NCBI GenBank assembly: GCA_020724425.1 | Contig: DYGY01000008.1 | Coordinates: 4,151-68,150, forward strand | Direction of reading: 5' to 3' | Source: Thermaerobacter marianensis | GTDB lineage: Bacteria; Bacillota; Sulfobacillia; DVGY01 | Length of the DNA stretch: 64,000 nt | Shown: positions 1-64,000 of the stretch, piece by piece | How the letters are laid out: every line of letters begins with the position of its first letter | How positions within the stretch are numbered: position 1 is the first letter of the stretch | Position numbers and translations under genes: made by a program | The notes under the pieces: model-generated | What the model saw: only the letters and a program-made list of their open reading frames with translations | Told to the model about the DNA's origin: nothing | Databases searched by the model: none

Positions 1-1
1 T

Positions 2-1084
2 AGGTTAGCTGGTTTTGAATTTAACATTAATTCAACACAGCAACTAGGAAAGGTTTTGTTTGAGGAATTGGATTTGCCGGTGACAAAGAAGACAAAGACA
101 GGCTATTCCACTGACAGTGAAGTGTTGGAGTCTTTGTTGGATAAACATCCGATTGTTGAGTTAATCTTAGAATATAGACAGCTTGTGAAGCTTAGATCCA
201 CCTATATTATTGGTCTGCAGGAGGTTGTTGATAAGGATAGTGGTAGGGTGCATACAACCTTTAAGCAGACAGTGACTGCTACCGGGAGGCTATCAAGCAC
301 TGAACCTAATTTACAGAATATTCCGGTACGAATGGAGCTGGGTAGACGTTTACGGAAGGTGTTTGTGGCGCCTGAAGGTCATCTTTTGTTGGCTGCAGAT
401 TATTCGCAGATTGAGTTAAGGCTTTTGGCGCATATTTCTCAGGATGAAAAGCTAATTAAGGCTTTTGCGGATGGGGAAGATATTCATACCCGTACGGCTG
501 CAGAGGTATTTGGTGTAGACTTAAATGAGGTCTCTGCTGAGATGCGTAGTGCAGCTAAAGCTGTTAATTTCGGGATTATCTATGGAATTAGTGATTATGG
601 TCTGGCTAGAGGTTTGCATATCGGTAGAGGTCAGGCTCAGGCATATATAGATAGTTATCTTGAGCGTTACCCAGGTGTTAGGAAGTATATGCAATCTGTT
701 GTTGCTAATGCTTATGAGGATGGTTATGTGCGTACCATGTTTCAGCGAATCAGGTATTTACCTGAGCTAAATAGTCGTATTTGGCATAGAAGGCAGTTTG
801 CAGAAAGAACAGCGTTAAATACTCCTATACAGGGATCAGCTGCTGACATCATTAAATTAGCAATGATTAGAGTGTTTCAACGCTTGCAGCAGGAGAAGTT
901 GGATAGCAAGCTGCTTTTGCAGGTGCATGATGAGTTGATCCTCGAGGTAGCAGACAATGAGGTTAGGGTTGTAACAGAGATTCTTAAACAGGAGATGGAG
1001 GAAGTTGTTGCTTTAAGTGTGCCTCTTGAGGTAGATATTAAGGTTGGTCCAAATTGGTATGAGATGGTGAAGATTGATGCCTGA
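2..1084 (+). CDS. polA: DNA polymerase I, C-terminal polymerase domain (5'-truncated by window edge)
   Basis: Family A motifs TGRLSSTEPNLQNIP, ADYSQIELR, AKAVNFGIIYG, LQVHDEL; frame is open from position 2. Confidence 0.98.
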   Translation, partial: RLAGFEFNINSTQQLGKVLFEELDLPVTKKTKTGYSTDSEVLESLLDKHPIVELILEYRQLVKLRSTYIIGLQEVVDKDSGRVHTTFKQTVTATGRLSSTEPNLQNIPVRMELGRRLRKVFVAPEGHLLLAADYSQIELRLLAHISQDEKLIKAFADGEDIHTRTAAEVFGVDLNEVSAEMRSAAKAVNFGIIYGISDYGLARGLHIGRGQAQAYIDSYLERYPGVRKYMQSVVANAYEDGYVRTMFQRIRYLPELNSRIWHRRQFAERTALNTPIQGSAADIIKLAMIRVFQRLQQEKLDSKLLLQVHDELILEVADNEVRVVTEILKQEMEEVVALSVPLEVDIKVGPNWYEMVKIDA

Positions 1085-1880
1085 GTTACCTGAGGTTGAG
1101 ACAATTAGGAGAGATCTCTTAAAGGCTTTAAAGGATGAGGAGATTAAAGCTATAGGGGTGTATGATCTAAAGGCTCTGGAGGGTATATCTCAAGATGAGG
1201 CCAGCCACTTATGGCAAGGCAAAAGAATTACTGATATAAAGAGAAGGGGTAAGTATCTACTGTTTGAGCTTTTGGAGGGGTCTTTTGTTGTTCATCTGCG
1301 GATGACTGGGAAGCTCTTGGTGGTTCCTTTAGAGTCTGAGGTAAGGTATCAGAGGGTAAGGTTTGTTTTTTCTGATAAGGCGTTAGTCTTTGCTGATGTG
1401 CGTAGATTTGGCAGAATCTATGCTTTAGGGCTGTCTGCTTTAGACAGGTTAGGACCTGAGCCTTTAGAGGAAGAGTTTACAGCCCAATATTTAGAGAGTA
1501 TTTTGCAGAAGAGTGGTAGACCAATTAAGACTTTCTTGCTGGATCAAAATAATGTGGCCGGGTTGGGTAATATCTATGTTGATGAGGCATTGTTTATGGC
1601 TAAGATTCATCCTTTAAGACCAGCTAAGAGTCTTAGAACTGGTGAAGTTAAGGAACTGGTAGATGCTATTAAGATTGTGCTTGATAGGGCTATTAGTTTA
1701 AGAGGTACATCCTTTTCTGACTATAGGGATGGATTTGATAAAAAGGGTAGCTTTCAGGAGCATCTAAGTGTTTATGGTAGAGCAGGAGAACCCTGTATAA
1801 GGTGTGGCAGGGTTCTAGAGAAGATTAGAGTTGGTGGTAGAAGTACTGTGTTCTGTTATTCTTGTCAGAAGGGTGATTAA
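1077..1880 (+). CDS. mutM: Formamidopyrimidine-DNA glycosylase (Fpg)
   Basis: N-terminal MPELPEVE, HLRMTG, GLGNIYVDE and C-terminal CxxC...CxxCQ zinc finger; follows polA. Confidence 0.97.
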   Translation: MPELPEVETIRRDLLKALKDEEIKAIGVYDLKALEGISQDEASHLWQGKRITDIKRRGKYLLFELLEGSFVVHLRMTGKLLVVPLESEVRYQRVRFVFSDKALVFADVRRFGRIYALGLSALDRLGPEPLEEEFTAQYLESILQKSGRPIKTFLLDQNNVAGLGNIYVDEALFMAKIHPLRPAKSLRTGEVKELVDAIKIVLDRAISLRGTSFSDYRDGFDKKGSFQEHLSVYGRAGEPCIRCGRVLEKIRVGGRSTVFCYSCQKGD

Positions 1881-2226
1881 GATAAAGGTTAAGCGAGCTG
1901 TTTCTGTAACAGGGAAGGAAATGATTAGAAGGGTATATTGGGCAGATAGCTTCTGGCTAAGGTTAAGGGGTCTTATAGGCAGGGAGCTAGGAGATGATGA
2001 GGCTCTAGTGTTGATACCTTCTAAGAGTGTTCATTCGGTAGGGATGGCTTATGCTTTAGATCTAGTATACTTAGATAAAGACTTTCGGGTAATTAAGATT
2101 GAGAGAGGTTTTAAGCCTTTTCGTTTGGGAAAAATAGCGAAGGAAGCTCTAGCGATTCTTGAGTTAAGGGCTGGAATGGCTAAAGATATCAGTGTTAACG
2201 ATAAAATCATTTTTTTACCAGAGTAG
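1873..2226 (+). CDS. DUF192-family protein
   Basis: ADSFWLRLRGLIGR, SVHSVGMAYALDLVYLD and LELRAG motifs; GTG start overlapping the mutM stop (ATG 1921 is an alternative). Confidence 0.75.
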   Translation: MIKIKVKRAVSVTGKEMIRRVYWADSFWLRLRGLIGRELGDDEALVLIPSKSVHSVGMAYALDLVYLDKDFRVIKIERGFKPFRLGKIAKEALAILELRAGMAKDISVNDKIIFLPE

Positions 2227-2307
2227 ACTTGTTTATAAGCTAATGTGGTATAATAGAAATGGCCAGGTCATCTGGCCATTTCATTATGTATATGTGGGAG
2301 GAAGGGT

Positions 2308-2508
2308 ATGTTTACCTTTGCATTAGAGTTTGAAGAAAAAAATGAAGTTGATAAGGTTATTAAGAAGCTTAAATCACAGTATGGTGTAACAGGTGAGTTA
2401 CATGTTCAACCTGTTGATAATGGTAAGTGGCGTTTGACTGTCTATTCTGAGAAGAATCTTAGGGAGACAACTATTGAGAAGCTTGGTCAGGTTATTGAAC
2501 TTGCATAA
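2308..2508 (+). CDS. Small hypothetical protein (66 aa)
   Basis: Good RBS (GGGAGG), upstream extended -10 TGTGGTATAAT, sits directly before coaE. Confidence 0.7.
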   Translation: MFTFALEFEEKNEVDKVIKKLKSQYGVTGELHVQPVDNGKWRLTVYSEKNLRETTIEKLGQVIELA

Positions 2509-2523
2509 GAGAAGGTGTTTACT

Positions 2524-3108
2524 GTGTTAGTTATTGGCCTTACCGGCGGAATAGGCACTGGCAAGAGTGAGGTAGGGAGAATTCTTACTGGTTTAGGTGC
2601 CTATGTCATTGATACTGATGTGCTGGCAAGAGAGGTTGTTATGCCAGGTAGGCCAGCGTTAAATGAGATTGCTTTAGCTTTTGGTGAGGAATATTTACAT
2701 GCCGGTGAGCTTGACAGGAAGAGGTTAGCTGATCTGGTCTTTAAGGATTCTCTGGCATTAAAGAAGCTTAATGCGATTGTTCACCCACAAGTGGTTGAAG
2801 AAACCACTAAGAGAATAGCTGAGTCAGGAGCAAGTGTGGTGGTAGTTGAAGTACCACTGCTAATTGAGTCAGGTATGATTAGTATGGTTAATCAGGTCTG
2901 GGTGGTTGTTTCTGAATATGAGCTAAGAATTAAGAGAATCATGGCAAGGAGTTCTTTGAATAGGGAGGAAGCTATTAGTCGTATTGCTTCTCAGCTTGGG
3001 CAGGAGGAGTATGTCGCCCATGCGGATGTAATTATTGATAATAGTGGGACCCTTACCGAGTTGGAAGAACAGGTAAAGGCCAGATGGGAGGAACTTGTCA
3101 GGTATTAG
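2524..3108 (+). CDS. coaE: Dephospho-CoA kinase
   Basis: IGLTGGIGTGKS P-loop, LNAIVHP, VEVPLLIE, IIDNSG motifs. Confidence 0.97.
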   Translation: MLVIGLTGGIGTGKSEVGRILTGLGAYVIDTDVLAREVVMPGRPALNEIALAFGEEYLHAGELDRKRLADLVFKDSLALKKLNAIVHPQVVEETTKRIAESGASVVVVEVPLLIESGMISMVNQVWVVVSEYELRIKRIMARSSLNREEAISRIASQLGQEEYVAHADVIIDNSGTLTELEEQVKARWEELVRY

Positions 3109-3115
3109 GTGAGGG

Positions 3116-3700
3116 GTGAACATTTTGTTTTTTGTTGGGCGATTGGTTTATTGGCTGATAAAAAAGCTTATTCGTTTGGGTTTGCTTCTACTGGTGCTAT
3201 ATTTTGTGGCCATGTTTATATTGCAGTTAGTTTTTCCACTTCATTATAGGGAAATTGTAGATCATTATGCTAAAGAATATGAACTACCTCCGGAGTTAGT
3301 TATGGCAGTGATTCGTGTGGAAAGTAAGTTTGATCCCACAATTACTTCGCAAAAGGGTGCTAGGGGTTTGATGCAAATTATGCCGAGCACCGGAGAGTGG
3401 ATTGCTGAGAAACTTGATTACAAGGATTTTCATGAGGATGATCTGTTTATCCCTGAGGTAAATATAGAGTTTGGAACTTGGTACTTGGCTCATCTATATT
3501 ATGATGAGTTTGATGGTAATCTTGCTGCAACCATTGCTGCGTATAACGGTGGGAGAGGTAATGTCCGCCAGTGGTTAGAGAGTGGTAAATGGTCTGGTGA
3601 ATTTGAAGATGTTTCTAATATCCCTTACAAAGAGACAAGAGAGTTTGTGGGGAAGGTAATGAATGATTATCGGGTTTATCAATGGCTATATTGGAGATAG
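3116..3700 (+). CDS. Membrane-anchored lytic transglycosylase (SLT domain)
   Basis: AVIRVESKF, GARGLMQIMP, AAYNGG, ETREFV motifs; N-terminal TM helix; typical position after coaE. Confidence 0.93.
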   Translation: MNILFFVGRLVYWLIKKLIRLGLLLLVLYFVAMFILQLVFPLHYREIVDHYAKEYELPPELVMAVIRVESKFDPTITSQKGARGLMQIMPSTGEWIAEKLDYKDFHEDDLFIPEVNIEFGTWYLAHLYYDEFDGNLAATIAAYNGGRGNVRQWLESGKWSGEFEDVSNIPYKETREFVGKVMNDYRVYQWLYWR

Positions 3701-3717
3701 GTTTGAGGTGAGTTCTG

Positions 3718-3951
3718 TTGTGGGGGACTAGAAAGTATTATTTAGAAAAATTTGTTCAAGAGGGTAAGGAGAAGAGAGAAAAAGAGGGTTTTGAACCTGA
3801 AGAGGAAGAGGTTCCACCACCTACTTGGAAGGATTTCTTAGCTTTCATGATTGCAGCTTATCAGGTTGTTTTACCTATGGTTTTTATTACTATGGGTGCT
3901 TTGATAGGTGGCTTTCTGGTGGTCTGGTGGATTCTAAACCGCATTCCCTAG
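3718..3951 (+). CDS. Small hypothetical membrane protein
   Basis: RBS GAGGTGA; charged N-terminus followed by a hydrophobic C-terminal half. Confidence 0.65.
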   Translation: MWGTRKYYLEKFVQEGKEKREKEGFEPEEEEVPPPTWKDFLAFMIAAYQVVLPMVFITMGALIGGFLVVWWILNRIP

Positions 3952-3994
3952 GTATTGAATTGTTGATTTTTTTATGTTAATATAACTAGTGCTT

Positions 3995-4078
3995 GCCGAA
4001 GTGGTGGAACTGGCAGACACGCGGTGTTCAGGGCGCCGTGAGCCTACGCTCGTGTGGGTTCAAATCCCACCTTCGGCA
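3995..4078 (+). tRNA. tRNA-Leu (anticodon CAG); CCA not encoded
   Basis: Acceptor GCCGAAG/CTTCGGC, anticodon stem CGGTG/CGCCG with loop TTCAGGG, long variable arm, T arm GTGGG-TTCAAAT-CCCAC. Confidence 0.96.
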
Positions 4079-4084
4079 CAAAGG

Positions 4085-4110
4085 CCTAAGACTATGTCTT
4101 AGGTTTTTTT
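4085..4110 (+). terminator. Rho-independent terminator after tRNA-Leu(CAG)
   Basis: CCTAAGAC-TAT-GTCTTAGG followed by a T7 tract. Confidence 0.85.
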
Positions 4111-4380
4111 GTTTGGGAAAGTAAAAAGGCTAGACCATTTGAGATCTAGCCCCTTAGAGATGGGATGGAAAAGTGTGGCTTGGTAGTTTTAAACTAAAAA
4201 TCTTTAAAATAATGCAGAATATCGTATTCTACATAAGTTTTTTGTTGGTTTTCCAAGCTATTGGATATAGTGTAACAGAGCATTTGCTCTTTGTCAAACA
4301 TGAATTTGCATTTTTTGCGGATTCAGAGGAAATTAGTTTGAGATTTAAGGGAAAAGGGGCAGTATTACTGACCCTTTTCC

Positions 4381-4578
4381 TCAAGATATCTCCGGTTTGG
4401 GTAGAAGATAAAGTAGGGCCCCAGTGAGTAGCATTACCAGCCCCATGACATTGATAATTTGCTCTACTAATTGGGACTTATCGGTGAGGAGAGAGGCAAC
4501 AATCTTAAGGATTATTAGCGTAAGAATTGTTAGTCCTACAATGCGATGAGTAATTCTTGTTATCTTTGATAGATTCAT
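4381..4578 (-). CDS. Small two-TM hypothetical protein (65 aa)
   Basis: RBS AAAGGGGTG before ATG at 4578; two hydrophobic segments. Confidence 0.6.
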   Translation of the reverse strand: MNLSKITRITHRIVGLTILTLIILKIVASLLTDKSQLVEQIINVMGLVMLLTGALLYLLPKPEIS

Positions 4579-4938
4579 AGTGTTCACCCCTTTGACTTCT
4601 AAGTGTATACTTCTATGATTAGAATGCAAGGGGTGTCTGTAAAAATCGGTCTGAAGCCCTAGATTAGAATAGTACGCTTGTGGCAGGGGTATAAGCTCAG
4701 GAAGAGTTAGATGTTAGTATTCTAACTATTACATAGGACTACATGGTATTAGACAGGCATAAGTATATTGTTGAGAGTTATTCCAATTTAACTTTAGTTA
4801 AATATATTTTCAAGAAAATTATCAGCGAATTTTTTTCTGGTTGATGTAAATGTAATTACGAGCCTAGAAATATGTGATAACTTTCATAGTAGAGGGACTT
4901 CTTTGCTAGTTGAAAAAACCTATGTGGAGGTGTTATTT

Positions 4939-4962
4939 GTGCCACCAGGCTTGGAAGGTTGA
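4939..4962 (+). CDS. Putative leader peptide MPPGLEG (uORF, copy 1)
   Basis: RBS GGAGGTG then GTG CCA CCA GGC TTG GAA GGT TGA; paralogous uORF at 6585-6608. Confidence 0.55.
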   Translation: MPPGLEG

Positions 4963-5011
4963 CTTGAGGCCTTGGGGTTTTATTTAAACTAGGTAAAGGG
5001 GGATTTAGAGC

Positions 5012-5740
5012 ATGGCAAAGGATGCTACTGCTTATGTCAGAGGGTTAATTGTGGTTCTGATGGCTACGGTAGCTGTATTCAGTATCATGGGAGGCGTTGG
5101 TACTGTATGTGTGGCTTGGAGTGCAGCGAGCTGGCCTCCATTTAGAGCTCTAGCCGAATATTCAGCTTTTTATAAGGCTACGGTATTCATTAATTTAGGT
5201 GTTGGTTTTGCTGCTGCAATTATCACTTATGCTTTTATTCGGGCTGAGAAGTGGGCTTATAAGGCTGCTATCTGGACTCTAGCGATTGGTGCGGGCTCTG
5301 GTCTAATCAAGATGTATGTCTCTAATATGTTAAGAGGGGCTACTTCTCCGACTGAAGTCAGGGTCTATGTTACTATCGCGGTTTTAGTTATCATGTTGAT
5401 AATTCGCTTGCCATTTATCTGGAACAAGATTGATCTTACTCGTTCCGATGGCAAATCAGGTTCCTATGGTATTCCTACAGGGATGGCATGTATGGCTGCT
5501 GGATTAGGTTTATTGGGTACGCCGTATATTGCAGGTCCTTCTCACACCTATGATGGTGTTAATTATGTCAATTATCTGTTGCCAGAGCTATATATCATTG
5601 GTGGTATATTCTTAGGTGTTGGTGTAGGTCTATTAACGTTAGTGAAGCTTGGAGTTAATATTGATGGCTGGGTAGCTAATCTTGGTAAGAGTCTGTATAA
5701 ATGGCTTGTACCGTCAGCCAGGGCAGAGGAGGTCAAATAA
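5012..5740 (+). CDS. Multi-TM membrane protein of unknown function (cassette gene A, copy 1)
   Basis: About 6 hydrophobic segments; motifs GVGTVCxAW, WPPFRA, IPTGMAC, GPSHTxDGVNYVNYL shared with 6654-7388. Confidence 0.9.
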   Translation: MAKDATAYVRGLIVVLMATVAVFSIMGGVGTVCVAWSAASWPPFRALAEYSAFYKATVFINLGVGFAAAIITYAFIRAEKWAYKAAIWTLAIGAGSGLIKMYVSNMLRGATSPTEVRVYVTIAVLVIMLIIRLPFIWNKIDLTRSDGKSGSYGIPTGMACMAAGLGLLGTPYIAGPSHTYDGVNYVNYLLPELYIIGGIFLGVGVGLLTLVKLGVNIDGWVANLGKSLYKWLVPSARAEEVK

Positions 5741-6394
5741 ATGGCTTTCCTAAAATATATGGATAGTATGTCGATTGCGATGGCGTTTGTTTTGCTAATT
5801 CTGATGTTTAATAGAATCAGTAGGCCGGGGAAAATGCAGCATTCCTTATGGTTTGCCGGGGCAGTTGCCTTAGCTACTGTTGTATTATTGGGAACTAGAG
5901 ATGTGGCTTTGGCGGTTAATTCTCATTATACTGCTATGGCGTTAATGGCTGTGGTTTTGATGGCATCTGGTTTTACAGCTGTTGCTGACAAAGAAGGTAA
6001 GTGGTCACCGTATTTCTCTTTGACCTTGGTGTTAGCTGCACTGGTATATGCTTTGATAAGTCATTACCGGGAATCTGTTACGGGTCAGGTTCTTGCAGAT
6101 CCAGTATTCTTAGTTGTGGCAGGTATTGCTCTTCTTATCTTGGTGTTGGTACCTGCATGGTTGTTCTTTACCGGTAAAGCGAACTATCATGCACTGGCAA
6201 TTTCGGTTGGCTGGATACTCGTTACTGTTGCTAGTTGGTACCAGTGGTCGGCAGCTACTGAAAGGATTGTTATGGAGGCCGATGCCTTAAGTTCTACTGT
6301 TTTCACCATATTGTTTATTGGTATGGTTTCGATTATTGCGGGGTTCTCTTTAACGGGATGGTTAGATGATGATAAGCAATCTGTAAGTGGTTAG
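5741..6394 (+). CDS. Multi-TM membrane protein of unknown function (cassette gene B, copy 1)
   Basis: Abuts gene A; KMQHxLWFAG, DKEGK, WYQWSAATER shared with 7389-8033. Confidence 0.9.
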   Translation: MAFLKYMDSMSIAMAFVLLILMFNRISRPGKMQHSLWFAGAVALATVVLLGTRDVALAVNSHYTAMALMAVVLMASGFTAVADKEGKWSPYFSLTLVLAALVYALISHYRESVTGQVLADPVFLVVAGIALLILVLVPAWLFFTGKANYHALAISVGWILVTVASWYQWSAATERIVMEADALSSTVFTILFIGMVSIIAGFSLTGWLDDDKQSVSG

Positions 6395-6406
6395 AGTAAG
6401 ATTAGG

Positions 6407-6441
6407 AAATAAGAGGAGCCGAAATATGGCTCCTCTTATTT
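6407..6441 (+). terminator. Stem-loop terminator after cassette copy 1
   Basis: Perfect 14-bp inverted repeat AAATAAGAGGAGCC/GGCTCCTCTTATTT. Confidence 0.8.
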
Positions 6442-6584
6442 GTCTTTGGTTCAATTGGGTGTCATATTGATAGTGTTTTTCATTAATAGATAATTGTGTA
6501 AGCGCAATTACTTAGCTGGTAGTGTATGATAATTTCGATAGTAGAAAGACTTCTTTTCTAATAGCCTTGTTGGAGGTGTTGACA

Positions 6585-6608
6585 ATGCCACCAGGATCAC
6601 AGGGTTGA
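6585..6608 (+). CDS. Putative leader peptide MPPGSQG (uORF, copy 2)
   Basis: RBS GGAGGTG then ATG CCA CCA GGA TCA CAG GGT TGA; same length and stop as copy 1. Confidence 0.55.
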   Translation: MPPGSQG

Positions 6609-6653
6609 TGTTGTGGCGTTGATGAAAACTACGAAAAGGAGGATTTAAAGCGC

Positions 6654-7388
6654 ATGAAAAAGGATATGACTGCCTATGTTAGGGGTATAATCGTGATCAC
6701 CATGGCTATGGTTGCGGTTTTTAGTATCCTAGCAGGTGTAGGTACAGTCTGTATTGCTTGGGGAGCAGCTAACTGGCCACCATTCCGGGCTTTTGTTCCG
6801 TATCAAGGTATTTATCAAACCATTACGATTATTACCTTGATGGTTGGTTTTGCAGCAACTGTTATTGCTTATGCGTTTGTTCGTGGCGAAAAGTGGGCTT
6901 TTAATGCAGCCATTGTAGCTATTCTCATTGGTCTTGTTTCCGGTGGAGTTCATATGTACTATTCTGATATGATTAGAGGCAGTACTACTCCGGCGAATCT
7001 ACGCGTTTATGTTGATATTATTGCACTTGTGGTCTTGTTTATTATCAGGATGCCGTTTGTCTGGAATAAGATTGATCTGACTAAGCCTTTAGGCAAGAAT
7101 GGTTCCTACACTATTCCTACGGGAATGGCTTGTGTGGCAGCAGGACTTGGTATGCTTTCCACTCCATTCTATGCTGGTCCTTCCCATACTTTTGATGGTG
7201 TTAACTATGTAAATTATCTGATGACTGAGTTGCTGGTTATTGGTGGAGTGTTGGTTGGCTTTGGAGCTATTCTCTTGGTCTTGGCTAAGATGAAAGTTCC
7301 GGTTGATCAATGGGTTGTTTCTTTGTTTAAGAGGGCAGCTGGTTTGTTTGGTTTTTCCTTTAAAGCTAAAGCAGAGGAGGGCAAATAG
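6654..7388 (+). CDS. Multi-TM membrane protein of unknown function (cassette gene A, copy 2)
   Basis: Paralog of 5012-5740 over its full length. Confidence 0.9.
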   Translation: MKKDMTAYVRGIIVITMAMVAVFSILAGVGTVCIAWGAANWPPFRAFVPYQGIYQTITIITLMVGFAATVIAYAFVRGEKWAFNAAIVAILIGLVSGGVHMYYSDMIRGSTTPANLRVYVDIIALVVLFIIRMPFVWNKIDLTKPLGKNGSYTIPTGMACVAAGLGMLSTPFYAGPSHTFDGVNYVNYLMTELLVIGGVLVGFGAILLVLAKMKVPVDQWVVSLFKRAAGLFGFSFKAKAEEGK

Positions 7389-8033
7389 ATGGCATTCCTA
7401 CAGTATATGGATAGTTTGTCTATTGGTGTTGCTTTAGTCCTGATGATTGTTACTTTGTGGCGTATAACTCAGGTTAACAAGATGCAGCATACTCTTTGGT
7501 TTGCAGGCTCTGTTTCCTTGATGTTTGTTGTAGCGGTTAGTACTAGAGATGTGTCCTTAGCAGTTAACCCTTATATTCAGGGAATTATTGCTTTTAGCCT
7601 AGGCTTATTAGCAGCAGGGTATTTAACTGCATTGGATAAAGAAGGGAAATATGCTCAATATTTCACTATCTATATCTTAACAGCAGCACTGGTGTTTTCG
7701 ATGGCAATGCATTATGTGGGCTCAGTGACTGGTGATGTACTTGGTACACCATTGTTTCTTTTATCCATTGGTTTGAGTCTTGTGGTTCTTGTTCTAGCTC
7801 CGCTGGCAATGATGTCAGCTGCAGGATTTCATGCTATCTGGGCAGCAGTTGGTTGGGTTTTAATTACTATTGCTGGATGGTATCAATGGTCCGCGGCGAC
7901 AGAAAGATTAGTTTTGGAAGGGGATTCTCTAAGTTCAATTGTATTTACTTTGTTAACAATTGGTTTAATCTTGATATTAGTATCTTTTGCAAATACCAAG
8001 TGGCTTGCTGAAGATGCTGATATGGCAGCGTAA
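7389..8033 (+). CDS. Multi-TM membrane protein of unknown function (cassette gene B, copy 2)
   Basis: Paralog of 5741-6394 over its full length. Confidence 0.9.
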   Translation: MAFLQYMDSLSIGVALVLMIVTLWRITQVNKMQHTLWFAGSVSLMFVVAVSTRDVSLAVNPYIQGIIAFSLGLLAAGYLTALDKEGKYAQYFTIYILTAALVFSMAMHYVGSVTGDVLGTPLFLLSIGLSLVVLVLAPLAMMSAAGFHAIWAAVGWVLITIAGWYQWSAATERLVLEGDSLSSIVFTLLTIGLILILVSFANTKWLAEDADMAA

Positions 8034-8042
8034 GAGTTATTT

Positions 8043-8069
8043 GGGAGCCATTTCTGGCTCCTTTTTTTT
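8043..8069 (+). terminator. Rho-independent terminator after cassette copy 2
   Basis: GGAGCCA-TTTC-TGGCTCC followed by T8; same GGAGCC/GGCTCC core as the copy 1 terminator. Confidence 0.85.
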
Positions 8070-8070
8070 A

Positions 8071-8098
8071 TTGACTCTGATAATTTATGTGGTATAAT
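8071..8098 (+). promoter_or_regulatory. Sigma-A promoter of tRNA-Leu(GAG)
   Basis: TTGACT-N16-TATAAT with an extended TG motif. Confidence 0.7.
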
Positions 8099-8120
8099 AG
8101 GATTTGCTTGAAAATTATAT

Positions 8121-8205
8121 GCGAGAGTGCTGGAACTGGCAGACAGGCACGTTTGAGGGGCGTGTGGCAACAGCCGTGCGGGTTCAAGTCCCGCCTCTCG
8201 CACCA
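8121..8205 (+). tRNA. tRNA-Leu (anticodon GAG), CCA encoded
   Basis: Acceptor GCGAGAG/CTCTCGC, anticodon stem CACGT/GCGTG with loop TTGAGGG, variable arm, T arm GCGGG-TTCAAGT-CCCGC, ACCA end. Confidence 0.96.
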
Positions 8206-8282
8206 GGGAAATCCGGGGTTATACCTGGATTTTTTTATTTTAAATTACATATGTTTTAAAAACCGAAAGGGAGGGTTTACCG

Positions 8283-8801
8283 ATGATTCAAAGGTGGGAA
8301 CTAGTTGGTGTTTTTGTTATTTTCCTTGTCGGTTCTGCTTATCACTTTGTTTATGACTGGTTAGGAGGTTGGGTGGTTTTAGCTGCTATTGCTCCAGTGA
8401 ATGAGAGTGTTTGGGAGCATTTGAAGATGGCTATCTGGCCTGCAATCTTTTATGCTTTAGTGGAGTATAGGGTGGTTCTTAATCGGGTGAAGGGTTTTTG
8501 GATGGCTAAGCTGGTTAGTATTTGTATGATTCCTGTTGTTATTGTGGTCTTGTTCTATCTTTATACAGGAATTGTTGGTCATCATGTTCTTTATGTGGAT
8601 ATCTTTATTTTCTTTGTGGCTATTGCAATTGGTCAGTATCTTAGTTATAGATTGATTGTGGGGGAGTTGTTTGAAGATAGATTAAATAATCTGGGTATAA
8701 TAGGTTTGGTTTTTGTTGTTGGTGTTTTTGCGGTGTGGACATTCATACCACCGGAGTTACCTGTTTTTTTGGACCCTACTACTGGGGGTTATGGCAGATA
8801 G
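8283..8801 (+). CDS. DUF6512-like membrane protein
   Basis: HFVYDW and PVNESVWEHLK motifs, multiple TM helices. Confidence 0.75.
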   Translation: MIQRWELVGVFVIFLVGSAYHFVYDWLGGWVVLAAIAPVNESVWEHLKMAIWPAIFYALVEYRVVLNRVKGFWMAKLVSICMIPVVIVVLFYLYTGIVGHHVLYVDIFIFFVAIAIGQYLSYRLIVGELFEDRLNNLGIIGLVFVVGVFAVWTFIPPELPVFLDPTTGGYGR

Positions 8802-8836
8802 CCTGCCGGTATCCGGGGTAACCGGCAGGGGATATT

Positions 8837-9409
8837 TTAGAAATATCTAGGACGAAGATAGTATTCTTGGACGTCGTTTAGGGCTTCACCGAAGCGCTGG
8901 AAGTGAACTACTTCTCTTTCGCGTAAGAATCTTAGGGCATCTTTAAGATCAGGATCATCTGTTAGGTTGATTAAGTGTTCATAAGTTGTTCTAGCTTTCT
9001 GTTCAGCGGCCATGTCTTCGTGAAGGTCGGTGATGGGATCACCGGTTGCTTGAATATATGCTGCTGTCCAGGGTACGCCGTTGGCATCGTTAACAAAAAG
9101 GGCGTGGTCGTGTTGAGCATAGTGTGCTCCAAGGCCTGCTCTTTCTAGTTCTTTTGCAGGTACTCCCTTAAGAAGCTTATAGACCATGGTTGCAATGATT
9201 TCTAGGTGAGCGAGTTCTTCTGTACCTATATCTGTTAGGAGTCCTTTGGCTTTGTCTGTAGGCATGGTATATCTTTGGTTTAGATAGCGGATAGCAGCTG
9301 ATAGTTCGCCATCTGGTCCACCATATTGAGTTATTAGGTATTTTGCCATACCTACATCTGGTTTTGATACTCTAACAGGGTATTGCAGTTTTTTTTCATA
9401 GACCCACAT
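8837..9409 (-). CDS. cotJC: Spore coat protein CotJC (Mn-catalase family)
   Basis: MWVYEKKLQYPV, QYGGPDGELSA, TEELAHLE, EREVVHFQRFGE. Confidence 0.96.
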   Translation of the reverse strand: MWVYEKKLQYPVRVSKPDVGMAKYLITQYGGPDGELSAAIRYLNQRYTMPTDKAKGLLTDIGTEELAHLEIIATMVYKLLKGVPAKELERAGLGAHYAQHDHALFVNDANGVPWTAAYIQATGDPITDLHEDMAAEQKARTTYEHLINLTDDPDLKDALRFLREREVVHFQRFGEALNDVQEYYLRPRYF

Positions 9410-9420
9410 GAGTTATCCTC

Positions 9421-9678
9421 CTAATATTCAATTTCCCAAGGCCATGGTCCCTCAATCCATTGCCAGGGTTCCCCGCTTGTGGTATAGCCAAAATGTGTGA
9501 GAGGGCCGTAACGAGATTCGTAGGCTTCCTTTAATCTCTGAAGAGTTCTTGTTGTTTCGTTATATCTTCTAAGTGGCTCTAAATCATCGGGGTGAGTATC
9601 AAGAAAAAGGTTGAGTTCTACAGCGACAAACTCATATTCTTGGATTTCTCTTAAGAGTTTGAGTCTTTCGGATTCCAA
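9421..9678 (-). CDS. cotJB: Spore coat protein CotJB
   Basis: ELNLFLDTHP, YGPLT, WQWIEGPWPWE. Confidence 0.95.
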   Translation of the reverse strand: MESERLKLLREIQEYEFVAVELNLFLDTHPDDLEPLRRYNETTRTLQRLKEAYESRYGPLTHFGYTTSGEPWQWIEGPWPWEIEY

Positions 9679-9692
9679 TGTTGTACACCTCC

Positions 9693-9860
9693 TTAGTGAT
9701 ATGGACGATAGAGTTCGGGGAATAGGGTGCCTTTTTGTAAGGCTTCTTTAGGGGAGAAGGTTTTATCAAAGGTTTGCCAGGGAACGTAAGCTTGAGCGAG
9801 TTTCATGTGGTGTTGTTCAGATGTTGTTTCTGTTTTTTGCTTATCAAGACGAATCCGCAT
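9693..9860 (-). CDS. cotJA: Spore coat associated protein CotJA (55 aa, absent from the ORF track)
   Basis: Manual translation MRIRLDKQKTETTSEQHHMKLAQAYVPWQTFDKTFSPKEALQKGTLFPELYRPYH; RBS AAAGGAGG; upstream of cotJB. Confidence 0.92.
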   Translation of the reverse strand: MRIRLDKQKTETTSEQHHMKLAQAYVPWQTFDKTFSPKEALQKGTLFPELYRPYH

Positions 9861-10000
9861 AAGAATCCTCCTTTCTTTAGTACGTAATATTTTACGGGAT
9901 TGTCTAAAAAAGGTTCAGAGATAGGAGGGGTGAATTTGCTCAAAGGTATTAATATTTTTAGCAAAAACTTCGACATATAGAGTATAAGGCAGGGAGGGGT

Positions 10001-11839
10001 TTGATAACAGTGTTAATATTAAGAAAGATTGGAGCTAGTTTGCAAGTCAAGCTTATGTTGATGATTGCAGTACTGATTGTGGTTATTTTGGCGGTTTCTA
10101 ATTTGGTCATTTTTGTGAAAATTATCCCATTAATGGACCAGTTAAACCATCGCTATGGTGAAAGTATGGGTGAGTTGCTTTCGGATATGGCTGAGCAGGC
10201 TATACATAGGGGTAATTATGAAGCGTTCACAGATACCCTTAAGGGGTTAAGTGAGAGCAATGATGACATAGCGTATTTCATGCTTGTTGATGGAGCAGGA
10301 AAGGTATTAGCTCATAGTGATAGTACAGAGCAAGGTAAATATCTTAATGATGAGATAGGTTTAGCAGCAGCAATGGCTACCGATACGGTTATTCATGAAG
10401 TATTAAGTGATTCGGGTGAGCTGCTTTTTGATGTGGCTGTTCCTCTTTATATTGATGGGCAGCACAAGGGTGCCATTAGGGTTGGTGTGACTGCCAATGC
10501 TACTCGTTCTATCTCGGATACAGGTAGGCAAGTTATTGTAATCACCGGTCTAACTATTCTTATTGCAGGCTTAATTATGGCGTTTTTCCTTAGTAGGAGG
10601 ACCTTAAGGCCTTTGCATGAGATTATGGATACGTCAGCTTTGGTGGCGGATGGTGATTTGACGCGTGAGCTTCAGGTTAAGTCTGATGATGAGATTGGTA
10701 AGGTGGCTGCTAGTATTAATGAAATGATTAAGGGTATGAGGGTTTTGGTTTCTAAGACGGGTGAGGCTGCAGAGAGCGTTATTGTTGCTAGCAAAGAGGT
10801 TTCTGCTGCTTCAGATCAAACAGCTTTAGCTGTTTCTGAGGTTGCTGAAGGGGTTAATCGAATTGCTCAGGGGGCACATGATCAGAATGAACAGGCCGAA
10901 CAGGCTACTTCATCAATGAAGGGGCTTCATTCAGCCATTGAGCAAATCGCTGAGGGTTCTCAGGAACAGGCTATTCATGTGGGTAAAACTTCAGATTTGG
11001 TTGTTCAAATGGTGGCTTCTTTAGAGGATGTTACCGGGAGAATTGGTGAGGTTGATAAGTTGGCAATAAATTCTGTTGCTTCTGCTAAGGAAGGTGCTGA
11101 GTCTGTTGGTACCATGATTAGTTCTATGGATAATATTAAAGAGAGTGTCTATGCTACTGCTAGCAGGATAAATGAAATGGGTGCTCAGTCAGAGCAAATT
11201 GGTGAGATTGTTGAGGTTATTGATGATATAGCTACACAGACTAATCTATTGGCTCTGAATGCTGCTATTGAGGCTGCTAGGGCCGGTGAACAGGGTAGAG
11301 GGTTTGCTGTTGTGGCAGATGAAATACGGAAGTTGGCTGAACGGTCTAGCAGGGCTACTAAGGATATTGCCGACCTTATTTATGGTATTCAGGAGGGTAT
11401 TCAGTCAGCCATTCAGGCTACCGACCGTGGTATTGAAGAGGTTGATACCGGAGTGGATTTAGCTGACTTAGCTCGGGGAGCATTGGCTAATATCTTGAAT
11501 GATGCTGAGAAAACTAGTTCGGAGATTGCTGCTATTTCTAAAGCAGTTGAGAGACTTGTGGCTGATAGTAATGATATTGCTGAGGCTATGGATAGTGTGG
11601 CTGCTGTAACAGAAGAGAGCAGTGCGGCCTCTGAAGAGATGGCCGCAGGAAGTGGTGAACTCAATAATATTGTAGAGAGTATGAATCATGTATCTCAGGA
11701 AAATGGTGCTTTGACTGAGGAGATTAGTGCTTCGGTTGAAGAGATTGCTGCTTCAGCAGAACAGGTAGCCAGTACAACAAAAGGATTGGTGGACATGTCT
11801 GATGAGTTAAATCGAATTATTAAGAACTTTAAGATCTAG
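10001..11839 (+). CDS. Methyl-accepting chemotaxis protein (Cache-like sensor, HAMP, MCP signalling domain)
   Basis: Two TM helices, HAMP ([13 protein letters not shown]), [35 protein letters not shown]. Confidence 0.95.
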
Positions 11840-12462
11840 AGAATGTCGATATCGTTATGGACGTCCTGGACACCGTTTACATGACGGACCAGGGCGTCTA
11901 TTTTTGTTTTTTCCCTTGGGTCAGTGACCTGTCCCTTTAGGTATATGGTTCCGTGTTGGACTAAGCCCCGTACGGATGTGTAGCCTGAGGATATTAGCAA
12001 ACGATTGGTTTCATTGGTGAGGCTGGCATCATCAAATCTTGTAGGTGTGCTTATGTCTGTTTGGTCTATAATGTCTTTGACTCCTCTGGTTTGGCTGATT
12101 GAGGTTAGAATGTTTTCTCTGTCAGATAGTGATGGGAAGGAACCATAGACTGTTACTGAACCACTATCAACCTTGATGGAGATCTCTTCTTTAAGGGTTG
12201 AAAGAAGTTCTTTCTCGATGTGTTTATCTGTGAATTGACCATCAGTGGCAATTGTTAGGTGGTTTTCCACCCAGTGAACACCAGGTACTGAGTATGCTAT
12301 GTGTTCGGCATCTTGTTTTTCTGAGAGGGTATCGACAATGCCTCTTAGCTCTACTCTACCGTTGTTGCTATGAATGTGAACATCAATACCCATTGATTCT
12401 GTCTGGTTTAAGAGGGCTTGCTTTACGTTTAATGAGAGTTCATTATTCTTTTTACTGCTCAA
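11836..12462 (-). CDS. BON-domain protein (three repeats)
   Basis: Repeated G-x-V-x-L-x-G...GV-x-x-V-x-N pattern; TTG start after RBS GAGGTGA. Confidence 0.85.
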
Positions 12463-12673
12463 AGAGATCACCTCACGTGTTAATATGTTATTAGCTTATC
12501 TGTAATTTAGCGAAATTATTAAAAAAACTATCTTTAGTGGATTTGCATAGATTCTTTTAAGATTGTGGGACAGTTTTAGTATGTGGGTTGTCTTTCATTA
12601 TATAGATTGCGATATACTGGTGAATTCCAGGGATGAGACTGGTATAATATAGAGTCAGCGAAGGAGGATGGAG

Positions 12674-13627
12674 ATGAGTTTTCTAGTTGGGGTTGATCTT
12701 GGTGGAACCAAGATTGCTGCTGTATGTACTACAGTGGATGGGAAGGTTTTAAGCAGTGTTAAGATACCCACATTGGCGGCTGAGGGTAAGGAGGCTGTTA
12801 TAGAGAGGATTATCCTTAGTGTAAAAGAGGTTATCAGTGAGGCTAATGTGACCGATATTCTGGGGATAGGCATCGGAGCACCAGGACCTGTAGATACTGA
12901 GAAGGGCCTAATTATTGCACCTCCCAACCTGCCTGGTTGGGACGAAGTAGGGTTAAGGGATATTATTAAGGAATACTTTGGTGTCAATACATACTTTGAT
13001 AATGATGCCAATGTGGCAGCTATTGGTGAGAGGTGGTTTGGTGCCGGTAGGGGTTATGATGATTTTATTTATATAACTGTTTCTACCGGTATTGGCGCTG
13101 GCATTTATCTTGGGGGTAAGTTGTATAGGGGTCATACAGATAGTGCAGGTGAGATTGGGCATATGATTCTTGATATTGATGGGCCGGTTTGTAATTGTGG
13201 TAACAGGGGCTGTTTTGAAGCATTGGCATCGGGTACGGCACTGGCTAAGAGAGCTTATGAGGCGGTTCAAGAAGGAAAACAGACAAGTCTTTCAAAGCTT
13301 CAAGAGATATCAGCTGCAGATGTCTTTTCTGCTGCTAATAAAGGAGATATACTGGCTAGGCAGCTTATAGAGAGAGAAACTACTTATGTGGGTCTGGGTA
13401 TAGCTAACATTATAACCATATATAATCCTGAGAGAGTAATTCTTGGGGGAGGGGTATCTCAGGCTGGGGAAGTGTTCTTTGAGCCGGTTAAGGAAGTGGT
13501 GAAAAAATCTGTTTTTGCTTCTAGAGCAAGGAATACGGAGATTGTTGCTGCAGAGCTTGGTTCTAATGCGGGTGCTCTGGGTGCTGCAGCTTTAGTGTTA
13601 GAAGAAAGGATGGATAGGATTGGATAG
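12674..13627 (+). CDS. ROK-family sugar kinase (glucokinase-like)
   Basis: GVDLGGTKI, NDANVAAIGE, GEIGH and CNCGNRGCFEA zinc motif. Confidence 0.93.
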   Translation: MSFLVGVDLGGTKIAAVCTTVDGKVLSSVKIPTLAAEGKEAVIERIILSVKEVISEANVTDILGIGIGAPGPVDTEKGLIIAPPNLPGWDEVGLRDIIKEYFGVNTYFDNDANVAAIGERWFGAGRGYDDFIYITVSTGIGAGIYLGGKLYRGHTDSAGEIGHMILDIDGPVCNCGNRGCFEALASGTALAKRAYEAVQEGKQTSLSKLQEISAADVFSAANKGDILARQLIERETTYVGLGIANIITIYNPERVILGGGVSQAGEVFFEPVKEVVKKSVFASRARNTEIVAAELGSNAGALGAAALVLEERMDRIG

Positions 13628-14678
13628 GAGTATCTTAAGTAGTGTAAGCAAGATGAAAACCTTGGACAGGAGTGGAATGTTACAACATCTGTATGGTTTC
13701 CCAGAACAGATGGAAGAAGCTTGGAAGCTTGCAGGTGAAGCTTCATTACAAACAGAGGGTAAGGTTTTTGATCATGTGGTAGTTACTGGCCTTGGGGGTT
13801 CTGCGATAGGTGGAGACCTATTGCGTACTCTATTAGCTGATGAGATTAGGGTACCGATTCTGGTTAATCGCAACTACATGCTACCTGAGTTTGTAAGTGA
13901 GAGGACGCTGGTGATTGCTAGCAGCTATTCAGGGAATACCGAGGAGACCCTAGCAGCTTATGATGATGCAACTAATAGGGGTGCTACAGTTGTTGCTGTA
14001 ACTACAGGTGGAAAGTTAGCAGAGAAGGCTAAGGGGAATGGTCATGATGTGATTTATGTACCTTCAGGACTACCACCGAGGGCAGCTACAGGTTACATGT
14101 TCATCCCAACGGTAGCTTTGTTGGAGAGGTTTGGCTTAATTGAAAGCAAGAGTGAGAAAGTTAAGAATACAGTGGCTCTCATGAAGGAGTTAAGAGAGCA
14201 ATATAGATTAGAGGAAGATGATAATCTAGCTAAGGAACTTGCTTTATGGTTGCATGAGCGTATGGCAATAATCTATGGGGCTGGAGATATAGGGCAGACT
14301 TTAGCTTTTAGATGGCAGTCACAGATTAATGAGAATGCTAAGGTCTTAGCACATGGACATACCTTTCCTGAACTCAATCACAATGAACTGATGGGCTGGG
14401 AACTTGTTGGTAAAGATCTGAATCTTGGTGTGGTTTTCTTAAGGGGTGTCGGGGAAATTGACCGTATCTCCAAACGGATGGATATTACCGGTGAGTTAAT
14501 TGGGCAAATGGTTGAGGTTAGAGAGATTGAGGCTAGTGGTAGTGATACTTGGCAAAAGACTTTCTCTTTAATGTATCTTGGTGATTATCTATCCTGTTAT
14601 CTCGCTTTACTTAATGGTGTTGACCCTACTTCAATTGATTCCATCAACTACTTAAAGGACCAATTGGCACAGTTCTAA
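13620..14678 (+). CDS. Bifunctional phosphoglucose/phosphomannose isomerase (PGI/PMI, SIS domain)
   Basis: GLGGSAIGG, SYSGNTEET, PPRAA, QINENAK, PELNHNE, GVDPT motifs. Confidence 0.92.
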   Translation: MDRSILSSVSKMKTLDRSGMLQHLYGFPEQMEEAWKLAGEASLQTEGKVFDHVVVTGLGGSAIGGDLLRTLLADEIRVPILVNRNYMLPEFVSERTLVIASSYSGNTEETLAAYDDATNRGATVVAVTTGGKLAEKAKGNGHDVIYVPSGLPPRAATGYMFIPTVALLERFGLIESKSEKVKNTVALMKELREQYRLEEDDNLAKELALWLHERMAIIYGAGDIGQTLAFRWQSQINENAKVLAHGHTFPELNHNELMGWELVGKDLNLGVVFLRGVGEIDRISKRMDITGELIGQMVEVREIEASGSDTWQKTFSLMYLGDYLSCYLALLNGVDPTSIDSINYLKDQLAQF

Positions 14679-14682
14679 TCTT

Positions 14683-14707
14683 GAGACCCAAACGGGTCTC
14701 TTTTTTT
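14683..14707 (+). terminator. Rho-independent terminator
   Basis: GAGACCC-AAAC-GGGTCTC followed by T7. Confidence 0.85.
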
Positions 14708-14720
14708 GAAACCGGTTCCA
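14707..14720. promoter_or_regulatory. LacI-family/cre-like operator
   Basis: Near-palindrome TGAAACCGGTTCCA upstream of the MCP gene. Confidence 0.45.
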
Positions 14721-14803
14721 CTTTTTGCAAGAGATATAACCCCGTGGGCTAAAGGTAACGATAAATAACTATATACTACAAAAAATAACGGGGGTGTCGT
14801 TTA

Positions 14804-16600
14804 ATGTGGGGGCGCATTAATCAGAGTTTGCAGTGGAAGCTAGGTCTTTTGTTAGTTTGTCTACTGATGCTTGTGGTAGCTTTTTTTGGGATGGTTGTAT
14901 TTTTGAAGGTTACTCCTTTAATTGGTGATGCCTATGGTGAAGGAATTGGTAGTGTTCTGCAGACGATGTCTAATCAGGCCATCAGGTCTGGAGAATATTT
15001 TGCTTTAAAGAGTACTGTTGCTGAGATGAATGCTACTAGGGATGATCTCTTATATTTCTCCTTGATTGATTATTCAGGTAGTGTTGTGCTGCACACTGAT
15101 GAAGCTCTTGAGGGTAGTGGCGTTAGTGTTGCTGGATATGGTGATGATGTTTCTACAGAGATAGTGAGTTTTGATGAGGGGCGGGCTTTACATATCACAG
15201 TTCCTCTGTGGTTAGGCGAAGAACTCTGGGGTTATATGGAGTTAGGACTTCTGGTAGCTTTAGATGAGAATATGCAGGGAACTGTATTAAAGATACTTCT
15301 GGTATTAAGCTTAGTGATTCTTTCTGTAACTTTGGGAGTTATCTATTTTGTGGGCAAGAGAAATGTTGCTCCTCTGCTGGAGTTAGCTAAGGCCTCAGAG
15401 GCTATGGCTTCTGGAGATCTCTCTGTAAAGGTGGGGGTACAGAGTGAGGATGAGATAGGTGTTGTTAGCAGGAGTTTCAATGATATGGTTGATAATATGA
15501 GAGCTATGGTCAAACAGATTGGCTTTGCTGCTAAGAGTCTTAAGGGTGGTTGCACTGAGGTTGATCAGGCGTCTAATCAAACTGTTGTAGCTGTTAATGA
15601 TATAGCTACAGGTATTTCTGGTATTGCTGTTGATTCTCTAGAGCAGGATAGGTTGGTTCAAGATTGTCTGACAGCTATTCAGGAGTTAGGTGCTGCAACT
15701 GAGCAGATTGCTACTGGGGCTATGGATCAGGCTAATCATGTTCAGGATACTGCTAAGCTTATTGCAGTGATGGATCAAGCTACTGATGATATAGGAATAA
15801 GGATTAGAGAGGTTGAAAGGTTAGCACAAAATTCTGTTTATAGTGCTCAATTGGGTTCAAAGGCTATTAAAGAAACTGTTGAGGCAGTATCTAAGATTAA
15901 GGGTAGTGTGGATAACTCGGCTTTGAGAATCAGAGGGATGGGGAATCAGTCTGAAGAGATTGGGAAGATTGTTCAGATGATTGGAGATATTGCTGAGCAA
16001 ACTAATCTTTTGGCATTAAATGCTGCTATTGAGGCAGCTAGGGCAGGTGAGCAGGGAAGAGGTTTTGCTGTAGTGGCAGAAGAGATACGGAAGTTAGCAG
16101 AGAGTTCAGGGAGAGCTACTAAGGAGATCTCTTTGTTGATTAAGGGAATTCAGGATAGTGTTCTTATGGCTGTAGAGGCAACCAAGACAGGAATTATTGA
16201 GGCAGAACGAGGGGTAGGGCTGGTTAATGAAGCAGCAGAAATCCTTGTCGGTATTGGTTCTGATGCAGAAGGTACTCGCAGAGAAATTGAGGGGATTGAG
16301 TTAGCTATAGAGAATTTGCGAGCAAGAAGTGCAGAGGCGGTTGGAGCTATGGATAGTGTCTCTGCCGTGACTGAAGAGAATACCGCAGCTACAGAAGAGA
16401 TTTCTGCTAATGCAGGTAGAACAAGGGAACTTGTAGGTAATTTGGCGATGGTCTCTAAGAATAACACTCAGAGGGTAGAGGATATTAGTAGCATGTCTGA
16501 GGAGATTAGTGCCTCCTCAGAAGAGATTGTAGGGGTTTCACAAAACCTTGTCAGGTTAGCCGAAGAACTTGAATTAATGCTAAAACAGTTTAAGTCTTGA
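14804..16600 (+). CDS. Methyl-accepting chemotaxis protein
   Basis: Two TM helices, [39 protein letters not shown]. Confidence 0.95.
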
Positions 16601-16657
16601 TATACCTAGTTATCTCCAATATAATGGAATTTAATATAGGATATTGGAGGACTAGAC

Positions 16658-17056
16658 TTGACAGGGGATTTGAAACAAATTATTTCGGGTATTCCGTATG
16701 CACAGCAGCTTGGAGTGACTATTGAGAGGTCGGTAGAGGGAAAGGCAAGGCTGGTTTTGCCTTGGGTAAGTAGTAACGCTAATCTCTATGGTGTGTTGCA
16801 TGGGGGGGCTATTGCCGGGATTATTGATGTTGCCGGTGCAGTTGCTGCTTTCTCTCTGGTTGGTGCAAAGAGCCCGCTTGTTACTGTAGATCTTAATGTT
16901 ACCTATATTGCTGCGGTACAGGGGGTAACAGTCTATGCTGATAGTTCTGTTCTTCATCGGGGGAAGAGACTGATGGTAAGTGATGTGGAGATTGTTGATG
17001 ACAAAGGGAAGCTCTATGCCAAGGGTAGAGTGACATATATGCTGTTAGAAAAATAG
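16658..17056 (+). CDS. PaaI-family thioesterase (hotdog fold)
   Basis: NLYGVLHGGAIAGIID and VTVDLNVTYI motifs. Confidence 0.9.
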   Translation: MTGDLKQIISGIPYAQQLGVTIERSVEGKARLVLPWVSSNANLYGVLHGGAIAGIIDVAGAVAAFSLVGAKSPLVTVDLNVTYIAAVQGVTVYADSSVLHRGKRLMVSDVEIVDDKGKLYAKGRVTYMLLEK

Positions 17057-17107
17057 ATGAAGGGCCTCGTATTGGGGCCCTTTTGGTTCTAGAGGGAGGA
17101 TGACAGT

Positions 17108-18943
17108 GTGGGAAGGAAACATGTGTATGTTCTTTCTTTGATTGTCCTTTATGTTGTTGTTTTTGCAGGGGCTATTGGTAGTATTGATTATGAGTCCCTC
17201 TGGGTGATATTTCTGCTGGCAGCGATTATTTTTGGTACTGAAAGGCTTTCTGTTCCTTTGCCTTTGACTAAGGGTTCTGTTTCTATTGCTCTTGTCTTTG
17301 ATATTGCTGCCATTTTAACCTTACCTTGGGGTTATGTGGTTTTGGGGTCTTCTCTGGGTCACTTTCTGGCTGATTTAAGAAATAAGAAGGAGTGGGATAG
17401 GCTTCTTTTTAATGTGGCTCAGATAGGTCTTGGTAATGTGGTTGCCAGCTGGTTTCTAATAACTAATGGCATTACTCCTGGGGTTTTTGTTTTTGCTGAT
17501 GACTGGTTTATACTGGTGCTAACCGGTTTAATCAGAGCACTGGTTAATATTGCTCTAGTTACTGTATTTTTTGTTCTGGCAGGTTATCTAGAGGTATATA
17601 AGCTAGGTGAATATTTTAAGAATGGTCCTTTGATAGGTTTTATGGTTCTAGTTCCCATGGGTATAGTTATAGCGTTGATTTTTGATGTGTATTTTCTGGG
17701 GCTTCTGTTTCTTCTGCCAGTCTTATTTTTGAATCAGCAGGCTATTAAATATCAGGTTAAGCTTGGTTGTGAAAATCTTATGTTGAGTGATCAGAATGAG
17801 TACTTGCAGGAAGAGGTATCTGTACAAAATAATGAATTGCAGAAGGTTCTCTTAAGGCTTAAGCATTTGCAGTCTGTCGGTATTTTCTTGGTACAGGAGG
17901 TTCAAATATCTAGAGCTTTAGAAACGGTTGCCAGGGAATTAACTCTTCTTACAAACAGTGATCAGGGCTTTATCGCTCTGTTTAGTGAGACCGGGGAACT
18001 AGAGGTTAAGGCTTGGGGGAGAGAGGAATATGCTTTTAAGCCAGAAAGGCTTGACCCTCAAGAACCTCTTGTGAGAGATACTCTTAGTGGTATTGGCGTG
18101 AGAATAGGGAGTTTGAGTAGTAGAAGGCTAGATTTTCTGGAAGGGTTCAAAGGGGAGTCGGCATTGTTTGTGCCATTGAGGGATCAAGCTAAAGTCTTAG
18201 GCTTGTGTGGTGTATTAAGTGAGAGATCCTGTGCTTATGGGGAGTTAGATATGCAAACTGCTACCATTTTAGCTAATCAGGCATTTATCGCCATTGAAAA
18301 GGACAGTCTTCAGAAAAAGGCCAGGGAAGCAGCTGTTTTGGCAGAGAGGCAGAGGTTATCAAGAGAGCTTCATGATTCTATGACGCAATCTTTGTTTAGT
18401 ATTTCTTTGCATGCTGAAGCTGCTTTAACTTATCTAGATAAAGACAGGGATAAAGCTATCCAGGCTTTGCATCAGGTAAGGGATGCTAGCAAAGAGACAT
18501 CAACTGAATTACGTAGCTTAATCTATGAGCTCCAGCCTGAAGCATTGTCTGCCAAGGGATTATTTTCGGTTATCAGGGAACATGTTTCTCTTTTTACCCG
18601 TAGGTCTGGTATTCTCGTTGAACTGCAAATGGTGGGGGAAAAGTCTTCCCATCAGTTAAACAAGGAACAACAGTGGGCTATATATCGGATAGTACAGGAG
18701 GCCTTGAATAATGTTTGGAAACATGCAAAGGTGGGTGAGGTTGAGTTATCTCTAAGGACAGAAGACAATAGTTTAAGGCTATCTATAAAGGATAGGGGGA
18801 TAGGTTTTGCTTTAGATAAGGTCGATGTTAACACCATGGGTCTTAAGAGTATGCAGGAAAGAGCTAATCTAATTGATGCTGATTTTAGAATCATTACCCA
18901 AGTAGGGTTGGGAACAGAAGTGATAGTTGAAACAAAACCATAA
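17108..18943 (+). CDS. Membrane sensor histidine kinase (multi-TM input, GAF, HisKA_3)
   Basis: ERQRLSRELHDSMTQ H-box, QEALNNVWKHA N-box, DRGIGF, GLKSMQERA. Confidence 0.93.
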   Translation: MGRKHVYVLSLIVLYVVVFAGAIGSIDYESLWVIFLLAAIIFGTERLSVPLPLTKGSVSIALVFDIAAILTLPWGYVVLGSSLGHFLADLRNKKEWDRLLFNVAQIGLGNVVASWFLITNGITPGVFVFADDWFILVLTGLIRALVNIALVTVFFVLAGYLEVYKLGEYFKNGPLIGFMVLVPMGIVIALIFDVYFLGLLFLLPVLFLNQQAIKYQVKLGCENLMLSDQNEYLQEEVSVQNNELQKVLLRLKHLQSVGIFLVQEVQISRALETVARELTLLTNSDQGFIALFSETGELEVKAWGREEYAFKPERLDPQEPLVRDTLSGIGVRIGSLSSRRLDFLEGFKGESALFVPLRDQAKVLGLCGVLSERSCAYGELDMQTATILANQAFIAIEKDSLQKKAREAAVLAERQRLSRELHDSMTQSLFSISLHAEAALTYLDKDRDKAIQALHQVRDASKETSTELRSLIYELQPEALSAKGLFSVIREHVSLFTRRSGILVELQMVGEKSSHQLNKEQQWAIYRIVQEALNNVWKHAKVGEVELSLRTEDNSLRLSIKDRGIGFALDKVDVNTMGLKSMQERANLIDADFRIITQVGLGTEVIVETKP

Positions 18944-18983
18944 GTGACCCTTTGAGTAAACAGGGTCACTTATGTGGAGGACA

Positions 18984-19127
18984 GTGAATTTTGAAACAAA
19001 GAGCAAGGGGAATGCAATACTTCTTTTTTCGACGGTTACCCACCAAACAAAATCTCTTGCTAATAGGATATCAGGTTTTGAATTATGGTACATCGGTCTG
19101 GTGACGGAGTATGGACTAATACTTTAG
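18984..19127 (+). CDS. Possible small protein (47 aa) between kinase and regulator
   Basis: GGAGG shortly before GTG 18984 (spacing short); frame open to TAG 19127; no recognisable motif. Confidence 0.35.
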   Translation: MNFETKSKGNAILLFSTVTHQTKSLANRISGFELWYIGLVTEYGLIL

Positions 19128-19153
19128 TCTGATATGGAAGCGGGGTGTTTCTG

Positions 19154-19789
19154 TTGATAGAGGTTTTGGTTACAGATGATCATCCTATGGTTAGGCAGGG
19201 TCTGATAAGCTTTTTGGAGTCTAGTGATAACATTACTGTAGTTGCAGAGGCTGCAACCGGGGAAGAGGCAATAGCTAAGGCCATCGAGTATAAGCCTGAT
19301 GTGGTTTTAATGGATATTGTACTACCTGGTATAGATGGTGTTGAAGCAACAAAGAGAATTCTTAAGGTTTGTAGGCATACTGCTGTTGTCATGTTAAGTA
19401 GCTATATTGATGAAGAAAAGATAGCTCAGGCTTTACAAGTTGGCGCTGTGGGTTATCTACAGAAAGATATTTCTCCTGTTGAACTGATTAAGGCGATTGA
19501 GGCTGTATCTAAGGGCCAGACATTTCTTCAGGTTGATCTTGTTAGGATTGTTCTGGCCGCTAAACAGGAACAGGAAAAGATCCAAAGAGACTTGGAGAGT
19601 TTAACATCAAGGGAACTAGAGGTTTTAAAAGCTATCGGTGAGGGGAAGAGCAATAAGGAGATAGCTGAGATTCTTTACATTTCTGATAGAACTGTTAAGA
19701 CGCATGTTAGCAATATTCTGCATAAATTAGGACTAGAACATCGTACTCAGGCAGCGATTTATGCGGTGAAGGAGAACATAGTTAGATAG
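19154..19789 (+). CDS. NarL/LuxR-family response regulator
   Basis: DDHPMVRQG, DVVLMD, LTSRELEVL...SNKEIA...TVKTHVSNILHKL. Confidence 0.96.
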   Translation: MIEVLVTDDHPMVRQGLISFLESSDNITVVAEAATGEEAIAKAIEYKPDVVLMDIVLPGIDGVEATKRILKVCRHTAVVMLSSYIDEEKIAQALQVGAVGYLQKDISPVELIKAIEAVSKGQTFLQVDLVRIVLAAKQEQEKIQRDLESLTSRELEVLKAIGEGKSNKEIAEILYISDRTVKTHVSNILHKLGLEHRTQAAIYAVKENIVR

Positions 19790-19833
19790 CGACTGGAAAC
19801 AATTGCCATGCATATGCTGTTATAGGTGATCTT

Positions 19834-20673
19834 ATGGTTAGGTTTTCTCAGGTACAATCAGATCAAGTAGGGGATTTGGCAGAGGCAATTAAAGAAGCAA
19901 ACATCTTGAAGCTGGTAGCTCATCTGGAGGTATCGGGATTTCATCTGGCGTTGGTGGCTAATAAGATTGTGGGTTTTGTTCATTTCTCCAAACCAAAGAA
20001 GGGTGAGGTTTGGTTACAGGCTATGCGTATTCTACCAGGCTATCAGAACAGTGGAGTTGGCACAGAATTTGTAGAGTATCAACTGATAGTGGCGAGGGAT
20101 ATGGGAGCAAGAGTAGTTAGATTAATGACGTTAAAGACCAATGAGAAGATTCAATGGATTATTGGTTCTAAGTACGGGTTCTGCCACTCTGGTATTTATC
20201 TGAGGGGTAGAAGGGCGAGTTTGCAAGATATTTGCTATCTTCATAGGGTTATGGTTGTAACTGCTGAGATTGCAGAGGAGATATGGGCATTCTGGCAAGA
20301 GGATTCTCAGAGTTTGGTTGCTGATGATTATGATGTTCAGAGTTATAAGTCATTTGATTTTGATGATTTGATGCAGTGGATTATCAAGCGAAGGTGCTTG
20401 GTAGTTTTTAGACAGGATACGGTGGATGGTGTACTGCTTTTCAGTGAACAGGAAAGAACTAATGAGCTATTTGTTAATAGGATATATGCAAAAACTGAAG
20501 AGAGTCTCATAAAACTTCTTGATTCTATAGGTTTCTTGGCGGCATATTACGGTTATACACTGGGAATATCAGTTGCAGAAGATAGGCTGACAGAAGTTAC
20601 GCGAAGATGGTGGAAAGAGCATACAAGACAGACGCTTCGAGAGTTTATAGTTTTTGAAAAGCAGCTAATCTAG
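19834..20673 (+). CDS. GNAT-family acetyltransferase with C-terminal extension
   Basis: WLQAMRILPGYQNSGVGT acetyl-CoA-binding motif A and KYGF. Confidence 0.75.
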   Translation: MVRFSQVQSDQVGDLAEAIKEANILKLVAHLEVSGFHLALVANKIVGFVHFSKPKKGEVWLQAMRILPGYQNSGVGTEFVEYQLIVARDMGARVVRLMTLKTNEKIQWIIGSKYGFCHSGIYLRGRRASLQDICYLHRVMVVTAEIAEEIWAFWQEDSQSLVADDYDVQSYKSFDFDDLMQWIIKRRCLVVFRQDTVDGVLLFSEQERTNELFVNRIYAKTEESLIKLLDSIGFLAAYYGYTLGISVAEDRLTEVTRRWWKEHTRQTLREFIVFEKQLI

Positions 20674-20703
20674 TTTTGGAAAGTATTTCTCCCCAGTACC
20701 TAA

Positions 20704-20731
20704 GCACATCTGCTTCAGGTAGGCATATGTT
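20704..20731 (+). promoter_or_regulatory. Sigma-K-like promoter
   Basis: GCAC-N16-CATATGTT matches the mother-cell sigma-K consensus. Confidence 0.5.
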
Positions 20732-20768
20732 GTTTAGGGGTAAGATGAATCAAGAGAAGGGGAGTATC

Positions 20769-21539
20769 ATGGCTATTATTGGAATTAGTGGTGGTGGATA
20801 TCTTAATAGTCGATTAAGGAGATATTTTTCTGAGAGAGGTCATGTGGTAGTTGATCAGGGTTTTCTCTTTAGGTTTCAGGAATCCCTGAAACCTGTTGAA
20901 TACTGGTTAGACTTTCTGGATTGTGAGAGTGTTGACTTCTCTAATAGATCAAAGATAGTTGAGCGTTTGAAACAGGTTGGAACTAAAGGCTATGTACTCA
21001 TAACCCCTTTGAATGACCTTTATGATGTAGAAAGTGAGAGATTCTTTGAAGAGTTTGTGTTTGATAAACCTAAAGATGTGAAGGCTATCTCTATTAGGAT
21101 TGCTGAACTCTTGGTGTTATCTGCTGCAAAGATACATCGCTTGCCTACAGCTGTTATTCGTCAACCGGAGGTTTATGGTCCACCGGATGATACTTCTAGC
21201 TCAGAGTTCCAGCTCTTACCCCGAGGTAAGTATTATCGGAACATAATCTATGTGGAAGACTTACTGAACTACTATGGTGAACTGATTGAATCAGGTTTTT
21301 TGCCGGTTGGTGCATTGCGTAATATTGTTGGTGATACAGTTAATCTTAATCAATTAGGGGAGTTGTTGAGGCAGTTATTGGATAGGGAGACTCACCGGAA
21401 GGTTTATTTACGTAGTGAAGTTAAGGGTATCAGGAGTTCACCTGTTCTATCTCTGGCAAGGAGTTGGCCGAGGAGAACGGGACTCAAGGAAGGTTGGGAA
21501 AAAACAATATCCAGTTTCATGAAGGAGTTTGGGAGCTAG
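20769..21539 (+). CDS. Degenerate NAD-dependent epimerase/dehydratase-like protein
   Basis: ISGGGYLN variant Rossmann motif, IRQPEVYGP, RNIIYVED, TGLKEG; no clear YxxxK. Confidence 0.6.
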   Translation: MAIIGISGGGYLNSRLRRYFSERGHVVVDQGFLFRFQESLKPVEYWLDFLDCESVDFSNRSKIVERLKQVGTKGYVLITPLNDLYDVESERFFEEFVFDKPKDVKAISIRIAELLVLSAAKIHRLPTAVIRQPEVYGPPDDTSSSEFQLLPRGKYYRNIIYVEDLLNYYGELIESGFLPVGALRNIVGDTVNLNQLGELLRQLLDRETHRKVYLRSEVKGIRSSPVLSLARSWPRRTGLKEGWEKTISSFMKEFGS

Positions 21540-21655
21540 ATAGGCTCCTTTTTTGTTTTGCCTTTCTCTTGTGGTGACTATATTTTGGATGATTGAAAGA
21601 ACAATATACTCTGGATTTCAATATTCTATAGGAGAAAATGGAAGGGGGAATATTG

Positions 21656-22762
21656 ATGATACTTGTGACTGGGGCTGATGGGTATCTGGGTTGGCCGGTC
21701 ATGTTACGTTTAGCGAAGACCTTTCCCCAGGAGAGAATTGTTGGTGTTGATAATGGTAAGAGACGTGTGTGGGTTAGAGAGGTTGGTAGTGTTAGTGCCA
21801 TACCTATTGCCTCCATGGTTGATAGGCAGGAGGTTGCCCATGATCGAGGGTTTGTAAACATTACCTTGATTGAAGGGGATCTTGCTGATGTTGAGTTTGT
21901 GAGAGAATTGCTAGGAGTGTTTAAGCCACGAGTAATTGTTCATCTAGGGGCTCAACCATCGGTATCTTATGCTGAGATTAATGCGGTAAAGGCTAGATAT
22001 ACTATGGAGAATAATTGTTCAATGTTGTGTAATCTTCTTTGGACCTTAAAGGAACTGAATTTGCTGGGTACTCATTTTATTGAGACTACTAGTACGGGTG
22101 TTTATGGATCTCTTGCCGATACTGTTTCAAAGACTAATAGGGAGGTCTTGGCTGATTCCTGGATGGAATCAAGCAAGGTTAATAATATTAATCTCTTGTA
22201 TCTTGCGCAGAAACAATGGGGTCTACCGGTTACAGATTTGCGAACAGCAATCATCTATGGGGTGGGAACTAGGGAGACTAGAGAAGCTCATCTACTGGCT
22301 ACACGTTTTGATTTTGATTTCTATTTTGGCACAGTGGTGAATCGGTTTGTGGCTCAAGCACTAGCTCTTTTCCCTTTAACGGTATATGGTAGGGGCTTGC
22401 AGAGAAGACCAGTGATTTCTCTAGAGGATGCTGTAGAATCAGTGGTACGTGCAGTAAAGGTGCCGTCGAGTAATAGTTTTAATATATATAATCAGATGAC
22501 TGGTGCTATAAGGATTGCTGACCTTGCTCAATTGGTGCAGAAAGCTTCGGATAAGCTTGGTTTGAAGGCTGAAGTAGTGCATGTAAGTAATCCTAGAATA
22601 GAAAAGGAAGACAATGAAATAGAGATAGATAATAGGGGATTTGTTAAGCTGCTTCATAAGTCACCTGCTGTTTTACAGGAAGCGATTGAAGAGATGCTTT
22701 TTGCTATGGCTCCTTATGATGATACTCTGAAAGCACATAGTGATCGTTTTATGGAGCGATAG
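21656..22762 (+). CDS. UDP-sulfoquinovose synthase-like (SqdB/Agl3-like) SDR with altered catalytic motif
   Basis: TGADGYLGWP, VDN..RR.W..EVGSVSAIPI, TRFDFDFYFGTVVNRF, PLTVYGRG, NPRIEKE. Confidence 0.8.
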   Translation: MILVTGADGYLGWPVMLRLAKTFPQERIVGVDNGKRRVWVREVGSVSAIPIASMVDRQEVAHDRGFVNITLIEGDLADVEFVRELLGVFKPRVIVHLGAQPSVSYAEINAVKARYTMENNCSMLCNLLWTLKELNLLGTHFIETTSTGVYGSLADTVSKTNREVLADSWMESSKVNNINLLYLAQKQWGLPVTDLRTAIIYGVGTRETREAHLLATRFDFDFYFGTVVNRFVAQALALFPLTVYGRGLQRRPVISLEDAVESVVRAVKVPSSNSFNIYNQMTGAIRIADLAQLVQKASDKLGLKAEVVHVSNPRIEKEDNEIEIDNRGFVKLLHKSPAVLQEAIEEMLFAMAPYDDTLKAHSDRFMER

Positions 22763-22764
22763 GG

Positions 22765-23778
22765 ATGAGAATATTGATGCTTGTTGAACGGTTACGTTTG
22801 GGGGGATTAGAAACCCATGTCATTACCTTGAGTAAAGCTCTTCAGGATTTAGGGCATACAGTCTTCTTGATGACTCCTGTGGTGACATCAGAAATGGAGG
22901 AGTTATTACAAGAATATGGTCTAGACTGTCTTCTCTATCCCGGTCCGAAGGAGACTGTAAACTGGATGAAAGATAAGGGGATAGATATCTTGCATTATCA
23001 TCCAGCTATTAATGACCTGAGTGTGGATTATATTATCCGGGAGACGGGTGTTCCCCTAATACTGACTAGTCACGGTTTCTTTTGTAGCTATATGCCCGTT
23101 TTAATCCCTTATATCGATAAGCTTATCTGTGTTAGCAGGGCTGTTAGGGCCTTTCAACTGAAAAAGAATCCTGAGCTTAAGGATAGGGCGCGAACAATCA
23201 TGAATCCCATAGATGTGGAGCGTTTTCATCCTAGGAACATGCTTTCAGAAAAGACAGTGGTTTTTCTAGGTAGACTAGGAAGGGATAAGTATATGGTGCC
23301 TAATTATGTCCTTAAAGCGATTGCGGGGGTTAGACTTCTGGTAGTTGGTGCCGGTCCTTATAGTCAGAAAGTTAAAGGGAAGATTATTGGTGCAGTTAGT
23401 GATGTCAGGCCCTTTATCTGGCAGGCTGATGTGGTTGTGGGAGAGAGCAGGGTAGCCATGGAAGCCATGGCCTGTGGAAAACCGGTACTTATTGTTGGCA
23501 ACTACGGATATATGGGAGTGGTAACTCCCACAAACCTTAAGAAGTTTGAGTATCATAATTATATGGCTTTTCAGAGAAAACGGAGTAGGGGGAATTTAGC
23601 ATTACTAGCAAGGGATATAAGAATACTGCTGGGGAATAGTGGATTGAGAGACGCTCTTGGGAAGTGGGGGAGAGAGGTAATAGAGGGTAGGTATTCTGCT
23701 AGGTCGATTACCAGTGAAATCCTCAATGTATACAGGGAAGTCTTGAAAGAAGATACTACACACGGGGGTTTAAGGTAA
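22765..23778 (+). CDS. GT4-family (GT-B) glycosyltransferase
   Basis: GGLETHVITL, NPIDVERF, RVAMEAMACGKPV. Confidence 0.88.
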   Translation: MRILMLVERLRLGGLETHVITLSKALQDLGHTVFLMTPVVTSEMEELLQEYGLDCLLYPGPKETVNWMKDKGIDILHYHPAINDLSVDYIIRETGVPLILTSHGFFCSYMPVLIPYIDKLICVSRAVRAFQLKKNPELKDRARTIMNPIDVERFHPRNMLSEKTVVFLGRLGRDKYMVPNYVLKAIAGVRLLVVGAGPYSQKVKGKIIGAVSDVRPFIWQADVVVGESRVAMEAMACGKPVLIVGNYGYMGVVTPTNLKKFEYHNYMAFQRKRSRGNLALLARDIRILLGNSGLRDALGKWGREVIEGRYSARSITSEILNVYREVLKEDTTHGGLR

Positions 23779-24012
23779 TTAATCTCAGTTCCTACTTCAA
23801 CAGGTGATGTCCTAACTCTGTAATTACTGTAGAAAAGTGTTTTCGACATCCATTTCAGCTAGAACAGGTTAGGATACTTGTATGGCTTAAGTATGATCTT
23901 CCTTAACCTAGAGGCTGTAATTAAGAACTCCGTAGGTAGGCGTCTTAGTAAAAGGCTTGTGTTGGACAAAATTAATGGAGGAGCATCTCTGAACTGTTTA
24001 GGTTCAGTTTTT

Positions 24013-24948
24013 TTAATAATCCATGCGTTTTCTTTGTCTTTGGCAATAGTGTTGTTCATTGAGTGTGGTTATTTCGGTTAAGAACTCTTGTTGTAATGGT
24101 GTTAGGTCGGTATTGTTGGGTCTTAGGACTACCAAGTTATAGCTCAGGGACAGTCCTTTAATAGGTATGGTGTGGAGTAGTCCAGAATCTCTTTCTCTTC
24201 GGACGGCAAGGCAAGAGAGTATTGATGCTGCTCGTCTTCCTTGAACCATGCATTTGATGCCATCGATGCTACCAAACTCCATTAGTATTTGCAGGTTCTT
24301 AAGGGCGAGGTTATGTTTGCTTAGTGCTTTTCTAATGATTGCATGAGTTCCACTGTTTTCTTCAGGTAATATTAGCGGGATGGTTAGTAGTTCTTGTAGA
24401 GTTATGTACTCTTTTTGAAGCCATTCTTTTGTGGGGGGGACTACAAGTGCCAGTTCGTCTTTAATAATCTGTTCGGCGGAATATTGTTTGTCTAGTTTGT
24501 CTTCTTCCACTAAAGCAATATCAATGAGGCCGTCATTGAGTTTTGAAAGTATTGCTTCTGTATTATCAACAACTAGTTTGATAGTTGCATCGGGGTGAGA
24601 GTTCTTGAAGTATAGGAGAGTACAGGGGAGTATATATCCTCCAAGTGTTGTACAGGCTCCAATAGATAGTTTTTCTGAGGATCTACGAATTTCTTCTAGT
24701 TCTTGTTCAAGGTTTTCTTTTAGGTTTAGGATTCTCTGACCGGTGTTATAGAGGCGTTCACCTGAAGGTGTTAGTAGGACCCCTTGTCTTGTTCTTTGCA
24801 GAAGGGTAACACCTAATGCAGATTCTATACCTAGAATACGTTGACTTAGTGAGGGCTGACTCATATGTAGGTTCTGAGCAGCTTTGCTGATGCTCTTTTC
24901 TTGAACCACCATGCAGAAAGCGCGTAAATCATCAAGACTTAGGTTCAT
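24013..24948 (-). CDS. LysR-family regulator (CysL/selenium-metabolism-associated type), copy 1
   Basis: SISKAAQNLHMSQPSLSQRI HTH, GACTTLGGYILP, ENSGT; divergent from the rhodanese-reductase operon. Confidence 0.93.
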   Translation of the reverse strand: MNLSLDDLRAFCMVVQEKSISKAAQNLHMSQPSLSQRILGIESALGVTLLQRTRQGVLLTPSGERLYNTGQRILNLKENLEQELEEIRRSSEKLSIGACTTLGGYILPCTLLYFKNSHPDATIKLVVDNTEAILSKLNDGLIDIALVEEDKLDKQYSAEQIIKDELALVVPPTKEWLQKEYITLQELLTIPLILPEENSGTHAIIRKALSKHNLALKNLQILMEFGSIDGIKCMVQGRRAASILSCLAVRRERDSGLLHTIPIKGLSLSYNLVVLRPNNTDLTPLQQEFLTEITTLNEQHYCQRQRKRMDY

Positions 24949-25022
24949 GGTATCACCCCTATAGCGTAGTAGATGTCTTAATTGTAACAGATACCAGATA
25001 ATTATTCAATTTCCTTATATCT

Positions 25023-25058
25023 ATGAGAAATAGTTATAGCGGGATAGGTAAAGAGTAT
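25023..25058. promoter_or_regulatory. Putative tandem LysR T-N11-A boxes, copy 1
   Basis: ATGAGAAATAGTTAT and ATAGGTAAAGAGTAT; similar pair at 31016-31049. Confidence 0.4.
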
Positions 25059-25216
25059 TATGCTTAAAGGCAATATTTTAGGACTTTGATAGCTATCTAG
25101 AAGTATTAAAGGCAAGGTAGGAAGTGGTTAGACACCCTTGTCAGGCTTTGTAGGACCTATAAGATAAGGTTAACAGGTTGTATCGAAAAATAATGCTAAG
25201 GAGTGAAGTAGTTGTG

Positions 25217-25726
25217 ATGAAGAAACTGCAGGTATTGGTAGTTGTCTTGTTGATGCTGGTTCTAGTTGGCGGTTGTAGTCAATCAGGTCAGAATGAGCCG
25301 GTGACTCCTGTAGCTCAGGCTGTTCCAGTTGATAAGGATGCGATTGTGTATGATGCTGTAGAAGGATTCTTTAAAGCACTTGGTACTAAAGAAGGGGTTT
25401 TAGGTAACAACTTGATTGAGGCCGATCAATTGTATGCGGAACTAAGTCAGGATCCGGGTGCATACTTTGTTGTTGATATTCGTGGGGCAGATGATTTTAA
25501 GGCAGGGCATATAGAGGCCGATTCTATTATAAATCTTCCTTTCCGGGAAGTCGGTGACAATTTGCATCTATTACCCAAGGATAGAACTATTGTGGTTACC
25601 TGTTATACCGGTCAAACTGCTGGGCAGACAATTGCAGCTTTAAGAATTGCTGGTTATGATGCAATTTCTTTGAGAAACGGAATGGTTAATGGCTGGTTAA
25701 AGAACGAACTGCCTGTCACTAACTAG
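25217..25726 (+). CDS. Rhodanese-domain lipoprotein (1a)
   Basis: Lipobox LVGGC, VDIR..DF..GHI, active-site CYTGQTA. Confidence 0.92.
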   Translation: MKKLQVLVVVLLMLVLVGGCSQSGQNEPVTPVAQAVPVDKDAIVYDAVEGFFKALGTKEGVLGNNLIEADQLYAELSQDPGAYFVVDIRGADDFKAGHIEADSIINLPFREVGDNLHLLPKDRTIVVTCYTGQTAGQTIAALRIAGYDAISLRNGMVNGWLKNELPVTN

Positions 25727-25743
25727 ACTGGGGAGGGACTGTT

Positions 25744-26271
25744 GTGGGTAGATTTCTAGTTATCTTCCTCGTAATCATTAGTTTATTCGTGAGTGGGTGT
25801 GCTCAAGAGGAACCTAAGAATGTGGTGCCTGAGTCACAAGTGTTTGCGGGTGAAGTTACGGTTGAAGGTACGGTAAAGAGATATTTTGCTGATTCTCCGG
25901 ATCGGGGAATGAACATGATTGATGCAAAAGTCTTATTAGAGGAGCTAGAGACCAATAGGGATCAGTATTTCCTTGTAGATATTCGCAGTCGGGAGGATTT
26001 TGAAAAGGGTTATATTGACTCAACTGATCTTAACGTAGCTTTTGCACAGGTCGGATATAATCTTGATCTTCTCCCTAGGGATAAGACGATAGTTGTTGGT
26101 TGTTATTCAGGTCAGACGGCAGGCCAGGTGGTGGCAGCACTGCGGATAGCTGGTTATGATGCTTATAGCATTCGCGGTGGTATTACCGGTGGTTGGATTA
26201 ATGCGGGATTTCCTACAGTCGGTGCACCGGTTGTGGATCCAAGTGCTGAGAGTTCCGGTGGTTGTGGTTAA
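25744..26271 (+). CDS. Rhodanese-domain lipoprotein with C-terminal GGCG tail (1b)
   Basis: Lipobox FVSGC, active-site CYSGQTA, C-terminus SAESSGGCG. Confidence 0.92.
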   Translation: MGRFLVIFLVIISLFVSGCAQEEPKNVVPESQVFAGEVTVEGTVKRYFADSPDRGMNMIDAKVLLEELETNRDQYFLVDIRSREDFEKGYIDSTDLNVAFAQVGYNLDLLPRDKTIVVGCYSGQTAGQVVAALRIAGYDAYSIRGGITGGWINAGFPTVGAPVVDPSAESSGGCG

Positions 26272-26286
26272 GGGGGAGGGATACCT

Positions 26287-28470
26287 GTGAAGAAAATGAA
26301 CAGAAGAAGTTTTATTAAGTTGAGTACTGTAGCTATGGCAGCTGCTTCAGGGACAGTCTATACTTCGAAGGCTAAGTGGACTGAGGCTGCTAGCAAGACT
26401 CCTCCATCTATAACAAGGAGTTTTTCTGTATGCAATAGTTGTGGAAACCGTTGCAACATTATTGCTTTTAAGCGACAGGGTCGACTCTGGCGAATTAGTG
26501 GTAATCCCAGGGATAATAAGACGGGTGGAAAGATTTGTGCCAGAGGGCATGCTTATGCGGCAATGGTTTATGATCGGTATCGTTTAGGTACCCCTTTAAA
26601 GAGGATGTCTAATGGTTTTGAACCGATTTCCTGGGAACAAGCTTATGAGGAGATTTCTGATAAGCTTAAGGACATCTTACGTAAGAATGGACCTGAAGCT
26701 ATTTTCTGGTCTGAGTATAGCAAGCCAATAAGTAATTTTTATGGTGCTAGGTTTATGGCAGCTTTAGGTTCGCCTAACTGGACAACGCATGCTTCTACTT
26801 GTTTTGCTGCTAGGAATGTTGGTTTTAATCATACTCTTGGTGGTCTACCTACTGGGGATTATGAGAATACCAAATATGTGGTCTTTATTGGTAGGGCTCC
26901 TGCAGATGGTATCGGTACTTCTATTCTCAAGGGCTTGCCAATGGCTAAACAGAAAGGTGCAAAGGTTGTCGCTGTAGATCCACGACTGAGTTATAGTGCT
27001 AATTCGCTAGCTAATGAGTGGATGGCCATAAGACCTGGAACAGATCTTGCTTTGCTGTTAGCTTGGATCCACATAATGATTAAAGAAAATCTATATGACA
27101 GGGAATTTGTTAGCAAGCATACAGTTGGTTTTTCTGATCTGGAAGCAGCTGTTTCGCAATACACTCCTGCTTGGGCTGCTGGTATAACGGGATTACCGGA
27201 AGAACAGATTAGCAGAGTGGTTAAAGAGATGGCTGCTGCTAAACCTGCTGCTTTTGTTGAACCAGGCTGGCATGCCGCTTATGGTTCTAATTACAGGAAT
27301 AGTACACAGACGGCTAGGGCTATAGCGATTATTAATGCTTTGCTTGGGAATTTGAATCAGCCTGGAGGTCTCTGTTTCTATTCAGGAGCTAATCTTGGGA
27401 GTCTTGATAGTAGCAGGCATCAGGCACCGCCGAATTCTCCGTATAAACGGGTTGATGGTGCAGGAGTAGCTGGTAAGTATCCACTTGCTCTTGGTAGTGG
27501 CTTACATCATCTCTTACCGGGTCTTGCTAAGGAAGGTAAATTCAAGGCAGGTTTCTTCTACTCTATTAATCCTGCTAGGACTGTTCCTGATAGGGAGTAT
27601 GTGGTATCTGGATACAAGAATTTAGAGTTGTCTGTAGTTATTGACTGGCAGTTCTCTGAAACTGCAGAACATGTTGCTGATTATATCCTGCCTGAGAGTC
27701 ATCCGCTGGAGAGAGATGGAATTGTTGAGCCGATATCTGCTAGGATGCCACAGGTAAGTATGCAGAGCAAGGCTATTGAACCTGTTCATCCTGGTGCTAG
27801 GGGTTTAGACAGGATTGTTACGGAATTGGCTCAGGCTATGGGTTTCGGTCGCTATTTTGATTTTAAGTTGGATGATCTTAATAAGGCTATGCTATTTCCG
27901 TTAAAGCTCTTTCCTGTACACTTGCAACAGAGGGGTCCTCAAGTGGCCGGTGGTGCATGGGACTATGGTCAAACCATGTTTAGAACTCCTTCAGGGAAGG
28001 TTGAATTAGCCAGCGGGACTTTTGCGGAACATGGATTTAGCAAGGTGCCTATATGGGAGAGTCCTTTAATTGAACCTTCAAGTGGAGAGTTCCGGATAAT
28101 TCATGGTCACCAGGCGTATCTTACCCATTCACAAACCATTAATAATCCTTATTTGGTTTCCATAGCTAAGGACTATCATGGTGAAGCTATCTGGATAAAT
28201 AGCAAGAAGGCAAGGGAATTAGGAATTGCTGATGGGTCAGACGTTATTGTTAGTGCTAAGGGTTATGAGAACAAGGTACGCTGTAAGGTTACCGAGAGAA
28301 TTCATCCAGAGGCGATTTTTGTGCCTGCAGGCTATGGTAGTTTTGCTAGCAAGCTGGAACGAGGATTTGAGCTCGGTATTAGTATGAATGATTTTGTACC
28401 TCATGCAAGTGAGGATATTTCTGGGCATGCCATGATGCAAGAAGCTGTAGTTAGCATCAGGAAGGCATAG
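26287..28470 (+). CDS. Tat-exported Mo-bisMGD oxidoreductase catalytic subunit, PsrA/PhsA/SrrA family, copy 1
   Basis: NRRSFIK twin-arginine signal, CxxCxxxC...KICARG FS0 motif, HASTCF Cys ligand region, RPGTDLAL, C-terminal molybdopterin-binding domain. Confidence 0.92.
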   Translation: MKKMNRRSFIKLSTVAMAAASGTVYTSKAKWTEAASKTPPSITRSFSVCNSCGNRCNIIAFKRQGRLWRISGNPRDNKTGGKICARGHAYAAMVYDRYRLGTPLKRMSNGFEPISWEQAYEEISDKLKDILRKNGPEAIFWSEYSKPISNFYGARFMAALGSPNWTTHASTCFAARNVGFNHTLGGLPTGDYENTKYVVFIGRAPADGIGTSILKGLPMAKQKGAKVVAVDPRLSYSANSLANEWMAIRPGTDLALLLAWIHIMIKENLYDREFVSKHTVGFSDLEAAVSQYTPAWAAGITGLPEEQISRVVKEMAAAKPAAFVEPGWHAAYGSNYRNSTQTARAIAIINALLGNLNQPGGLCFYSGANLGSLDSSRHQAPPNSPYKRVDGAGVAGKYPLALGSGLHHLLPGLAKEGKFKAGFFYSINPARTVPDREYVVSGYKNLELSVVIDWQFSETAEHVADYILPESHPLERDGIVEPISARMPQVSMQSKAIEPVHPGARGLDRIVTELAQAMGFGRYFDFKLDDLNKAMLFPLKLFPVHLQQRGPQVAGGAWDYGQTMFRTPSGKVELASGTFAEHGFSKVPIWESPLIEPSSGEFRIIHGHQAYLTHSQTINNPYLVSIAKDYHGEAIWINSKKARELGIADGSDVIVSAKGYENKVRCKVTERIHPEAIFVPAGYGSFASKLERGFELGISMNDFVPHASEDISGHAMMQEAVVSIRKA

Positions 28471-28481
28471 GGGGTGTAATT

Positions 28482-29186
28482 GTGGGTCAGTATGCAATGA
28501 TTATTGATAGTAATAGGTGTGTGAGTTGTTTTGCCTGTCGAGTTGCCTGTCAGCTACAGAATGACTTACCTCCAGAATTGAGTCGAATTAAGTTTACCGA
28601 ACAGGAAAAAGGGGTATTCCCCGATACAAGAGTACTGGTGTTACCCACTCAGTGCATGCACTGTGATGATCCGCCCTGTGTTGAGGTGTGTCCAACAGGT
28701 GCCTCGTTTAAGAGGGAGGATGGTTTGGTACTAATTGATTATGAAAAATGTATAGGTTGTCAGTATTGTGTTAGTGCTTGCCCTTATAGTGCAAGATCCT
28801 ATAACCCTAGGACTAAAACGGTAGATAAGTGTACCTTCTGTGCTCCCCGTTTGGCTCAGGGTCAGGGACCTGCCTGTGTTGAAGCATGTATAACAGGGGC
28901 AAGGATATTTGGTAAGGTTGATGAAGAGGGTTCACCGGTACAGGCGCTACTTAAAGATCAAAGGACTAACCAGGTTAAAGGGACCTTGATGTATTATCGT
29001 GTAGGTGAGAAATGGCTAGATGAAATACCTGCTGATGCACATCGTCCTGCCTATGCAAGCCGATTGGTTACCAGGCAACCTGTTGGTACAGCTCTCTTGG
29101 GATTATCTGCTGGAGCAGTAGCTGCCAGTTTTGTTCTCACAAGAGTACGCCGGTCTGGGGAGGGGGATCATGATGAAAAGGATTAA
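28482..29186 (+). CDS. 4x[4Fe-4S] electron-transfer subunit (PsrB/PhsB-like) with C-terminal TM helix, copy 1
   Basis: CVSCFACRVAC, CMHCDDPPCVEVCP, CIGCQYCVSACP, KCTFC...PACVEAC. Confidence 0.93.
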   Translation: MGQYAMIIDSNRCVSCFACRVACQLQNDLPPELSRIKFTEQEKGVFPDTRVLVLPTQCMHCDDPPCVEVCPTGASFKREDGLVLIDYEKCIGCQYCVSACPYSARSYNPRTKTVDKCTFCAPRLAQGQGPACVEACITGARIFGKVDEEGSPVQALLKDQRTNQVKGTLMYYRVGEKWLDEIPADAHRPAYASRLVTRQPVGTALLGLSAGAVAASFVLTRVRRSGEGDHDEKD

Positions 29187-29859
29187 GAGATTCAATGTGG
29201 CGGAAAGAGTAGCTCATTGGAGTCAGGCTTTTGCCTTTGTAGTCCTATTTCTAACTGGTGCAGGTTTAATCTTTCAGTTCTTTGGTGACTTCTTAGGTGT
29301 TGAGGGATTAAGAAGAGCAGGTTTATTGCATCGAGTTATCGGTATTTCTTTCCCGGTGATTGTGCTAGCTGTATTAGTATTGCTCACTCCAAAGACTACT
29401 AGAGAATGGTTAAAATCCTTAGTTTCCTGGAACAAGGATGATATACGGTTCTTAATGTTGTTTCCTAAGGAGTTTTTTGGTGGTCATGTAAAGTTACCTC
29501 CACAGGGGAAGTTTAATGCCGGAGAGAAAATCAACTCATTGTTAGTTATATTTTCGTCGGCAATTATGGTGATTACAGGGTGGATGTTGATTTTTAGGCA
29601 TCTATTTCCTGCCTGGATGGTTGTCTGGATACATCCTGTTCATGCTGGTACCGCGTTACTGTTAGCTGCGGTGATTCTTGCTCATGCTTATCTGGGTCTA
29701 GGGCATCCTAGCTCGCGGGAAGCTATGAAAGGTATGGTTAAGGGTACGGTGAGCGAGACGTTTGCTAGGGAACATCATCTATTATGGTATGAACAGGTTA
29801 AGGATACCGATTACGTTGTTGTTGAGAAAGAGGTTGAGCAAACAGCGTTGGAGAGTTAG
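29170..29859 (+). CDS. Di-haem cytochrome b membrane anchor (PhsC/FdnI-like), copy 1
   Basis: RFNVAERVAHW, LHR, GKFNAGEK, VHA...AHAY, M.KG.VS...A..HH..W. Confidence 0.9.
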   Translation: MMKRIKRFNVAERVAHWSQAFAFVVLFLTGAGLIFQFFGDFLGVEGLRRAGLLHRVIGISFPVIVLAVLVLLTPKTTREWLKSLVSWNKDDIRFLMLFPKEFFGGHVKLPPQGKFNAGEKINSLLVIFSSAIMVITGWMLIFRHLFPAWMVVWIHPVHAGTALLLAAVILAHAYLGLGHPSSREAMKGMVKGTVSETFAREHHLLWYEQVKDTDYVVVEKEVEQTALES

Positions 29860-29902
29860 ACAAGACCCCTGCACTTTGCAGGGGTTCTCTTTTTATGGAG
29901 GT

Positions 29903-30838
29903 CTATTCGTCTTTAATTGAAGTGTTGCAGAATCTTCTTTTTTCTGGATCTTCCATGAGATCTAGAAAACGCGTTTGTAGATCACTTAAAGGTTGGTCTT
30001 GCTGGTAAAGAATGATGAAGTCATAAATAAAGGAGAGGCCTTTGATTGGTACGACGTGTAGCAGGCCGGCGGCCAGTTCTTTACGTATAACAAGTCTTGA
30101 GAGCAAAGCAACCCCTTGGTTAGCTTCAACCATGGCTTTAATAGCATCTACACTATTAAGTTCCATAATGACGTTTAGCTTTTCTGGGTTAACTCCGTGT
30201 TGCGAGAGAATGCTCTCTATCACCTTTCTTGTACCGGAACCCTTTTCTCTGCTTAAGAAAGGGAGGTTAACTAGTTCTGCTAGTTCTAGGTATTCTCTTT
30301 CTTTCCACTCTTGAGTTGGTGGTACTATTAGTACCAGTTCATCTTGTGTTAGATGGCTTGATGTCATTTTTGGTATTTCAATGTTTTCTTCAACTAGTGC
30401 CATATCAATTGTGCCATCAAGGAGTTTTGATATTACCTTCTCGGTATTATCTACCACCATGCGAATGTCTGCGTCTGGATTGAGTTCTTTGAAGTATACC
30501 AGGGTACATGGTAGTGCATATCCACCTAAAGTAGTACTAGCACCTATAATTATTTGATCTTTTGCTGAGGTTCTCAGTCTTTCTAGTTCTTCATCAAGTC
30601 TCTCTCCGAGGTTGAGCATTCTCTGACCAAGATTGTAGAGGATCTCTCCTCCTGCAGTCATTGTGACTCCTTTGTGTGTTCTTTGCAAAAGAGTTATTCC
30701 CATCGATTGTTCTAGTGAACCTATTCTCTGACTTAAAGCAGGCTGGGTCATGTGTAGTTTTTTGGCAGCTTTGCTAATGCTTTTTTCCTCCACTACAATA
30801 CAAAACGCTTCTATATCTTCTAGGTTAATGTTCATCAT
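29903..30838 (-). CDS. LysR-family regulator, copy 2
   Basis: SISKAAKKLHMTQPALSQRI HTH, GASTTLGGYALPC, REKGSGTR. Confidence 0.93.
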   Translation of the reverse strand: MMNINLEDIEAFCIVVEEKSISKAAKKLHMTQPALSQRIGSLEQSMGITLLQRTHKGVTMTAGGEILYNLGQRMLNLGERLDEELERLRTSAKDQIIIGASTTLGGYALPCTLVYFKELNPDADIRMVVDNTEKVISKLLDGTIDMALVEENIEIPKMTSSHLTQDELVLIVPPTQEWKEREYLELAELVNLPFLSREKGSGTRKVIESILSQHGVNPEKLNVIMELNSVDAIKAMVEANQGVALLSRLVIRKELAAGLLHVVPIKGLSFIYDFIILYQQDQPLSDLQTRFLDLMEDPEKRRFCNTSIKDE

Positions 30839-31015
30839 ATCACCATCCTTTTGGGTCCTTTATAAGACCCATGTTCTATTATATCAATACTACTTTAGAA
30901 CTAAAAAGGGGTATGAAAGTTCTAGCAATCACAAGCCCTGAAAGGCCTAATATTACTAGTTTTCGGCAATTTAGCTTAGTTTAGGAATTAGTATTTTATC
31001 AGGTCATCGCCCGAT

Positions 31016-31049
31016 ATGCAATCTGCTTATAGGTATAATATTGCGTTAT
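31016..31049. promoter_or_regulatory. Putative tandem LysR T-N11-A boxes, copy 2
   Basis: ATGCAATCTGCTTAT and ATAATATTGCGTTAT in the divergent intergenic region. Confidence 0.4.
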
Positions 31050-31206
31050 GAAGAGTTTTGTCAAGTGGCCTGAAATGCTTATGGTATAAGGGATTACGAT
31101 ATCTTCGAAGGTAGTATGAAAGCTGTCTTGTCAGCTTGCCAAATAGGAGTACTCGAGTATAATTGAATTAAGGAAAGTGAACACATTCACAAAGGGGGCG
31201 TAATTA

Positions 31207-31713
31207 ATGAAAAAGAGAGCATTGTGGATTCTTACTTTTGTACTAATTCTTTCTGTAGCTTTGATTGCTGGTGGTTGTGGTCAGGAACAACCGGTTCAGA
31301 ACACAGAAACACCAGCACCACAAGTAGAAATTGATGAAGATGCAATTGTTTATGAAAGAATCATTAGTTATTTTGATGGGTTAAAGCAGAACAACAATAT
31401 GATTGCTCCAAGTGTGGTTTATGAGGCATTGCAGAGTGATCCAGGGGCATATTTCATCCTTGATATTAGAGCCGCTGATGATTATGCTAAGGGTCATATC
31501 GAAGCAGCTAGTATTCTTAATATAGCTTGGGCAGAGGTTGGTAGCAATATGCACCTATTACCAAGGGATCGGACAATTGTTGTTACCTGCTATAGTGGGC
31601 AGTCTGCAGGGCAGACAGTAGCTGCTTTGAGGTTAGCTGGTTATGATGCAATATCTTTGCAGGGTGGCATGAACAATGGTTGGTTGAAAGCTGAACTACC
31701 GATAGTTGATTAG
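31207..31713 (+). CDS. Rhodanese-domain lipoprotein (2a)
   Basis: Lipobox IAGGC, LDIR..DY..GHI, CYSGQSA; paralog of 25217-25726. Confidence 0.92.
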   Translation: MKKRALWILTFVLILSVALIAGGCGQEQPVQNTETPAPQVEIDEDAIVYERIISYFDGLKQNNNMIAPSVVYEALQSDPGAYFILDIRAADDYAKGHIEAASILNIAWAEVGSNMHLLPRDRTIVVTCYSGQSAGQTVAALRLAGYDAISLQGGMNNGWLKAELPIVD

Positions 31714-31740
31714 GAATTAAATGACCAGGGAGGGAAATTC

Positions 31741-32343
31741 ATGAATAACATTCGCGTATATTCGTTGCGGTTTGCTACCCTGGTCCTTTTGCTATCTTTA
31801 CTTGCCCTCACTTGGGGTTGTGGGTTAGAGGGGTCGGCTGGTCCGGCCCCTGCAAACCCCCAAGGAACTGAAGGTCTGGTAATCAAGGTAAGTGAAGTGG
31901 ACCAGAGTACGGCTGATGAGATTGTTTACAAACATGTAACAGAATATTTTAGTAGTTTGCAACGTGAGGGAGAACCAGCTTTTAATCTTGTTGATCCAGG
32001 TATTGCTTATGAGAATCTCAATAAGAGTCCCGAACAGTATTTTTTGGTTGATTTGAGAAGCAGAAGTGATTTTGAAGTTGCATTCGCCGCTGAGACTGAT
32101 TTAAATATAGCTGCTGCTGCACTTGCAGAGAATATGGATCTTCTACCTAAGGATAAGACCATTTATGTTGGCTGTTATACAGGGCAAACTGCAGGTCAGG
32201 TTGTAGCTGCATTAAGGGTTGCTGGTTATGATGCTTATAGTATTAGAGGTGGCATTACTAATGGTTGGATAGCTGCAGGCTTACCTGTTGTTGGTGCTCC
32301 TGCTAACACATCTGATAGTGCAGCTGGAGGTTGTGGTGGTTAA
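31741..32343 (+). CDS. Rhodanese-domain lipoprotein with C-terminal GGCGG tail (2b)
   Basis: Lipobox-like LTWGC, CYTGQTA, C-terminus DSAAGGCGG; paralog of 25744-26271. Confidence 0.92.
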   Translation: MNNIRVYSLRFATLVLLLSLLALTWGCGLEGSAGPAPANPQGTEGLVIKVSEVDQSTADEIVYKHVTEYFSSLQREGEPAFNLVDPGIAYENLNKSPEQYFLVDLRSRSDFEVAFAAETDLNIAAAALAENMDLLPKDKTIYVGCYTGQTAGQVVAALRVAGYDAYSIRGGITNGWIAAGLPVVGAPANTSDSAAGGCGG

Positions 32344-32374
32344 AGCGTTCTCTAGTGGTAAGGAGGGAAGATAG

Positions 32375-34585
32375 GTGAAACTGAATCGTAGAACATTCCT
32401 GAAATTGTCGGCTGCAACAGCGTCTATGGCAGCTTTAGGCGCTAGCAAATATAGATCGGTTGATAACTGGGCTAGTGCTAATGAAAGACCTTCTAATATC
32501 ACCACAGCATATTCTGTGTGTAATAGTTGTGGTAACCGGTGTGGAATTATGGCGTACTTGAGGAATGGACGGTTGTGGAGAATTACTGGTAATCCTGATG
32601 ACAATAAGTCTGGGGGTAAGATTTGTACTAGAGGGCATGGGTATGCTCAGATGGTTTATGATAAGTATCGTTTAAGCCAACCGTTGAAACGTACAAGTGA
32701 TGGTTCGTTTGTGGAGATCCCCTGGGAGCAGGCTTATCAGGAGATTGGTGATAAGTTAATGGGTGTTGTCCGTAAGTATGGTCCTCAATCTGTGTTCTGG
32801 AGTGAATATAGCAAGCCAATCTCTAATTTCTATGGTGCCAGATTGATGGCTGCTTTGGGATCCCCCAACTGGACTACTCACTCATCTACCTGTTTTGTGG
32901 GTAGGAATGTTGGTTTTGATTATACTTTAGGTGGTTTACCGAGTGGTGATTATGAAAATACCAAGTATGTTGTATTTGTTGGTCGTTCACCTGCTGATGG
33001 CATGGGGTTAAATATTCTTAAAGGTTTAGGTGTGGCTAAGAAGAAGGGTGCCAAAGTTGTTTCAGTAGATCCAAGGCTCAGTTACAGTGCCGGTGTCTTA
33101 GCTGATGAATGGGTGGCAGTTAAGCCTGGTACAGATTTGGCATTGCTATTGGCCTGGATGAATGTATTAATTGCTGAAAATCTTTATGATAAAGGATTTG
33201 TAGAAAACTATACAGTTGGTTTTGCTGAACTAAAGGAAATGGTTAAGCAATATACCCCTGAGTGGGCTGAGACCATCACAGGGGTTAAGGCAGAACAGAT
33301 TAGGAGAATTGGTCGGGAGTTAGGAGCAAATAGACCAGCGGCATTCTTGGAACCAGGCTGGCATGCAGCATATGGTTCTAACTATGCCAATAGTACTCAG
33401 ACAGCAAGAGCAACAGCCATTGTAAATGGTCTGCTTGGTAACATCAACAAGCCAGGTGGTCTATGTTTTTATAACAGGGTGAGTTTTGGGGGTTTGAATC
33501 CAGAGCTTTATCCAACTCCTCCAGCATCACCTTATGAAAGAGTTGATGGTGCTGGTGTTAAGGGTAAGTATCCCTTAACTTTATCAACTGGTTTGCATCA
33601 CCTGTTACCTGGTCTGGCTAAGGAAGGTAAACTGAAGGCTGGTATCTTCTATTCGGTTAACCCGGGAAGAACAGTACCTGATCGGAACTATGTGATTGAG
33701 GGATATAAGAACCTAGAATTGACTATCGTAATTGACTGGCAGATGTCTGAGACTGCTGAACAGTTTGCTGATTATGTATTACCAGAGAGCCATCCAATGG
33801 AGAGAGATGGTATAGTTGAAGCTATTGCTAGCAGTAGGCCTCAGGTTACGATGCAGGCTAAGGTAATTGACCCTGTTCATTCAGGTGGAAGGGGTCTAGA
33901 TCGCATTGTTAGTGAGTTGGCTACAGCAATGGGTCTAGAAAGATTCTTCAACTTTACTCTAGAGGATTTAAATAAGGCCATGCTATTCCCCTTAGGACTA
34001 TTCCCGGTTCATCTTAAGAGCAGGGGTATTGTGGATGGTGATGCAGGGCAGTGGCATTATGAGTTTCCTGTTGATGGTAGTGGTAAGCCAAGTTTAAGAA
34101 CTAAGTCGGGTAAGGTAGAGTTTTTTAGCTCTAGTTTTGCTGAGCATGGTCATAATCCTTTACCAGCATGGCAGGCACCTAAGGTGATGCCATCAGGGGA
34201 TAAGTTAAGGATGATTCATGGTCATCAAGCCTATCATACTCATGCCCAAACAATGAATAATCCATATTTGATGAGTATTACCAAGGACTATGAGGGTGAT
34301 TCCATATGGTTAAATACAGAGACTGCCAAAAGGTTGGGTATTAGTGATGGCGATACAGTACAGGTTAGTGGTAATGGTTGGGAGGCAAAATCTAAGGTTA
34401 AGGTAACTCAGAGGATCCATCCAGAGGCGTTGTTTGTACCTGGTGGCTATGGTGGTTTTGCCAAGAGTCTAGTTAGAGGTTATGGTATTGGGGTTAATAT
34501 AAATGACTTCCTAAAGCATGATACGGAACCAATTTCGGGGCATGCGATGATGGAAGAGGTTTTGGTTAGTGTAAAGAGGGCATAA
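32375..34585 (+). CDS. Tat-exported Mo-bisMGD oxidoreductase catalytic subunit, PsrA/PhsA/SrrA family, copy 2
   Basis: NRRTFLK, CNSCGNRC...KICTRG, HSSTCF, KPGTDLAL. Confidence 0.92.
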   Translation: MKLNRRTFLKLSAATASMAALGASKYRSVDNWASANERPSNITTAYSVCNSCGNRCGIMAYLRNGRLWRITGNPDDNKSGGKICTRGHGYAQMVYDKYRLSQPLKRTSDGSFVEIPWEQAYQEIGDKLMGVVRKYGPQSVFWSEYSKPISNFYGARLMAALGSPNWTTHSSTCFVGRNVGFDYTLGGLPSGDYENTKYVVFVGRSPADGMGLNILKGLGVAKKKGAKVVSVDPRLSYSAGVLADEWVAVKPGTDLALLLAWMNVLIAENLYDKGFVENYTVGFAELKEMVKQYTPEWAETITGVKAEQIRRIGRELGANRPAAFLEPGWHAAYGSNYANSTQTARATAIVNGLLGNINKPGGLCFYNRVSFGGLNPELYPTPPASPYERVDGAGVKGKYPLTLSTGLHHLLPGLAKEGKLKAGIFYSVNPGRTVPDRNYVIEGYKNLELTIVIDWQMSETAEQFADYVLPESHPMERDGIVEAIASSRPQVTMQAKVIDPVHSGGRGLDRIVSELATAMGLERFFNFTLEDLNKAMLFPLGLFPVHLKSRGIVDGDAGQWHYEFPVDGSGKPSLRTKSGKVEFFSSSFAEHGHNPLPAWQAPKVMPSGDKLRMIHGHQAYHTHAQTMNNPYLMSITKDYEGDSIWLNTETAKRLGISDGDTVQVSGNGWEAKSKVKVTQRIHPEALFVPGGYGGFAKSLVRGYGIGVNINDFLKHDTEPISGHAMMEEVLVSVKRA

Positions 34586-34610
34586 ATAGACCCGGAAAGG
34601 AGTGCGGCCC

Positions 34611-35306
34611 ATGTCTAAGTATGCAATGTTAATTGATGTTAATGAATGTATAGGCTGCTATGCTTGTCGGGTAGCCTGTCAGACTACAAATGACCTTCCT
34701 TCAGATATTAGTCGTATTAAGTTCATGGAAAAGGAGAAAGGGACATTTCCAGAGACAGAGATAGTTGTTTTGCCTACTCAATGTATGCATTGTGATGAAC
34801 CTGCTTGTGTTGATGTTTGCCCTACTGGAGCTTCCTTTAAGAATGAAGATGGTTTGGTTCTAATTGATTATGATAAGTGTATTGGTTGTAAGTATTGCAT
34901 CACTGCTTGTCCTTATGATGCAAGAACTTTCAATACCTCTACAGGAAAAGTTGATAAGTGTAATTTCTGTGCACCTAGAGTACAGAGAGGTATGCAACCT
35001 GCCTGTGTGGAGGCTTGTGTCAATGATGCCAGGTTCTTTGGTGAGGTAGATGACTCCAATTCACCTATTAGCAAGTTGATTGCTGAAGCAGATACTGCTA
35101 AAGTGGGAGGAACCTCGTTCTATTACAAGCTTCCTGAAGGCTGGGATGAGAGTTTGCCAGAGGATGCTATAAAACCTGCTTATGTTAAGAATCTAACAGA
35201 GAGAGTGCATCCTGCAGGTAAGGCTTTGTTAGGATTATCGGCAGGAGCTGTAGCAGCAAGCTATGTGATGACAAGAGTCAATGGCGGACATGAGGATGAA
35301 GAATAG
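34611..35306 (+). CDS. 4x[4Fe-4S] electron-transfer subunit, copy 2
   Basis: CIGCYACRVAC, CMHCDEPACVDVCP, CIGCKYCITACP, KCNFC; C-terminal hydrophobic helix. Confidence 0.93.
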   Translation: MSKYAMLIDVNECIGCYACRVACQTTNDLPSDISRIKFMEKEKGTFPETEIVVLPTQCMHCDEPACVDVCPTGASFKNEDGLVLIDYDKCIGCKYCITACPYDARTFNTSTGKVDKCNFCAPRVQRGMQPACVEACVNDARFFGEVDDSNSPISKLIAEADTAKVGGTSFYYKLPEGWDESLPEDAIKPAYVKNLTERVHPAGKALLGLSAGAVAASYVMTRVNGGHEDEE

Positions 35307-35323
35307 TTGAGGTGGTGACTACT

Positions 35324-36028
35324 ATGTCTAAAAAGGGCAATGTAAGGATAAAGCGTTTTAATTTGGCCGAGAGGGTAGCACACTGGAGTCAAGCCTTTGC
35401 ATTTGTTGTTCTCTTTCTCACTGGCTCTGCTCTAATCTTTCGTGGTTATGGTGCTTTGCTAGGAGCAGAGGGACTGAGAATTGCCGGGATGATCCATAGA
35501 ATTATTGGTGTTTCTTTTCCAATAATTATTCTGGCTATTCTGCTCCTACTGACTCCAAAGACAACCAAGGAGTGGCTACGTTCGGTATTTAGTTGGAACA
35601 TGAGTGATATTAAGTTTCTGGCTTTATTCCCCAAAGAGTTCTTTGGTCTTAAGGTGAAATTGCCTGCTCAGGGGAAGTTTAATGCTGGTGAGAAGATAAA
35701 CTCCTTGATTACCATATTTGGATCCATGTTGATGGTTATTACCGGCTGGATGTTGATTCTACAGGATAGGTTCTCACCTTCAGTTATTGCTTGGGTTCAT
35801 CTTTTGCATGCTTCAGGAGCCTTACTGATGGGAGCTGTTATTATCGCTCATGCTTATCTGGCTTTAGGACATCCTGGTTCCCGGGAAGCTATAAATGGTA
35901 TGATCTCTGGTACTGTTAGTGAAAAGTTTGCAAAAGAACACCATGAACTCTGGTATAATGAAGTTAAGGATACTAATAGGGTAGTTGTTGGAGAAGAGGT
36001 TCAAGATTTGAAAGAACGAGAAGCATAG
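35324..36028 (+). CDS. Di-haem cytochrome b membrane anchor (PhsC/FdnI-like), copy 2
   Basis: RFNLAERVAHW, IHR, GKFNAGEK, LHA...AHAY. Confidence 0.9.
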   Translation: MSKKGNVRIKRFNLAERVAHWSQAFAFVVLFLTGSALIFRGYGALLGAEGLRIAGMIHRIIGVSFPIIILAILLLLTPKTTKEWLRSVFSWNMSDIKFLALFPKEFFGLKVKLPAQGKFNAGEKINSLITIFGSMLMVITGWMLILQDRFSPSVIAWVHLLHASGALLMGAVIIAHAYLALGHPGSREAINGMISGTVSEKFAKEHHELWYNEVKDTNRVVVGEEVQDLKEREA

Positions 36029-36147
36029 CTTCTTAGAGATGGTTGGGAGACCTGTAATAGGTCTCCCACAAAAATATATGATATGTAAGAGGAATTGTGA
36101 TATGATAAAGAGAGCAGAAATTATTGTCAATCGTGGAGGTGTCCCAG

Positions 36148-36375
36148 TTGTTTGGTGGAAAAATAGGTCTATGGGAATTAGTTCTTATTTTAGCAATTGC
36201 ATTAGTGATTTTTGGGCCACAGAAGTTACCGGAGATGGGACGTTCATTGGGTAAGGGTATTAAGGAGTTTCGTAAAGCAACAAAGGAATTAACTGAGGAA
36301 ATTGATATCGATGAAGAACCAAGCAAGGAGAAGAAAGTAAAGGAAGAAAAAACGGAAGAAGATAAGAAGGAGTAA
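36148..36375 (+). CDS. tatA: Twin-arginine translocase TatA
   Basis: GLWELVLIL...[23 protein letters not shown]; TTG start after GGAGGTG. Confidence 0.95.
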
Positions 36376-36402
36376 CCTTCATATTAGCCTGGGGGCAGGG
36401 TT

Positions 36403-37143
36403 ATGGATGAAAGGCAGATTAGAGAAGATGAGGGGATGACCCTTGTTGAACATCTTGAAGAATTGCGAAAACGAGTAGTTCGGATTATTGTGGTTAGTAT
36501 TCTGGCTATAGGTGTAAGTTTTGTTTTTGCTTCTGATTTGCTGGCTTATATAGTTGAACCGGTAGACTCCCTGGTTATTTTAACACCGGGTGAGGGTTTT
36601 TTTGCTACTTTGCGGCTGGCAATAATGATGGGTTTGGCTTTAGCATCACCCTTTATTATTTATCAGCTAGTTGCTTTTATATTGCCTGCTTTGACTAAGC
36701 AGGAAAGGAAGTATTTATATGTACTGCTGCCTTTTGGATACATACTCTTCTGGGCAGGAGTACTTTTTGCGTATTTTGTTATTGTTCCCTATGTGTATCG
36801 GTTCTTTATTGGCTTTACTTATGAGGGGTTAATGGAACCATATATTTCTGTAAGTAGTTATCTAGGGTTTGTTCTTGGGGTAATTATTCCTTTTGGTATT
36901 ATTTTTGAGTTACCGATTCTTGTTTCTTTGTTAACCATTATTGGTCTTGTCACTCCAGATATTTTAAAGAAATATAGGAAGTATGCTATTCTGCTGGTTT
37001 TTGTGGTGGCTGCCTTTTTTACCCCACCTGATCCTATTTCTCAGGGGTTAATGGCAGGTCCTTTGATTCTTCTATATGAGTTTAGTATTTCGATATCAAA
37101 GATAGTGTACAAGCGTAGGCTAAGGAGAGAGGATTTTGAGTAG
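36403..37143 (+). CDS. tatC: Twin-arginine translocase TatC
   Basis: MTLVEHLEELRKR, FILPAL...E, FELP, TPPDPISQ, LYE. Confidence 0.96.
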   Translation: MDERQIREDEGMTLVEHLEELRKRVVRIIVVSILAIGVSFVFASDLLAYIVEPVDSLVILTPGEGFFATLRLAIMMGLALASPFIIYQLVAFILPALTKQERKYLYVLLPFGYILFWAGVLFAYFVIVPYVYRFFIGFTYEGLMEPYISVSSYLGFVLGVIIPFGIIFELPILVSLLTIIGLVTPDILKKYRKYAILLVFVVAAFFTPPDPISQGLMAGPLILLYEFSISISKIVYKRRLRREDFE

Positions 37144-37654
37144 AGTGCCTGTCTTTTCTATTGTGGGTAGGAGTAATAGTGGGAAGACTACCCTGCTTGA
37201 GAGAGTAATTAGGGGTTTAAGGGAACTAGATATACGTGTAGCCACTATTAAACATGATACTCATGGTTTTGATATTGATCATAAGGGTAAAGATACGTAT
37301 CGTCACAGGGAGGCAGGTGCTGAGGTGGTGTTGATCTCCTCAGTAGAAAGATTGGCTTTTATGCAGGAATTAAGGGAAGAGTTGGAGTTAGTGGAGTTAG
37401 TAGCTCTGGTGGAAGAGAGGGCTAAGGTAGATCTTATCCTTACTGAAGGCTATAAGACGGGTAGTGTTCCCAGGTTAGAGGTATTTAATCAGGGTAGATA
37501 CACTGAGCTTGTTTCTGATTTGGAAGCAACTCATCTTACCGCCATAGTTACTGATAGGCCAGAGAGTATTGAGATTGATAAACCTGTCTATCATTGGGAT
37601 GATGTTGATGGTGTGGTTAGACATATTTTAGAGGTGACAGGATTAGGAGGATAG
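37136..37654 (+). CDS. mobB: Molybdopterin-guanine dinucleotide biosynthesis protein MobB
   Basis: GRSNSGKTTL, IKHDTHGFDID..GKDT, EGYK. Confidence 0.94.
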   Translation: MSRVPVFSIVGRSNSGKTTLLERVIRGLRELDIRVATIKHDTHGFDIDHKGKDTYRHREAGAEVVLISSVERLAFMQELREELELVELVALVEERAKVDLILTEGYKTGSVPRLEVFNQGRYTELVSDLEATHLTAIVTDRPESIEIDKPVYHWDDVDGVVRHILEVTGLGG

Positions 37655-37659
37655 GAGTA

Positions 37660-38280
37660 ATGCTTGCCGTTGTCTTAGCCGGAGGGCAGAGCAGACGTAT
37701 GGGTCAGGATAAGGCTCTTCTTACCCTGGCAGACAAGACATTTATTGAGACTATTTATGATGAGCTCCGGGGATATTTCTCTGAGATAGTTATCTCAGCT
37801 AACAATCCGGAGCCTTATTTTCATCTGGGATTAAAGATATTAAGAGATGAATATGAGGGTCTTGGTCCTTTAGCAGGTATTCATAGTGGTCTTTCCTATG
37901 CACAAAAAAGGGGCAAGAAGCATATTTTTGTGGTGAGTTGTGATATGCCGATGATCTCTGGAAGACTAGCTTACAGGATGGTAGAGCTTTTGGAAGAGGA
38001 CTATCAGGCGGTTGTACCTAAGGCTGGTGATAGGATCTTCCCTACCTTCAGTGCCTATAGTGTAAGGGCATTTGCTGAGATTGATCAGGCATTAAGAGAG
38101 GAAAGATTACGTTTACAGGCTATCTTAAGGGAATTAAATACATACTGGCTGTTGGAGGATGAAATTGCTTTATATGGAGAGCCACTAAAGATACTAAGGA
38201 ATGTCAATAATCTTAAAGAGTATCTGGATCTCAGGGATATCTATGGAGAGGAAGAGGATAGTGAGAGAAATAAGGGCTGA
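37660..38280 (+). CDS. mobA: Molybdenum cofactor guanylyltransferase MobA
   Basis: LAGGQSRRMGQDKA, GPLAGI, SCDMP, NVN. Confidence 0.94.
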   Translation: MLAVVLAGGQSRRMGQDKALLTLADKTFIETIYDELRGYFSEIVISANNPEPYFHLGLKILRDEYEGLGPLAGIHSGLSYAQKRGKKHIFVVSCDMPMISGRLAYRMVELLEEDYQAVVPKAGDRIFPTFSAYSVRAFAEIDQALREERLRLQAILRELNTYWLLEDEIALYGEPLKILRNVNNLKEYLDLRDIYGEEEDSERNKG

Positions 38281-38842
38281 AATGTATGGAATAATGGCAG
38301 AATGCTTTAGAGAACCTTCAGAGAGTTTCATTGAAGATGTCAATGAGGGAATACTGGAAACAGAGGTTTCAGAATTGCTTCATAGTTTGAATATAACTGT
38401 GGAGGGATTAGGACAAGTTGATTTAGAGGCTGAGTATTATAATCTTTTTGTTAACCCTCAGGGACAAAGATTGGTTCCTGTGGAGTCTATTTATCGTCCT
38501 TGGACCATGTCAGATGAGGAGAGTATTCTTGGGAAGACTAAAGGATATCTGATGAGTGATTGGGCGATGCATCTCATGAATGTTTATGAAGATATGGGGA
38601 TTGAGCTACCAGCTGAATATCAGTCAAAACCTGATCATTTGACCCTTGAGTTAGAGTTTATGGCTCTTTTGCTACAGTTAGGGGAAGAGGAGGTTTCTAA
38701 GCAATTCTTTAGGGACCATCTTGATTGGTTAGGGGACTTGTTCACTGATGTTAAAGAGAGGTATTCACTAGGACCCTTTTATACATATGTTTTCGGAGTT
38801 CTAGAGGCATTCTGGAGACATGAAAAGGACCTCATTGGTTAG
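38243..38842 (+). CDS. TorD/DmsD-family molybdoenzyme chaperone
   Basis: EY..LF, PVESIY, PDHLTLELEFM, F..HLDW. Confidence 0.9.
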   Translation: MERKRIVREIRAEMYGIMAECFREPSESFIEDVNEGILETEVSELLHSLNITVEGLGQVDLEAEYYNLFVNPQGQRLVPVESIYRPWTMSDEESILGKTKGYLMSDWAMHLMNVYEDMGIELPAEYQSKPDHLTLELEFMALLLQLGEEEVSKQFFRDHLDWLGDLFTDVKERYSLGPFYTYVFGVLEAFWRHEKDLIG

Positions 38843-38853
38843 GAGGAACAGCT

Positions 38854-39993
38854 ATGGCCTATTTGGATAATAGTGCTACAACAAGGCCCCATGAAGAAGT
38901 ATTGAGAGTGATGTGGGAGGTGTATGCTGACCATTATGGTAATCCTTCATCTATTCACACTAGGGGTCTAGAAGCTGAGAGAATAGTTAGAGGTGCTGAA
39001 GAGGTACTAGCTGATATGCTAAATGCGAGTCCTGAGGAGATTATCTTCACTTCTGGAGCTAGCGAAGCTAATAATATTGCTATCCAGGGTATTGCGAAAG
39101 CGTATAGACGAAAGGGTAAGCATCTTGTTACCAGTACCTTTGAACATTCCTCTGTATTAGAGACGATGAAGGCTTTGGAAAAGCAGGGTTTTGAGGTCAC
39201 TTATGTTAATCCTAAGGCAAATGGTATGGTTAGTGTTAAGGATATAGGTAAAGCAATCAGGAAGGATACAATCCTTGTTAGTCTTATGCATGTTAACAAT
39301 GAAATTGGCACTATTCAATCTATTGAGGAAATTGGTAGAATATTAGGTCCAGGTACTTTCTTACATGTGGATGCAGTTCAGGGTTTTGGTAGAGTTCCTC
39401 TTGATGTTAGAAGAATGGGGATTGATCTTCTATCATTGAGTGGCCATAAGATTATGGGACCTAAGGGTATTGGTGCTTTGTATATAAGGCAGGGAGTTAG
39501 GGTAGCACCTGTTTTATATGGTGGTGGTCAGGGCCATGGTCTTAGACCGGGTACCGAAAATGTACCTGGGATTAGAGGTCTTGCTGAAGCTACTCGTCTA
39601 TGGGAGGTTCATGGGGAAGAGTGGTCAGTTAGAGTGCAAGGTCTGAAAGAGCAGATGATTGCCGGGTTGCAGGGTGTTGGTGAAATACGAATTAATGGTG
39701 ATTTGGAAAGAGCTGTACCGCATATTGTAAGTGTTTCCTTTGCTGATGTACCAGGGGAGGTTCTTGTTCATTCTCTGGCTAAAGAGGGTGTGTTTGTATC
39801 TACAGGTTCAGCTTGTTCATCAAAGCATAAAGGAAGTCATGTTTTGCATGCTATTGGCCTTGATGAGCGTTTCCGGGAGGGCACGTTAAGAGTTAGTTTT
39901 AGCCCTATGAATACTCAAAGAGATGTGGAGATGTTTCTTGAGGCTATTGGCAAGGTAGTACCGCTATTGCAAAAGATGAAGCGTAGGCGTTAG
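38854..39993 (+). CDS. iscS: Cysteine desulfurase (IscS/NifZ-like, ThiI-associated)
   Basis: YLDNSATT, GNPSSIH, HVDAVQ, SGHK, STGSACSS; adjacent to thiI. Confidence 0.9.
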   Translation: MAYLDNSATTRPHEEVLRVMWEVYADHYGNPSSIHTRGLEAERIVRGAEEVLADMLNASPEEIIFTSGASEANNIAIQGIAKAYRRKGKHLVTSTFEHSSVLETMKALEKQGFEVTYVNPKANGMVSVKDIGKAIRKDTILVSLMHVNNEIGTIQSIEEIGRILGPGTFLHVDAVQGFGRVPLDVRRMGIDLLSLSGHKIMGPKGIGALYIRQGVRVAPVLYGGGQGHGLRPGTENVPGIRGLAEATRLWEVHGEEWSVRVQGLKEQMIAGLQGVGEIRINGDLERAVPHIVSVSFADVPGEVLVHSLAKEGVFVSTGSACSSKHKGSHVLHAIGLDERFREGTLRVSFSPMNTQRDVEMFLEAIGKVVPLLQKMKRRR

Positions 39994-40010
39994 TGAGGAT
40001 GGTGTAAGAT

Positions 40011-41192
40011 ATGTTGTTGATTCGTTATGGTGAGATAGGTCTAAAGGGAAAAAACAGGCCTATGTTTGAAAAAAAACTTGTATATAATATTCGCAATGGT
40101 CTAAGAAGGGCTGGTTTCAAGGATTTCCGGGTGGAGAGGAAGAGAGGAAGGATCCTTCTTTCAATGTCATCAGTCCTAGATGAAGAAAAGGCAGAAGCAG
40201 AGTTAAGGAAGGTATTTGGTATTGTTGCTATTTCCCGGGTAAGGCAGGCTAATTCTGATATTTTTGATATTCAGGAGGTTGCCTTAGGGTTATTAAAAGG
40301 TAGACAGGCTGGTACCTTTAAGGTTGAGACTAGACGTACTGATAAGAGGTTTCCGTTAATATCTCCTGAGGTTAGTAGGTTGGTAGGAGGATATGTATTA
40401 GAGAATACAGATAACCTTTCTGTGGATGTTCATCATCCAGATGTGGTAGTAGATGTGGAGATTAGACAGGAAGGTGTTTATGTATATACTGATAGTATAA
40501 GAGGGATTGGAGGGCTTCCTGTTGGGGTTAATGGGAAGGTGCACTTGCTCCTTTCAGGAGGTATCGATAGTCCGGTTGCCTACTGGATGTCTCTTAAGAG
40601 AGGGGTAGAGGTGGAACCCATCCATTTTGATAGTCATCCTTTTACCAGTGAAAGATCTAGGGAGAAGGTTATTGATATTTGTAAGGTGTTAGCTGGTTAT
40701 ACTCCAGAGTCTGTGGCTTTACAGCTAGTATACTTTACAGAAATCCACAAGGCTATTGTCTTAGATGTCCATGCTGATCTTGGGGTTACGGTAATGAGAA
40801 GGATGATGTTTAGAATCTCTGAACAGATAGCTAAACAGAGGAATGGTTTGGCCCTAGTTACCGGAGAGAGTCTTGGTCAGGTTGCATCTCAAACTCTTGA
40901 GAGTATGGCTGTGATTAATGATGTGGTTAGGTTGCCGGTGTTGCGTCCTCTTGTAGGTTTTGACAAAGAGGAGATTGTTCTAAGGTCTCAGAACATTGGT
41001 ACATATGATATATCTATTAGGCCTTATGATGATTGCTGTTCACTAGTTGTGTCATCTTCACCTAAAACAAGACCTAATCTTGAACAGGTCTTAAAAGCGG
41101 AAGAAAAGCTTGATGTGGATGGTTTGGTTGCTGAGGCTATTGAGAAGACTCAGGTGATTATGGTTGATAGGAAGGGGATAGAGAGTGACTGA
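40011..41192 (+). CDS. thiI: tRNA 4-thiouridine synthase ThiI (no rhodanese domain)
   Basis: RYGEIGLKGKNR, THUMP domain, LSGGIDSPVA PP-loop, GESLGQVASQT, PYDDCC. Confidence 0.95.
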   Translation: MLLIRYGEIGLKGKNRPMFEKKLVYNIRNGLRRAGFKDFRVERKRGRILLSMSSVLDEEKAEAELRKVFGIVAISRVRQANSDIFDIQEVALGLLKGRQAGTFKVETRRTDKRFPLISPEVSRLVGGYVLENTDNLSVDVHHPDVVVDVEIRQEGVYVYTDSIRGIGGLPVGVNGKVHLLLSGGIDSPVAYWMSLKRGVEVEPIHFDSHPFTSERSREKVIDICKVLAGYTPESVALQLVYFTEIHKAIVLDVHADLGVTVMRRMMFRISEQIAKQRNGLALVTGESLGQVASQTLESMAVINDVVRLPVLRPLVGFDKEEIVLRSQNIGTYDISIRPYDDCCSLVVSSSPKTRPNLEQVLKAEEKLDVDGLVAEAIEKTQVIMVDRKGIESD

Positions 41193-42927
41193 TAATCCTA
41201 AGTTGCAGAGATATATTGAGTTTGATCCACTCCTCTTACCCGAGGTGAAAGAGAATACGATTGGTGAGGGTACTATTGGCGGTAAGGCTAAAGGGATTGC
41301 TTTTGCTAGGCATATTCTTAATGAGAAAGCTGTGGATATTAGGAATGAGGTAGTAATTCCGGAGAGTATGTTTCTGGCAACGGAAGTCTTTGAGGAGTTT
41401 GAGGTCATAAATAATCTGCAGGATATTGAACAGGAAGAAGACTTTGAGGAGATTGAAAAGGCTTTTATCAATGGGCGTTTTCCTGTTGCTATTGAGAAGG
41501 AGCTAAGAAGAATACTAGAGAGGATAACCTATCCTTTGGCCATTAGATCTTCTTCAAAGCTTGAGGATGATCCTAAGTATTCTTTTGCAGGTAAATACCT
41601 TACAACCTTTATTCCCAATACAGGAGATCTTGATGGTCGTTTGGAGAACTTAAAGTATGCTATTAAGTTAATTTATGCGAGTGTTTATGGGCCGAATGCT
41701 GTTGAGTATAAGCGGAAGCACAAACTTTCAGGTGAACAGATGGCTGTAATTATCCAAAGACTAATGGGCAGAGAACGTAAGGGCTATTTCTATCCTGAGC
41801 TTGCTGCAGTTGGCTTTTCTCGTAACTATAGACGCTGGAGTGAGAGACTTAAGCAAGAAGATGGAGTAATCAGGTTGGTTTTTGGTCTGGGTACAAGATG
41901 TACGGGGAGGGGTTATGCAAGAAACATTTCGTTGAGTAATCCCAATCTTAGACCTGAGGGACAGAATCCTAGAGATATAGCTAAATACTCTCAAGAGACT
42001 TTTGATATGCTTGATATGGAGACAGGTCAGTTGTTGGCAGTTAATATCAACGCAAAGACGGAAATATTTAGGGAACATCCCAATATTGGGCGTTTTGTGA
42101 AGGTATATTTGCGAGATAGTGATGAGCTTAAGGATATGTGGTCCATTTCTCATGGTAAACCGGGAAGTCAAAAGTATATCTTCGCTTTTAAGGACTTCCC
42201 TAATGCGTATCCTGAGATTCTAGATACTAGTGGTCGGTTATTTAAGTGTTTTGAAGAGGAAATGGGTGTTCCTGTAGATATCGAGTTTACCTTTGATACT
42301 GCTGATAAGAGTTATGCGTTAGTACAATTACGTCCGTTAAGCAGTTATGAGGAATACAGGAAGATTAGGGTTCCTAGGAGTCTTGCTAAGAGCGAGATTA
42401 TTCTCCGTGGCGACCGCATGCTTACTAATGGTAAGGTGAAAAACATCAAGACTATGGTCTATGTTGATCCTCAGGGGTATTCTGAGGCCAGAGATAAGTA
42501 TGCTGTGGCTAGGGAAGTTGGTAGAATTAATGAGCAGTTAAATGGTGAGAAGTATATCTTGATTGGTCCGGGTCGCTGGGGTTCAACTAATCCTGATCTT
42601 GGTGTACCGGTGAGATACAGGGAGATTTTTAACTGTAGCGTTCTAGTTGAGTTGGGTATCAGTCATGGCAACTATACACCGGAACTATCTTATGGCACGC
42701 ACTTCTTTGCTGATTTGGAGTTAGATGGAGTGCTGTATTTGCCTGTCTTTGATAGTGTGCGTTCTAACATTATTAACTGGGAATGGTTTAATGATAAGCC
42801 ATACAAAGAGACAAACCATCCAGCAGTACGGGTATATGAAGGGGATTTCGGTACCTATCTTGATGGAGAGCGTTTAGATGGCGTTATCGTGGACGCTGAG
42901 GCCAGAAAGAAGCGGATGAAGGGTTAA
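41185..42927 (+). CDS. PEP/pyruvate-binding (PPDK_N ATP-grasp) domain protein of unknown function
   Basis: IGGKAKG, LAIRSSSKLED, FAGKY, VFGLGTR, PVDIEF, LVQLRP; C-terminal IGPGRWGS and SYGTHFF. Confidence 0.8.
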   Translation: MTDNPKLQRYIEFDPLLLPEVKENTIGEGTIGGKAKGIAFARHILNEKAVDIRNEVVIPESMFLATEVFEEFEVINNLQDIEQEEDFEEIEKAFINGRFPVAIEKELRRILERITYPLAIRSSSKLEDDPKYSFAGKYLTTFIPNTGDLDGRLENLKYAIKLIYASVYGPNAVEYKRKHKLSGEQMAVIIQRLMGRERKGYFYPELAAVGFSRNYRRWSERLKQEDGVIRLVFGLGTRCTGRGYARNISLSNPNLRPEGQNPRDIAKYSQETFDMLDMETGQLLAVNINAKTEIFREHPNIGRFVKVYLRDSDELKDMWSISHGKPGSQKYIFAFKDFPNAYPEILDTSGRLFKCFEEEMGVPVDIEFTFDTADKSYALVQLRPLSSYEEYRKIRVPRSLAKSEIILRGDRMLTNGKVKNIKTMVYVDPQGYSEARDKYAVAREVGRINEQLNGEKYILIGPGRWGSTNPDLGVPVRYREIFNCSVLVELGISHGNYTPELSYGTHFFADLELDGVLYLPVFDSVRSNIINWEWFNDKPYKETNHPAVRVYEGDFGTYLDGERLDGVIVDAEARKKRMKG

Positions 42928-43559
42928 TGTCTCATCAGCATGTTTTGGACACACTGAGACGAATCTATGAGGGTAGGGAGAGTCCCCTAAGGTTTAACAA
43001 CCCCTTTGAATTGCTGGTTGCTACTATTCTTTCTGCTCAGTGTACTGATGAAAGGGTTAATCAAATTACTGAGAATTTGTTTAAGAGGTATCCTGATTCT
43101 AAGAGTCTGTGTAGAGCGAGTATTGATGATATTGCCAAGGAAATAAGGTCTTGTGGTCTGTATCGTAACAAGAGCCGATATTTAAGGGACATGGCCTGTA
43201 TTCTGGTGGAGAAACATAATGGTGTTGTTCCTAGGGAGAGAGATTCCTTAGAGTCTTTGCCAGGGGTGGGGAGGAAGACTGCTAGTGTTGTTTTGAGTAA
43301 TGCTTTTGGCATGCCGGCAATAGCTGTGGATACTCACGTTTTTCGTACGGCTCACCGTTTGGGGTTGGCATCAGGCAAGACTCCAGAGAGAGTGGAGAAG
43401 GAACTAGAGCAGGTAATACCGGAAGAAGATTGGGCAGAGGCCCATCACTGGCTACTATTTCACGGTAAGGAGCTGTGTACGGCCTTAAATCCCCAATGTG
43501 GTAGCTGTGATTTTTCAGATAAATGCAGATGGCTAAAAGAAAGAGAGCAGAGTTCATAA
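42927..43559 (+). CDS. nth: Endonuclease III
   Basis: LVATILSAQCTD, LPGVGRKTA HhH, AVDTHVFR, C-terminal FeS motif C-x6-C-x2-C-x5-C. Confidence 0.96.
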   Translation: MSHQHVLDTLRRIYEGRESPLRFNNPFELLVATILSAQCTDERVNQITENLFKRYPDSKSLCRASIDDIAKEIRSCGLYRNKSRYLRDMACILVEKHNGVVPRERDSLESLPGVGRKTASVVLSNAFGMPAIAVDTHVFRTAHRLGLASGKTPERVEKELEQVIPEEDWAEAHHWLLFHGKELCTALNPQCGSCDFSDKCRWLKEREQSS

Positions 43560-43579
43560 AACCTGCTCTCTCAATATAT

Positions 43580-44599
43580 CTAGGATAACGGGTAGTGACA
43601 GGCGACGAAGTGATTATTACCTACATCGACTAGTTCAGGTATCTCCCGTTTACAAATGTCTTGAGCGTATTTACATCTGGTATGGAATCTACAGCCAGAT
43701 GGTGGGTTTGCTGGGCTGGGAACATCACCCTCAAGGACAATTCGTTCTCTCTTAGATTGAATCCGTGGATCTGGAATCGGAATCGCCGAGAGAAGTGCCT
43801 CGGTATATGGATGTTTGGGTTCCCGATAGAGGCTATCTGAATCAGTTAGCTCTACTAGTTTGCCCAGATACATTACACCGACACGATCACTAATGTGCTT
43901 GATAACGCTAAGATCGTGAGCGATAAAGAGATAAGTCAGGTCAAACTCTGTCTGTAGGTCTTCTAGCAGGTTAATTACCTGTGACTGAATCGAAACATCA
44001 AGAGCTGATACTGGCTCATCAAGAACAATAAGTTTGGGTTTTAGAGCAAGAGCACGTGCTACACCAATTCTCTGACGTTGACCACCTGAGAATTCGTGCG
44101 GATAACGTCTCATATGCCATTTACTTAAACCTACGGTTTCAAGTAGTTCCTGAACTATTTTGTCCTTTTTTGCACCTTTGGCAATGCCATGAATCTCAAG
44201 TGGCTCGCCTATGATATTTCCTACGTTCATACGTGGGTTTAGAGATGCATAAGGATCCTGGAATACCAGCTGCATTTCACGACGCATCTTACGCAAATCA
44301 TGCTTATTCAGTGAGAAAACATCTTGTCCTTGAAAGTATACATGACCTGCTGTAGCATTCATCAAGCGAAGGATGGCGCGACCAGTTGTGGTCTTACCAC
44401 ATCCAGACTCACCTACTAAACCAAGGGTTTCACCCTTCATAATATCAAAGGAAATGTCATCAATAGCTTTAACGTGACCAATTACACGAGAGAAAACACC
44501 ACCGGAAATCGGGAAGTATTTCTTAAGGTTCTTAACTTGAACCAGTGCATCAGGGTTCAGCTCGTGTTCTGGTAACTTATTAACAGCTTCTTTGCTCAT
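43580..44599 (-). CDS. oppF: Oligopeptide/dipeptide ABC transporter ATP-binding subunit (OppF/AppF)
   Basis: [28 protein letters not shown]-terminal GCRFHTRC. Confidence 0.93.
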
Positions 44600-45609
44600 G
44601 AGGACACCTCCTTGCTTACTGCCTTGCTTGCCTGGCCTTCTTCAGTATATAGCCAGCATCTTACGGTGTGGCCATCTTCTTTTTTGATCAGCTCAGGCAT
44701 CCTCTCTAAACAGATCTCCCGTACATGAGGACATCTTGGGTTAAATGCACAACCTGTTGGCATGTTAGCAGGATGAGGAACAGATCCCTCAATAACATGC
44801 AATCTCTCTTTACCTCTATCCATACGGGGAATGGAATTCAGTAGCCCCTGTGTATACGGATGTAACGGCTTATGGAAGAGATCATCCACAGGTGCCTCTT
44901 CTACAATTTTACCAAGGTACATAACGATAACGCGTTCTGCCATATCGGCTACAACACCAAGGTCGTGGGTGATTAGCATAATGGCGGTACCTGTCTCATC
45001 TCTAAGTTTCTTCATCAGCTCAAGAATCTGAGCCTGGATTGTAACATCAAGAGCAGTAGTTGGTTCATCAGCAATTAGTAGCTTAGGATGGCAGGAAAGA
45101 GCCATAGCAATCATAACCCTTTGTCTCATACCACCTGATAACTGATGAGGATACTCCTTTGCCCTTTGTTCAGGCATTGGGATACCGACTAATGTAAGCA
45201 TCTCAACAGCTATCTTATGAGCCTTTTCTTCACTTACACCTTGGTGCAACTCAACTGCTTCAGCAATCTGATCACCAACGGTAAACACAGGGTTTAGTGA
45301 GGTCATTGGCTCTTGAAATATCATGGAGATATCATTACCACGAATCTTTCTCATAGCTGAATCAGATTTCTTTAGGAGATCTTCTCCTTCAAAAAAGATC
45401 TGACCATCAACAATCCTTCCAGGAGGATCTGGAATTAGGCGCATAACTGAAAGTGAGGTTACGCTCTTTCCACAACCAGACTCACCTACGATTGCTAATG
45501 TTTCACCCTTGTTAAGGTGAAAGCTAATTCCGTTTACAGCGGGAACTTCACCGTCACTTGTATAAAAGTGTGTGTGTAGATCTTTGACTTCTAGCAACTT
45601 TTCAGTCAA
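44596..45609 (-). CDS. oppD: Oligopeptide/dipeptide ABC transporter ATP-binding subunit (OppD/AppD)
   Basis: [34 protein letters not shown]. Confidence 0.93.
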
Positions 45610-45641
45610 GGGCTCACCCCCTGATAATTTATTTTAGTTAA

Positions 45642-46580
45642 TTAGTCTTTCAAACGTGGATCAAGTGCGTCTCTTAGACCGTCACCTACAAGGTTAATAC
45701 TTAACACTGTTATGAAAATAGCAGTTCCGGGTGGTACCCAAAGCCACCATTGATATTGCAGTGCTTTTAGTGATTCAGCAGCTACTAGCATGTTACCCCA
45801 ACTTGGAATAGGTTGCTGAACACCTAGACCAAGGAAGCTAAGGTATGCTTCCATTAGAACCGCACTTGCCATTCCTAGTGTAGCAGAAACGATGATTGGT
45901 GCCATAGCATTAGGTAGAATATGACGGAAGATAATCCTTCCTTCACCTGCACCAATTGCATGAGCTGCTTCCACATAGTCTCGTTCACGGATACTTAGGA
46001 ATTCACCACGAACAAGACGGGCGGTCCCGGTCCAACTCAGAAGACCGATGATAATAACGGTGTTTCTAAAGTTTGGTCCAAGTATCGCCGCAATAGTAAT
46101 AGCGATGACTAGGAAGGGGAAACTGATAACAATATCGGTAAATCGCATGATAACCGTATCAACCCAACCCCTGTAATAACCTGCTAAGGAACCCAAGAGG
46201 ATACCAATTGACAAAGAAATCGCTACCGCCACCACACCAACTGTCATAGATATACGTCCACCATATAGTAGACGAGATAAAACATCTCTTCCCAATGTAT
46301 CAGTTCCCAATGGATGCTCTGCTGACGGTGGTTTCTCTCTATATCTAACGTTTGTAGTGTTAGGGTCATGAGGAGCAATCCATGGTGCCATAATGGATAG
46401 AGATGCTAAAATTAACAGTACAATGGTTCCTGTAATTGCTAATTTATTTCTTCTGAAACGAATCCAGAAAATACGTCCGGGACTCATAATCTGTTGAGTT
46501 TTCAATTCTTTATCAGTTGTTTTGTTTTTGTTTTTTTTCAAAATTTCCTCTGATCTCATATCGTTTGGTTTGTTTCTCAT
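45642..46580 (-). CDS. oppC: Oligopeptide ABC transporter permease (OppC/AppC)
   Basis: HPLGTDTLGRD, YVEAA..IGA, HILPN, GDGLRDALDP. Confidence 0.93.
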   Translation of the reverse strand: MRNKPNDMRSEEILKKNKNKTTDKELKTQQIMSPGRIFWIRFRRNKLAITGTIVLLILASLSIMAPWIAPHDPNTTNVRYREKPPSAEHPLGTDTLGRDVLSRLLYGGRISMTVGVVAVAISLSIGILLGSLAGYYRGWVDTVIMRFTDIVISFPFLVIAITIAAILGPNFRNTVIIIGLLSWTGTARLVRGEFLSIRERDYVEAAHAIGAGEGRIIFRHILPNAMAPIIVSATLGMASAVLMEAYLSFLGLGVQQPIPSWGNMLVAAESLKALQYQWWLWVPPGTAIFITVLSINLVGDGLRDALDPRLKD

Positions 46581-46604
46581 TGTTTGTCATACACCTCCTT
46601 CAGC

Positions 46605-47567
46605 TCAATCATAGCGAATACGTGGATCAACTAGAGCATAGAAGATATCCGCTAGAAGGTTACCAACGATTGTCCATATAGCAAACATAAGATTTGTTGC
46701 CATGAGAATAGGATAGTCTCTTTGAACAACGGCATTGTAACTGAGTGTACCCATTCCAGGTAATGAGAATATTGTTTCTGTTACCAGAGCACCTGAGAAC
46801 ATGCCGGGTAAGGAAAGACCTAAAATAGTGATAACCGGAATCAGGGCGTTCCTGAGTGCGTGCTTGTAAATTACGACTTTCTCGGATAATCCTTTTGCTC
46901 TAGCGGTACGTATATAGTCTTGGCGTATGACCTCTAACATACTAGAGCGAGTATAACGCATGAAGCTTGCCATATATAATAGGGCAAGGGTCATTGACGG
47001 TAGCACCAAGTGGTAAAGCATGTTAAAGATGTTCTTTGGGAACTCATACGTCACACCTGGTGTTGTCAAACCACCACTTGGGAACCATTGTAACTGCAAG
47101 GCAAAGAGCCAGATTAGGACTAACGCTAAAAAGAATACTGGTATGGAAATACCCGCAAAAGCAAATACCGTAAATAGGTTGTCCCATTTGGAATATTGCT
47201 TAGTTGCTGAGTACACACCAATTGGAATAGCAAAAACCAGCGCTATCGTTAGTGCTAGCAATGAAAGAGTAAAGGTCGGTCCGATTCTCTCTTTTATTAA
47301 GTCACCTACTGGTTTAGAATATTTCGTTGAGAATCCGAGGTTTCCTGACAAAAGTTCGCCCAACCATCTGAAGTATTGAACATATTTAGGATCATTTAAT
47401 CCCAGTTTTTCGCGTGCCGATTCAAGATCTTCTTTTGTAATATTCGGATCCATCATATGACTGAGTGGATCGCCAGGCATCGCTTGGGTTAAGGCAAAAA
47501 TGATTATGCTTACGCCTAGTAATATGGGAATAGCTTGTAGAATACGGCGGATAATGTATTTTTGCAA
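46605..47567 (-). CDS. oppB: Oligopeptide ABC transporter permease (OppB/AppB)
   Basis: MPGDP, DYIRTARAKGL, HALRNA, VDPRIRY. Confidence 0.93.
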   Translation of the reverse strand: MQKYIIRRILQAIPILLGVSIIIFALTQAMPGDPLSHMMDPNITKEDLESAREKLGLNDPKYVQYFRWLGELLSGNLGFSTKYSKPVGDLIKERIGPTFTLSLLALTIALVFAIPIGVYSATKQYSKWDNLFTVFAFAGISIPVFFLALVLIWLFALQLQWFPSGGLTTPGVTYEFPKNIFNMLYHLVLPSMTLALLYMASFMRYTRSSMLEVIRQDYIRTARAKGLSEKVVIYKHALRNALIPVITILGLSLPGMFSGALVTETIFSLPGMGTLSYNAVVQRDYPILMATNLMFAIWTIVGNLLADIFYALVDPRIRYD

Positions 47568-47617
47568 TGGAAAACCTCCTTTCCAGGATTAGCAAAGAGC
47601 ATATATTAAACAAGGTA

Positions 47618-47697
47618 CTACCCGACCTAGGGGTCGGGTAGAATAACCCTATGTTTTGTCTATTCTTGCAGTAACCCCGGCGTCAGAGACGCCGGGG
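47618..47697. promoter_or_regulatory. Two GC-rich stem-loops between the binding-protein gene and the permease gene
   Basis: CTACCCGACC-TAGG-GGTCGGGTAG (47618-47641) and CCCCGGCGTC-AGA-GACGCCGGGG (47675-47697). Confidence 0.7.
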
Positions 47698-47730
47698 ACG
47701 CCTTACTTAGAATCTACTTTTCCGTCTCTA

Positions 47731-49431
47731 TCAGTCTAACCACCATTCGTGAATGTTGAACTGGAATGATAAGAAGTTAGGCTGTGCATTCTTAACTCTA
47801 TCGTTGATAGCAACGATGTCATTCTGCTGATACAAGAAGACGTATGGTAGTTCTTCGTTGAGTAACGCTGCCCATTCTTGGTAGATTGGTTGACGTTCTT
47901 CAATAGCTAATACTGAACGACCTTCTTGCATTAAGCGAAGGCTATCAGGATGAACGAACTGAACTGCATTCCAGGCAGTATCTGCACCCCAGATACCTGT
48001 CTGGTCAGGATCAAGACTTAAGCTCCAGCCCATTAGGTAGAGGTCAAAGTCTTTGTCTGTATAGACCATGGTGACCAAGGTTGGGAAATCATAGATTTCC
48101 AAGTTAACTTTGATACCAAGCTGGCTCAGGTTCTCTTGAATAAGAACTGCTGAGTTAATACGGACTTTGTTACCTGTGGGGTACTTAAGGGTTACTTCGA
48201 ACCTTTCACCCTTTGCGTTCTTTAACCAAGCACCATCTTTGGTCCAGCCAGCTTCTGCTAGAAGCTCAGCAGCTTTTGCAGGATTGTACTCATACTCGCT
48301 TACGTTAGGATTGAATGCCCAAGACATTGATGGGAATGGCTGGTTCAGTACCTGACCTTGGCCATCAAGTAAGCCTTCTACGATACCGTCACGATCGATA
48401 CCATAGGCAAGTGCCTGGCGTACTCTCTTGTCTGACAAGAAAGGATGGGTGGTGTTGATACCCATGTACTGATAACCAAAGGATTCCCACTTCATAACGT
48501 TAACATGGTTCATGGCTTCTACCATGCTGAGGTTGTCAGCGGAAACGTTGATGAAGTCAACTTCGCCATTACGTAGCTGACCAATGGCAACTTCCTGGTT
48601 TACGATTTTGTAGATAATCTTTTCAATGTATGGCTTACCTCTGTGGTAATCTTCGTTACGTACTAACTCTACATACTGATCGGTTCTGTACTCAACGAAC
48701 TTGTAAGGACCAGTACCGATTGGCTTAGTAGTTACTGCTGGAGAGGTTACATAGTCAGCAACTGCATAACCATCAAATGCGTGTTCTGCAGAGATACCCC
48801 AGGTTGCAACTCTTGGGAAGAAAGGAGCATCTGTCTGTGTTAGAACGAATTTAATGGTGTAATCATCAAGAACCTGAATACCAGATACGTCATCAGCGTC
48901 ACCTGCACGGTAATCTGCAGCACCTTCGATGAGGAGCCAGTTAGATGTACGAACACCGGTGTAGTCAGGATGTAGCATGTTCTTGAAGGTGAAGGCTACG
49001 TCATGAGCAGTTAGGCCAACACCATCATGGAATTTAACATCTTCTCTGAGGTAGAAAGTGAAGGAGAGGTTATCTTCTGCAATTTCTACATCTTTAGCAA
49101 GATTGAATTCGAGCTCTAAGCTCTCGGTGTAGCTCATCATACCATCATACAATAAGTCGTTGACATTGCCATCATAAAGACTCTCGTAGTAGTTGATGTT
49201 GAACTTTCCTTCAGGTGCGGAGAACTGGCTCATGTATAATGTGCCGCCCTCTTTAGGACCAGTTGATGGCTCTTCTTTAGGCTGTTCTACTGGCTTTGGA
49301 TCGTCCTTTGGCGCATCTTTGCTGGTATCGTCTGTCTTACCACATGCGGAAAGCATCAAAGCTGCAACCAACAGAAGCATCAGCAGAATGGCCACTTTGT
49401 TATGACCAAACAGTTTCCTTAAATTTGTCAA
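47731..49431 (-). CDS. oppA: Peptide ABC transporter substrate-binding lipoprotein (OppA/AppA, SBP family 5)
   Basis: Lipobox LSAC, F.LR..VKFHDG..LTAHDV.FT, PIGTGPYK, VRQALAYGIDR. Confidence 0.92.
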   Translation of the reverse strand: MTNLRKLFGHNKVAILLMLLLVAALMLSACGKTDDTSKDAPKDDPKPVEQPKEEPSTGPKEGGTLYMSQFSAPEGKFNINYYESLYDGNVNDLLYDGMMSYTESLELEFNLAKDVEIAEDNLSFTFYLREDVKFHDGVGLTAHDVAFTFKNMLHPDYTGVRTSNWLLIEGAADYRAGDADDVSGIQVLDDYTIKFVLTQTDAPFFPRVATWGISAEHAFDGYAVADYVTSPAVTTKPIGTGPYKFVEYRTDQYVELVRNEDYHRGKPYIEKIIYKIVNQEVAIGQLRNGEVDFINVSADNLSMVEAMNHVNVMKWESFGYQYMGINTTHPFLSDKRVRQALAYGIDRDGIVEGLLDGQGQVLNQPFPSMSWAFNPNVSEYEYNPAKAAELLAEAGWTKDGAWLKNAKGERFEVTLKYPTGNKVRINSAVLIQENLSQLGIKVNLEIYDFPTLVTMVYTDKDFDLYLMGWSLSLDPDQTGIWGADTAWNAVQFVHPDSLRLMQEGRSVLAIEERQPIYQEWAALLNEELPYVFLYQQNDIVAINDRVKNAQPNFLSFQFNIHEWWLD

Positions 49432-49529
49432 TTAAATTGACCCCCTTATTTTTGAATTAATTTAGCCGCAACGCTTACGTTCAAAGCAGGATACTTCACC
49501 CCCCTTTTTAATGTTACGGCCACTTGGTG

Positions 49530-49558
49530 GTATTCGACGAAACCTTATCGAATCCTGC
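49530..49558 (-). promoter_or_regulatory. Sigma-H-like promoter of the opp operon
   Basis: Minus strand GCAGGATTC-N11-GTCGAATAC matches RNAGGAWWW-N11/12-RNNGAAT. Confidence 0.55.
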
Positions 49559-49882
49559 CTATTACACTACAGAAGGAATAAAAAAGTTGTTTTTTATTTC
49601 CTTTGAGTATGAAAAGAGGATTCTTTGGATTTCGCAACGTGGAATTTGCGCAAGAAAACCTACGCAAACTACGTTTTCCTTGTAGTACATTATAATGGTA
49701 AATTCCTAATTTTTGAACCACCTATTTTATCCACTTTGCAAAAATTTTATTCAGTTATATATCTATTTAGAAGAAAAAAATTCTAAATAGGTTATATTTT
49801 CGTAAGTTTTTAGCTAGGAAGAGAACTGATAGGAGAATTGTCTTTAATGTTGAAAGTTTTAGGATGATGAGGAGGAAGACCA

Positions 49883-52828
49883 ATGTTGAGGCAATTAGTT
49901 ACCGGATCAATTAAAGATTTAGAGCAGGAGATATTTAACCTTATTATGGAGGAAAAACAAGAACCGCTTAAACCTATGGTAGTTTTGGTGGGTTCTAATA
50001 TATTAGGTATCTATCTGAGGAGAAAATTAGCTTCCTTGGGTTTTTCGCATGCGGGTGTTCGTTTTATCACTCTTTCTGAGTTAGCATATACTTTAGCTAA
50101 TTACAATCAAGCTAATTCATGGTCTACAGAAATAGGTTTTATACTCACAAGTGAATTGCTAAGTGAAAAGGACGAACAGGATTTCTTGAGCCAAAAAGCA
50201 TTGACCCCAGTACTTTATAGTTTGTTTGAGGAACTAGAGAATGGATCATTTTCGGAACTGAATCACTCTGAATCCCCTAAACTACAGCTTATTAGCCAAT
50301 ATTACAATAAATACAGGCAATATCGCAAAGAGTTTTATCACATAACTGATGCTATGAAAGCTGCGAATTTTGATATATTCCCTAGAGTTTATGGTACGAA
50401 ATATCTATATATTTATGGTTTGTCTGATCTTAATCAGGTGCAGAGGAATTTTCTAAATCAGGCCATAGAGAATCTAACTGTAGATGTTTATGTGCCCTGG
50501 GAAGATAAATTGTCATACCGGTATACTGAAGAATATGTTAGATGGCTTAATAGCTACAAGCCGATACATAAAAAGGCATTGGCTGAATCTGAATATGATA
50601 GTCTTCTTGATTTTTTGAAGGCTAATTTATGGACTGATTTAGGAATAGTGAAATCTGATTCTTCTGTTAAGATCTTTGCTGCAATCTCTTCTGATGCAGA
50701 AGGTAGAGAGATCATGAGAGAATTAATGGGTAGGGCTGAAGAAGGTACTCCTTTTTATAAAATGGCGATTCTTTCACGAGACTTAGGACAATACAGAAAT
50801 ATATTAAGGAGACATCTTGATAAGCTTGGTATTCCATACTATATGAGCAAGGCCATTAATTTAGGAGATACTCCTGTTGTCACTAGTTATCTGGCTCTTT
50901 TAAGAATCCAGGTAAATGGATGGCAAAAGGATGATGTGTTGTCTTGGTTAATTCAGTATTTTAGTTTCTTTTACAAAGATGATATAGATGAAGCTGTTTG
51001 GCGACTATTATCTAGTTATATGGTAGATAAATATTCCTTTGAGGATGGTCTTTTTCAACTAAAACAGAATGTTAGTGTTCTAGCAGAAGAGAATGGTCTT
51101 GTAGCGGAGTATTTGAGTTCAGAGCTAGATTTAATTTCAGCAGGAATATCTCTTTTACGGGAATCTCTAGGAAGATTACCAGGGAAAGCAACCTGGGTAG
51201 AGTGGGCTGATTTGTCTTTCAATCTAGTTTCTTCTATATATAAAGAAGAAACAGAAGCCAGAGAAAAACTATTGCTAGTTCTTAATAAGATTCGAGAGTC
51301 AAAAATATTGAAAGAGGTTGAATTAGAAAATTTTATCGAAATAATCGAGTTGTTTATCAGTGAGCAGTACATTGCATATGGACGATTTGGTGAAGGTGTC
51401 TTTGTAGGTAGTGTCATGGAGGCTAGGGGTTTAAGCTTCGACTATGTATTTGTACCAGGGATGCTTAGTAGTTCTTTTCCGTTAAGAGCAAGAGAAAATC
51501 CATTGCTTAACGATAGGGAAAGGCAGTTGGTCAATAATAAGGATTCTGTTTTAAGTCTTAAGGCAAATAGGTCTATGGAAGAGAGATATTTGTTTTTTCA
51601 ATTATTAGGTTCCGCAAAGCAAGGTATCATGTTAACTTATCCTCGTTTTGATATGGTTAAGGGTAGGGTGCTGACACCTTCACCGTATCTTGTCGATATA
51701 GGTAAGGTGGTATCTTATAAAGATGTACATTTGGAGAATTTGTGTAAGCTTGAAATTGTGAGCTGGCAGTCTGTAAGTCAGCCATTAGAGAATCCTTTGT
51801 TAGCATTGGATGAAACAGAGTTTAATCTTGCCATGTTGAAGGCTTTTCCTGCTTATGCTAGTCTTCTAAAGAATAGTGATCGGTTAATAGCTGATTATGA
51901 TAAGGCCTATAGGGCTATGTATGAAGGGGAATTATTAAGTCCTTTTGAAGGTATGGTGGGAGAGACTAAGCTTAGCAGTGTTTCTATTAGTGGCTTAGAG
52001 AGTTATGCAGAGTGCCCAATGGGGTATTTTTTTAGTAGGGTGCTAGATTTAAGGATAGAGGATACTGTTTTGTGGAGTGGTTTGGACGCTCTTTCTAAGG
52101 GACAGCTAGTTCATAAAATACTAGAAGATTTTTATTATAATAATGAGTTACCTCTGAAAAGAGAGAGGCTAGGAGAATATTTAGAGCAGATTGCTGAGTT
52201 AGTGGATAAAGAGTTATCTCAAGGGCCGGTGAGTCAGATTTTCTTTGCTAGTGAAAGGGAAGGGCTAATAGGTGATCTTCAGGGTTGGTTGTTAATGGCT
52301 GAAGGTCTTTATGATGAACCTTATGTACCCCATTATTTTGAGTTGCCTGTGGAGTTCTCTTATGCGGATGTGGTTTTAGGCGGAAGAGTAGATAGGTTGG
52401 ATTTGGGTTCAGATGGCAGTTTTGTACTGGTTGATTATAAGACTGGTAAGAGTTTTTCTAGTAAGGATAACAGTTTTCAGCAAGGGGAGGCCTTACAGCT
52501 ACCTATCTATCTATTGGCCATACAGAAGAAATATGGATTAGATCTGGCTAAGGGAGAGGCTCGTTATGTGGGTGTTAGCAGAGCTAGTCAGTATAAGATT
52601 GTACATTTTGAGGGTGAGGAAATACTTAAGAGACAAGAGGAACTAGAGACAATACTTAAGGGTTTGCTTTCGGGGATCAAACAGGGGGCCTTTCATTTTA
52701 ACCCGGGTCAGCATTGCCGGTATTGTGAATATCGATATATCTGTAATCAAGATAGAAAAAGACTCTTTGATAATAAGAAGAGTGATCCGAGTTTGCAATG
52801 TTTTCTAGCTGTTAAGGAGGTGGAATAA
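49883..52828 (+). CDS. addB: AddB-like subunit: inactive helicase-like region plus PD-(D/E)xK nuclease with FeS cysteines
   Basis: EARGLSFDYVF, EERYLF, ECPMGYFF, GRVDRLD, VDYKTG, CRYCEYRYIC. Confidence 0.8.
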   Translation: MLRQLVTGSIKDLEQEIFNLIMEEKQEPLKPMVVLVGSNILGIYLRRKLASLGFSHAGVRFITLSELAYTLANYNQANSWSTEIGFILTSELLSEKDEQDFLSQKALTPVLYSLFEELENGSFSELNHSESPKLQLISQYYNKYRQYRKEFYHITDAMKAANFDIFPRVYGTKYLYIYGLSDLNQVQRNFLNQAIENLTVDVYVPWEDKLSYRYTEEYVRWLNSYKPIHKKALAESEYDSLLDFLKANLWTDLGIVKSDSSVKIFAAISSDAEGREIMRELMGRAEEGTPFYKMAILSRDLGQYRNILRRHLDKLGIPYYMSKAINLGDTPVVTSYLALLRIQVNGWQKDDVLSWLIQYFSFFYKDDIDEAVWRLLSSYMVDKYSFEDGLFQLKQNVSVLAEENGLVAEYLSSELDLISAGISLLRESLGRLPGKATWVEWADLSFNLVSSIYKEETEAREKLLLVLNKIRESKILKEVELENFIEIIELFISEQYIAYGRFGEGVFVGSVMEARGLSFDYVFVPGMLSSSFPLRARENPLLNDRERQLVNNKDSVLSLKANRSMEERYLFFQLLGSAKQGIMLTYPRFDMVKGRVLTPSPYLVDIGKVVSYKDVHLENLCKLEIVSWQSVSQPLENPLLALDETEFNLAMLKAFPAYASLLKNSDRLIADYDKAYRAMYEGELLSPFEGMVGETKLSSVSISGLESYAECPMGYFFSRVLDLRIEDTVLWSGLDALSKGQLVHKILEDFYYNNELPLKRERLGEYLEQIAELVDKELSQGPVSQIFFASEREGLIGDLQGWLLMAEGLYDEPYVPHYFELPVEFSYADVVLGGRVDRLDLGSDGSFVLVDYKTGKSFSSKDNSFQQGEALQLPIYLLAIQKKYGLDLAKGEARYVGVSRASQYKIVHFEGEEILKRQEELETILKGLLSGIKQGAFHFNPGQHCRYCEYRYICNQDRKRLFDNKKSDPSLQCFLAVKEVE

Positions 52829-55800
52829 TGGGTAGGCTGGTTGATGCAGTTGAAAGGGAAAAGCTGATTAAGGATCTTGATACCTCATACTGTGTTGAGG
52901 CTAGTGCCGGAACAGGTAAAACGACTATCTTAATTGGTAGGTTAATTAGCATTATTGAGCAGGGTAGGGCCAGGCTGCCTGAAGTTGTAGCAATCACCTT
53001 TACAGAAAAAGCAGCTGGTGAGTTGGCGGATAGATTAAAGAGTGAACTAGAAAAAAGGGTAAAGAGTGAAGAAGGTATCAAACAGGAGAGGTTTCTTTTG
53101 GCTCTTGAAGATATCTCGTTAGCTCATATTCAAACGATACATTCCTTTGCTGGGTCTTTGCTGAGAAGATATCCCCTTGAGGCTGGGTTAAGACCTGATT
53201 TTGAGGTTGTTGATGAAGCTGAAAGAGAGGTTCTTTTGGAGAAGTTGTGGCAGGATTGGCTACAAAAGGAAATGCTACAGTCTGAGGATCTGATACTTGA
53301 GGCAATGAATCTGGGCCTTAGTGTGGACAAATTAAAGGAGTTGGCTTATGAGGTTATAGATAACCGGGAATATCTAGGCAATAGTTACCCTGGAGCTTTT
53401 GTAGAGTATAGGGATACTGTTGATGAGTTTCTGGAACGGTTCATTTCTGAGGTAAATAGCCTGCTTGAAGATGCTAAAAGAGATTGTGTCAACCGGGAAG
53501 ACCAAGCATATCAGCAGATTACAACTCTTCAGAGAATGGTTAAGGAGTCTTGCTATCTATCTAAAAGCATGCAAAGGAGATTTCTGTTAAAAGAGATTAA
53601 GATTTTAAAGAACAAGGGGAATAAGAAGAACTGGCAAGGTGATTCGTTGGGGGAATTTAAGCAGCGGATTGCAGACTTGAGAGAGGATTTTGACACATCT
53701 AAAGAAAAAGCACAGGGTTTGTTATTAGAGGGGCTTTTGGGGAAACTAGCTAGCTTTGCAGAATGCTATCGACAGGAGAAGAAAAGGTTAGGAGTATTGG
53801 ATTTTGATGACCTACTATTGCTTGCTAGAGACTTGCTTGTTGATAACCTTCAGGTAAGGCAGGATATTAAAGAACAGATTAGGTTTTTGTTTGTTGATGA
53901 GTTTCAAGACACTGATCCTGTTCAGGCAGAAATAGTTTTCTTGTTAGCTAATGAGGGTAATGGTAGCTGGCAAGAGGGTAGGGTGGTGCCGGGGCGTCTA
54001 TTTATCGTCGGGGATCCAAAGCAATCAATTTATCGTTTTCGTAAGGCGGATATTGAGATCTATGAAAAAGCTAAGGAGGTTCTTTTGGCTTCTAAAGGAG
54101 AGCTTATCTACTTAAGGCAAAACTTTAGGACTGTTAAGGGCATTACCACCTGGGTTAATGAGACATTTGCGCAACTGCTTAAAGATGATGAATATAATCC
54201 GGAATACAGAGGTCTATTTCCTGTACGGGATAACCTAGATGGAAAACCAGTTAAGCTTGTGTCCAATGTACCTGATGAAAAAGCTAGAGCAGATGAGATT
54301 CGTAGTGATGATGTCAAACGGGTTATCGGTACCATTAATAAGGTTGTTTTAGAGTCTTGGCAGATCTTTGATAAAGAGGCTAATGTGGTTCGTAATATTT
54401 CTTATCGCGATATGGCTATTCTTTTCCCGACTATGACTGGACTCAATCATTATGAAGATGAGTTTAGAAGAATGGGGATACCTTACCGAATTGCTGGCGG
54501 CAAATACTATTATCAAAGGGAAGAGTTGAGAGGTTTTTTGTATGTTTTGAAAGCTATTAGGAACCCTTATGATTCCCTAGCTATTGTTGGTGCTTTGAGA
54601 TCACCCTTTTTCTCTTGTTCTGATAGGGATATTTTTGAGTGGAAGTTGCAATATCCTTTGACATATAGGAAGGATATTGGTGAGGATTCGTGTATTGCTA
54701 ATGCGTTTAAAATTCTTAGAGATCTATCGCGGTTATCTAGGAGTGTTTCTGTTGTTTCTTTGTTTGAGGCTATTTTTCAAAAAACAAGAATATTAGAGAA
54801 GTATGCCATGCAAGAAGGTAAAGAACAGGCTATCTTGAACCTGAGAAAGGTTATCGATCAGGCTAATGATTTGAGTTATGATATTGATCAGTTTATCATC
54901 TGGCTTGAAAGAAGAGTGGTTCAAGAAAAGGAAGAGGGTGAGGCTCTTCTTTATGATGAAAGTATTGATGCTGTAAATTTAATGACTGTACATAAGTCTA
55001 AAGGGCTGGAATACCCTATGATTATTCTTGTTAATCTTCATGATCGTGGGTCATCTCATGGTTCTTTAGTTCTTCCTAACAAGGAGGAAAATAGGTTGGA
55101 AGCAAGACTGGGTGATGGTTTTCAGACCAGTAACTACTCAAAAATAGAACAGGAAGAGCAATATAAGTTAGAAGCTGAAAGGAAACGATTGTTTTATGTG
55201 GCAGTTACTAGGGCTAGGGACTATCTGGTTCTAATTAGTAATGAGATTGATAAACCAAAGGGGTTTGAACAGTACCTTAGTGAGACTCTGTTACAAACGA
55301 CAGAAAGTGTTAGAGAAGGGCTAAGTCTAGAGCATTCTATCAAGATGTCTGATACTGAAAAGAGGTATTTGCAGGATCAGCTACCTCTGTATTCTTGGTC
55401 TTCTAGAGAGAGTATTTTGAGTGAGTTGGTTAAAAGAGAGGAACTTTTGCCTAAGTTAAAAAGGCCAAGCAAGGAGAAGGATGATATAAAGGAATATCGA
55501 GGTGGAAGTTCTTTTGGTCTTGAGTTAGGTAGTGCCTTTCATCAGCTGATGCAGGATTATCGTTTCTGGTCAGAAATAGATAGGGAATCTTTAGAGGTTC
55601 TGGTTGATGATATTTTGGTGCGCTATAACTATTCACATGATTTTGAGAAAAAACTGATGTTTTTTGCTTATAATGTCTTAGAGTCAGGGTTGTATAAGAG
55701 AGTTCTTGCTGCTGATGCGGTATATCGAGAACTACCCTTTAGTTATTATAGGGAAGGGGAGTTGGTTGAAGGAACTGTGGATCTTGTTTTTGTTGAAAAT

Positions 55801-55983
55801 GAGGAATTAGTTATTGTGGATTATAAGACAGATTACCTTTCTAAGAATGAGGTAGGGGAACGGGTTAAGCTTTACTCTCAGCAGGGGCAACTTTATAAGG
55901 AAGCGGTAGAGAAAATTTCTGGGAAAAGGGTTAAGGAAGTTGTTTTTGAGTTTGTGGAGCTTGGTGTAAGCGGAAAATTGTAA
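52828..55983 (+). CDS. addA: AddA-like UvrD helicase with C-terminal RecB-type nuclease
   Basis: ASAGTGKT, ITFTEKAA, VDEFQDT, VGDPKQSIYRFR, TVHKSKGLE, YVAVTRARD, GTVDL...VDYKTD. Confidence 0.88.
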   Translation: MGRLVDAVEREKLIKDLDTSYCVEASAGTGKTTILIGRLISIIEQGRARLPEVVAITFTEKAAGELADRLKSELEKRVKSEEGIKQERFLLALEDISLAHIQTIHSFAGSLLRRYPLEAGLRPDFEVVDEAEREVLLEKLWQDWLQKEMLQSEDLILEAMNLGLSVDKLKELAYEVIDNREYLGNSYPGAFVEYRDTVDEFLERFISEVNSLLEDAKRDCVNREDQAYQQITTLQRMVKESCYLSKSMQRRFLLKEIKILKNKGNKKNWQGDSLGEFKQRIADLREDFDTSKEKAQGLLLEGLLGKLASFAECYRQEKKRLGVLDFDDLLLLARDLLVDNLQVRQDIKEQIRFLFVDEFQDTDPVQAEIVFLLANEGNGSWQEGRVVPGRLFIVGDPKQSIYRFRKADIEIYEKAKEVLLASKGELIYLRQNFRTVKGITTWVNETFAQLLKDDEYNPEYRGLFPVRDNLDGKPVKLVSNVPDEKARADEIRSDDVKRVIGTINKVVLESWQIFDKEANVVRNISYRDMAILFPTMTGLNHYEDEFRRMGIPYRIAGGKYYYQREELRGFLYVLKAIRNPYDSLAIVGALRSPFFSCSDRDIFEWKLQYPLTYRKDIGEDSCIANAFKILRDLSRLSRSVSVVSLFEAIFQKTRILEKYAMQEGKEQAILNLRKVIDQANDLSYDIDQFIIWLERRVVQEKEEGEALLYDESIDAVNLMTVHKSKGLEYPMIILVNLHDRGSSHGSLVLPNKEENRLEARLGDGFQTSNYSKIEQEEQYKLEAERKRLFYVAVTRARDYLVLISNEIDKPKGFEQYLSETLLQTTESVREGLSLEHSIKMSDTEKRYLQDQLPLYSWSSRESILSELVKREELLPKLKRPSKEKDDIKEYRGGSSFGLELGSAFHQLMQDYRFWSEIDRESLEVLVDDILVRYNYSHDFEKKLMFFAYNVLESGLYKRVLAADAVYRELPFSYYREGELVEGTVDLVFVENEELVIVDYKTDYLSKNEVGERVKLYSQQGQLYKEAVEKISGKRVKEVVFEFVELGVSGKL

Positions 55984-56012
55984 AGGGCCTCTCTTTGGGA
56001 GAGACCCTGAGC

Positions 56013-57329
56013 TTAGAGTCTTGCTTCTTTGAAGAAGCGGTTAGTTTCTGCCACTATGATTCCACTTAGACCTATTAGGCCTATTAGATTGGGTACTGCC
56101 ATTAGACCATTCATTACGTCTGCGAAGGCCCAGACTAGATTTAGTTCTGCTATGGCACCGAAGAACACTACTGCTACAAAGAGGTACCGGTAATAGGGGA
56201 TGGCGCTTTCACCAAGGAGGTATTCCAGGCATTTTTCGCCGTAGTATGACCAGCCAAGGATGGTTGAGTAGGCAAAGAGAATTATACCTATGGCGACTAT
56301 TAGGCCACCTATGGTGGGGATTCCTTCGTTAAAGGCGGCTGTGGTCAGGGCTGCACCTGTTTGGTTAGAAAATGTTAAGGCTCCTGATGATAATATGGCT
56401 AAAGAGGTTATTGTACAGACTATGATGGTATCAATGAATGTCTGGGTCATGCTTACCAGGGCTTGTCTACCTGGGTAATCGGTTTTTGCTGCTGCTGCGG
56501 CTATTGGGGCACTACCTAAGCCTGCTTCGTTGGAGAATACGCCTCTGGCAACTCCGTAACGTATTGCTGCTCCTACTGTACCTCCGGTGATTGCACTCCC
56601 TGTAAAAGCAAAGCGAAAGATTGAGGAGAATGCTTCAGGTATTTCATTTATATTGACCATGATGACTGCAAGGCCTCCAATGATGTAAAAGGTAGCCATG
56701 ACAGGGACAAGATAGCTTGTAACTCTACCGATACTCTTGATTCCTCCTAGAATGACAAGGGCTGTAAATATGGCTAGTGTTGCTCCTGTAATTGTTGGCG
56801 ATAGTTTGAAGGTTGTTTCTACAGCACTGGCAACGGAGTTGGCCTGGACCATGTTACCAATACCAAAGGCGGCTATGGCGCCAAAGAGGGCAAAGGCTAT
56901 ACCAAGCCATTTCCAGCCAAGGCCTTTCTCGATGTAGTACATGGGACCACCGCTCATTTCTCCCTTTTTATCTACGGTTCTATACTTTACTGCGAGGATT
57001 GCTTCTGCGTATTTGGTGGCCATACCTACTAGACCGGTAATCCACATCCAAAATACTGCCCCTGGTCCACCTAGGACGATGGCTGTAGCAACACCGGCTA
57101 TGTTTCCTGTACCTATTGTAGCTGCTAGGGCTGTTGTTAGTGCTTGGAAGTGGCTGATATCTCCTTCGGCATCTTCGTCTTTTGAGAAGATGAGTTTGTG
57201 AGCATAGATTAGTTTGGTAAATTGTAGGCCCCTGAGGCGAATTGTTAGGAATAGGCCTGTGCCAACAAGGAGAGTTAGCATTGGGGGGCCCCAGACGATA
57301 TCACTTAAAGTTGTAAAGAAGTCTTCCAT
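56013..57329 (-). CDS. Sodium:alanine/glycine symporter (AGCS/AlsT family)
   Basis: [40 protein letters not shown]. Confidence 0.95.
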
Positions 57330-57411
57330 TTCAATCACCATCCTTTGTAGAGATAGTCTTTCTTTTCTCTTGTTGGATTATGATATGTAAGCCTGTCACG
57401 GTTTTGACAGG

Positions 57412-58062
57412 CTATCCTCCTAGGGTTATGTCTTGGTGGTTATACCATTCTAGTGCTTCATAGAAGTGTTCTTGCTTGAATTCTGGCCAGAGGTCATCAA
57501 TTACATAGAAGTCGGAATAGATGGATTGAACGGGGAGAAAGCCACTGAGTCGGCGACGGCCTCCCCAACGGATGATTAAATCCACTCTGGATATATCCCA
57601 GGAATTTAGTCCGTTTATCAGGCTGTTCTTGCTATTTATTTTCTCCATGTTTTCTAGAAGGTTTGCTAGATCCCAATACCAGCCATAGTTTACCAGGAAG
57701 TTAACTCTGATTGTAGCATCACCAAAGTTCTGACGAGTTGTGTAGGGAAGGAGATCTTTAGGGAATATTGGGCTTTGATGGTTACCTACCACTAAAAGAG
57801 AGGCTCCTTCGTTAGCTAGCATTTCTACTGCTTTGACACAGGCATCTATAAAGGCTTGTACCTGGTTACCGGGTCTCTTGGTGTTGTCTGTAGTGAAGCC
57901 GTAGTATGTCATCTCCTTTATGCCTGTTTTTTTAGCAAGTCTTAGGAGTTCTAGACCAGGATCAAGTCCTTTGCTGTAGCCTGATTCTTTAGATAGACCC
58001 TGATTTACTGCCCAGCGCCTGTTGCCATCGGGAATTATGCCTATATGATCGGGAATGCGCAT
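57412..58062 (-). CDS. Undecaprenyl-diphosphate synthase family (cis-prenyltransferase), short paralog type
   Basis: HIGIIPDGNRRWA, FTTDNTKRP, NYG, DLIIRWGGRRRLSGFLP. Confidence 0.88.
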   Translation of the reverse strand: MRIPDHIGIIPDGNRRWAVNQGLSKESGYSKGLDPGLELLRLAKKTGIKEMTYYGFTTDNTKRPGNQVQAFIDACVKAVEMLANEGASLLVVGNHQSPIFPKDLLPYTTRQNFGDATIRVNFLVNYGWYWDLANLLENMEKINSKNSLINGLNSWDISRVDLIIRWGGRRRLSGFLPVQSIYSDFYVIDDLWPEFKQEHFYEALEWYNHQDITLGG

Positions 58063-58271
58063 TGTTTGCACCTCCAAAAACTAGATATCATTTGCAAAGA
58101 TACCCAGTTGTGTGGTGGTTTATTCGTCGGGTAAGAGTTGACTGCCGATTAGCTGATGGCTCCTGTGGTTCCTTCAAAAAGAATGTCTGCTATTATAAGC
58201 AGTCTCAAAGCCTGCCACAGATGCGTACAAACCTCGTGTTGCTTAAGTAAAATACGGACTCTTTTACAAGA

Positions 58272-58421
58272 AAGTGAGATTAGAAGGGTGACATACTCCC
58301 ACCACCTACGCTAATGCTTAGAGGGGGGGGCTTCTTGGGACGTACCAACTAACGTTGATATAATTACCAAGTTAACCCCGTTTGCCCAACGGTTTTCTAG
58401 TCATATATGCTCTTTATGACT
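58272..58421 (-). ncRNA. Putative TnpB-type omega-RNA (reRNA) scaffold plus about 16-nt flank-derived guide
   Basis: AACCGTTGGGCAAACGGGGTTAACTTGGTAA...CCAAGAAGCCCC...GTATGTCAC resembles Firmicute IS605 tnpB 3'/right-end RNA; guide would be CCTTCTAATCTCACTT; boundaries approximate. Confidence 0.6.
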
Positions 58422-58516
58422 GATTATATATAGCATAACATATGTTCGGGTGTTTTCAACGAGGCAACAATTCATCCCCCACCTAAAGAGGATGGGGGAC
58501 TTCTTGTCGCATTAGG
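58288..58516 (-). mobile_element. Non-autonomous IS200/IS605-family miniature element (left end, promoter, omega-RNA/right end; no tnpA or tnpB)
   Basis: Minus strand: TTTAA target then left end with AAGT guide and hairpin TCCCCCA/TGGGGGA; right end with GAAG guide, C-rich/G-rich subterminal hairpin and terminal TCAC. Confidence 0.8.
58432..58459 (-). promoter_or_regulatory. Sigma-A-like promoter with LexA (Cheo) box-like site inside the element
   Basis: TTGAAA-N16-TATGCT; CGAACATATGTTAT overlaps the spacer and -10. Confidence 0.5.
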
Positions 58517-58909
58517 TTAAAACAGATAAACGAGGGCTACCCGGGGGCTATTTTCACAGCCGGTTCGCCTTTTTTAAGATTCATTGCAGTACAAACTAGC
58601 AACATCTGTATCATTACCTTCTTAAGACCTCTTAAAGTAGTCCACCGCGAATTATGTTATCTGTGTTCAAGTCAGGCTATCTATGCTTAACATGACAGAG
58701 AGTTTGTAGTCCTTAGATCTTTTCGTATGAAAGAATGAAGAGGCTTTAGCATATACCGGCTACTTGGTGAAGAGCTAATGAGTTGATACATTGATTGTTG
58801 GGGCTCTATGAAGAGTTCTTTTTCGTTGTATTAGGGAAGATAATAGATTATAATACTTGGCCAAAGGGCGAGGGGCGAGGTAAGAATACTCTTCTAGGAG
58901 GAAAGATTA

Positions 58910-60388
58910 ATGGCCGGATATGATGCAATTACAGGTAAAATCAAAAATTATCGCTCTCTACAGATTAAGCTAACATTGTTTATAGCTATCTACATAACAG
59001 TTTTGATTTCTGTTAGAGAAATGTCACTAGCGTTTATCAGGCAGTATTTTGCAGGAGAAGTATTTATTCTAGTTTCTACTGGTTTACTAACTGTAGTATT
59101 GGCCGGTGTTGGCGCAGGGTTAATTCTGCGTATGTTTATTTCTAATCCTCTAGGAAAACTGAGGCAGTTTGCTGAGCAGATTGGTGATAGGGATCTATCT
59201 AGCTCGGTACAAATTAGTTCTGGTGATGAATTTGAACAGCTGGCAACTGTCTTTAACGAAGTGGTACATAATTTGGGTGATTTTATGGCAGATACCAAAG
59301 GAAAGGCTCTTAGGGTAAAGAAACATAGTGATGCTTTAAGTGTTAATTCTAAAGATTCTCAGACCGTTCTTAATGAGGTTAAGTTGGCCTTAGAGGATTT
59401 TGTACAGCGAAGCTCCTTGCAACAAGAAGAGACTGAAGAAATCAGTAAATTACTTGATGAGCTTAAGAGAACGAATGAACAAACTGCAACCGGAGCGGAG
59501 AGTCAGGCTGAGAGCATGGCTGAGATGTTACAATCACTACAGACCATGGCTAGAAGTATAGATAAGATCATTGCAGATGTTGATACAGCCAGTGCAGCTT
59601 CATTAGAAGCCATTCATGATGCCAAATCTGGTAGCAGGACTATTGAAGAGTCAATCGATAGTTTTATGAATATTGAAGAGGTGGCCTTAAATGCTAGCCG
59701 TATTGTTCAGGATTTAGGTGCTAAATCAGCAGAAGTTGGTGAAATTGTATCTATTATTACCGACGTGTCTGAACAGACGAATCTTCTAGCTTTAAATGCA
59801 GCTATTGAAGCAGCAAGGGCTGGAGAGCAGGGTAGAGGTTTTGCTGTGGTTGCTGAAGAGATTCGAAAGTTAGCTGAAAAATCGAATAGGTCTGCTGCTG
59901 ATATCGCGAGAATAGTAGATGAGATTAAAAAGGGTACAGCTGATGCAGTATCAGGAATGTTTCTTGTAAATGATAAGGTTAGTCAAGGGACTTCCTTGGC
60001 TACTGATGCTCGAGAGTCTTTTGAGTCTTTAGTGAAGGCCTTAAATGATAGTGAAGAACGTTTTACCTCCATCGTTCAGATGACTAAGGGTATGGGGACT
60101 ACCATTAATCAGGCTTTAGATAGTGCTGAGCATGTGGCCGCTATAACAGAGGAGCATTCTGCAGCTACTGAAGAGATGCTTGCTTCTGCAGAAGAAGTTA
60201 GTGAAAAGACAAAAACAGTCACTGGAATTGCACAGGGGAATACGAGAAGAGTTGTGGATATGGAAAAATTACTAAAAGAAGTTGATAAGACCTTTCAGGA
60301 TATCGTTTATAAAGCTAGTGATTTGAATAACCTATCGGAGCAATTAAACAATCAGATTGAGTTATATAGGGTTGAGGGTCTCTCGTAA
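58910..60388 (+). CDS. Methyl-accepting chemotaxis protein without an extracellular sensor domain
   Basis: Two closely spaced TM helices, [39 protein letters not shown]. Confidence 0.94.
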
Positions 60389-60402
60389 GAAGGGCTCTTT
60401 CT

Positions 60403-60905
60403 GTGTCTCCGGCATGGGCGATAAATTGGCCGTAGGAACCATTAGCTAAAGGTAAGGGTGTCCATCGTGAGGTGAAATCTGAAGGAGGCCAGAGGCAGCA
60501 TGATTCAGAGACTGCGAAAGCTCAATCAATTAATCATTGGTTGGGTCAACTACTTCGGCATTGCTGATACGTGCGGTCTTGCTAGAACATTTGATGGATG
60601 GGTTCGACGTAGGATACGCAAGTGCTATTGGAAACAAAAAGTTTCCACCAAATATAACAACCTTATGCGATTAGGCATACCCAGACAATAGAGGACAATA
60701 CAAGAAAGAGCTAATGGCGTATAGCCAAGAGCCCATTCCTTGCGCAAGCTCTTCCTAATGAATACCTGCAGAGACTAGGTTACCAGTCAGTCGCTATTAG
60801 ATATTCATTAGTTTCTCGATCCTATTGAACCGCCGTATACCGGGTCGGTATGTACGGTGGTGTGAGAGGACGCTGGATGAATTAATCATTCAGCTCCTAC
60901 TCGAT
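60403..60905 (+). mobile_element. Internally deleted group II intron, class IIC
   Basis: 5' end GTGTCTCCGGCATGGG after a terminator-like hairpin; D5 GAACCGCCGTATACC...GTACGGTGGTGT with CGC triad; D6 ending CCTACTCGAT. Confidence 0.88.
60500..60828 (+). pseudogene. Remnant of intron-encoded RT/maturase (domain X and C-terminus only)
   Basis: LNQLIIGWVNYF, DGWVRRRIR..YWKQ, then frameshifted NTRKS*WRIAKSPFL..AL.N.YL..LGY; RT domains absent. Confidence 0.85.
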
Positions 60906-61152
60906 TGAAAGTTATCCTTCTAGAGCTTATGCAACGTTACTAGCAGGAACATATCATCTGCAGAGATACTGGGTTAAGAGTTGGTTGTTTAAGAACACGC
61001 TTTCCTTGCAGCGAAGGACAGTCCTGGCGCCATGAGGAGCTTCAAAACCTGCTAGAGGTTATCTGTCTAAGACAAAAGGCAACTTGTGTCAGCTCTACCG
61101 TTCAGAGAATACCTTTAAGCTTTCATGCCTAGGTTGAAATATGGGATTACTT

Positions 61153-62301
61153 TCAGACTACATATCCTAGTTCCCTAGCTACTTCTAGTATTTTTGAGAG
61201 TACCTGTTTGCGACGGTCTTCTATCTGCTGGAAGTTCATGTTTGGTACGTAATATGATTCTATTTTGTCGTGGAGTTCCTTGGCGCGGCGGAGGTACCAG
61301 ATGGCAAGATCAAAGGATTGTCTGTAAAGGTCTCTAGCCCGTTGTCTTTCTTCAGCTAAGCTTGAAGCTAAGGTTTGGTTAATGAATTCTACGGTGTTAA
61401 TTACTTTGTCTCCGGGTTGGGGTGTATAGAAATGTGGTTCGACGATGTTTATGACAGCTAGAGAAAGCTCAGGAATTATTAGATGATCTATCTTGGTTGG
61501 GTCTAGTGAGCAATGATAGGCTTCTACGAAGTAGCCATGCATTAGTGCTGCATCCATTAGGCGTGTGATGAGTTCGTTTTTGCCTGTTCCATCATCACCT
61601 TCAATGATGTATCTCTTGTTTAGGCTGTCTACCAGGGTTTCGATGTAGTTGACCGGTCCATCGGGAGTAATGGCGGTGGCAAATAGATGCCGTACAGGAT
61701 GTTTGCTAGTTTTTGCTGGATGCCCGTTAGTTACTGGTTTATGGAAGGTTTCTTCAATTAGTCTAAGAGCATAACGGTTTAGTTTTTGTCCATCTAGTAT
61801 TCCTGTTTGTTTGTAGTATCCTTCTATCTCGTCTAAGAATATTTTGGCAGCGGCTAGGTAGCTATAGGCTCTTCTAAAGAGTCTGGATATTTCTTTGTTG
61901 AGTGTTAGGATTTCGGTTTTGTTTTTACGCATTTCGTGTTCGTTCCAATAGTCGCCTAGATGGATTATCTCATCTACAGCTCCGGGGTTTTTGGGATCAA
62001 CTATGTGAGGTGCTGTTCCATCGATAATGGCGATTTCAAGGTCGGGTATGTGGATACCATCAAGTGAGTCATTGTCTGAAGAACAATGATGATACTCGAT
62101 GTTGAACCCTTTCTCTAGGAGATCAGAAGCTATTTTTTTCATGAAGGTTGATTTGCCAACTCCCGGGCCTCCTTTGATAACAAAGATTCTGTTAGCATCA
62201 GGAGTGATGATGTAGTCATAGAAGGAATGGAATCCATATGAGGTGTTGCCTCCTGGGAATACTCGGCGAATGTATCCTGTTTTTGGTCGGGTTTTTGTCA
62301 T
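61153..62301 (-). CDS. P-loop NTPase of the PRK06851-like family
   Basis: FPGGNTSYGFHSFY, IKGGPGVGKSTFMK, HCSSDNDSLDG, DGTAPH; degenerate second P-loop EGDDGTGKN. Confidence 0.8.
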   Translation of the reverse strand: MTKTRPKTGYIRRVFPGGNTSYGFHSFYDYIITPDANRIFVIKGGPGVGKSTFMKKIASDLLEKGFNIEYHHCSSDNDSLDGIHIPDLEIAIIDGTAPHIVDPKNPGAVDEIIHLGDYWNEHEMRKNKTEILTLNKEISRLFRRAYSYLAAAKIFLDEIEGYYKQTGILDGQKLNRYALRLIEETFHKPVTNGHPAKTSKHPVRHLFATAITPDGPVNYIETLVDSLNKRYIIEGDDGTGKNELITRLMDAALMHGYFVEAYHCSLDPTKIDHLIIPELSLAVINIVEPHFYTPQPGDKVINTVEFINQTLASSLAEERQRARDLYRQSFDLAIWYLRRAKELHDKIESYYVPNMNFQQIEDRRKQVLSKILEVARELGYVV

Positions 62302-62395
62302 TTTTACTCCTCCCTTTTGATTCTTACGCTATAGTGTATTGCTAAAGTTTGAGATGGTGTCTTTAGTTTTGGGTAGACTATGTGAGGGTGAATTG

Positions 62396-63100
62396 ATGAT
62401 GGAGTACTTAATAGTTATTTATCGCATGATTACAGTAATTATGATTTTTTTGCTGGTAGCTTTGATGATGGGTAAGAGGCATATTGGTGAATTATCGGTG
62501 TTCGATCTGATAATTGCAGTAACTTTGGGTGCAGTTGCTGGTGCTGATTTGGCTGACCCTAAGGTGCCTCATGGGCCAACTCTGTTTGCTATTGCTGGTC
62601 TGGGGTTAATCCATATTTTCTTATCAAGGGTGGTTTTAAAAAGCAGATTAGCGGGGAAGTGGTTATCTTTTGACCCTACCATTGTGATTGAAAATGGGGT
62701 TATCCTTGAGAGGAATCTTGAAAAGTTAAGGTATACGGTAGATGAGCTTTTGAGTCACTTGAGGGAGAAAGAGGTGTTTGATATAGGTGAGGTTGAGTTT
62801 GCCGTATTGGAGCCTAGTGGGGCATTGAGTGTTCAGAAGAAGAGCCAGTATCGAAGTGTTAAGCTTAAAGATCTGGATTTAGATAGTGAGTATGAGGGTC
62901 TTTCAACGGCTGTAGTTCTTGAGGGGAAAATATCTTTAGAGGGACTAAGGGCTGTTGGTTTAAGTGAAGAGTGGTTACAGGATAGATTAAGAGAGAGGGG
63001 TTATGAGGTTAGTGATGTCTTCTTGGCCATATTGAATACCAAAGGAGAGCTTTATGTTACTCCATTAGGAGCTTTAGCTAGGGAGACATTGGCTGTATAA
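62396..63100 (+). CDS. DUF421 (YetF-like) membrane protein
   Basis: MGKRHIGELSVFD, P..VIENG, LREKEVFD..EVEFAVLEPSG.LSV. Confidence 0.88.
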   Translation: MMEYLIVIYRMITVIMIFLLVALMMGKRHIGELSVFDLIIAVTLGAVAGADLADPKVPHGPTLFAIAGLGLIHIFLSRVVLKSRLAGKWLSFDPTIVIENGVILERNLEKLRYTVDELLSHLREKEVFDIGEVEFAVLEPSGALSVQKKSQYRSVKLKDLDLDSEYEGLSTAVVLEGKISLEGLRAVGLSEEWLQDRLRERGYEVSDVFLAILNTKGELYVTPLGALARETLAV

Positions 63101-63138
63101 GGAAGAGCCAGCCTAACTTTTAGGCTGGCAAGAGATTT

Positions 63139-64000
63139 TTAATATGCTTTTGCAAAATATACTTGATGTTGTGCTTTATTGTTACAGTATACACAGGTGC
63201 CTAGATCATTTGGTTGATTTATCGGTATGTTTCTAATGGTTGCTCCTGTTTCTTCTTTGACTTTTGTTTCACATTCTGAGGAGCCACACCAGCCTGATAG
63301 GGCCATTCCTTTTTTCTCTACAACCGCTTCTCTTAGTTCTTCCATGTTGGTAGCCTGCTGGGTATGATCTTCCATAAATTTTTTAGCTTTGTTGAAGAGA
63401 TTGCTTTGAATTTCTGTTAAGAGAGTATCTATTGTGCTTTCTAGTTGATCTAGAGATGTAAAGATTTTTTCACCTGTGTCTCTTCTTACTAGGACTACCT
63501 GGTTATTCTGTATGTCTCTTGGACCGATTTCAATTCTTATGGGTATGCCTCGCATTTCCCATTCGTTGAATTTCCAGCCTGGTGTATATTCTTCGCGGTC
63601 ATCTAGACGTGTTCTAAATGAGTTTCCTAGTCTTGTTTGGAGTTCTAGTGCTTTTTCTTTGACCATTTCTTTGTCTTTACCAGCCATAATTGGTACGATT
63701 ATTACCTGGGTTGGTGCTGCTTTTGGTGGTAGGACTAGGCCTCTATCATCACCGTGTACCATAATCATGGCACCAATAATTCTGGTGCTCATACCCCAGG
63801 AGGTCTGATAGACGTATTTAAGCTGATTGTCTTCATCAAGGAATTGTATGTCAAAGACCTTGGCAAAGTTTTGACCGAGGTAGTGGGAGGTACCGGCTTG
63901 GAGTGCTTTGCCATCTTGCATTAGTGCTTCTATTGAGTATGTGTCAATGGCACCTTTGAATTTCTCCATTTCTGTTTTCTTACCGGGTATGACCGGGATG
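63139..64000 (-). CDS. proS: Proline--tRNA ligase, archaeal/eukaryote type (5'-truncated by window edge)
   Basis: ALQAGTSHYLGQNF, QTSWGMSTR, HGDDRGLVLPP, PGWKFNEWE, C-terminal FAKAY. Confidence 0.96.
   Translation of the reverse strand, partial: IPVIPGKKTEMEKFKGAIDTYSIEALMQDGKALQAGTSHYLGQNFAKVFDIQFLDEDNQLKYVYQTSWGMSTRIIGAMIMVHGDDRGLVLPPKAAPTQVIIVPIMAGKDKEMVKEKALELQTRLGNSFRTRLDDREEYTPGWKFNEWEMRGIPIRIEIGPRDIQNNQVVLVRRDTGEKIFTSLDQLESTIDTLLTEIQSNLFNKAKKFMEDHTQQATNMEELREAVVEKKGMALSGWCGSSECETKVKEETGATIRNIPINQPNDLGTCVYCNNKAQHQVYFAKAY

Follow-up and report, generated by a model that had tools for sequence, protein, structure and literature searches.

Two paralogous gene cassettes lie on the forward strand of the 64,000-nt stretch of DNA analyzed here (the window), and a reading frame of only 7 codons precedes each of them. 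We asked whether these mini-ORFs regulate the genes behind them and whether the Pro-Pro-Gly that they encode matters for it. Cassette 1 (5012..6394) consists of A1 (5012-5740, 242 aa) and B1 (5741-6394, 217 aa), which are polytopic membrane proteins, and cassette 2 (6654..8033) of A2 (6654-7388, 244 aa) and B2 (7389-8033, 214 aa). An intrinsic terminator with a 14-bp perfect stem after cassette 1 (6407..6441, forward strand) parts the two transcription units, and a terminator scan placed another after cassette 2 (8043-8062). All the evidence is sequence from uncultured organisms. The reading that we favor, tentatively and with a little less than even confidence, is that each leader carries a translated regulatory mini-ORF, that ribosome occupancy of this ORF controls the hairpin enclosing it, and that PPG serves as a lineage-specific pause.

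Both mini-ORFs were found on the forward strand with the coordinates, the letters and the strong ribosome-binding site that an earlier note on this DNA had reported. Mini-ORF 1 (uORF1, 4939..4962) reads GTG CCA CCA GGC TTG GAA GGT TGA and encodes MPPGLEG, while mini-ORF 2 (uORF2, 6585..6608) reads ATG CCA CCA GGA TCA CAG GGT TGA and encodes MPPGSQG; they lie 49 nt and 45 nt, respectively, 5' of the main start. The two leaders have a common layout of GGAGGTG, a start codon, CCA-CCA-GGN with its consecutive proline codons (codons 2-4), two variable codons, GGT and TGA. The upstream Shine-Dalgarno sequence, GGAGGTG (SD1), occupies 4926..4932 in leader 1 and 6572..6578 in leader 2 (forward strand), 81 nt 5' of the A1 start and 77 nt 5' of the A2 start, and falls within TGGAGGTGTT in both (4925-4934 and 6571-6580). 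The spacing from GGAGG to the mini-ORF start, read from the sequence, was 8 nt in both copies. With a perfect 7-nt SD and this spacing, the mini-ORFs have a better initiation site than the main genes, whose SDs on the same strand are AAGGGGG for A1 (4996..5002, 9 nt 5' of the ATG at 5012) and AAGGAGG for A2 (6636..6642, 11 nt 5' of the ATG at 6654). When the 2.08-Mb genome was searched for the motif GGAGGTGTT-N4-6-TGCCACCAGG, there were two matches, both of them these leaders, and none in the reversed control. At least 130 nt of non-coding DNA precede 646 genes; of these, 21 had GGAGG at -95 to -60 and five had in addition a start codon 5-8 nt further on, two of the five being the leaders described here. 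Similarly, 36 GGAGG-led ORFs of at most 20 codons precede long ORFs in the genome, and the only two that encode Pro-Pro are these mini-ORFs.

From sequence and alignment, we predicted a promoter for cassette 1 at 4856..4883 (forward strand; -35 TTACGA, a 16-nt spacer with TG, -10 TAACTT), which was absent from the matches of a consensus promoter scan, and the RNA 5' end is predicted near 4886-4891. The promoter predicted for cassette 2 (6508..6535, forward strand; -35 TTACTT, 16 nt with TG, -10 TAATTT) aligned with that of cassette 1, and the two regions have TGATAAYTT and TTAC in common. A second predicted promoter of cassette 2, at 6467..6494 on the same strand, matched the consensus more strongly (10/12).

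The earlier note had described leaders that diverge overall and keep the same ordered elements, and alignment bore this out, since the same conserved blocks flank both mini-ORFs. One of them is the 5' block ATAGTAGA-RR-GACTTCTTT-N-CTA. Between the predicted 5' end and the main start, 83 of 129 aligned columns were identical. The encoded proteins are 59% (A1/A2) and 50% (B1/B2) identical, and only 43-49% of their identical residues use the same codon. It is very improbable that the leaders merely contain an SD-like word and a short functionless frame carried along in the cassette duplication. Short frames are expected after any start codon in AT-rich leaders, and the 36 SD-led ORFs counted above are a reminder of this; however, the leader columns stayed identical though synonymous sites of the genes are near saturation, and four lineages have retained the element at a constant distance, where the genome background is 5/646. 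Synonymous sites of the mini-ORFs were identical at 4 of 5 positions, an excess that is not significant against 0.43-0.49 in A1/A2 and B1/B2. Searches with blastn and nhmmer detected no further leader of this kind in the genome beyond the two, and the matches at the right place in loci L010 and L012 reached only E 0.13-0.24.

We retrieved related loci with a 9-row alignment and noted that the initiation site is conserved within the low-GC clade, which comprises 10 gene copies. A strong SD lies 67-84 nt before the main start in eight of them, namely W1 and W2 (the leaders of copies 1 and 2), L009, L014, L010, L012, the first copy of L011, and L016; a third paralog, on contig C33, and the second L011 copy lack it. 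GGAGG was found in none of 27 remoter loci at -95 to -60 and in none of five genomes of the same class at -65 to -90. In six of the eight leaders, SD1 is followed at 5-8 nt by a start codon. L011 has its start codon 11 nt away and L016 only 1 nt (ATG-TAG), and to judge from these sequences the SD of this branch may act without an ORF. The distance from the predicted 5' end to SD1 was 32-60 nt. What the low-GC clade has inherited of the conserved leader that had been proposed is thus an SD and a start codon at a like distance.

The peptide, on the other hand, was not conserved. The start codon interchanges between ATG and GTG, both between W1 and W2 and between L010 and L012. The sister leaders L009 and L014 are identical over TGGAGGTGGTAAATGC, after which length and sequence of the ORF diverge wholly. 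The closest relatives encode MPKGR, MPRG, MPIKTKCTLVNGIESN (MPIKTKC...) and MLDKGFS, and Pro-2, present in five of six ORFs, is the sole residue shared after Met; MPxG is still present in L010 and L012, while the ORFs of L009 and L012, paralogs of one assembly, share only Met-Pro. No start-CCN-CCN-GGN was found within 400 nt upstream at any of 53 homologous loci, and PPG was also absent from 68 loci outside this contig. The earlier note had itself named conservation of the uORF in other genomes as decisive, and at the peptide level that conservation fails. In the tree, W1 grouped with L009/L014 and L010/L012 (support 96/96) and W2 fell outside, which implies that MPPG was kept in two old paralogs. 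As a side observation, in P0002, a relative with a mis-called N-terminal extension, back-translation suggests that the Gly-7 codon was kept through a synonymous change, with a different codon 6.

The most stable local hairpin of each leader has the mini-ORF in its 5' arm, and the second hairpin of the original description proved real in both copies. On the forward strand, it spans 4941..4978 in leader 1 (-15.6 kcal/mol, z -1.5, 16 of 200 shuffles as good) and 6583..6621 in leader 2 (-17.9 kcal/mol, z -3.2, 1 of 200 shuffles as good), where its 5' arm begins with AAUGCCACC and its 3' arm ends with GUGGCGUU. The 3' arms differ in sequence between the copies, and L010 and L014 also have the ORF within a hairpin. 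Directly 3' of the mini-ORF 1 hairpin is the U tract UUUAUUU (4979..4985, forward strand). Hairpin and U tract together look, from their sequence, like an intrinsic terminator or attenuator, which the hairpin-plus-U search had ending 32 nt 5' of the A1 start. A simple terminator scan did not return the hairpin because of bulges in its stem. Weaker hairpin-plus-U sites with the same end point (-32 to -34) were found in L014, L010 and L012. After the mini-ORF 2 hairpin, neither the terminator scan nor the hairpin-plus-U search detected a U tract or a terminator-like site, and folding gave no antiterminator alternative structure.

These observations bear on the most specific proposal, drawn from the known behavior of PPG, that the leaders are dedicated attenuators which, through a stall at Pro-Pro-Gly, would sense EF-P activity or the supply of prolyl-tRNA. 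On such a reading fMet-Pro-Pro-Gly would be the minimal peptide for sensing Pro-Pro-Gly bond-making (EF-P or the charging of Pro- and Gly-tRNA), and two paralogous membrane complexes would be switched on, in copy 1 by antitermination and in copy 2 through folding or mRNA life. We consider this unlikely. To our knowledge, natural leader ORFs built on an EF-P-dependent motif are few, and the described ones come from Salmonella. PPG is present in both old paralogs, the genome has an EF-P gene, the Gly-7 codon of P0002 appears, from back-translation, to be synonymously kept, and a stall at codon 3 would place the ribosome over the 5' arm of the hairpin that looks like a terminator in copy 1. A precedent exists in the proline codons of mgtP and mgtL, which, as excerpts of PMC6460261 have it, let EF-P control transcription of the downstream gene; loss of EF-P alters stalling on the ORF and thus the downstream mRNA level (excerpts of PMC6460261 and PMC5021804). 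Like mgtP (mgtCBR) and mgtL (mgtA), the mini-ORFs have proline codons and lie in leaders of membrane-protein genes, which in Salmonella are transporters. However, the mgtP and mgtL leaders are long, belong to Proteobacteria, combine several signals and have been tested genetically, with the proline codons as their conserved feature, whereas here the ORF is minimal, known from sequence alone, and has Pro-Pro confined to one lineage. The 0/53 count for PPG and the Met-Pro that is all L009 and L012 share argue against a dedicated sensor, as does copy 2, which has no terminator, and the pause may be brief while EF-P is present. Nor did 400 other genomes of the phylum contain a class of intergenic MPPG mini-ORFs: an SD-MPPG scan gave 19 matches in 17 genomes (reversed control, 7), nine of which were ORFs of at least 30 codons and 10 short, with nine of the short ones inside long open frames of the same strand. 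Literature searches for fMPPG or fMet-Pro-Pro-Gly returned no such peptide among the matches listed, where MPPG stands for another acronym. If the sensor reading were true, an uncultured spore-forming lineage of Bacillota would provide the first natural leader ORF known to respond to EF-P outside Proteobacteria.

We also analyzed the pairing of the main ribosome-binding sites. The 5' block of leader 1 (4887..4908, forward strand) forms a 9-bp hairpin, UAGUAGAGG / UCUUUGCUA (-7.6 kcal/mol, z -2.4), while that of leader 2 (6542..6560, forward strand) forms a weak local hairpin in a different register, UAGAAAG / UUUUCUA (-3.3 kcal/mol, z -0.1); these correspond to the first hairpin of the earlier note. 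The pyrimidine half of the block in leader 1, CUUCUUUGC, can pair with the main SD (GUAAAGGGG) and with codons 2-4 (GCAAAGGA), and this long-range pairing was present in both the minimum-free-energy (MFE) structure and the consensus fold. In leader 2 the complement of the main SD (GAAAAGGAG) is the pyrimidine half CUUCUUUUC, and an inverted repeat (6545-6558 / 6633-6646) is paired in the MFE structure. The main SD had a mean unpaired probability of 0.34 in copy 1 and an unpaired probability of 0.00 in copy 2. The helix that joins the 5' block to the main SD kept all 12 of its pairs in both paralogs, with one double change and three one-sided changes, a comparison of only two sequences in which covariation has almost no power. 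Compared with shuffled sequences, the whole-leader fold stood out only moderately in copy 2 (z -2.5) and not clearly in copy 1 (z -1.2). The mini-ORF elements can themselves be read as base pairs, SD1 with the start codon and CCACCA, and CCU with GGUU; since pairing could explain the ATG/GTG switch, CCA-CCA and GGT-T, the conservation of these 'codons' is no proof of coding.

Alternatively, the leaders might act by RNA alone, the conserved blocks being nested helix strands (5' pyrimidine block with main SD, CCU with GGUU, SD-like GGAGG with CCACCA) that close the main ribosome-binding site until temperature or a trans factor opens them, and the 'ORF' an accident of an SD-like/anti-SD-like hairpin. 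We regard this as a distinctly less probable alternative. RNA thermometers have U-rich, G·U-rich masking helices that those of the leaders resemble, and the trans factor could be a small RNA or CsrA; the genome has a CsrA gene, and AGGA/GGA motifs are repeated in the leaders, at SD1, at the main SD and at codons 3-4. The consensus fold turns every conserved block into a helix strand and every variable stretch into a loop or linker, and the survival of the 12-pair outer helix and the complete pairing of the copy 2 main SD fit well with such masking. Yet the inner helices of SD1 with CCACCA are weak (-3.7 and -5.9 kcal/mol), no better than shuffles, and compete with the far stronger hairpins that enclose the ORFs; the consensus fold, with 27 pairs, reaches an energy of -16.2, well short of the individual optima (-34 to -42). 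Relatives keep the SD and the start codon, not the partner strands. In addition, one pair of the long-range outer helix is lost in a strain variant (6553 C>A, from a single contig at depth 3.7), and no Rfam family matched. In a scan of 4400-7000 with Rfam 15 at E up to 10, there were six matches, all with E of at least 0.95 and 16-21 bits against gathering thresholds of 36-90, and none lay on the conserved leader blocks; no described riboswitch, T-box, ribosomal-protein leader or thermometer accounts for the region, an explanation that the earlier note had wanted checked.

We then modeled a ribosome on the ORF by forcing SD1 to the end of the ORF to be single-stranded. The main initiation region was no less paired in any of the eight leaders, so no simple switch is predicted. 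The attenuator of the earlier note is partly supported: both copies have the mini-ORF in a stable hairpin, but the terminator-like hairpin is limited to copy 1 and the main ribosome-binding site was not freed in any of the eight modeled leaders. The same result is in agreement with a constitutive ribosome-binding stabilizer or standby site that senses nothing. The cry3A STAB-SD and the aprE leader are known 5' mRNA stabilizers of Bacillota, and like them and hbs the present leaders have a strong SD near the 5' end, after a 5' hairpin and far upstream of the start of the gene. A 30S subunit or ribosome at SD1 would guard the mRNA against decay or feed the weaker, partly masked main site; the short ORF would merely let the ribosome clear, and PPG would prolong its hold. 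That the SD and its distance are conserved and the peptide is not, that L011 and L016 retain the SD with no well-placed start codon, and that SD1 follows a 5'-terminal hairpin at 32-60 nt all argue for this possibility, as does the hbs mRNA, where ribosomes at a strong SD block a 5' exonuclease (excerpts of PMC5737220). However, a bare stabilizer requires neither the start codon and short ORF that accompany the SD in 6/8 leaders, unlike in cry3A, aprE and hbs, nor MPPG in two old paralogs, and a terminator-like hairpin in copy 1, together with a masked main SD, points to control and not to simple enhancement. RNase J, the 5' exonuclease that such elements of Bacillota block, had no match to PF17770 or TIGR00649 in the genome, which is 92.35% complete, so that its absence is not proven. 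We give a stabilizer only a minor share of the probability, about that of masking by RNA alone.

From the observed elements, their conservation and the hairpins, we infer that the mini-ORFs are translated, that ribosomes pause on them and that this affects expression. Each cassette would be transcribed with a leader of ~125 nt bearing a translated mini-ORF behind a near-perfect SD, and selection would act on ribosome loading at SD1, leaving the peptide free to change. Because the strongest hairpin of each leader includes the mini-ORF in its 5' arm, a ribosome initiating, pausing or terminating on the ORF would have to melt this hairpin. Given the U tract after the copy 1 hairpin, occupancy there would prevent premature termination in the manner of leader-ORF attenuation (pyrL, mgtP or vmlR type); in pyrL, coupling of the ribosome across the ORF prevents its terminator, as stated in excerpts of PMC5021804. 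In copy 2 and in read-through transcripts of copy 1, the 5' pyrimidine block would mask the main ribosome-binding site, and occupancy may act on folding or mRNA lifetime. Met-Pro-Pro-Gly would prolong the stay of the ribosome two codons past the start, for a time that depends on EF-P and the supply of Pro- and Gly-tRNA.

Genes for antibiotic resistance, amino acids and Mg2+ transport offer well-known cases of short leader ORFs through which the state of the ribosome is reported, and the present leaders look like a regulatory kind already familiar rather than a shown sensor of proline or EF-P. In erm and cat translation attenuation, a ribosome stalled in the leader ORF releases a segment that masks the SD. 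The short ORF here is likewise better initiated than the gene, and the SD of the gene is masked by pairing, as in these drug-inducible leaders; unlike in them, the masking strand precedes the ORF, and nothing was freed when the ORF was blocked in the model. The closest likeness is to the vmlR uORF (MIN) of Bacillus subtilis and to tiny-uORF attenuators of Bacillota such as lmo0919, which also combine an SD, a tiny ORF in a hairpin and a variable peptide. The portion of PMC9226507 on vmlR describes an SD followed by a hairpin with a 3-codon uORF inside it, with a peptide that varies by species (MIN, MDN, MDK, MRK), and a terminator hairpin and an SD-masking structure further downstream, the folding being decided by occupancy of the uORF. 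In contrast to vmlR, which is an ABCF resistance factor, the genes here encode an unnamed membrane pair that has no known link to antibiotics; the terminator-like hairpin occurs in copy 1 only and is the very hairpin that holds the ORF instead of another one further on; folding revealed no antiterminator alternative; and the ORF has 7 codons with PPG.

Rae1 (PF05991), a candidate nuclease at stalled ribosomes, was not found in the genome. The public runs available were four, with low-depth contigs from near-identical strains; no strain differences fell inside either mini-ORF, which is uninformative at ~2% divergence. The one contig from an RNA library (6555-6769) bridges mini-ORF 2 and A2 and cannot show a transcript.

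The comparison of relatives reveals a leader ORF whose ribosome-loading site is conserved while its peptide drifts, a pattern that helps to tell 'initiation-site' leaders from 'peptide-specific' ones. If the MPPG mini-ORF tunes the two operons, it would be a minimal and easily tested example in Gram-positive bacteria, and it would offer a first clue to the conditions under which this widespread, unnamed membrane-protein pair is required. Pfam assigned no family to A1, B1, A2 or B2, and a protein atlas held only unnamed clusters for the cassette proteins. B resembled 7TMR-DISM (7TM) with a TM of 0.65, which we note as a lead only.

Two transcription units of like make, A1-B1 and A2-B2, lie in tandem in the window. 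A1 (5012-5740, 242 aa) and B1 (5741-6394, 217 aa) form the first unit, A2 (6654-7388, 244 aa) and B2 (7389-8033, 214 aa) the second; a perfect 14-bp terminator (6407-6441) separates the two and another (8043-8062) closes unit 2. The proteins were 59% (A1/A2) and 50% (B1/B2) identical. None of the four matched a Pfam family, and A and B both fell in unnamed clusters of the protein atlas; the unnamed look-alike clusters came mostly from Chloroflexota. In their 7TM part, 7TMR-DISM receptors aligned with the atlas model of B (TM 0.64-0.67 by query), which we take as a structural lead only. The neighbouring genes (polA, fpg, coaE, an SLT transglycosylase, CotJB, Mn-catalase-like CotJC and a chemoreceptor) are ordinary for spore-forming Bacillota. 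The source assembly (2.08 Mb, 45 contigs, 92% complete) had no close relative among the genomes compared, all neighbours being 'same class' only. In this assembly the A gene is present four times; copies three and four lie on two other contigs, at C33:6823-7452 (-) and C15:54784-55335 (-) (loci L007 and L008). The leader of the third copy is short (~45 nt) and lacks an upstream Shine-Dalgarno (SD) sequence, and a following B gene was not detected. The fourth abuts unrelated sequence with its 5' end cut off, the match beginning at residue 35.

Reading the two window leaders directly, we found every sequence feature listed in the earlier note. In both, TGGAGGTGTT is followed by 5 further variable bases and a start codon, which lies 8 nt from the end of GGAGG. 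The mini-ORFs start with GTG at 4939 and ATG at 6585 and continue with CCA CCA GGN, two unrelated codons, GGT and TGA, thus encoding MPPGLEG (4939-4962, copy 1) and MPPGSQG (6585-6608, copy 2). An alignment of the leaders, running from the predicted 5' end as far as the main start codon, had 83 identical columns out of 129, clustered in blocks: a 5' block (ATAGTAGA..GACTTCTTT.CTA), CCT...TGGAGGTGTT, TGCCACCAGG, GGTTGA, and AAACTA.G.AAAGG.GGATTTA.AGC at the main SD. This identity far exceeds what the silent sites of the genes themselves retained, the same codon being used at identical residues at a frequency of 0.49 in A and 0.43 in B. The exact motif occurred twice in the genome, in these two leaders only, and no further copy of the leader was found there. 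Among the 646 genes of the genome with at least 130 nt of non-coding DNA upstream, five had GGAGG at -95 to -60 with a start codon 5-8 nt on, both window leaders among them. A better consensus promoter (TTGATA-16-GATAAT, 10/12) was noted at 6467-6494, ~40 nt ahead of the promoter aligned with that of cassette 1, so leader 2 may have two 5' ends.

Members of the A family are scarce, with 15 clusters in a set of 5.8 billion proteins. We collected 4 homologous loci from species genomes and 51 from metagenomes, and a search through the class (210 genomes; 7 with a match, the window's own genome included) added 5 further loci. The nearest relatives (45-53% identity) had the same layout as the window leaders: a promoter, a leader of ~130-165 nt, GGAGGTG[GT]T, a start codon 6 nt on, a short ORF and the main gene. 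The short ORFs encode MPKGR (L010), MPRG (L012), MPIKTKCTLVNGIESN (L009, identical to L013) and MLDKGFS (L014). AAGGAGG stood at an equal distance in L011 and L016, where the nearest start codons were 11 nt and 1 nt off. Over the eight leaders the upstream SD lay 81, 77, 84, 75, 76, 76, 75 and 67 nt from the main start. In a maximum-likelihood tree of 36 rows (33 of the 55 loci and the three full-length copies of the genome, 22 duplicate or partial rows being excluded), the genes with this layout formed one clade with 100/99 support. The A1 gene grouped with L009/L014 and L010/L012 (96/96) and A2 fell outside that group. Since the tree unites all these genes, we counted the upstream SD as present in 8 of the 10 copies of a single clade, the exceptions being the third paralog and the second tandem copy of L011, both with short leaders. 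None of the 27 loci outside the clade had an upstream SD at -95 to -60, and none of the five same-class genomes had an SD-like word at -65 to -90. The sister leaders L009 and L014 were identical over TGGAGGTGGTAAATGC and then diverged completely, indicating that the conserved feature is the ribosome-loading site and not the peptide.

L011 and L016 conserve only the SD, which would agree with a STAB-SD/hbs-like site acting constitutively as stabiliser or standby, but the start codons are kept in the other leaders and RNase J was not found in the genome (no match to PF17770 or TIGR00649; assembly 92% complete), and we consider such a site unlikely. The absence of RNase J, if real, would be unusual for the phylum. 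Rae1/YacP (PF05991) was likewise not found in this 92% complete assembly.

The earlier note had proposed that an attenuator with an MPPGxxG ORF may sense Pro-tRNA, EF-P or ribosome status. A dedicated sensor of EF-P or prolyl-tRNA is compatible with copy 1, but the peptide was not kept in other genomes, an outcome that the earlier note itself had named as refuting: start-CCN-CCN-GGN was absent within 400 nt upstream at all 53 homologous loci examined, and the looser SD-start-CCN-CCN-GG occurred at 6 of 74 loci, all six cut from the window's own contig. When SD-MPPG was sought in 400 further genomes from the phylum, 19 matches in 17 genomes came up, and the reversed control gave 7. ORFs of at least 30 codons accounted for nine of the 19; the 10 short matches comprised 9 within long open frames on the same strand and 1 ambiguous case. 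Over these 400 genomes the MPPG leader ORF is not part of a wider class, and the specific claim of a dedicated sensor is improbable. Across the six ORFs, Pro stood at codon 2 in five and Gly at codon 4 in four, which suggests that MPPG may be near the ancestral state and kept in the two old paralogs of this lineage; alternatively, it originated in this genome, or was copied there. A further hint came from P0002, a relative with 97% identity to A2 whose gene was called with a 17-residue N-terminal extension. By back-translation, its Gly-7 codon would be kept by a synonymous change and its codon 6 would differ; the stop codon was compatible with this back-translation but not determined by it.

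The most stable local element in each leader was a hairpin enclosing the mini-ORF, at 4941-4978 in copy 1 (-15.6 kcal/mol, z -1.5) and 6583-6621 in copy 2 (-17.9 kcal/mol, z -3.2). The conserved start-Pro-Pro-Gly stretch forms the 5' arm in both, and the 3' arms differ in sequence and pairing register. A U tract (UUUAUUU, 4979-4985) follows the hairpin of copy 1 only, which therefore resembles an intrinsic terminator. The terminal hairpin of the 5' block reached -7.6 kcal/mol in copy 1; in copy 2 it paired in another register and was weaker (-3.3). The pyrimidine half of this block resembles an anti-SD sequence, and in each leader it has a complementary partner in the main ribosome-binding site (CUUCUUUGC with GUAAAGGGG or GCAAAGGA; CUUCUUUUC with GAAAAGGAG). 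In the two-sequence consensus fold this predicted long-range helix kept 12 of 12 pairs in both copies, with one double and three one-sided changes. The main SD of copy 2 had an unpaired probability of 0.00. Inner helices also appear in the consensus fold, one between CCU and GGUU, another between the upstream SD and the start codon together with CCACCA. This fold would favour masking by RNA structure alone, opened by temperature or by a factor, for example CsrA, which the genome encodes. However, at -3.7 and -5.9 kcal/mol the inner helices were weak and no more stable than those of shuffled sequences; the ORF hairpins with which they compete are far stronger, and relatives lack the inner helices, leaving RNA-only masking a doubtful alternative. 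Two variants of a near-identical strain, both on one contig of depth 3.7, were compatible with the local 5' hairpin, where 6545 A>G makes a G·U pair and 6553 C>A falls in the loop, but they broke one pair of the long-range helix.

We tentatively read the leader element as a translated regulatory mini-ORF. Ribosomes would load at the very strong upstream SD and, while occupying the mini-ORF, would keep its enclosing hairpin open. Because the hairpin of copy 1 is terminator-like, occupancy during transcription would there allow read-through; a ribosome at Pro-3 would cover the 5' arm and one at the stop codon the 3' arm. PPG two codons past the start would lengthen the stay of the ribosome in a manner linked to EF-P, the gene for which is present in the genome. 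This regulatory reading is possible rather than probable and has two weak points: no terminator was found in leader 2, and a modelled ribosome on the ORF freed the masked main site in none of the eight leaders. The logic of copy 1 would be that of pyrL (PMC5021804) and mgtP (PMC6460261). The closest architecture was the B. subtilis vmlR leader, in which an SD stands ahead of a hairpin with a 3-codon uORF whose peptide varies between species (PMC9226507). Unlike leaders of the mgtP/mgtL kind, defined by conserved proline codons, the window leaders lack that trait; they may belong to the stabiliser kind. An Rfam scan gave no family that explains them. The interpretation in the earlier note was partly supported, and the element may be a regulatory leader ORF, outside any Rfam family. 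What is new here is the gene family preceded, the PPG start, and the placing of the U tract, in one copy only, on the hairpin that holds the ORF instead of on a second hairpin. Searches of open-access PubMed Central papers and of bioRxiv found no MPPG leader ORF. Judged from sequence, this tidy leader of an uncultured organism appears to combine a conserved ribosome-loading site with a lineage-specific stalling motif.

Other features were noted around the cassettes and their homologues. At L011 (2031-5365, a Vulcanibacillus-labelled assembly) the order is B, A, B, terminator, A, so the tandem duplication is not peculiar to the present genome; the upstream SD stands before the first A only. L009, L010, L012 and L014 carry a palindrome, TTTGCC-N4-GGCAAA, ~40-60 nt upstream of the -10 box, at the -35 region, longer in L010 and L012 (AGATTTGCC...GGCAAATCT) and operator-like in placement. 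Both window cassettes lack it and have TGTAA-N6-TTAC in common at that place. In the 380-nt intergenic region before cassette 1, the stretch 4630-4880 holds a perfect palindrome, ATTTAACT-TT-AGTTAAAT, at 4786-4803 and an inverted repeat, TTAGAATAGTA / TAGTATTCTAA, at 4664-4674 and 4715-4725. The remoter homologues L067, L068 and L069 (same-class, higher-GC), and also L066 and L070, had no upstream SD or ORF; these five loci have the motif CAGGTCAATG in common (~85-95 nt before the A start in L067, L068 and L069) and, further on, ACCTGG...CCAGGTG, which may be a different conserved leader or operator. Directly 3' of cassette 2 lies a strong promoter (8071-8098, 11/12, with TG), followed by a terminator-like hairpin (8205-8236) and a DUF6512 membrane protein (8283-8801), and the stretch 8071-8801 may hold another leader.

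Follow-up and report, generated by a model that had tools for sequence, protein, structure and literature searches.

Results

Gene organization of the locus

The window, a 64,000-nucleotide stretch of Thermaerobacter marianensis DNA, contains two intact units with the same gene order: a divergently transcribed LysR regulator, two rhodaneses, a molybdenum (Mo) subunit, an FeS subunit, and a cytochrome b. Unit 2 is followed by the shared genes tatA, tatC, mobB, mobA, and a TorD-type chaperone. This layout had been given in an earlier sequence-only reading; all 17 of its 17 open reading frames (ORFs) were present, open, and in the order stated, and the Pfam and NCBIfam matches agreed. The features are as follows.

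24013..24948, minus strand: LysR regulator 1 (NF040786-like; 217 bits, under the cutoff of 250)
25004..25037, plus strand: tandem pair of LysR-box-like sites, unit 1 (AT-N9-TTAT-N4-AT-N9-TTAT)
25178..25726, plus strand: rhodanese lipoprotein A1 (lipobox Cys, loop CYTGQT, without tail)
25744..26271, plus strand: rhodanese lipoprotein B1 (loop Cys120, low-confidence linker, C-terminal GGCG with Cys174, codon 26263-26265)
26287..28470, plus strand: Mo-bisPGD catalytic subunit 1 (Tat signal, 4Fe-4S motif CNSCGNRC, Cys172 at the Mo-ligand position)
28482..29186, plus strand: FeS subunit 1 (four-cluster, 16 Cys, C-terminal hydrophobic helix)
29131..29859, plus strand: cytochrome b 1 (FdnI/PhsC type, 4 helices, four conserved His)
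29864..29886, plus strand: terminator-like hairpin between unit 1 and LysR 2
29903..30838, minus strand: LysR regulator 2 (NF040786; 259 bits, over the cutoff of 250)
31016..31049, plus strand: tandem pair of LysR-box-like sites, unit 2 (pattern as in unit 1)
31207..31713, plus strand: rhodanese lipoprotein A2 (loop CYSGQS, without tail)
31741..32343, plus strand: rhodanese lipoprotein B2 (loop Cys145, C-terminal GGCGG with Cys198, codon 32332-32334)
32375..34585, plus strand: Mo-bisPGD catalytic subunit 2 (Tat signal, Cys173 at the Mo-ligand position)
34602..35306, plus strand: FeS subunit 2 (four-cluster, 16 Cys)
35312..36028, plus strand: cytochrome b 2 (FdnI/PhsC type; TIGR01583 over cutoff; E. 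coli FdnI 1KQF_C, E = 5e-15)
36124..37143, plus strand: tatA and tatC (only copies found in the genome)
37136..38280, plus strand: mobB and mobA (only copies found in the genome)
38201..38842, plus strand: TorD/DmsD-type chaperone (PF02613)

Ribosome-binding sites favor starts at ∼25217 over 25178 for A1 and at ∼29170 over 29131 for cytochrome b 1. The C-terminal helix of FeS subunit 2 aligns with that of copy 1, yet falls under the hydropathy threshold. The region holds 13 terminator-like sites, compared with 11.8 in shuffled sequences, so that the hairpin at 29864..29886 is weak evidence alone.

Age and origin of the two units

Protein identity between units 1 and 2 was 61% for rhodanese A, 53% for rhodanese B, 66% for the Mo subunit, 61% for the FeS subunit, and 65% for cytochrome b, with LysR the most diverged pair (49%). 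At the DNA level the units are ∼69% identical over 2,959 bp. The duplication is old, because fourfold-degenerate sites are only 30 to 49% identical. The two Mo subunits are sisters with a FastTree support of 1.0 in a tree of 82 rows, and their nearest outside match (among 120 listed of 530) was 48% identical. These comparisons indicate that the two units are an old, lineage-specific tandem duplication. A single contig spanned positions 22000 to 41500 in three of four DNA runs (X3, X5, and X7, from three other studies), with no joints and no coding-region indel listed; the fourth run (X4) recovered the stretch in pieces. The duplication is not an assembly artifact, and the whole-unit duplication proposed earlier was upheld.

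Regulation and genome context

Each unit has its own LysR, as had been proposed, together with a matching upstream LysR-box-like tandem pair; the pattern, defined after inspection of the sites, had three matches in the genome and zero to two in five shuffles. LysR 1 is one of only two LysR proteins over cutoff genome-wide. Contigs from one RNA run covered only unit 2 and tat, which is weak evidence.

The description of the locus as a self-contained island was not supported. Tetranucleotide divergence lay at the 82nd and 65th percentiles of 625 genome windows, the GC3 of the locus matched that of its neighbors, and a scan of 25 ORFs showed no mobility gene. The core Moco genes are located on a different contig, and the genome carries two narGHJI operons (both sets named by inspection) as well as an Fdh; since mobA and mobB are the only copies found, they must also serve the two Nar operons and the Fdh.

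The Mo subunits and their active sites

Both Mo subunits contain an RR-x-F motif and CNSCGNRC, and Cys172 and Cys173 align with the cysteine of Thermus PsrA. PhsA was the best NCBIfam match of both (430 and 455 bits, under the cutoff of 694); for copies 1 and 2, respectively, Fdh reached 233 and 249 bits, ArrA 124 and 155 bits, and TtrA 54 and 54 bits. The best PDB match was Thermus PsrA (E = 9e-92, 312 bits), with ArrA at 121 bits. By profiles, PDB matches, and the tree, the copies are closer to PsrA/PhsA than to ArrA, TtrA, DmsA, or Fdh, in line with the PsrA/PhsA/SrrA lineage named originally. The phylogeny that had been called for was obtained in part: the copies are sisters, far from PhsA, and outside the srr-order clade, in a tree that lacks TtrA, Wolinella PsrA, and SrrA references.

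Segments lining the active site are identical at 53 of 64 positions between the copies (83%, versus 66% for the whole protein) and differ at most positions between clades. The idea that the copies are isoenzymes tuned to different acceptors (e.g., polysulfide versus thiosulfate or tetrathionate), each under its own LysR, is left unsupported because of this conservation, and we consider it unlikely. A few substitutions do adjoin the Mo ligand (AA versus VG after the Cys; L versus H in the C-terminal segment), and the idea would fit the divergence of the LysR pair, the unit 2 bias of the RNA run, and the retention of both copies intact despite near-saturated silent sites, also in the strains of the three other studies. 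Divided expression or dosage, however, explains retention and separate regulators equally well.

Polysulfide fits better than full thiosulfate respiration, since no sulfite reductase was found in the genome. Psr homologues reduce thiosulfate and tetrathionate too (PMC12949373), and the caution that the substrate cannot be read from sequence agrees with section 3.6 of that paper.

The membrane anchor and the direction of electron flow

As its anchor, each unit has a cytochrome b of the FdnI/PhsC type (PF01292/TIGR01583), not the NrfD type of PsrC and SrrC. Four His columns are invariant in 13 of 13 aligned anchors, including Salmonella PhsC, a pattern that predicts binding of two hemes, and GKFNAGEK aligns with GKYNAGQK of FdnI. 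The FeS subunit (234 aa) with its C-terminal helix and the four-helix anchor (238 to 242 aa) reproduce the FdnH/FdnI layout. By its sequence features, each unit is a mosaic of a PhsC/FdnI-type four-histidine cytochrome b and Srr-like accessories.

This layout raises the alternative that the enzyme runs in the opposite direction: external sulfide would be oxidized to carrier-bound sulfane, and electrons would pass inward via the FdnI-type hemes to menaquinone, forming an energy-conserving redox loop with the two Nar enzymes. Psr is reversible with sulfide, and the two narGHJI operons would suit such a loop. The Mo subunits are also the only redox proteins among three Tat-motif matches in the genome, and the one NiFe hydrogenase is of the cytoplasmic Mvh/Hdr type. 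We nevertheless think this direction improbable. An SQR-III-like protein (under cutoff) could oxidize sulfide instead, the named homologues with a tailed rhodanese (see below) belong to genera that we take to be sulfur/thiosulfate reducers, and the characterized family members are given as reductases in a table of PMC7331816.

A C-terminal cysteine tail on rhodanese B

In both units, the second rhodanese has a SoxY-like motif at its C terminus, GGCG in B1 and GGCGG in B2, the only two such GGCG(G) ends among genome ORFs of at least 70 aa. All listed fold matches were rhodaneses; no SoxY family match was obtained at E 0.1, and no soxZ-like ORF was found in the locus. Each protein carries both a loop Cys and a tail Cys, and the rhodanese B genes end 15 to 31 bases before the Mo gene. 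The tail was absent from the sequence-only reading and is the most informative feature of the locus.

Relatives were surveyed in 47 genome loci. In 11 of them, the gene immediately preceding the Mo gene encodes a rhodanese; many of the others have YeeE instead. Ten of these 11 rhodaneses are tailed, with either Cys (4) or TGA-one residue-stop (6), the TGA form accompanied by a hairpin; none of the 17 other rhodaneses of these loci has a Cys or TGA tail. The arm is not obligatory, because most relatives are without a tailed rhodanese and because the upstream rhodanese of L021 is tailless. It was forecast beforehand that the apparent stop of a protein group with AAT as its last residues would be a recoded TGA, and 12 of 12 metagenome loci carry the tail (TGA-Gly-stop plus hairpin in 10, Cys in 2); these tail counts overstate independence because the tailed loci are interrelated, two metagenome pairs being near-identical. 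The Mo gene directly follows the tailed rhodanese in nine of the 12, and three short contigs showed none. Among 60 non-rhodanese genes ending in TGA, taken as background, 8 have a further stop two codons on. The gene selA is present in each of the six genomes that have the TGA tail, and the penultimate TGA of the relatives is predicted to encode selenocysteine (Sec).

The cysteine of the SoxY GGCGG motif is described as binding the sulfur substrate (PMC6067878). Cataloged rhodanese selenoproteins (forms 1 to 5; PMC13188914, Table 1) have UxxS, UxxG, CxU, or UxxxxU motifs; that table includes no form with TGA as the penultimate tail codon, and B1 and B2, which carry Cys, lie outside all five. 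No published account of such rhodanese tails was found in the literature.

Predicted docking of rhodanese B

The B1/Mo subunit 1 complex, the one pair modeled, scored 0.78 (runs, 0.79, 0.70, and 0.78), and the best of three controls, which did not include rhodanese A, scored 0.00. The runs share at least 66% of contacts, with a partner pLDDT of at least 85; the docking mark, which 116 of 157 solved pairs and 2 of 215 mismatched ones attained, is roughly applicable here. Rhodanese B is predicted by this model to dock on the Mo subunit. Seven of eight interface residues of the B1 domain are kept in B2 (R83, D95, L96, N97, D108, L109, and P111, but not S93), and both A rhodaneses carry other residues at the positions of R83, D95, and D108. 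On the Mo side, the copies agree at 11 of 20 interface residues, which does not exceed their overall identity of 66%. The linker lies on the enzyme surface, and entry of the tail into the active site is not part of the docking result because the model leaves residues 166 to 175 of B1 unplaced.

The unplaced tip would also suit a tail that serves enzyme upkeep, for instance by resulfurating or protecting the Mo center or by resolving the loop persulfide of the rhodanese itself, while the enzyme itself uses free polysulfide or thiosulfate. Loop and tail Cys are both present here and could react together, and most relatives operate without a tailed rhodanese. In L064, L083, L085, L087, and L065, however, the loop Cys is lost and the tail kept, so a purely intramolecular role is excluded there; a stoichiometric, membrane-anchored partner whose gene sits 15 to 31 bases ahead of that of the Mo subunit would fit a standing role. 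We regard upkeep as quite unlikely.

A proposed carrier arm

The interpretation that we favor, at about an even chance of being correct, is that the locus encodes duplicated, outward-facing Tat-signal sulfane-sulfur reductases of the same chemistry, fed by the Cys-tailed rhodanese B as a carrier arm. Rhodanese A would take up sulfane sulfur, either from polysulfide or from thiosulfate, and pass it to the tail of rhodanese B. Rhodanese B is predicted to bind the Mo subunit via residues kept in both B proteins and absent from both A proteins. As a persulfide, its tail would swing into the Mo funnel in the manner of the SoxY arm, and both copies would likely reduce the sulfane sulfur (of polysulfide or thiosulfate) to sulfide. 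The two LysR proteins would separate the copies by expression, not by substrate. Because they act in trans, tat, mob, and the chaperone would remain single. Against this interpretation, the FdnH/FdnI-like architecture and the two Nar operons suit the oxidative direction equally well, and a tailed rhodanese is absent beside the enzyme in most relatives.

More tentatively, and with somewhat less than even confidence, this family branch may act on sulfur held on the arm of its docked rhodanese rather than on free polysulfide, the arm ending in Cys here and in an unannotated penultimate Sec in many relatives, srr-order ones included. The present locus would then hold the smallest, selenium-free version of this pair of carrier and enzyme, twice, and might run it backwards in a sulfide-oxidizing redox loop coupled to nitrate. 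The carrier arm model offers a testable answer to how such enzymes obtain their substrate.

Comparison with known systems

The catalytic subunit of Salmonella enterica PhsABC is of the same family (PhsA, 35% identity), the A-B-C order is shared, and PhsC is a diheme cytochrome b with the same four His (26 to 28% identity). PhsC has five helices and PhsB no C-terminal helix, however, whereas the anchor here has four and the B subunit carries the helix. The copies score under the PhsA cutoff of 694 and lie far from PhsA in the tree, and phsABC is not duplicated and has no rhodanese, LysR, or chaperone annotated beside it.

Among PDB structures, the Mo subunit matches Thermus thermophilus PsrABC (2VPW-2VPZ) best, with the Cys ligand aligned, but PsrA H145 and R332, positions with presumed roles, align with E and W here. 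Wolinella succinogenes Sud (1QXN), the sulfur donor to Psr, is likewise an external single-domain rhodanese (rhodanese profile match, E = 4e-8); the rhodaneses here differ in being lipoproteins within the operon, one of them Cys-tailed. PsrC is described as an eight-helix, cofactor-free NrfD protein (PMC12949373), unlike the four-helix cytochrome b.

Bacillus selenitireducens MLS10 srrEABCDF has two rhodaneses and a TorD-type chaperone in common with the locus here, and in both a rhodanese gene immediately precedes that of the Mo subunit. The two rhodaneses and the chaperone are given as defining srr (PMC12949373), and LysR 2 passes the cutoff of a "selenium metabolism-associated" family, so that a duplicated respiratory selenite reductase was considered; we judge it very unlikely. 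By published description, srr differs in gene order, anchor type, and subunit sizes: a 17-kDa B subunit, a 43-kDa anchor, and 38- and 45-kDa rhodaneses (PMC12481199), versus the FeS and anchor lengths given above and single-domain rhodaneses of 168 to 200 aa. Loci of srrE-A-B-C-D-F order group apart in their own clade, and their active-site segments are different; the same LysR type also flanks YeeE-type cassettes. No selA, selD, or tRNA-Sec was found over cutoff in the 92%-complete genome. The selenium role suggested earlier is thus not supported.

Bacillota LysR/YeeE/Mo-FeS-cytochrome b cassettes (L068, L070-L073, L075, L021, and L022) share the divergent LysR of the same type, a B subunit with a C-terminal extension, and an FdnI-type anchor (55 to 58% identity). 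They are single copy, YeeE replaces the two rhodaneses in most, and their Mo subunits are ∼40 to 42% identical and lie in other clades. The G122 locus (L080, L120) has a partial rhodanese ending in GCG before A, B, C, and TorD; it too is single copy, with a Mo subunit ∼40 to 42% identical and in another clade.

SoxY shares with rhodanese B a glycine-flanked Cys at the extreme C terminus, a flexible linker, a location outside the membrane, and a neighboring molybdenum sulfur enzyme. Rhodanese B differs in its rhodanese fold, lipid anchor, lack of SoxZ, probably reductive role, and Cys or predicted Sec. The likeness amounts to a five-residue motif and is probably convergent.

Results

The tandem units are an old and rare duplication. 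Every gene named in the sequence-only reading was found, open, in the order described and in the expected family (Pfam/NCBIfam):

24013-29859, unit 1: LysR regulator (reverse), then rhodanese A1, rhodanese B1, Mo subunit, FeS subunit, and cytochrome b (forward)
29903-36028, unit 2: LysR regulator (reverse), then rhodanese A2, rhodanese B2, Mo subunit, FeS subunit, and cytochrome b (forward)
36124-38842: tatA, tatC, mobB, mobA, and a TorD-type chaperone

The units are collinear with a spacing of ~6.1 kb and share 49-66% protein identity and about 69% DNA identity. Fourfold sites are identical at only 30-49% between copies, indicating that the duplication is old and that both copies were retained. 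A recent duplication was ruled out, as silent sites are near saturation and there is no long exact repeat. The whole 19.5 kb lies on a single contig in three of the four DNA runs examined (soil, bioreactor, and sludge; three studies), with the two best-matching runs, both from the subsurface, excluded as possible sources. Those spanning contigs have no joints and show one single-base deletion, between two genes. An assembly artifact was ruled out by these contigs. A different tandem repeat, of two genes each (242/217 and 244/214 aa), occupies positions 5012 to 8033 of the window; its first pair had no NCBIfam match at E 1e-15.

The Mo subunits are mutual nearest relatives (65-66%, compared with no more than 48% for any of the 118 remaining matches listed) and group as sisters (support 1.0) in an 82-row FastTree tree, which upholds the proposed whole-unit duplication. 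Salmonella PhsA is the sole characterized reference in this tree (SrrA, Wolinella PsrA, and TtrA are absent), and the two outgroups failed to cluster, making deep branches unreliable. In a phylum sample that scored at most two candidates per genome, 40 of the 400 other genomes contained a Mo subunit match of E 1e-80 or stronger; in two of these genomes there were two matches, on separate contigs and in separate clades. A second in-clade copy was found in none of 47 related neighborhoods (at most 20 kb each, several of them truncated where the contig stops). As a single copy, the cassette is common: genes for LysR, YeeE, Mo subunit, FeS subunit, and FdnI-type anchor occur in six related loci (L068, L070-L073, and L075), and locus L021 has the order LysR, YeeE, rhodanese, Mo, FeS, anchor. 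A scan of named genomes yielded just 3 distant loci, at 25-29%, so named references are scarce. The duplication is real and old, and the type of cassette duplicated is known; as a tandem pair of whole units it is rare, though made from a widespread cassette. By itself a duplication is unremarkable in evolution, though uncommon for this Mo enzyme family. At another related locus (L062, 5218-13411; genome G347), a clade member adjoins a second Mo enzyme, distant and 848 aa long, that comes with a separate FeS subunit, TorD, and tatC.

The locus probably depends on genes elsewhere in the genome. The locus had also been described as a self-contained island. Its composition is typical of the genome, and the core Moco genes are sited on other contigs, so neither term is supported; two nar operons and one Fdh (named by inspection, like the Moco genes) are likewise on other contigs. 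By tblastn, tatA, tatC, mobA, and mobB are the sole copies detected in the genome. The Tat pair has few clients: three proteins in the genome have a Tat motif, and two are these Mo enzymes. A cysteine desulfurase gene and then thiI (38854-41192) follow at 11 and 17 bases after the chaperone, possibly read through from the maturation genes; we take them to be a housekeeping pair. The two nar operons, both complete narGHJI sets (contig C39, 61135-66313, and contig C35, 135779-142100) and each beside a two-component system, represent a second duplicated respiratory enzyme in this 2.1-Mb genome. An HdrCBA-MvhDGA hydrogenase cluster with maturation genes lies on contig C12 (L116, 423-12911), and an SQR type III-like protein (L117, 9364-10545) scored 409 bits, under the cutoff.

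The copies probably differ in expression rather than chemistry. Five segments lining the active site, picked with the help of the Thermus alignment, are identical at 53 of 64 positions between copies and differ widely between clades. This argues against the suggestion that the two enzymes are tuned to different acceptors and favors the same predicted chemistry for both, though a few changes beside the ligand could tune it. The LysR regulators are the most diverged pair between units and the only LysR proteins over the cutoff in the genome. Each LysR intergenic region contains a matching pair of LysR-box-like sites; the pattern, defined after inspection, gave 3 genome matches versus 0 to 2 in shuffles. 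A relaxed pattern matched 2 of 47 related loci, neither within a LysR intergenic region, so its support comes only from the two window copies. Shuffled sequence gave promoter and terminator counts at least as high as those of the locus. Between the second cytochrome b gene and tatA (36043-36106) are a hairpin rich in GC and a match to an extended -10-like promoter, so transcription of the maturation genes may start from a promoter of their own. RNA runs were available as contigs, which cannot rank expression: run X19 gave five pieces (four in unit 2, one in tat, and none in unit 1), and the contigs of runs X10 and X14 extended over the two LysR genes and portions of each unit. Divided expression of the two copies is a simpler reading than acceptor tuning.

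A terminal cysteine marks the rhodanese next to the Mo gene. B1 ends in GGCG and B2 in GGCGG, 15 and 31 bases upstream of the Mo gene; no other ORF of 70 aa or more in the genome ends this way. In the AlphaFold model of B1, the rhodanese core is confident and the tail is of low confidence (pLDDT 54-59 over the last 15 residues). A rhodanese directly precedes the Mo gene in 11 of the 47 related loci. Four of these have Cys within two residues of the C-terminal end; six end in Gly-Gly or Ala-Gly, followed by TGA, one small residue, a stop, and a short hairpin; L021 alone has no tail. The L021 Mo subunit (9119-11425; genome G020) is split into ORFs of 412 and 335 aa. No tail was found among the 17 other rhodaneses of the 47 loci. 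In genome G122, a partial rhodanese ending in GCG precedes the Mo, FeS, anchor, and TorD genes. Several tailed rhodaneses have no loop cysteine. When 1.84 billion representatives were searched with a profile, most matches were multidomain rhodaneses, with Cys in the last three residues of 7 of 141 new matches, so the tail is not general to rhodaneses of this type. By a simple rule, 120 homologs of a two-domain tailed protein comprised 9 with Cys tails, 9 with Gly-Gly/Ala-Gly ends, and 102 others.

Rhodanese B1 is predicted to dock on the Mo subunit. A complex model of Mo subunit 1 (residues 40-727) with B1 (36-175) scored 0.78, compared to 0.00 for the best of three controls; runs agreed in at least 66% of contacts, with a partner pLDDT of at least 85. 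Among solved pairs, 116 of 157 attain the mark used for this score, as do 2 of 215 mismatched pairs; with the alignments used here, these figures apply only roughly. None of the PDB sequence matches listed was a rhodanese chain whose name placed it in a complex with a molybdoenzyme. The modeled interface joins B1 residues 83, 93-97, and 108-111 and linker 159-165 to Mo subunit residues 371-380 and 529-549. Seven of eight interface residues in the B1 domain recur in B2, and three of them differ in both A proteins. On the Mo side, an FPVH motif is common to both copies (and a strain variant) and occurs in no other alignment row; identity of the whole patch between copies is 11/20, which counts against docking. 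The model thus supports a predicted binding of B1 to the Mo subunit. Its last ten B1 residues, including the cysteine, are unplaced, and entry of the arm into the enzyme would lie beyond what it places.

Related tails are predicted to contain selenocysteine. A protein search found a group ending in AAT, which had fallen among the 102 other homologs, beside relatives ending in ATCSG. A recoded TGA was forecast for this group before DNA was fetched; 10 of 12 loci (two pairs being near-identical) had TGA-Gly-stop plus a hairpin, and 2 had Cys. The Mo gene follows the tailed rhodanese in 9 of the 12. As background, a stop lies two codons on in 8 of 60 nonrhodanese genes ending in TGA. RefSeq homologs WP_429158010.1, WP_248618509.1, and WP_248664012.1 stop at the Gly, with no U. 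The two-domain rhodanese lipoproteins found directly before a Mo gene with TGA, one residue, a stop, and a SECIS-like hairpin are listed below.

Two-domain rhodanese lipoproteins with a TGA tail, by related locus
L063: 6929-8080
L065: 10423-11511
L066: 3272-4375
L067: 6925-8016
L069: 10471-11580
L074: 7124-8209
Also L104-L112 and L115

The six genomes with a TGA tail among the 47 loci all have selA. It is present in 17 of 17 chosen relatives and also in 270 of 401 genomes of the phylum sample, so little follows on enrichment in Sec-using genomes. No selA, selD, or tRNA-Sec over the cutoff was found in the window's genome (92% completeness), where Cys is used instead. Sec in the window's own tails was ruled out: both have TGT and then TAA, and Sec machinery was not found. 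That Cys and Sec replace one another at the terminus suggests that the thiol there is reactive. From their sequences, the TGA-tail rhodaneses are predicted to be unannotated selenoproteins in srr-order operons.

Other candidates were noted. An SrrF-like multirhodanese (L074, 11707-12924) has an in-frame TGA where homologs have Cys (YCGGFQ-TGA-GYSH versus YCGGFFCGKSH), a likely second Sec site. YeeE-like ORFs before the Mo gene are broken into halves by a stop that immediately precedes PGT within the loop that handles sulfur (L020, L081, L082, L086, L088, L089, L091, L092, and L094), possibly a Sec-containing YeeE. Other multidomain rhodaneses, seen as proteins only, end in SGEG or TVG/AIG-type sequences and may be cut at a recoded TGA too (P0171, P0231, P0234, P0242, P0244, P0250, P0254, and the P0175-P0203 group).

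Discussion

The most likely reading is that rhodanese A would collect sulfane sulfur, the B tail would carry it to the Mo center, and menaquinol would feed electrons through the hemes and an FeS wire. A complex-I-like NuoD is encoded in the genome. No sulfite reductase, dissimilatory or other sirohaem type, was found in the genome, which favors either polysulfide or the cleavage of thiosulfate in a single step. The leading alternative runs the pathway the other way, oxidizing sulfide with nitrate; it would fit the FdnH/FdnI-like subunits, the pair of Nar operons, and the absence of an exported hydrogenase.

The notable part of the locus is the predicted docked carrier arm. Its value is that the tail Cys and the partner surface (Mo subunit residues 371-380 and 529-549) make substrate delivery directly testable, with proteins that are small and selenium-free and with built-in controls: the operon itself supplies a tail-less rhodanese A, and every component is present twice. 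The carrier reading also predicts a missed form of selenoprotein in sulfur-respiring Bacillota.

Rhodaneses are repeatedly beside, and coexpressed with, Psr/Phs-type enzymes, in a role described as open in the available parts of two sources (PMC6378623; bioRxiv 10.64898/2026.08.20.746091), and a GGCGG arm is already known from SoxY (PMC6067878 and PMC11237559, in part). A tailed rhodanese partner of Psr/Phs/Srr enzymes was not found in the literature searched, which included few subscription papers, and has no NCBIfam family. It is absent from Table 1 in the available part of a 2026 selenoprotein inventory (PMC13188914); BSepDB, deep-Sep data, and bioRxiv preprint supplements may list some.

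Both Mo subunits carry a Tat motif and a 4Fe-4S motif, with Cys in the Mo ligand position, and their best matches are PhsA (under the cutoff) and Thermus PsrA. The FeS subunit contains 16 Cys along with a C-terminal helix that is clear in copy 1. The cytochrome b anchor has four helices and four His that are invariant in 13 aligned anchors, including PhsC. It matches E. coli FdnI, including the GKYNAGQK segment, which presumably has a quinone-site role. According to the available text of PMC12949373, PsrA, PhsA, and SrrA are not separable by phylogeny; Psr and Phs are told apart by the anchor (eight helices and no cofactor versus five helices and two hemes), and Srr is told by srrE, srrD, and srrF. 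By these rules the locus is a mosaic, and naming by anchor and accessory genes, as that text sets it out, fails here because a Phs-type anchor is paired with Srr-type accessories. The accessories resemble those of srr but differ in size from those in the available part of PMC12481199, and loci ordered srrE-A-B-C-D-F form a separate clade whose active-site segments differ from those of the window copies.

Follow-up and report, generated by a model that had tools for sequence, protein, structure and literature searches.

Two paralogous operons of Thermaerobacter marianensis pair a PsrA/PhsA-type molybdoenzyme with putative rhodanese lipoproteins, the second bearing a cysteine-tipped tail

In Wolinella succinogenes, the periplasmic transferase Sud, which acts on polysulfide-sulfur, is a partner of PsrABC; in Aquifex aeolicus, SbdP works together with sulfur reductase. 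More generally, rhodaneses supply sulfur to sulfur reductases (PMC6378623, citing Aussignargues 2012 and with Klimmek 1999 on Sud in its reference list). The substrates of SoxY are bound to the Cys within its C-terminal GGCGG (PMC6067878). Among Firmicutes, the selenite reductase operon srrABCDEF of Bacillus selenitireducens includes two rhodanese proteins, as described in PMC12481199. In the literature, we found no published description of an operon-encoded rhodanese pair with a Cys-tailed second member.

Here, we analyzed a window of 64,000 nucleotides from Thermaerobacter marianensis (contig DYGY01000008.1), in which two paralogous units lie within positions 24013-36028. Both units follow the same order: LysR regulator, Rhd1, Rhd2, PhsA/PsrA-like Mo subunit, Fe-S subunit and cytochrome b, with 50-69% identity per gene (50% for the LysR regulators). 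For these units, gene order, domains, Cys inventory, tail disorder, tail conservation and convergence, and docking of Rhd2b on the Mo subunit were computed. The features are as follows.

24013..24948, minus strand: LysR-type regulator of unit 1, divergently transcribed (Pfam HTH_1 and LysR_substrate)
25178..25726, plus strand: Rhd1a, tail-less rhodanese, probable lipoprotein (PF00581, E 6.5e-11); the true start is probably an internal ATG (MKKLQVL...)
25744..26271, plus strand: Rhd2a, rhodanese, probable lipoprotein, with a C-terminal linker (PF00581, E 1.4e-9; DNA read)
about 26221-26268, plus strand: Rhd2a tail, GGCG at 26257-26268 (DNA read)
26287..28470, plus strand: MoA1, TAT-exported Mo-bisPGD catalytic subunit, PhsA/PsrA-like (Pfam Molybdopterin, Molydop_binding, Molybdop_Fe4S4)
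28482..29186, plus strand: four-cluster Fe-S subunit of unit 1, hydrophobic helix at the C-terminus (Pfam Fer4_11)
29131..29859, plus strand: cytochrome b membrane subunit of unit 1, FdnI/PhsC type (Ni_hydr_CYTB, E 4e-20); the listed TTG probably lies upstream of the true start
29903..30838, minus strand: LysR-type regulator of unit 2 (Pfam HTH_1 and LysR_substrate)
31207..31713, plus strand: Rhd1b, tail-less rhodanese, probable lipoprotein (PF00581, E 4.6e-12)
31741..32343, plus strand: Rhd2b, rhodanese, probable lipoprotein, with a tail predicted to be flexible (PF00581, E 1.4e-6; DNA read)
32293-32340, plus strand: Rhd2b tail, GGCGG at 32326-32340 (DNA read)
32375..34585, plus strand: MoA2, TAT-exported Mo-bisPGD catalytic subunit, PhsA/PsrA-like (Pfam families including TAT_signal)
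MoA2 residues 531-550: predicted Rhd2 docking patch (complex model)
34602..35306, plus strand: four-cluster Fe-S subunit of unit 2, hydrophobic helix at the C-terminus (Pfam Fer4_11; NCBIfam)
35312..36028, plus strand: cytochrome b membrane subunit of unit 2, FdnI/PhsC type (Ni_hydr_CYTB, E 4.1e-22)
36124..38842, plus strand: maturation genes tatA, tatC, mobB, mobA and a TorD/NarJ-type chaperone, 3' of the units (Pfam TatA_B_E, TatC, MobB, NTP_transf_3, Nitrate_red_del)

The reductase itself resembles PhsABC of Salmonella and PsrABC of Thermus (PDB 2VPW-2VPZ) in its TAT signal, N-terminal Fe-S Cys motif, Mo-ligand Cys position and four-cluster Fe-S subunit, and its cytochrome b anchor is as in Phs. 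The two catalytic subunits are 65% identical; their best NCBIfam match is PhsA, at 429.7 bits for MoA1 and 454.5 bits for MoA2, both under the equivalog cut-off of 694, and the best solved relative of MoA2 is Thermus PsrA (2VPW, E 7e-107). Cys173 of MoA2 is invariant in all 41 aligned sequences. The Fe-S subunit of unit 1 is TtrB/DsrO/NrfC-like in NCBIfam, with scores under the cut-offs, and against TIGR01583 (cut-off 115.85) the cytochrome b of unit 1 scored 108.2 bits and that of unit 2, at or above the cut-off, 119.8 bits. The FdnI-type cytochrome b differs from the NrfD-type PsrC of Thermus and Wolinella and, unlike PhsABC and PsrABC, the operons described here contain rhodanese genes. In that respect they are analogous to srrABCDEF (PMC12481199), a Firmicute operon for a Mo reductase of the Psr/Phs kind with two rhodanese-domain proteins; however, that paper's account of the operon gives 38 and 45 kDa for SrrE and SrrF and 43 kDa for the SrrC anchor, compared with 168-200 aa for the rhodaneses and 238-242 aa for the anchors here, and makes no mention of Cys tails.

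An earlier note on this DNA had described four rhodanese lipoproteins with a common active site, of which the second in each unit would carry a SoxY-like Cys tail. The sequence features hold: all four proteins match Pfam Rhodanese (PF00581) and lie beside an enzyme placed with PsrA/PhsA by Pfam, NCBIfam and PDB matches, and all four contain the loop CY(T/S)GQ(T/S)AGQ (CYTGQTAGQ in Rhd1a and Rhd2b, CYSGQTAGQ in Rhd2a, CYSGQSAGQ in Rhd1b). A hydrophobic N-terminal signal followed by a lipobox-like x-x-G-C site was found in each (VGGC in Rhd1a, VSGC in Rhd2a, AGGC in Rhd1b and an atypical TWGC in Rhd2b), so that all four are probably membrane-tethered lipoproteins. Both Rhd1 proteins stop directly after the domain (...LPVTN in Rhd1a, ...LPIVD in Rhd1b), whereas reading of the ORFs and DNA confirmed that Rhd2a ends in ...SAESSGGCG (GGT GGT TGT GGT at 26257-26268, TAA at 26269-26271) and Rhd2b in ...DSAAGGCGG (GGA GGT TGT GGT GGT at 32326-32340, TAA at 32341-32343). 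Rhd1a has Cys only at positions 33 and 142 and Rhd1b only at 24 and 128, corresponding to the lipobox and the catalytic site; Rhd2a (Cys at 19, 120 and 174) and Rhd2b (27, 145 and 198) each add a single further Cys, that of the tail (C174 and C198).

These proteins resemble Sud and SbdP, which are small, single-domain, extracytoplasmic rhodaneses with one catalytic Cys that feed a Mo-bisPGD sulfur reductase. They differ in that two distinct rhodaneses are present per enzyme, operon-encoded and probably lipid-anchored, and in the second Cys that Rhd2 carries on a predicted flexible, Gly-rich tail. The similarity does not extend to a sequence match to Sud, which is absent from the four PDB matches at E<=0.01 and from the Foldseek matches listed. 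With SoxY, Rhd2b shares the identical pentapeptide GGCGG (GGCG in Rhd2a), likewise carried at the C-terminus of an exported protein of a sulfur system, on a peptide that is predicted to be flexible in Rhd2b. Nevertheless, Rhd2 is not a SoxY homolog and its fold is another one, with only Rhodanese found by Pfam; it sits in a reductive setting, not an oxidative one, and would unite carrier and sulfurtransferase active site in a single polypeptide. A search of the genome, which is 92% complete, detected no SoxY family match.

Prediction agrees with the flexible tail that the earlier note proposed: in the AF2 model of Rhd2b, the domain (about 55-185) has pLDDT >94 and the last ten residues 43. The linker that follows the domain end (PxVGAP) and precedes GGCG reads VVDPSAESS in Rhd2a and ANTSDSAA in Rhd2b, and GGCG is identical despite this divergence, in proteins 59% identical overall. 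The same GGCG, with its Cys, is kept in a 96% ortholog, which has a linker substitution. The tree unites the four rhodaneses of the window in one clade in which Rhd2a and Rhd2b group together (SH-aLRT 97-98), and the tail is therefore older than the operon duplication.

We modelled Rhd2b with MoA2. The complex reached an ipSAE of 0.71 (0.72, 0.68 and 0.71 in individual runs), compared with 0.01 for the best of three controls; among solved complexes 58 of 80 reach that ipSAE mark, among mismatched pairs 2 of 110, counts that are only rough here because our own alignments were used for modelling. The runs agreed on at least 75% of contacts, with partner pLDDT of at least 83. We know of no solved complex of a rhodanese with Psr. 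The modelled interface takes in residues 184-187 of Rhd2b, the tail base, together with R108, T119, D120 and D133, where both Rhd1 proteins have A, S, I and H. On the Mo subunit, the patch comprises F538, F543, P544, V545 and H546 ('LFPxxLFPVH'), seen only in MoA1 and MoA2; for each of the five, none of the four residues most frequent in 39 aligned homologs is the one present here, and in 22 of 22 phylum homologs the segment differs and is of the type LAPLG[IL]T.[ED][EQ]L. Judged from these alignments, the residues of the predicted interface are specific to this lineage in both partners. In this model Rhd2b docks with the base of its tail in the contact zone; residues 188-200 have no confident position, and the tip's access to the Mo site is therefore a proposal rather than a modelled contact.

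Our leading interpretation, adopted tentatively and with slightly less than even confidence, is a Sud-like sulfur-delivery pair in which the arm of Rhd2 carries sulfane sulfur to the Mo site. Each unit would encode a quinol-linked, outward-facing Mo-bisPGD reductase of the PsrA/PhsA type, whose Fe-S subunit is FdnHI-like and whose membrane anchor is a cytochrome b, served from the same membrane face by two lipid-tethered rhodaneses. Rhd1 and Rhd2 would take sulfane sulfur from a presumed substrate (polysulfide, S0-derived sulfur or thiosulfate) and bind it, in persulfide form, at the catalytic Cys within the CY(T/S)GQ(T/S)AGQ loop. Rhd2 would then dock on the catalytic subunit, and its 14-15-residue disordered tail, with a Gly-flanked Cys at the tip, may be loaded by transpersulfidation. 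Entering the funnel, the tail would offer Cys-S-S(n)- to the Mo site, where the sulfur would be reduced to sulfide. If true, Rhd2 would be a Sud-like delivery protein with its own SoxY-like arm.

Further comparisons bear on whether the tail belongs to the enzyme or to the rhodanese. The co-occurrence of tail and Mo-enzyme clade that the earlier note suggested testing did not emerge. No rhodanese ORF lies directly beside the Mo gene at any of the 29 closest Mo-homolog loci in the phylum (33-45% identity; ±1.5 kb), two distant ones having a partial rhodanese ORF at the far edge of that range. In four Symbiobacteriaceae loci (L005, L053, L066 and L094) a rhodanese does stand directly upstream of the Mo gene; none of the four has a tail, and the docking segment of MoA1/MoA2 is not present there. 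By this comparison, the Rhd2 tail is an accessory to the Mo enzyme and not a requirement.

The tail-less rhodaneses of these relatives also fit a different role, which we consider rather unlikely, in which the tail Cys works for its own rhodanese, folding back onto the catalytic Cys as a resolving or protective thiol. The outcome might be a disulfide or trisulfide, storage of a second sulfur atom, or protection of the catalytic Cys against over-oxidation in the extracellular space, which lacks thioredoxin and glutathione; the reductase would still be fed from the catalytic loop or by free polysulfide. That a C-terminal Cys can serve the rhodanese itself is indicated by a cytosolic clade of ~127-aa single-domain rhodaneses without signal peptide, present at 11 of 80 genome loci, which share a brief C-terminal motif, P[VI]xx[GAST]C[SGDN]x, with the Cys only 4-6 residues past the domain end, and neither a Mo enzyme within ±6 kb nor a conserved neighbour. 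Moreover, loop cysteines that move between sites within one enzyme are known from CstB, as discussed in PMC12934615, and the complex model gives the tail tip no confident contact. Conversely, tails of the extracytoplasmic proteins run for 13-15 residues from domain end to Cys, with flanking Gly, a length exceeding the reach needed for their own site, and the tail occurs only on the rhodanese that is predicted to dock on the Mo subunit, with its base at the interface, while Rhd1, with the same catalytic loop, lacks it.

We regard as improbable an intermolecular bond of the tail Cys, either a disulfide to Rhd1, another Rhd2 or the reductase, or coordination of a metal or metalloid (Se, As) by this Cys; in the latter version, the true substrate would be selenite or another oxyanion. 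Two rhodaneses covalently fused in tandem are the common form of the family here, and Lin et al. 2004, listed among the references of PMC6378623, describe Sud as a homodimer in their title. The two rhodanese genes of the Firmicute selenite reductase operon, as PMC12481199 describes it, point the same way, as do Mo-subunit homologs at 42-48% identity in genera that, by source name, respire selenate or arsenate. However, no partner Cys is evident, since mature Rhd1 has only its catalytic Cys; the tails have no selenocysteine codon, with TGT in both Rhd2 genes; and the best named matches of the Mo subunits are thiosulfate/polysulfide reductases.

Similarly improbable, finally, is a neutral, functionless leftover, a low-complexity extension with a chance Cys inherited by both paralogs: the family has a Cys within the last six residues in only 8 of 163 proteins, some resembling chance or truncated ends, and the shared ancestry of Rhd2a and Rhd2b makes the four-residue GGCG identity statistically weak, but the linker diverged where GGCG did not, the tail Cys is the sole extra Cys of Rhd2, and the design arose separately elsewhere. 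Tandem-rhodanese lipoproteins P0035 and P0286 end in PVVGES..GGGCE and keep this PVVG, linker and GG(G)C arrangement at 65% mutual identity; their next relatives (<=50% identity) end tail-less at PVVT(E/P). A single clade of P0035/P0286 with Rhd2a/b was rejected (AU p=0.004), and on this phylogenetic evidence the similar tail evolved independently in their lineage. Collectively, these comparisons argue that the Rhd2 tail is more than chance, having been kept through duplication and in the ortholog and having arisen again elsewhere. Such tails are rare, occurring in only two further lineages among the 163 and 116 family proteins of two surveys. P0136, another tail-bearing lipoprotein, ends in ...AAGCS, and its last domain has lost the catalytic Cys.

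Two paralogous plus-strand units lie within positions 24013-36028, each preceded by a divergent LysR regulator gene and each encoding, in order, a rhodanese without a tail (Rhd1), a Cys-tailed rhodanese (Rhd2), a Mo-bisPGD catalytic subunit (MoA), a four-cluster Fe-S subunit and a cytochrome b. The genes central to the analysis are as follows.

25178-25726, + strand: Rhd1a, tail-less rhodanese of unit 1
25744-26271, + strand: Rhd2a, Cys-tailed rhodanese of unit 1
26287-28470, + strand: MoA1, PhsA/PsrA-like catalytic subunit of unit 1
31207-31713, + strand: Rhd1b, tail-less rhodanese of unit 2
31741-32343, + strand: Rhd2b, Cys-tailed rhodanese of unit 2
32375-34585, + strand: MoA2, PhsA/PsrA-like catalytic subunit of unit 2

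Between the units, identity is 55% for Rhd1, 59% for Rhd2, 65% for MoA, 60% for the Fe-S subunit, 69% for cytochrome b and 50% for LysR, and this range of 50-69% indicates that the operon duplication is old. On the 3′ side follow tatA, tatC, mobB, mobA and a TorD/NarJ-type chaperone gene, and then genes for a class-V aminotransferase-fold protein, which we read as NifS-like, and ThiI. Rfam gave no match at E<=0.1 across 23500-39000. The host genome (2.08 Mb, 45 contigs, 92% complete), whose relatives in the searched genome collection reach class level only, encodes six enzymes of the Mo-bisPGD type along with five rhodanese domains; sulfite reductase (PF01077), the YeeE/YedE transporter (PF04143) and SoxY (PF13501) had no match in this 92% complete assembly.

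The earlier note had described a glycine-flanked Cys at the end of the second rhodanese of each unit, beyond a diverged linker, with the first rhodanese stopping after its domain; DNA reading and alignment agree with both statements. The 3′ end of Rhd2a reads GGT GGT TGT GGT TAA (26257-26271) and that of Rhd2b GGA GGT TGT GGT GGT TAA (32326-32343), yielding C-terminal GGCG (26257-26268) and GGCGG (32326-32340), respectively. GGCG is identical in the two proteins despite their diverged linkers (VVDPSAESS versus ANTSDSAA), and Rhd1a (...LPVTN) and Rhd1b (...LPIVD) end right at the domain boundary. The tail Cys is thus kept in both paralogs, and also in P0001, a 96% ortholog with a linker substitution and an intact GGCGG. 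An ESM Atlas search with Rhd2 residues 165-200 returned no match at >=0.9, and its structure rows aligned only the last rhodanese helix.

All four proteins exceed the Pfam cut-off for Rhodanese (PF00581), the sole Pfam family in Rhd2a and Rhd2b, and all four share the active-site loop CY(T/S)GQ(T/S)AGQ; the catalytic Cys that opens the six-residue loop is invariant among them and throughout an 18-sequence alignment. Their description as four lipoproteins with this site stands for the site itself and for a signal peptide that runs into a lipobox-like motif, read from sequence in each of the four, but the TWGC of Rhd2b is atypical; lipidation is put forward as a prediction from these motifs. In mature form, Rhd1 has a single free Cys, the catalytic one, and Rhd2 has exactly two, catalytic and tail. 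The AlphaFold2 model of Rhd2b comprises a low-confidence tether (26-54) and, at 55-185, a confidently modelled rhodanese domain that includes an N-terminal helix, with pLDDT above 94 across residues 80-180 and 43 for the last ten tail residues; its top Foldseek matches are rhodaneses (3gk5, TM by target 0.89).

In the domain tree, the four rhodaneses form one clade (SH-aLRT 97), within which Rhd1a pairs with Rhd1b and Rhd2a with Rhd2b (SH-aLRT 98; 97 in a second tree). This pairing places both the Rhd1/Rhd2 split and the tail before the operon duplication. Members of the wider family are exported lipoproteins that carry between 1 and 16 rhodanese domains. At the upper end of this range, P0016-P0023 are giant members of up to 2327 aa with 6 to 16 rhodanese domains, every one of which bears a CYTGQTAGQ-type site. 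A HMMER family search gave 1375 matches at E<=1e-3, and the analysis covered the best 150 of these; among 163 family proteins examined, eight have a Cys within the last six residues, and in six of the eight (P0001, Rhd2a, P0014, P0035, P0136 and P0138) it sits among small residues past the domain end. The 355-aa P0136 is a two-domain rhodanese lipoprotein ending in ...GGAPKAAGCS, with a second domain that lacks the catalytic Cys (VGYYGTDANQ).

P0035, a tandem-rhodanese lipoprotein from one 89-kb ENA contig, ends in PVVGESTGASTGGGCE, and P0286, 65% identical to it, in GESSKATSGGGCE. Of the results of a search with P0035, 116 proteins were examined, and the GGGC-type tail is confined to these two; their next relatives (<=50% identity) end at PVVT(E/P), and four further flagged C-termini appear truncated. 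A metagenome scan with P0035 gave only two weak, unrelated loci at 25-32% identity. A single origin of all extracytoplasmic tails was considered and rejected: a tree constrained to unite the Rhd2 pair with the last domains of P0035 and P0286 is worse by 52 log-likelihood units (AU p=0.004). The arrangement of PVVG, about 10 small or polar residues, GG(G)C and 1-2 final residues therefore arose at least twice.

The catalytic subunits carry Mo-bisPGD Pfam domains, an N-terminal Fe-S motif, a TAT signal and a Cys at the Mo-ligand position, and C49, C52, C56, C84 and C173 do not vary across 41 aligned sequences. MoA2 aligns over its whole length (residues 4-731) with Thermus PsrA (2VPW; E 7e-107). 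The best NCBIfam match is PhsA, at 429.7 bits for MoA1 and 454.5 bits for MoA2, under the equivalog cut-off of 694 bits; by sequence, both are related to PhsA and are not equivalogs. An FdnI/PhsC-type cytochrome b (Ni_hydr_CYTB) serves as membrane subunit, in contrast to the NrfD-type PsrC anchor of PsrABC from Thermus and Wolinella. Homologs of MoA at 42-48% identity have a wide distribution that includes Dendrosporobacter, Tepidibacillus, Rubeoparvulum, Thermosinus and Mesobacillus selenatarsenatis; where the source gives a name, it is generic or reads 'thiosulfate/polysulfide reductase chain A'. Polysulfide/S0, thiosulfate and selenite are the candidate substrates.

Modelling of the tail together with the catalytic subunit, a check suggested earlier, placed Rhd2b (residues 50-200) on MoA2 (36-736) with the tail base at the interface; the tip (188-200) made no confident contact, which is neutral and counts as evidence in neither direction. 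The ipSAE was 0.71 (runs 0.72, 0.68 and 0.71), and the best of three controls reached 0.01. In a benchmark, 58 of 80 solved complexes reached this mark, as against 2 of 110 mismatched pairs; the present model was built from our own alignments, so these counts apply to it approximately. The runs shared at least 75% of contacts, with partner pLDDT of at least 83. Confident contacts comprise MoA2 residues 375, 378, 531, 538, 541, 543-546 and 549-550, and Rhd2b residues 108, 117, 119-122, 133-134, 136 and 184-187, the last four (V184-P187) forming the base of the tail, next to MoA2 residues 375, 378 and 538. We know of no solved rhodanese-Psr complex, so it seems unlikely that the model reproduces a known structure. 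The rhodaneses share an operon with the Psr-type reductase in both units and, given the ipSAE contrast in the model (0.71 versus 0.01), may be functionally coupled to it.

The predicted interface carries lineage-specific residues on both sides. Rhd2a and Rhd2b share R108, T119, D120 and D133, where both Rhd1 proteins have A, S, I and H; MoA1 and MoA2 share F538, F543, P544, V545 and H546 ('LFPL[G/K]LFPVH'), and in 39 aligned homologs the four commonest residues at these five positions differ from F, F, P, V and H. In 22 homologs from the phylum, the docking patch reads LAPLG[IL]T.[ED][EQ]L or similar, and the segment is missing altogether from the Mo subunits of the rhodanese-linked, Symbiobacteriaceae-type relatives L005, L053, L066 and L094. 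The patch, MoA2 residues 531-550 and the aligned MoA1 positions, is hydrophobic, and the corresponding stretch is charged or polar in the homologs, both the 39 aligned ones and the 22 from the phylum. The modelling predicts that this patch is the docking site for Rhd2. Residues particular to the lineage occur on both faces, as would be expected if the contact is real and co-adapted.

How insoluble or unstable sulfur reaches the buried Mo site of polysulfide and thiosulfate reductases is, to our knowledge, poorly understood beyond Sud and SbdP. We tentatively favor, at a little short of even confidence, a mechanism in which Rhd2 docks on the Mo subunit and its Cys arm hands sulfane sulfur to the Mo site. 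At the external face of the membrane, the two rhodaneses would gather sulfur much as Sud does; once Rhd2 had docked on the catalytic subunit, its arm of 14-15 residues, which we estimate at about 45-50 Å when extended, would accept sulfane sulfur from a rhodanese catalytic Cys and present it at the Mo site, and the glycines flanking the tail Cys would keep the arm thin, as argued for SoxY. Of this proposal, the anatomy, tail conservation, convergent origin and modelled docking are computed, and the lipidation, the substrate, sulfur loading on the tail Cys and passage of the tail into the funnel are inferred. If true, the combination of a loader site and a SoxY-like Gly-flanked Cys arm in one docking rhodanese would be a concrete, testable delivery mechanism, and swinging-arm carrier chemistry would extend from sulfur oxidation to sulfur reduction. 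Two soluble domains and one enzyme make up this small system, which is duplicated within one genome.

The favored mechanism resembles several known systems in part. Rhodaneses such as Sud and SbdP are known to feed sulfur reductases (cited in PMC6378623), the Bacillus selenite reductase operon srrABCDEF has two rhodanese proteins (PMC12481199) and the SoxY arm is a C-terminal GGCGG (PMC6067878). An extracytoplasmic location, as in Sud, would fit the signal and lipobox-like motif read from the sequences of the rhodaneses described here (TWGC being atypical). No sequence link between Sud and Rhd2 was found: a phmmer search of the PDB returned four matches at E<=0.01, none of them Sud, and Sud was not among the listed Foldseek rows. 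SoxY is matched in its flexible GGCGG arm, by Rhd2b exactly and by Rhd2a as GGCG (tail pLDDT 43), but not in its fold, its family PF13501 or its partner SoxZ, Rhodanese being the only Pfam family in Rhd2. SrrABCDEF, with a 43 kDa anchor and rhodanese proteins of 38 and 45 kDa, differs from the present units in subunit sizes. We read the present units as a putative rhodanese-assisted Psr/Phs reductase with a SoxY-like arm; full-text searches, covering mainly open-access main texts, yielded no published account of a rhodanese with a C-terminal Cys arm.

A more far-reaching version, which we regard as doubtful, holds that the true substrate is a protein-bound persulfide on the Rhd2 arm, threaded into the Mo funnel, making the enzyme a 'carrier-persulfide reductase' of repeatedly evolved design. 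Rhd1 and Rhd2 would strip sulfane sulfur from thiosulfate or S0, with the arm as covalent carrier; if true, this would be a reductive mirror image of SoxYZ chemistry, without free polysulfide or thiosulfate as substrate.

The earlier note had also raised co-occurrence of the tail with this clade of Mo enzymes, and the genome survey gave a negative answer. MoA matches at E<=1e-100 were present in 40 of 401 sampled genomes of the phylum, the host included, and at none of 29 loci from the other genomes (±1.5 kb) did a rhodanese ORF directly adjoin the Mo gene; two distant loci, L132 and L134, have a partial rhodanese ORF at the far edge of that interval. The family f43 has the same order of A, B and cytochrome b genes, with cytochrome b 53-58% identical, and the one f43 locus read, L118, has a YeeE/YedE-like gene upstream in place of a rhodanese. 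A rhodanese lipoprotein does lie directly upstream of the Mo gene in L005, L053, L066 and L094 (MoA 36-39% identical), and all four are tail-less. YeeE/YedE-like membrane proteins, assigned by eye, precede homologous Mo enzymes at L118 (49-1224) and L005 (198-1145), in L005 with the tail-less rhodanese lipoprotein in between; the host genome itself has no PF04143 match. Overall, the original observation is confirmed and its interpretation partly supported.

A C-terminal Cys also occurs in a distinct clade (SH-aLRT 99) of single-domain rhodaneses of about 127 aa without a signal peptide, found at 11 of 80 loci of a genome scan (L028, L030, L032, L033, L035, L036, L043, L063, L069, L073 and L087), with the ORF near position 6000 in most. 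The hosts are Clostridia, such as Sedimentibacter, Tissierellales, Caminicellaceae, Haloimpatiens and Marinisporobacter, and two motifs are conserved in the proteins, P[VI]xx[GAST]C[SGDN]x at the C-terminus and KGC close to the N-terminus. The record behind L063 is titled Lutibacter sp. B2 (Bacteroidota), and its rhodanese nests in a clade otherwise all Clostridia; the assembly may be mislabelled or contaminated, or the gene transferred. Within ±6 kb, none of the 11 loci has a Mo enzyme, and no neighboring gene is common to more than four of them, which argues that a C-terminal Cys can also serve the rhodanese alone. Such a role, in which the tail thiol would resolve or shield the catalytic Cys of the same protein, is for Rhd2 an unlikely but serious alternative to sulfur delivery, against which stands the tail base at the MoA2 interface of the model. 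An intermolecular disulfide or a metalloid ligand at the tail Cys we consider improbable. A neutral leftover is marginally less probable again, given that GGCG persists beside diverged linkers.

Contigs near-identical to unit 2 come from 10 studies, with runs that sample subsurface, sludge, soil, bioreactor and sediment. These data are contigs, and gaps in the cover of runs X16, X10 and X15 carry no meaning. The RNA library X16 contains four pieces that match Rhd1b, Rhd2b and the beginning of MoA2 at 100% identity; they give a weak hint of expression, which is not proof of transcription because DNA can be present in an RNA library. One sediment run contains a relative on a long contig, with 56 letter differences and 5 gaps over 1545 bases.

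Elsewhere in the window, 5012-8033 holds a duplicated two-gene unit encoding hydrophobic proteins of 242 and 217 aa and of 244 and 214 aa; they had no match in Pfam, and the first members of the two pairs are 59% identical. The window (1-64000) shows a very strong GC skew along most of its length, at about +0.25 to +0.37, which falls to about 0 at 44-50 kb, a region of minus-strand genes.
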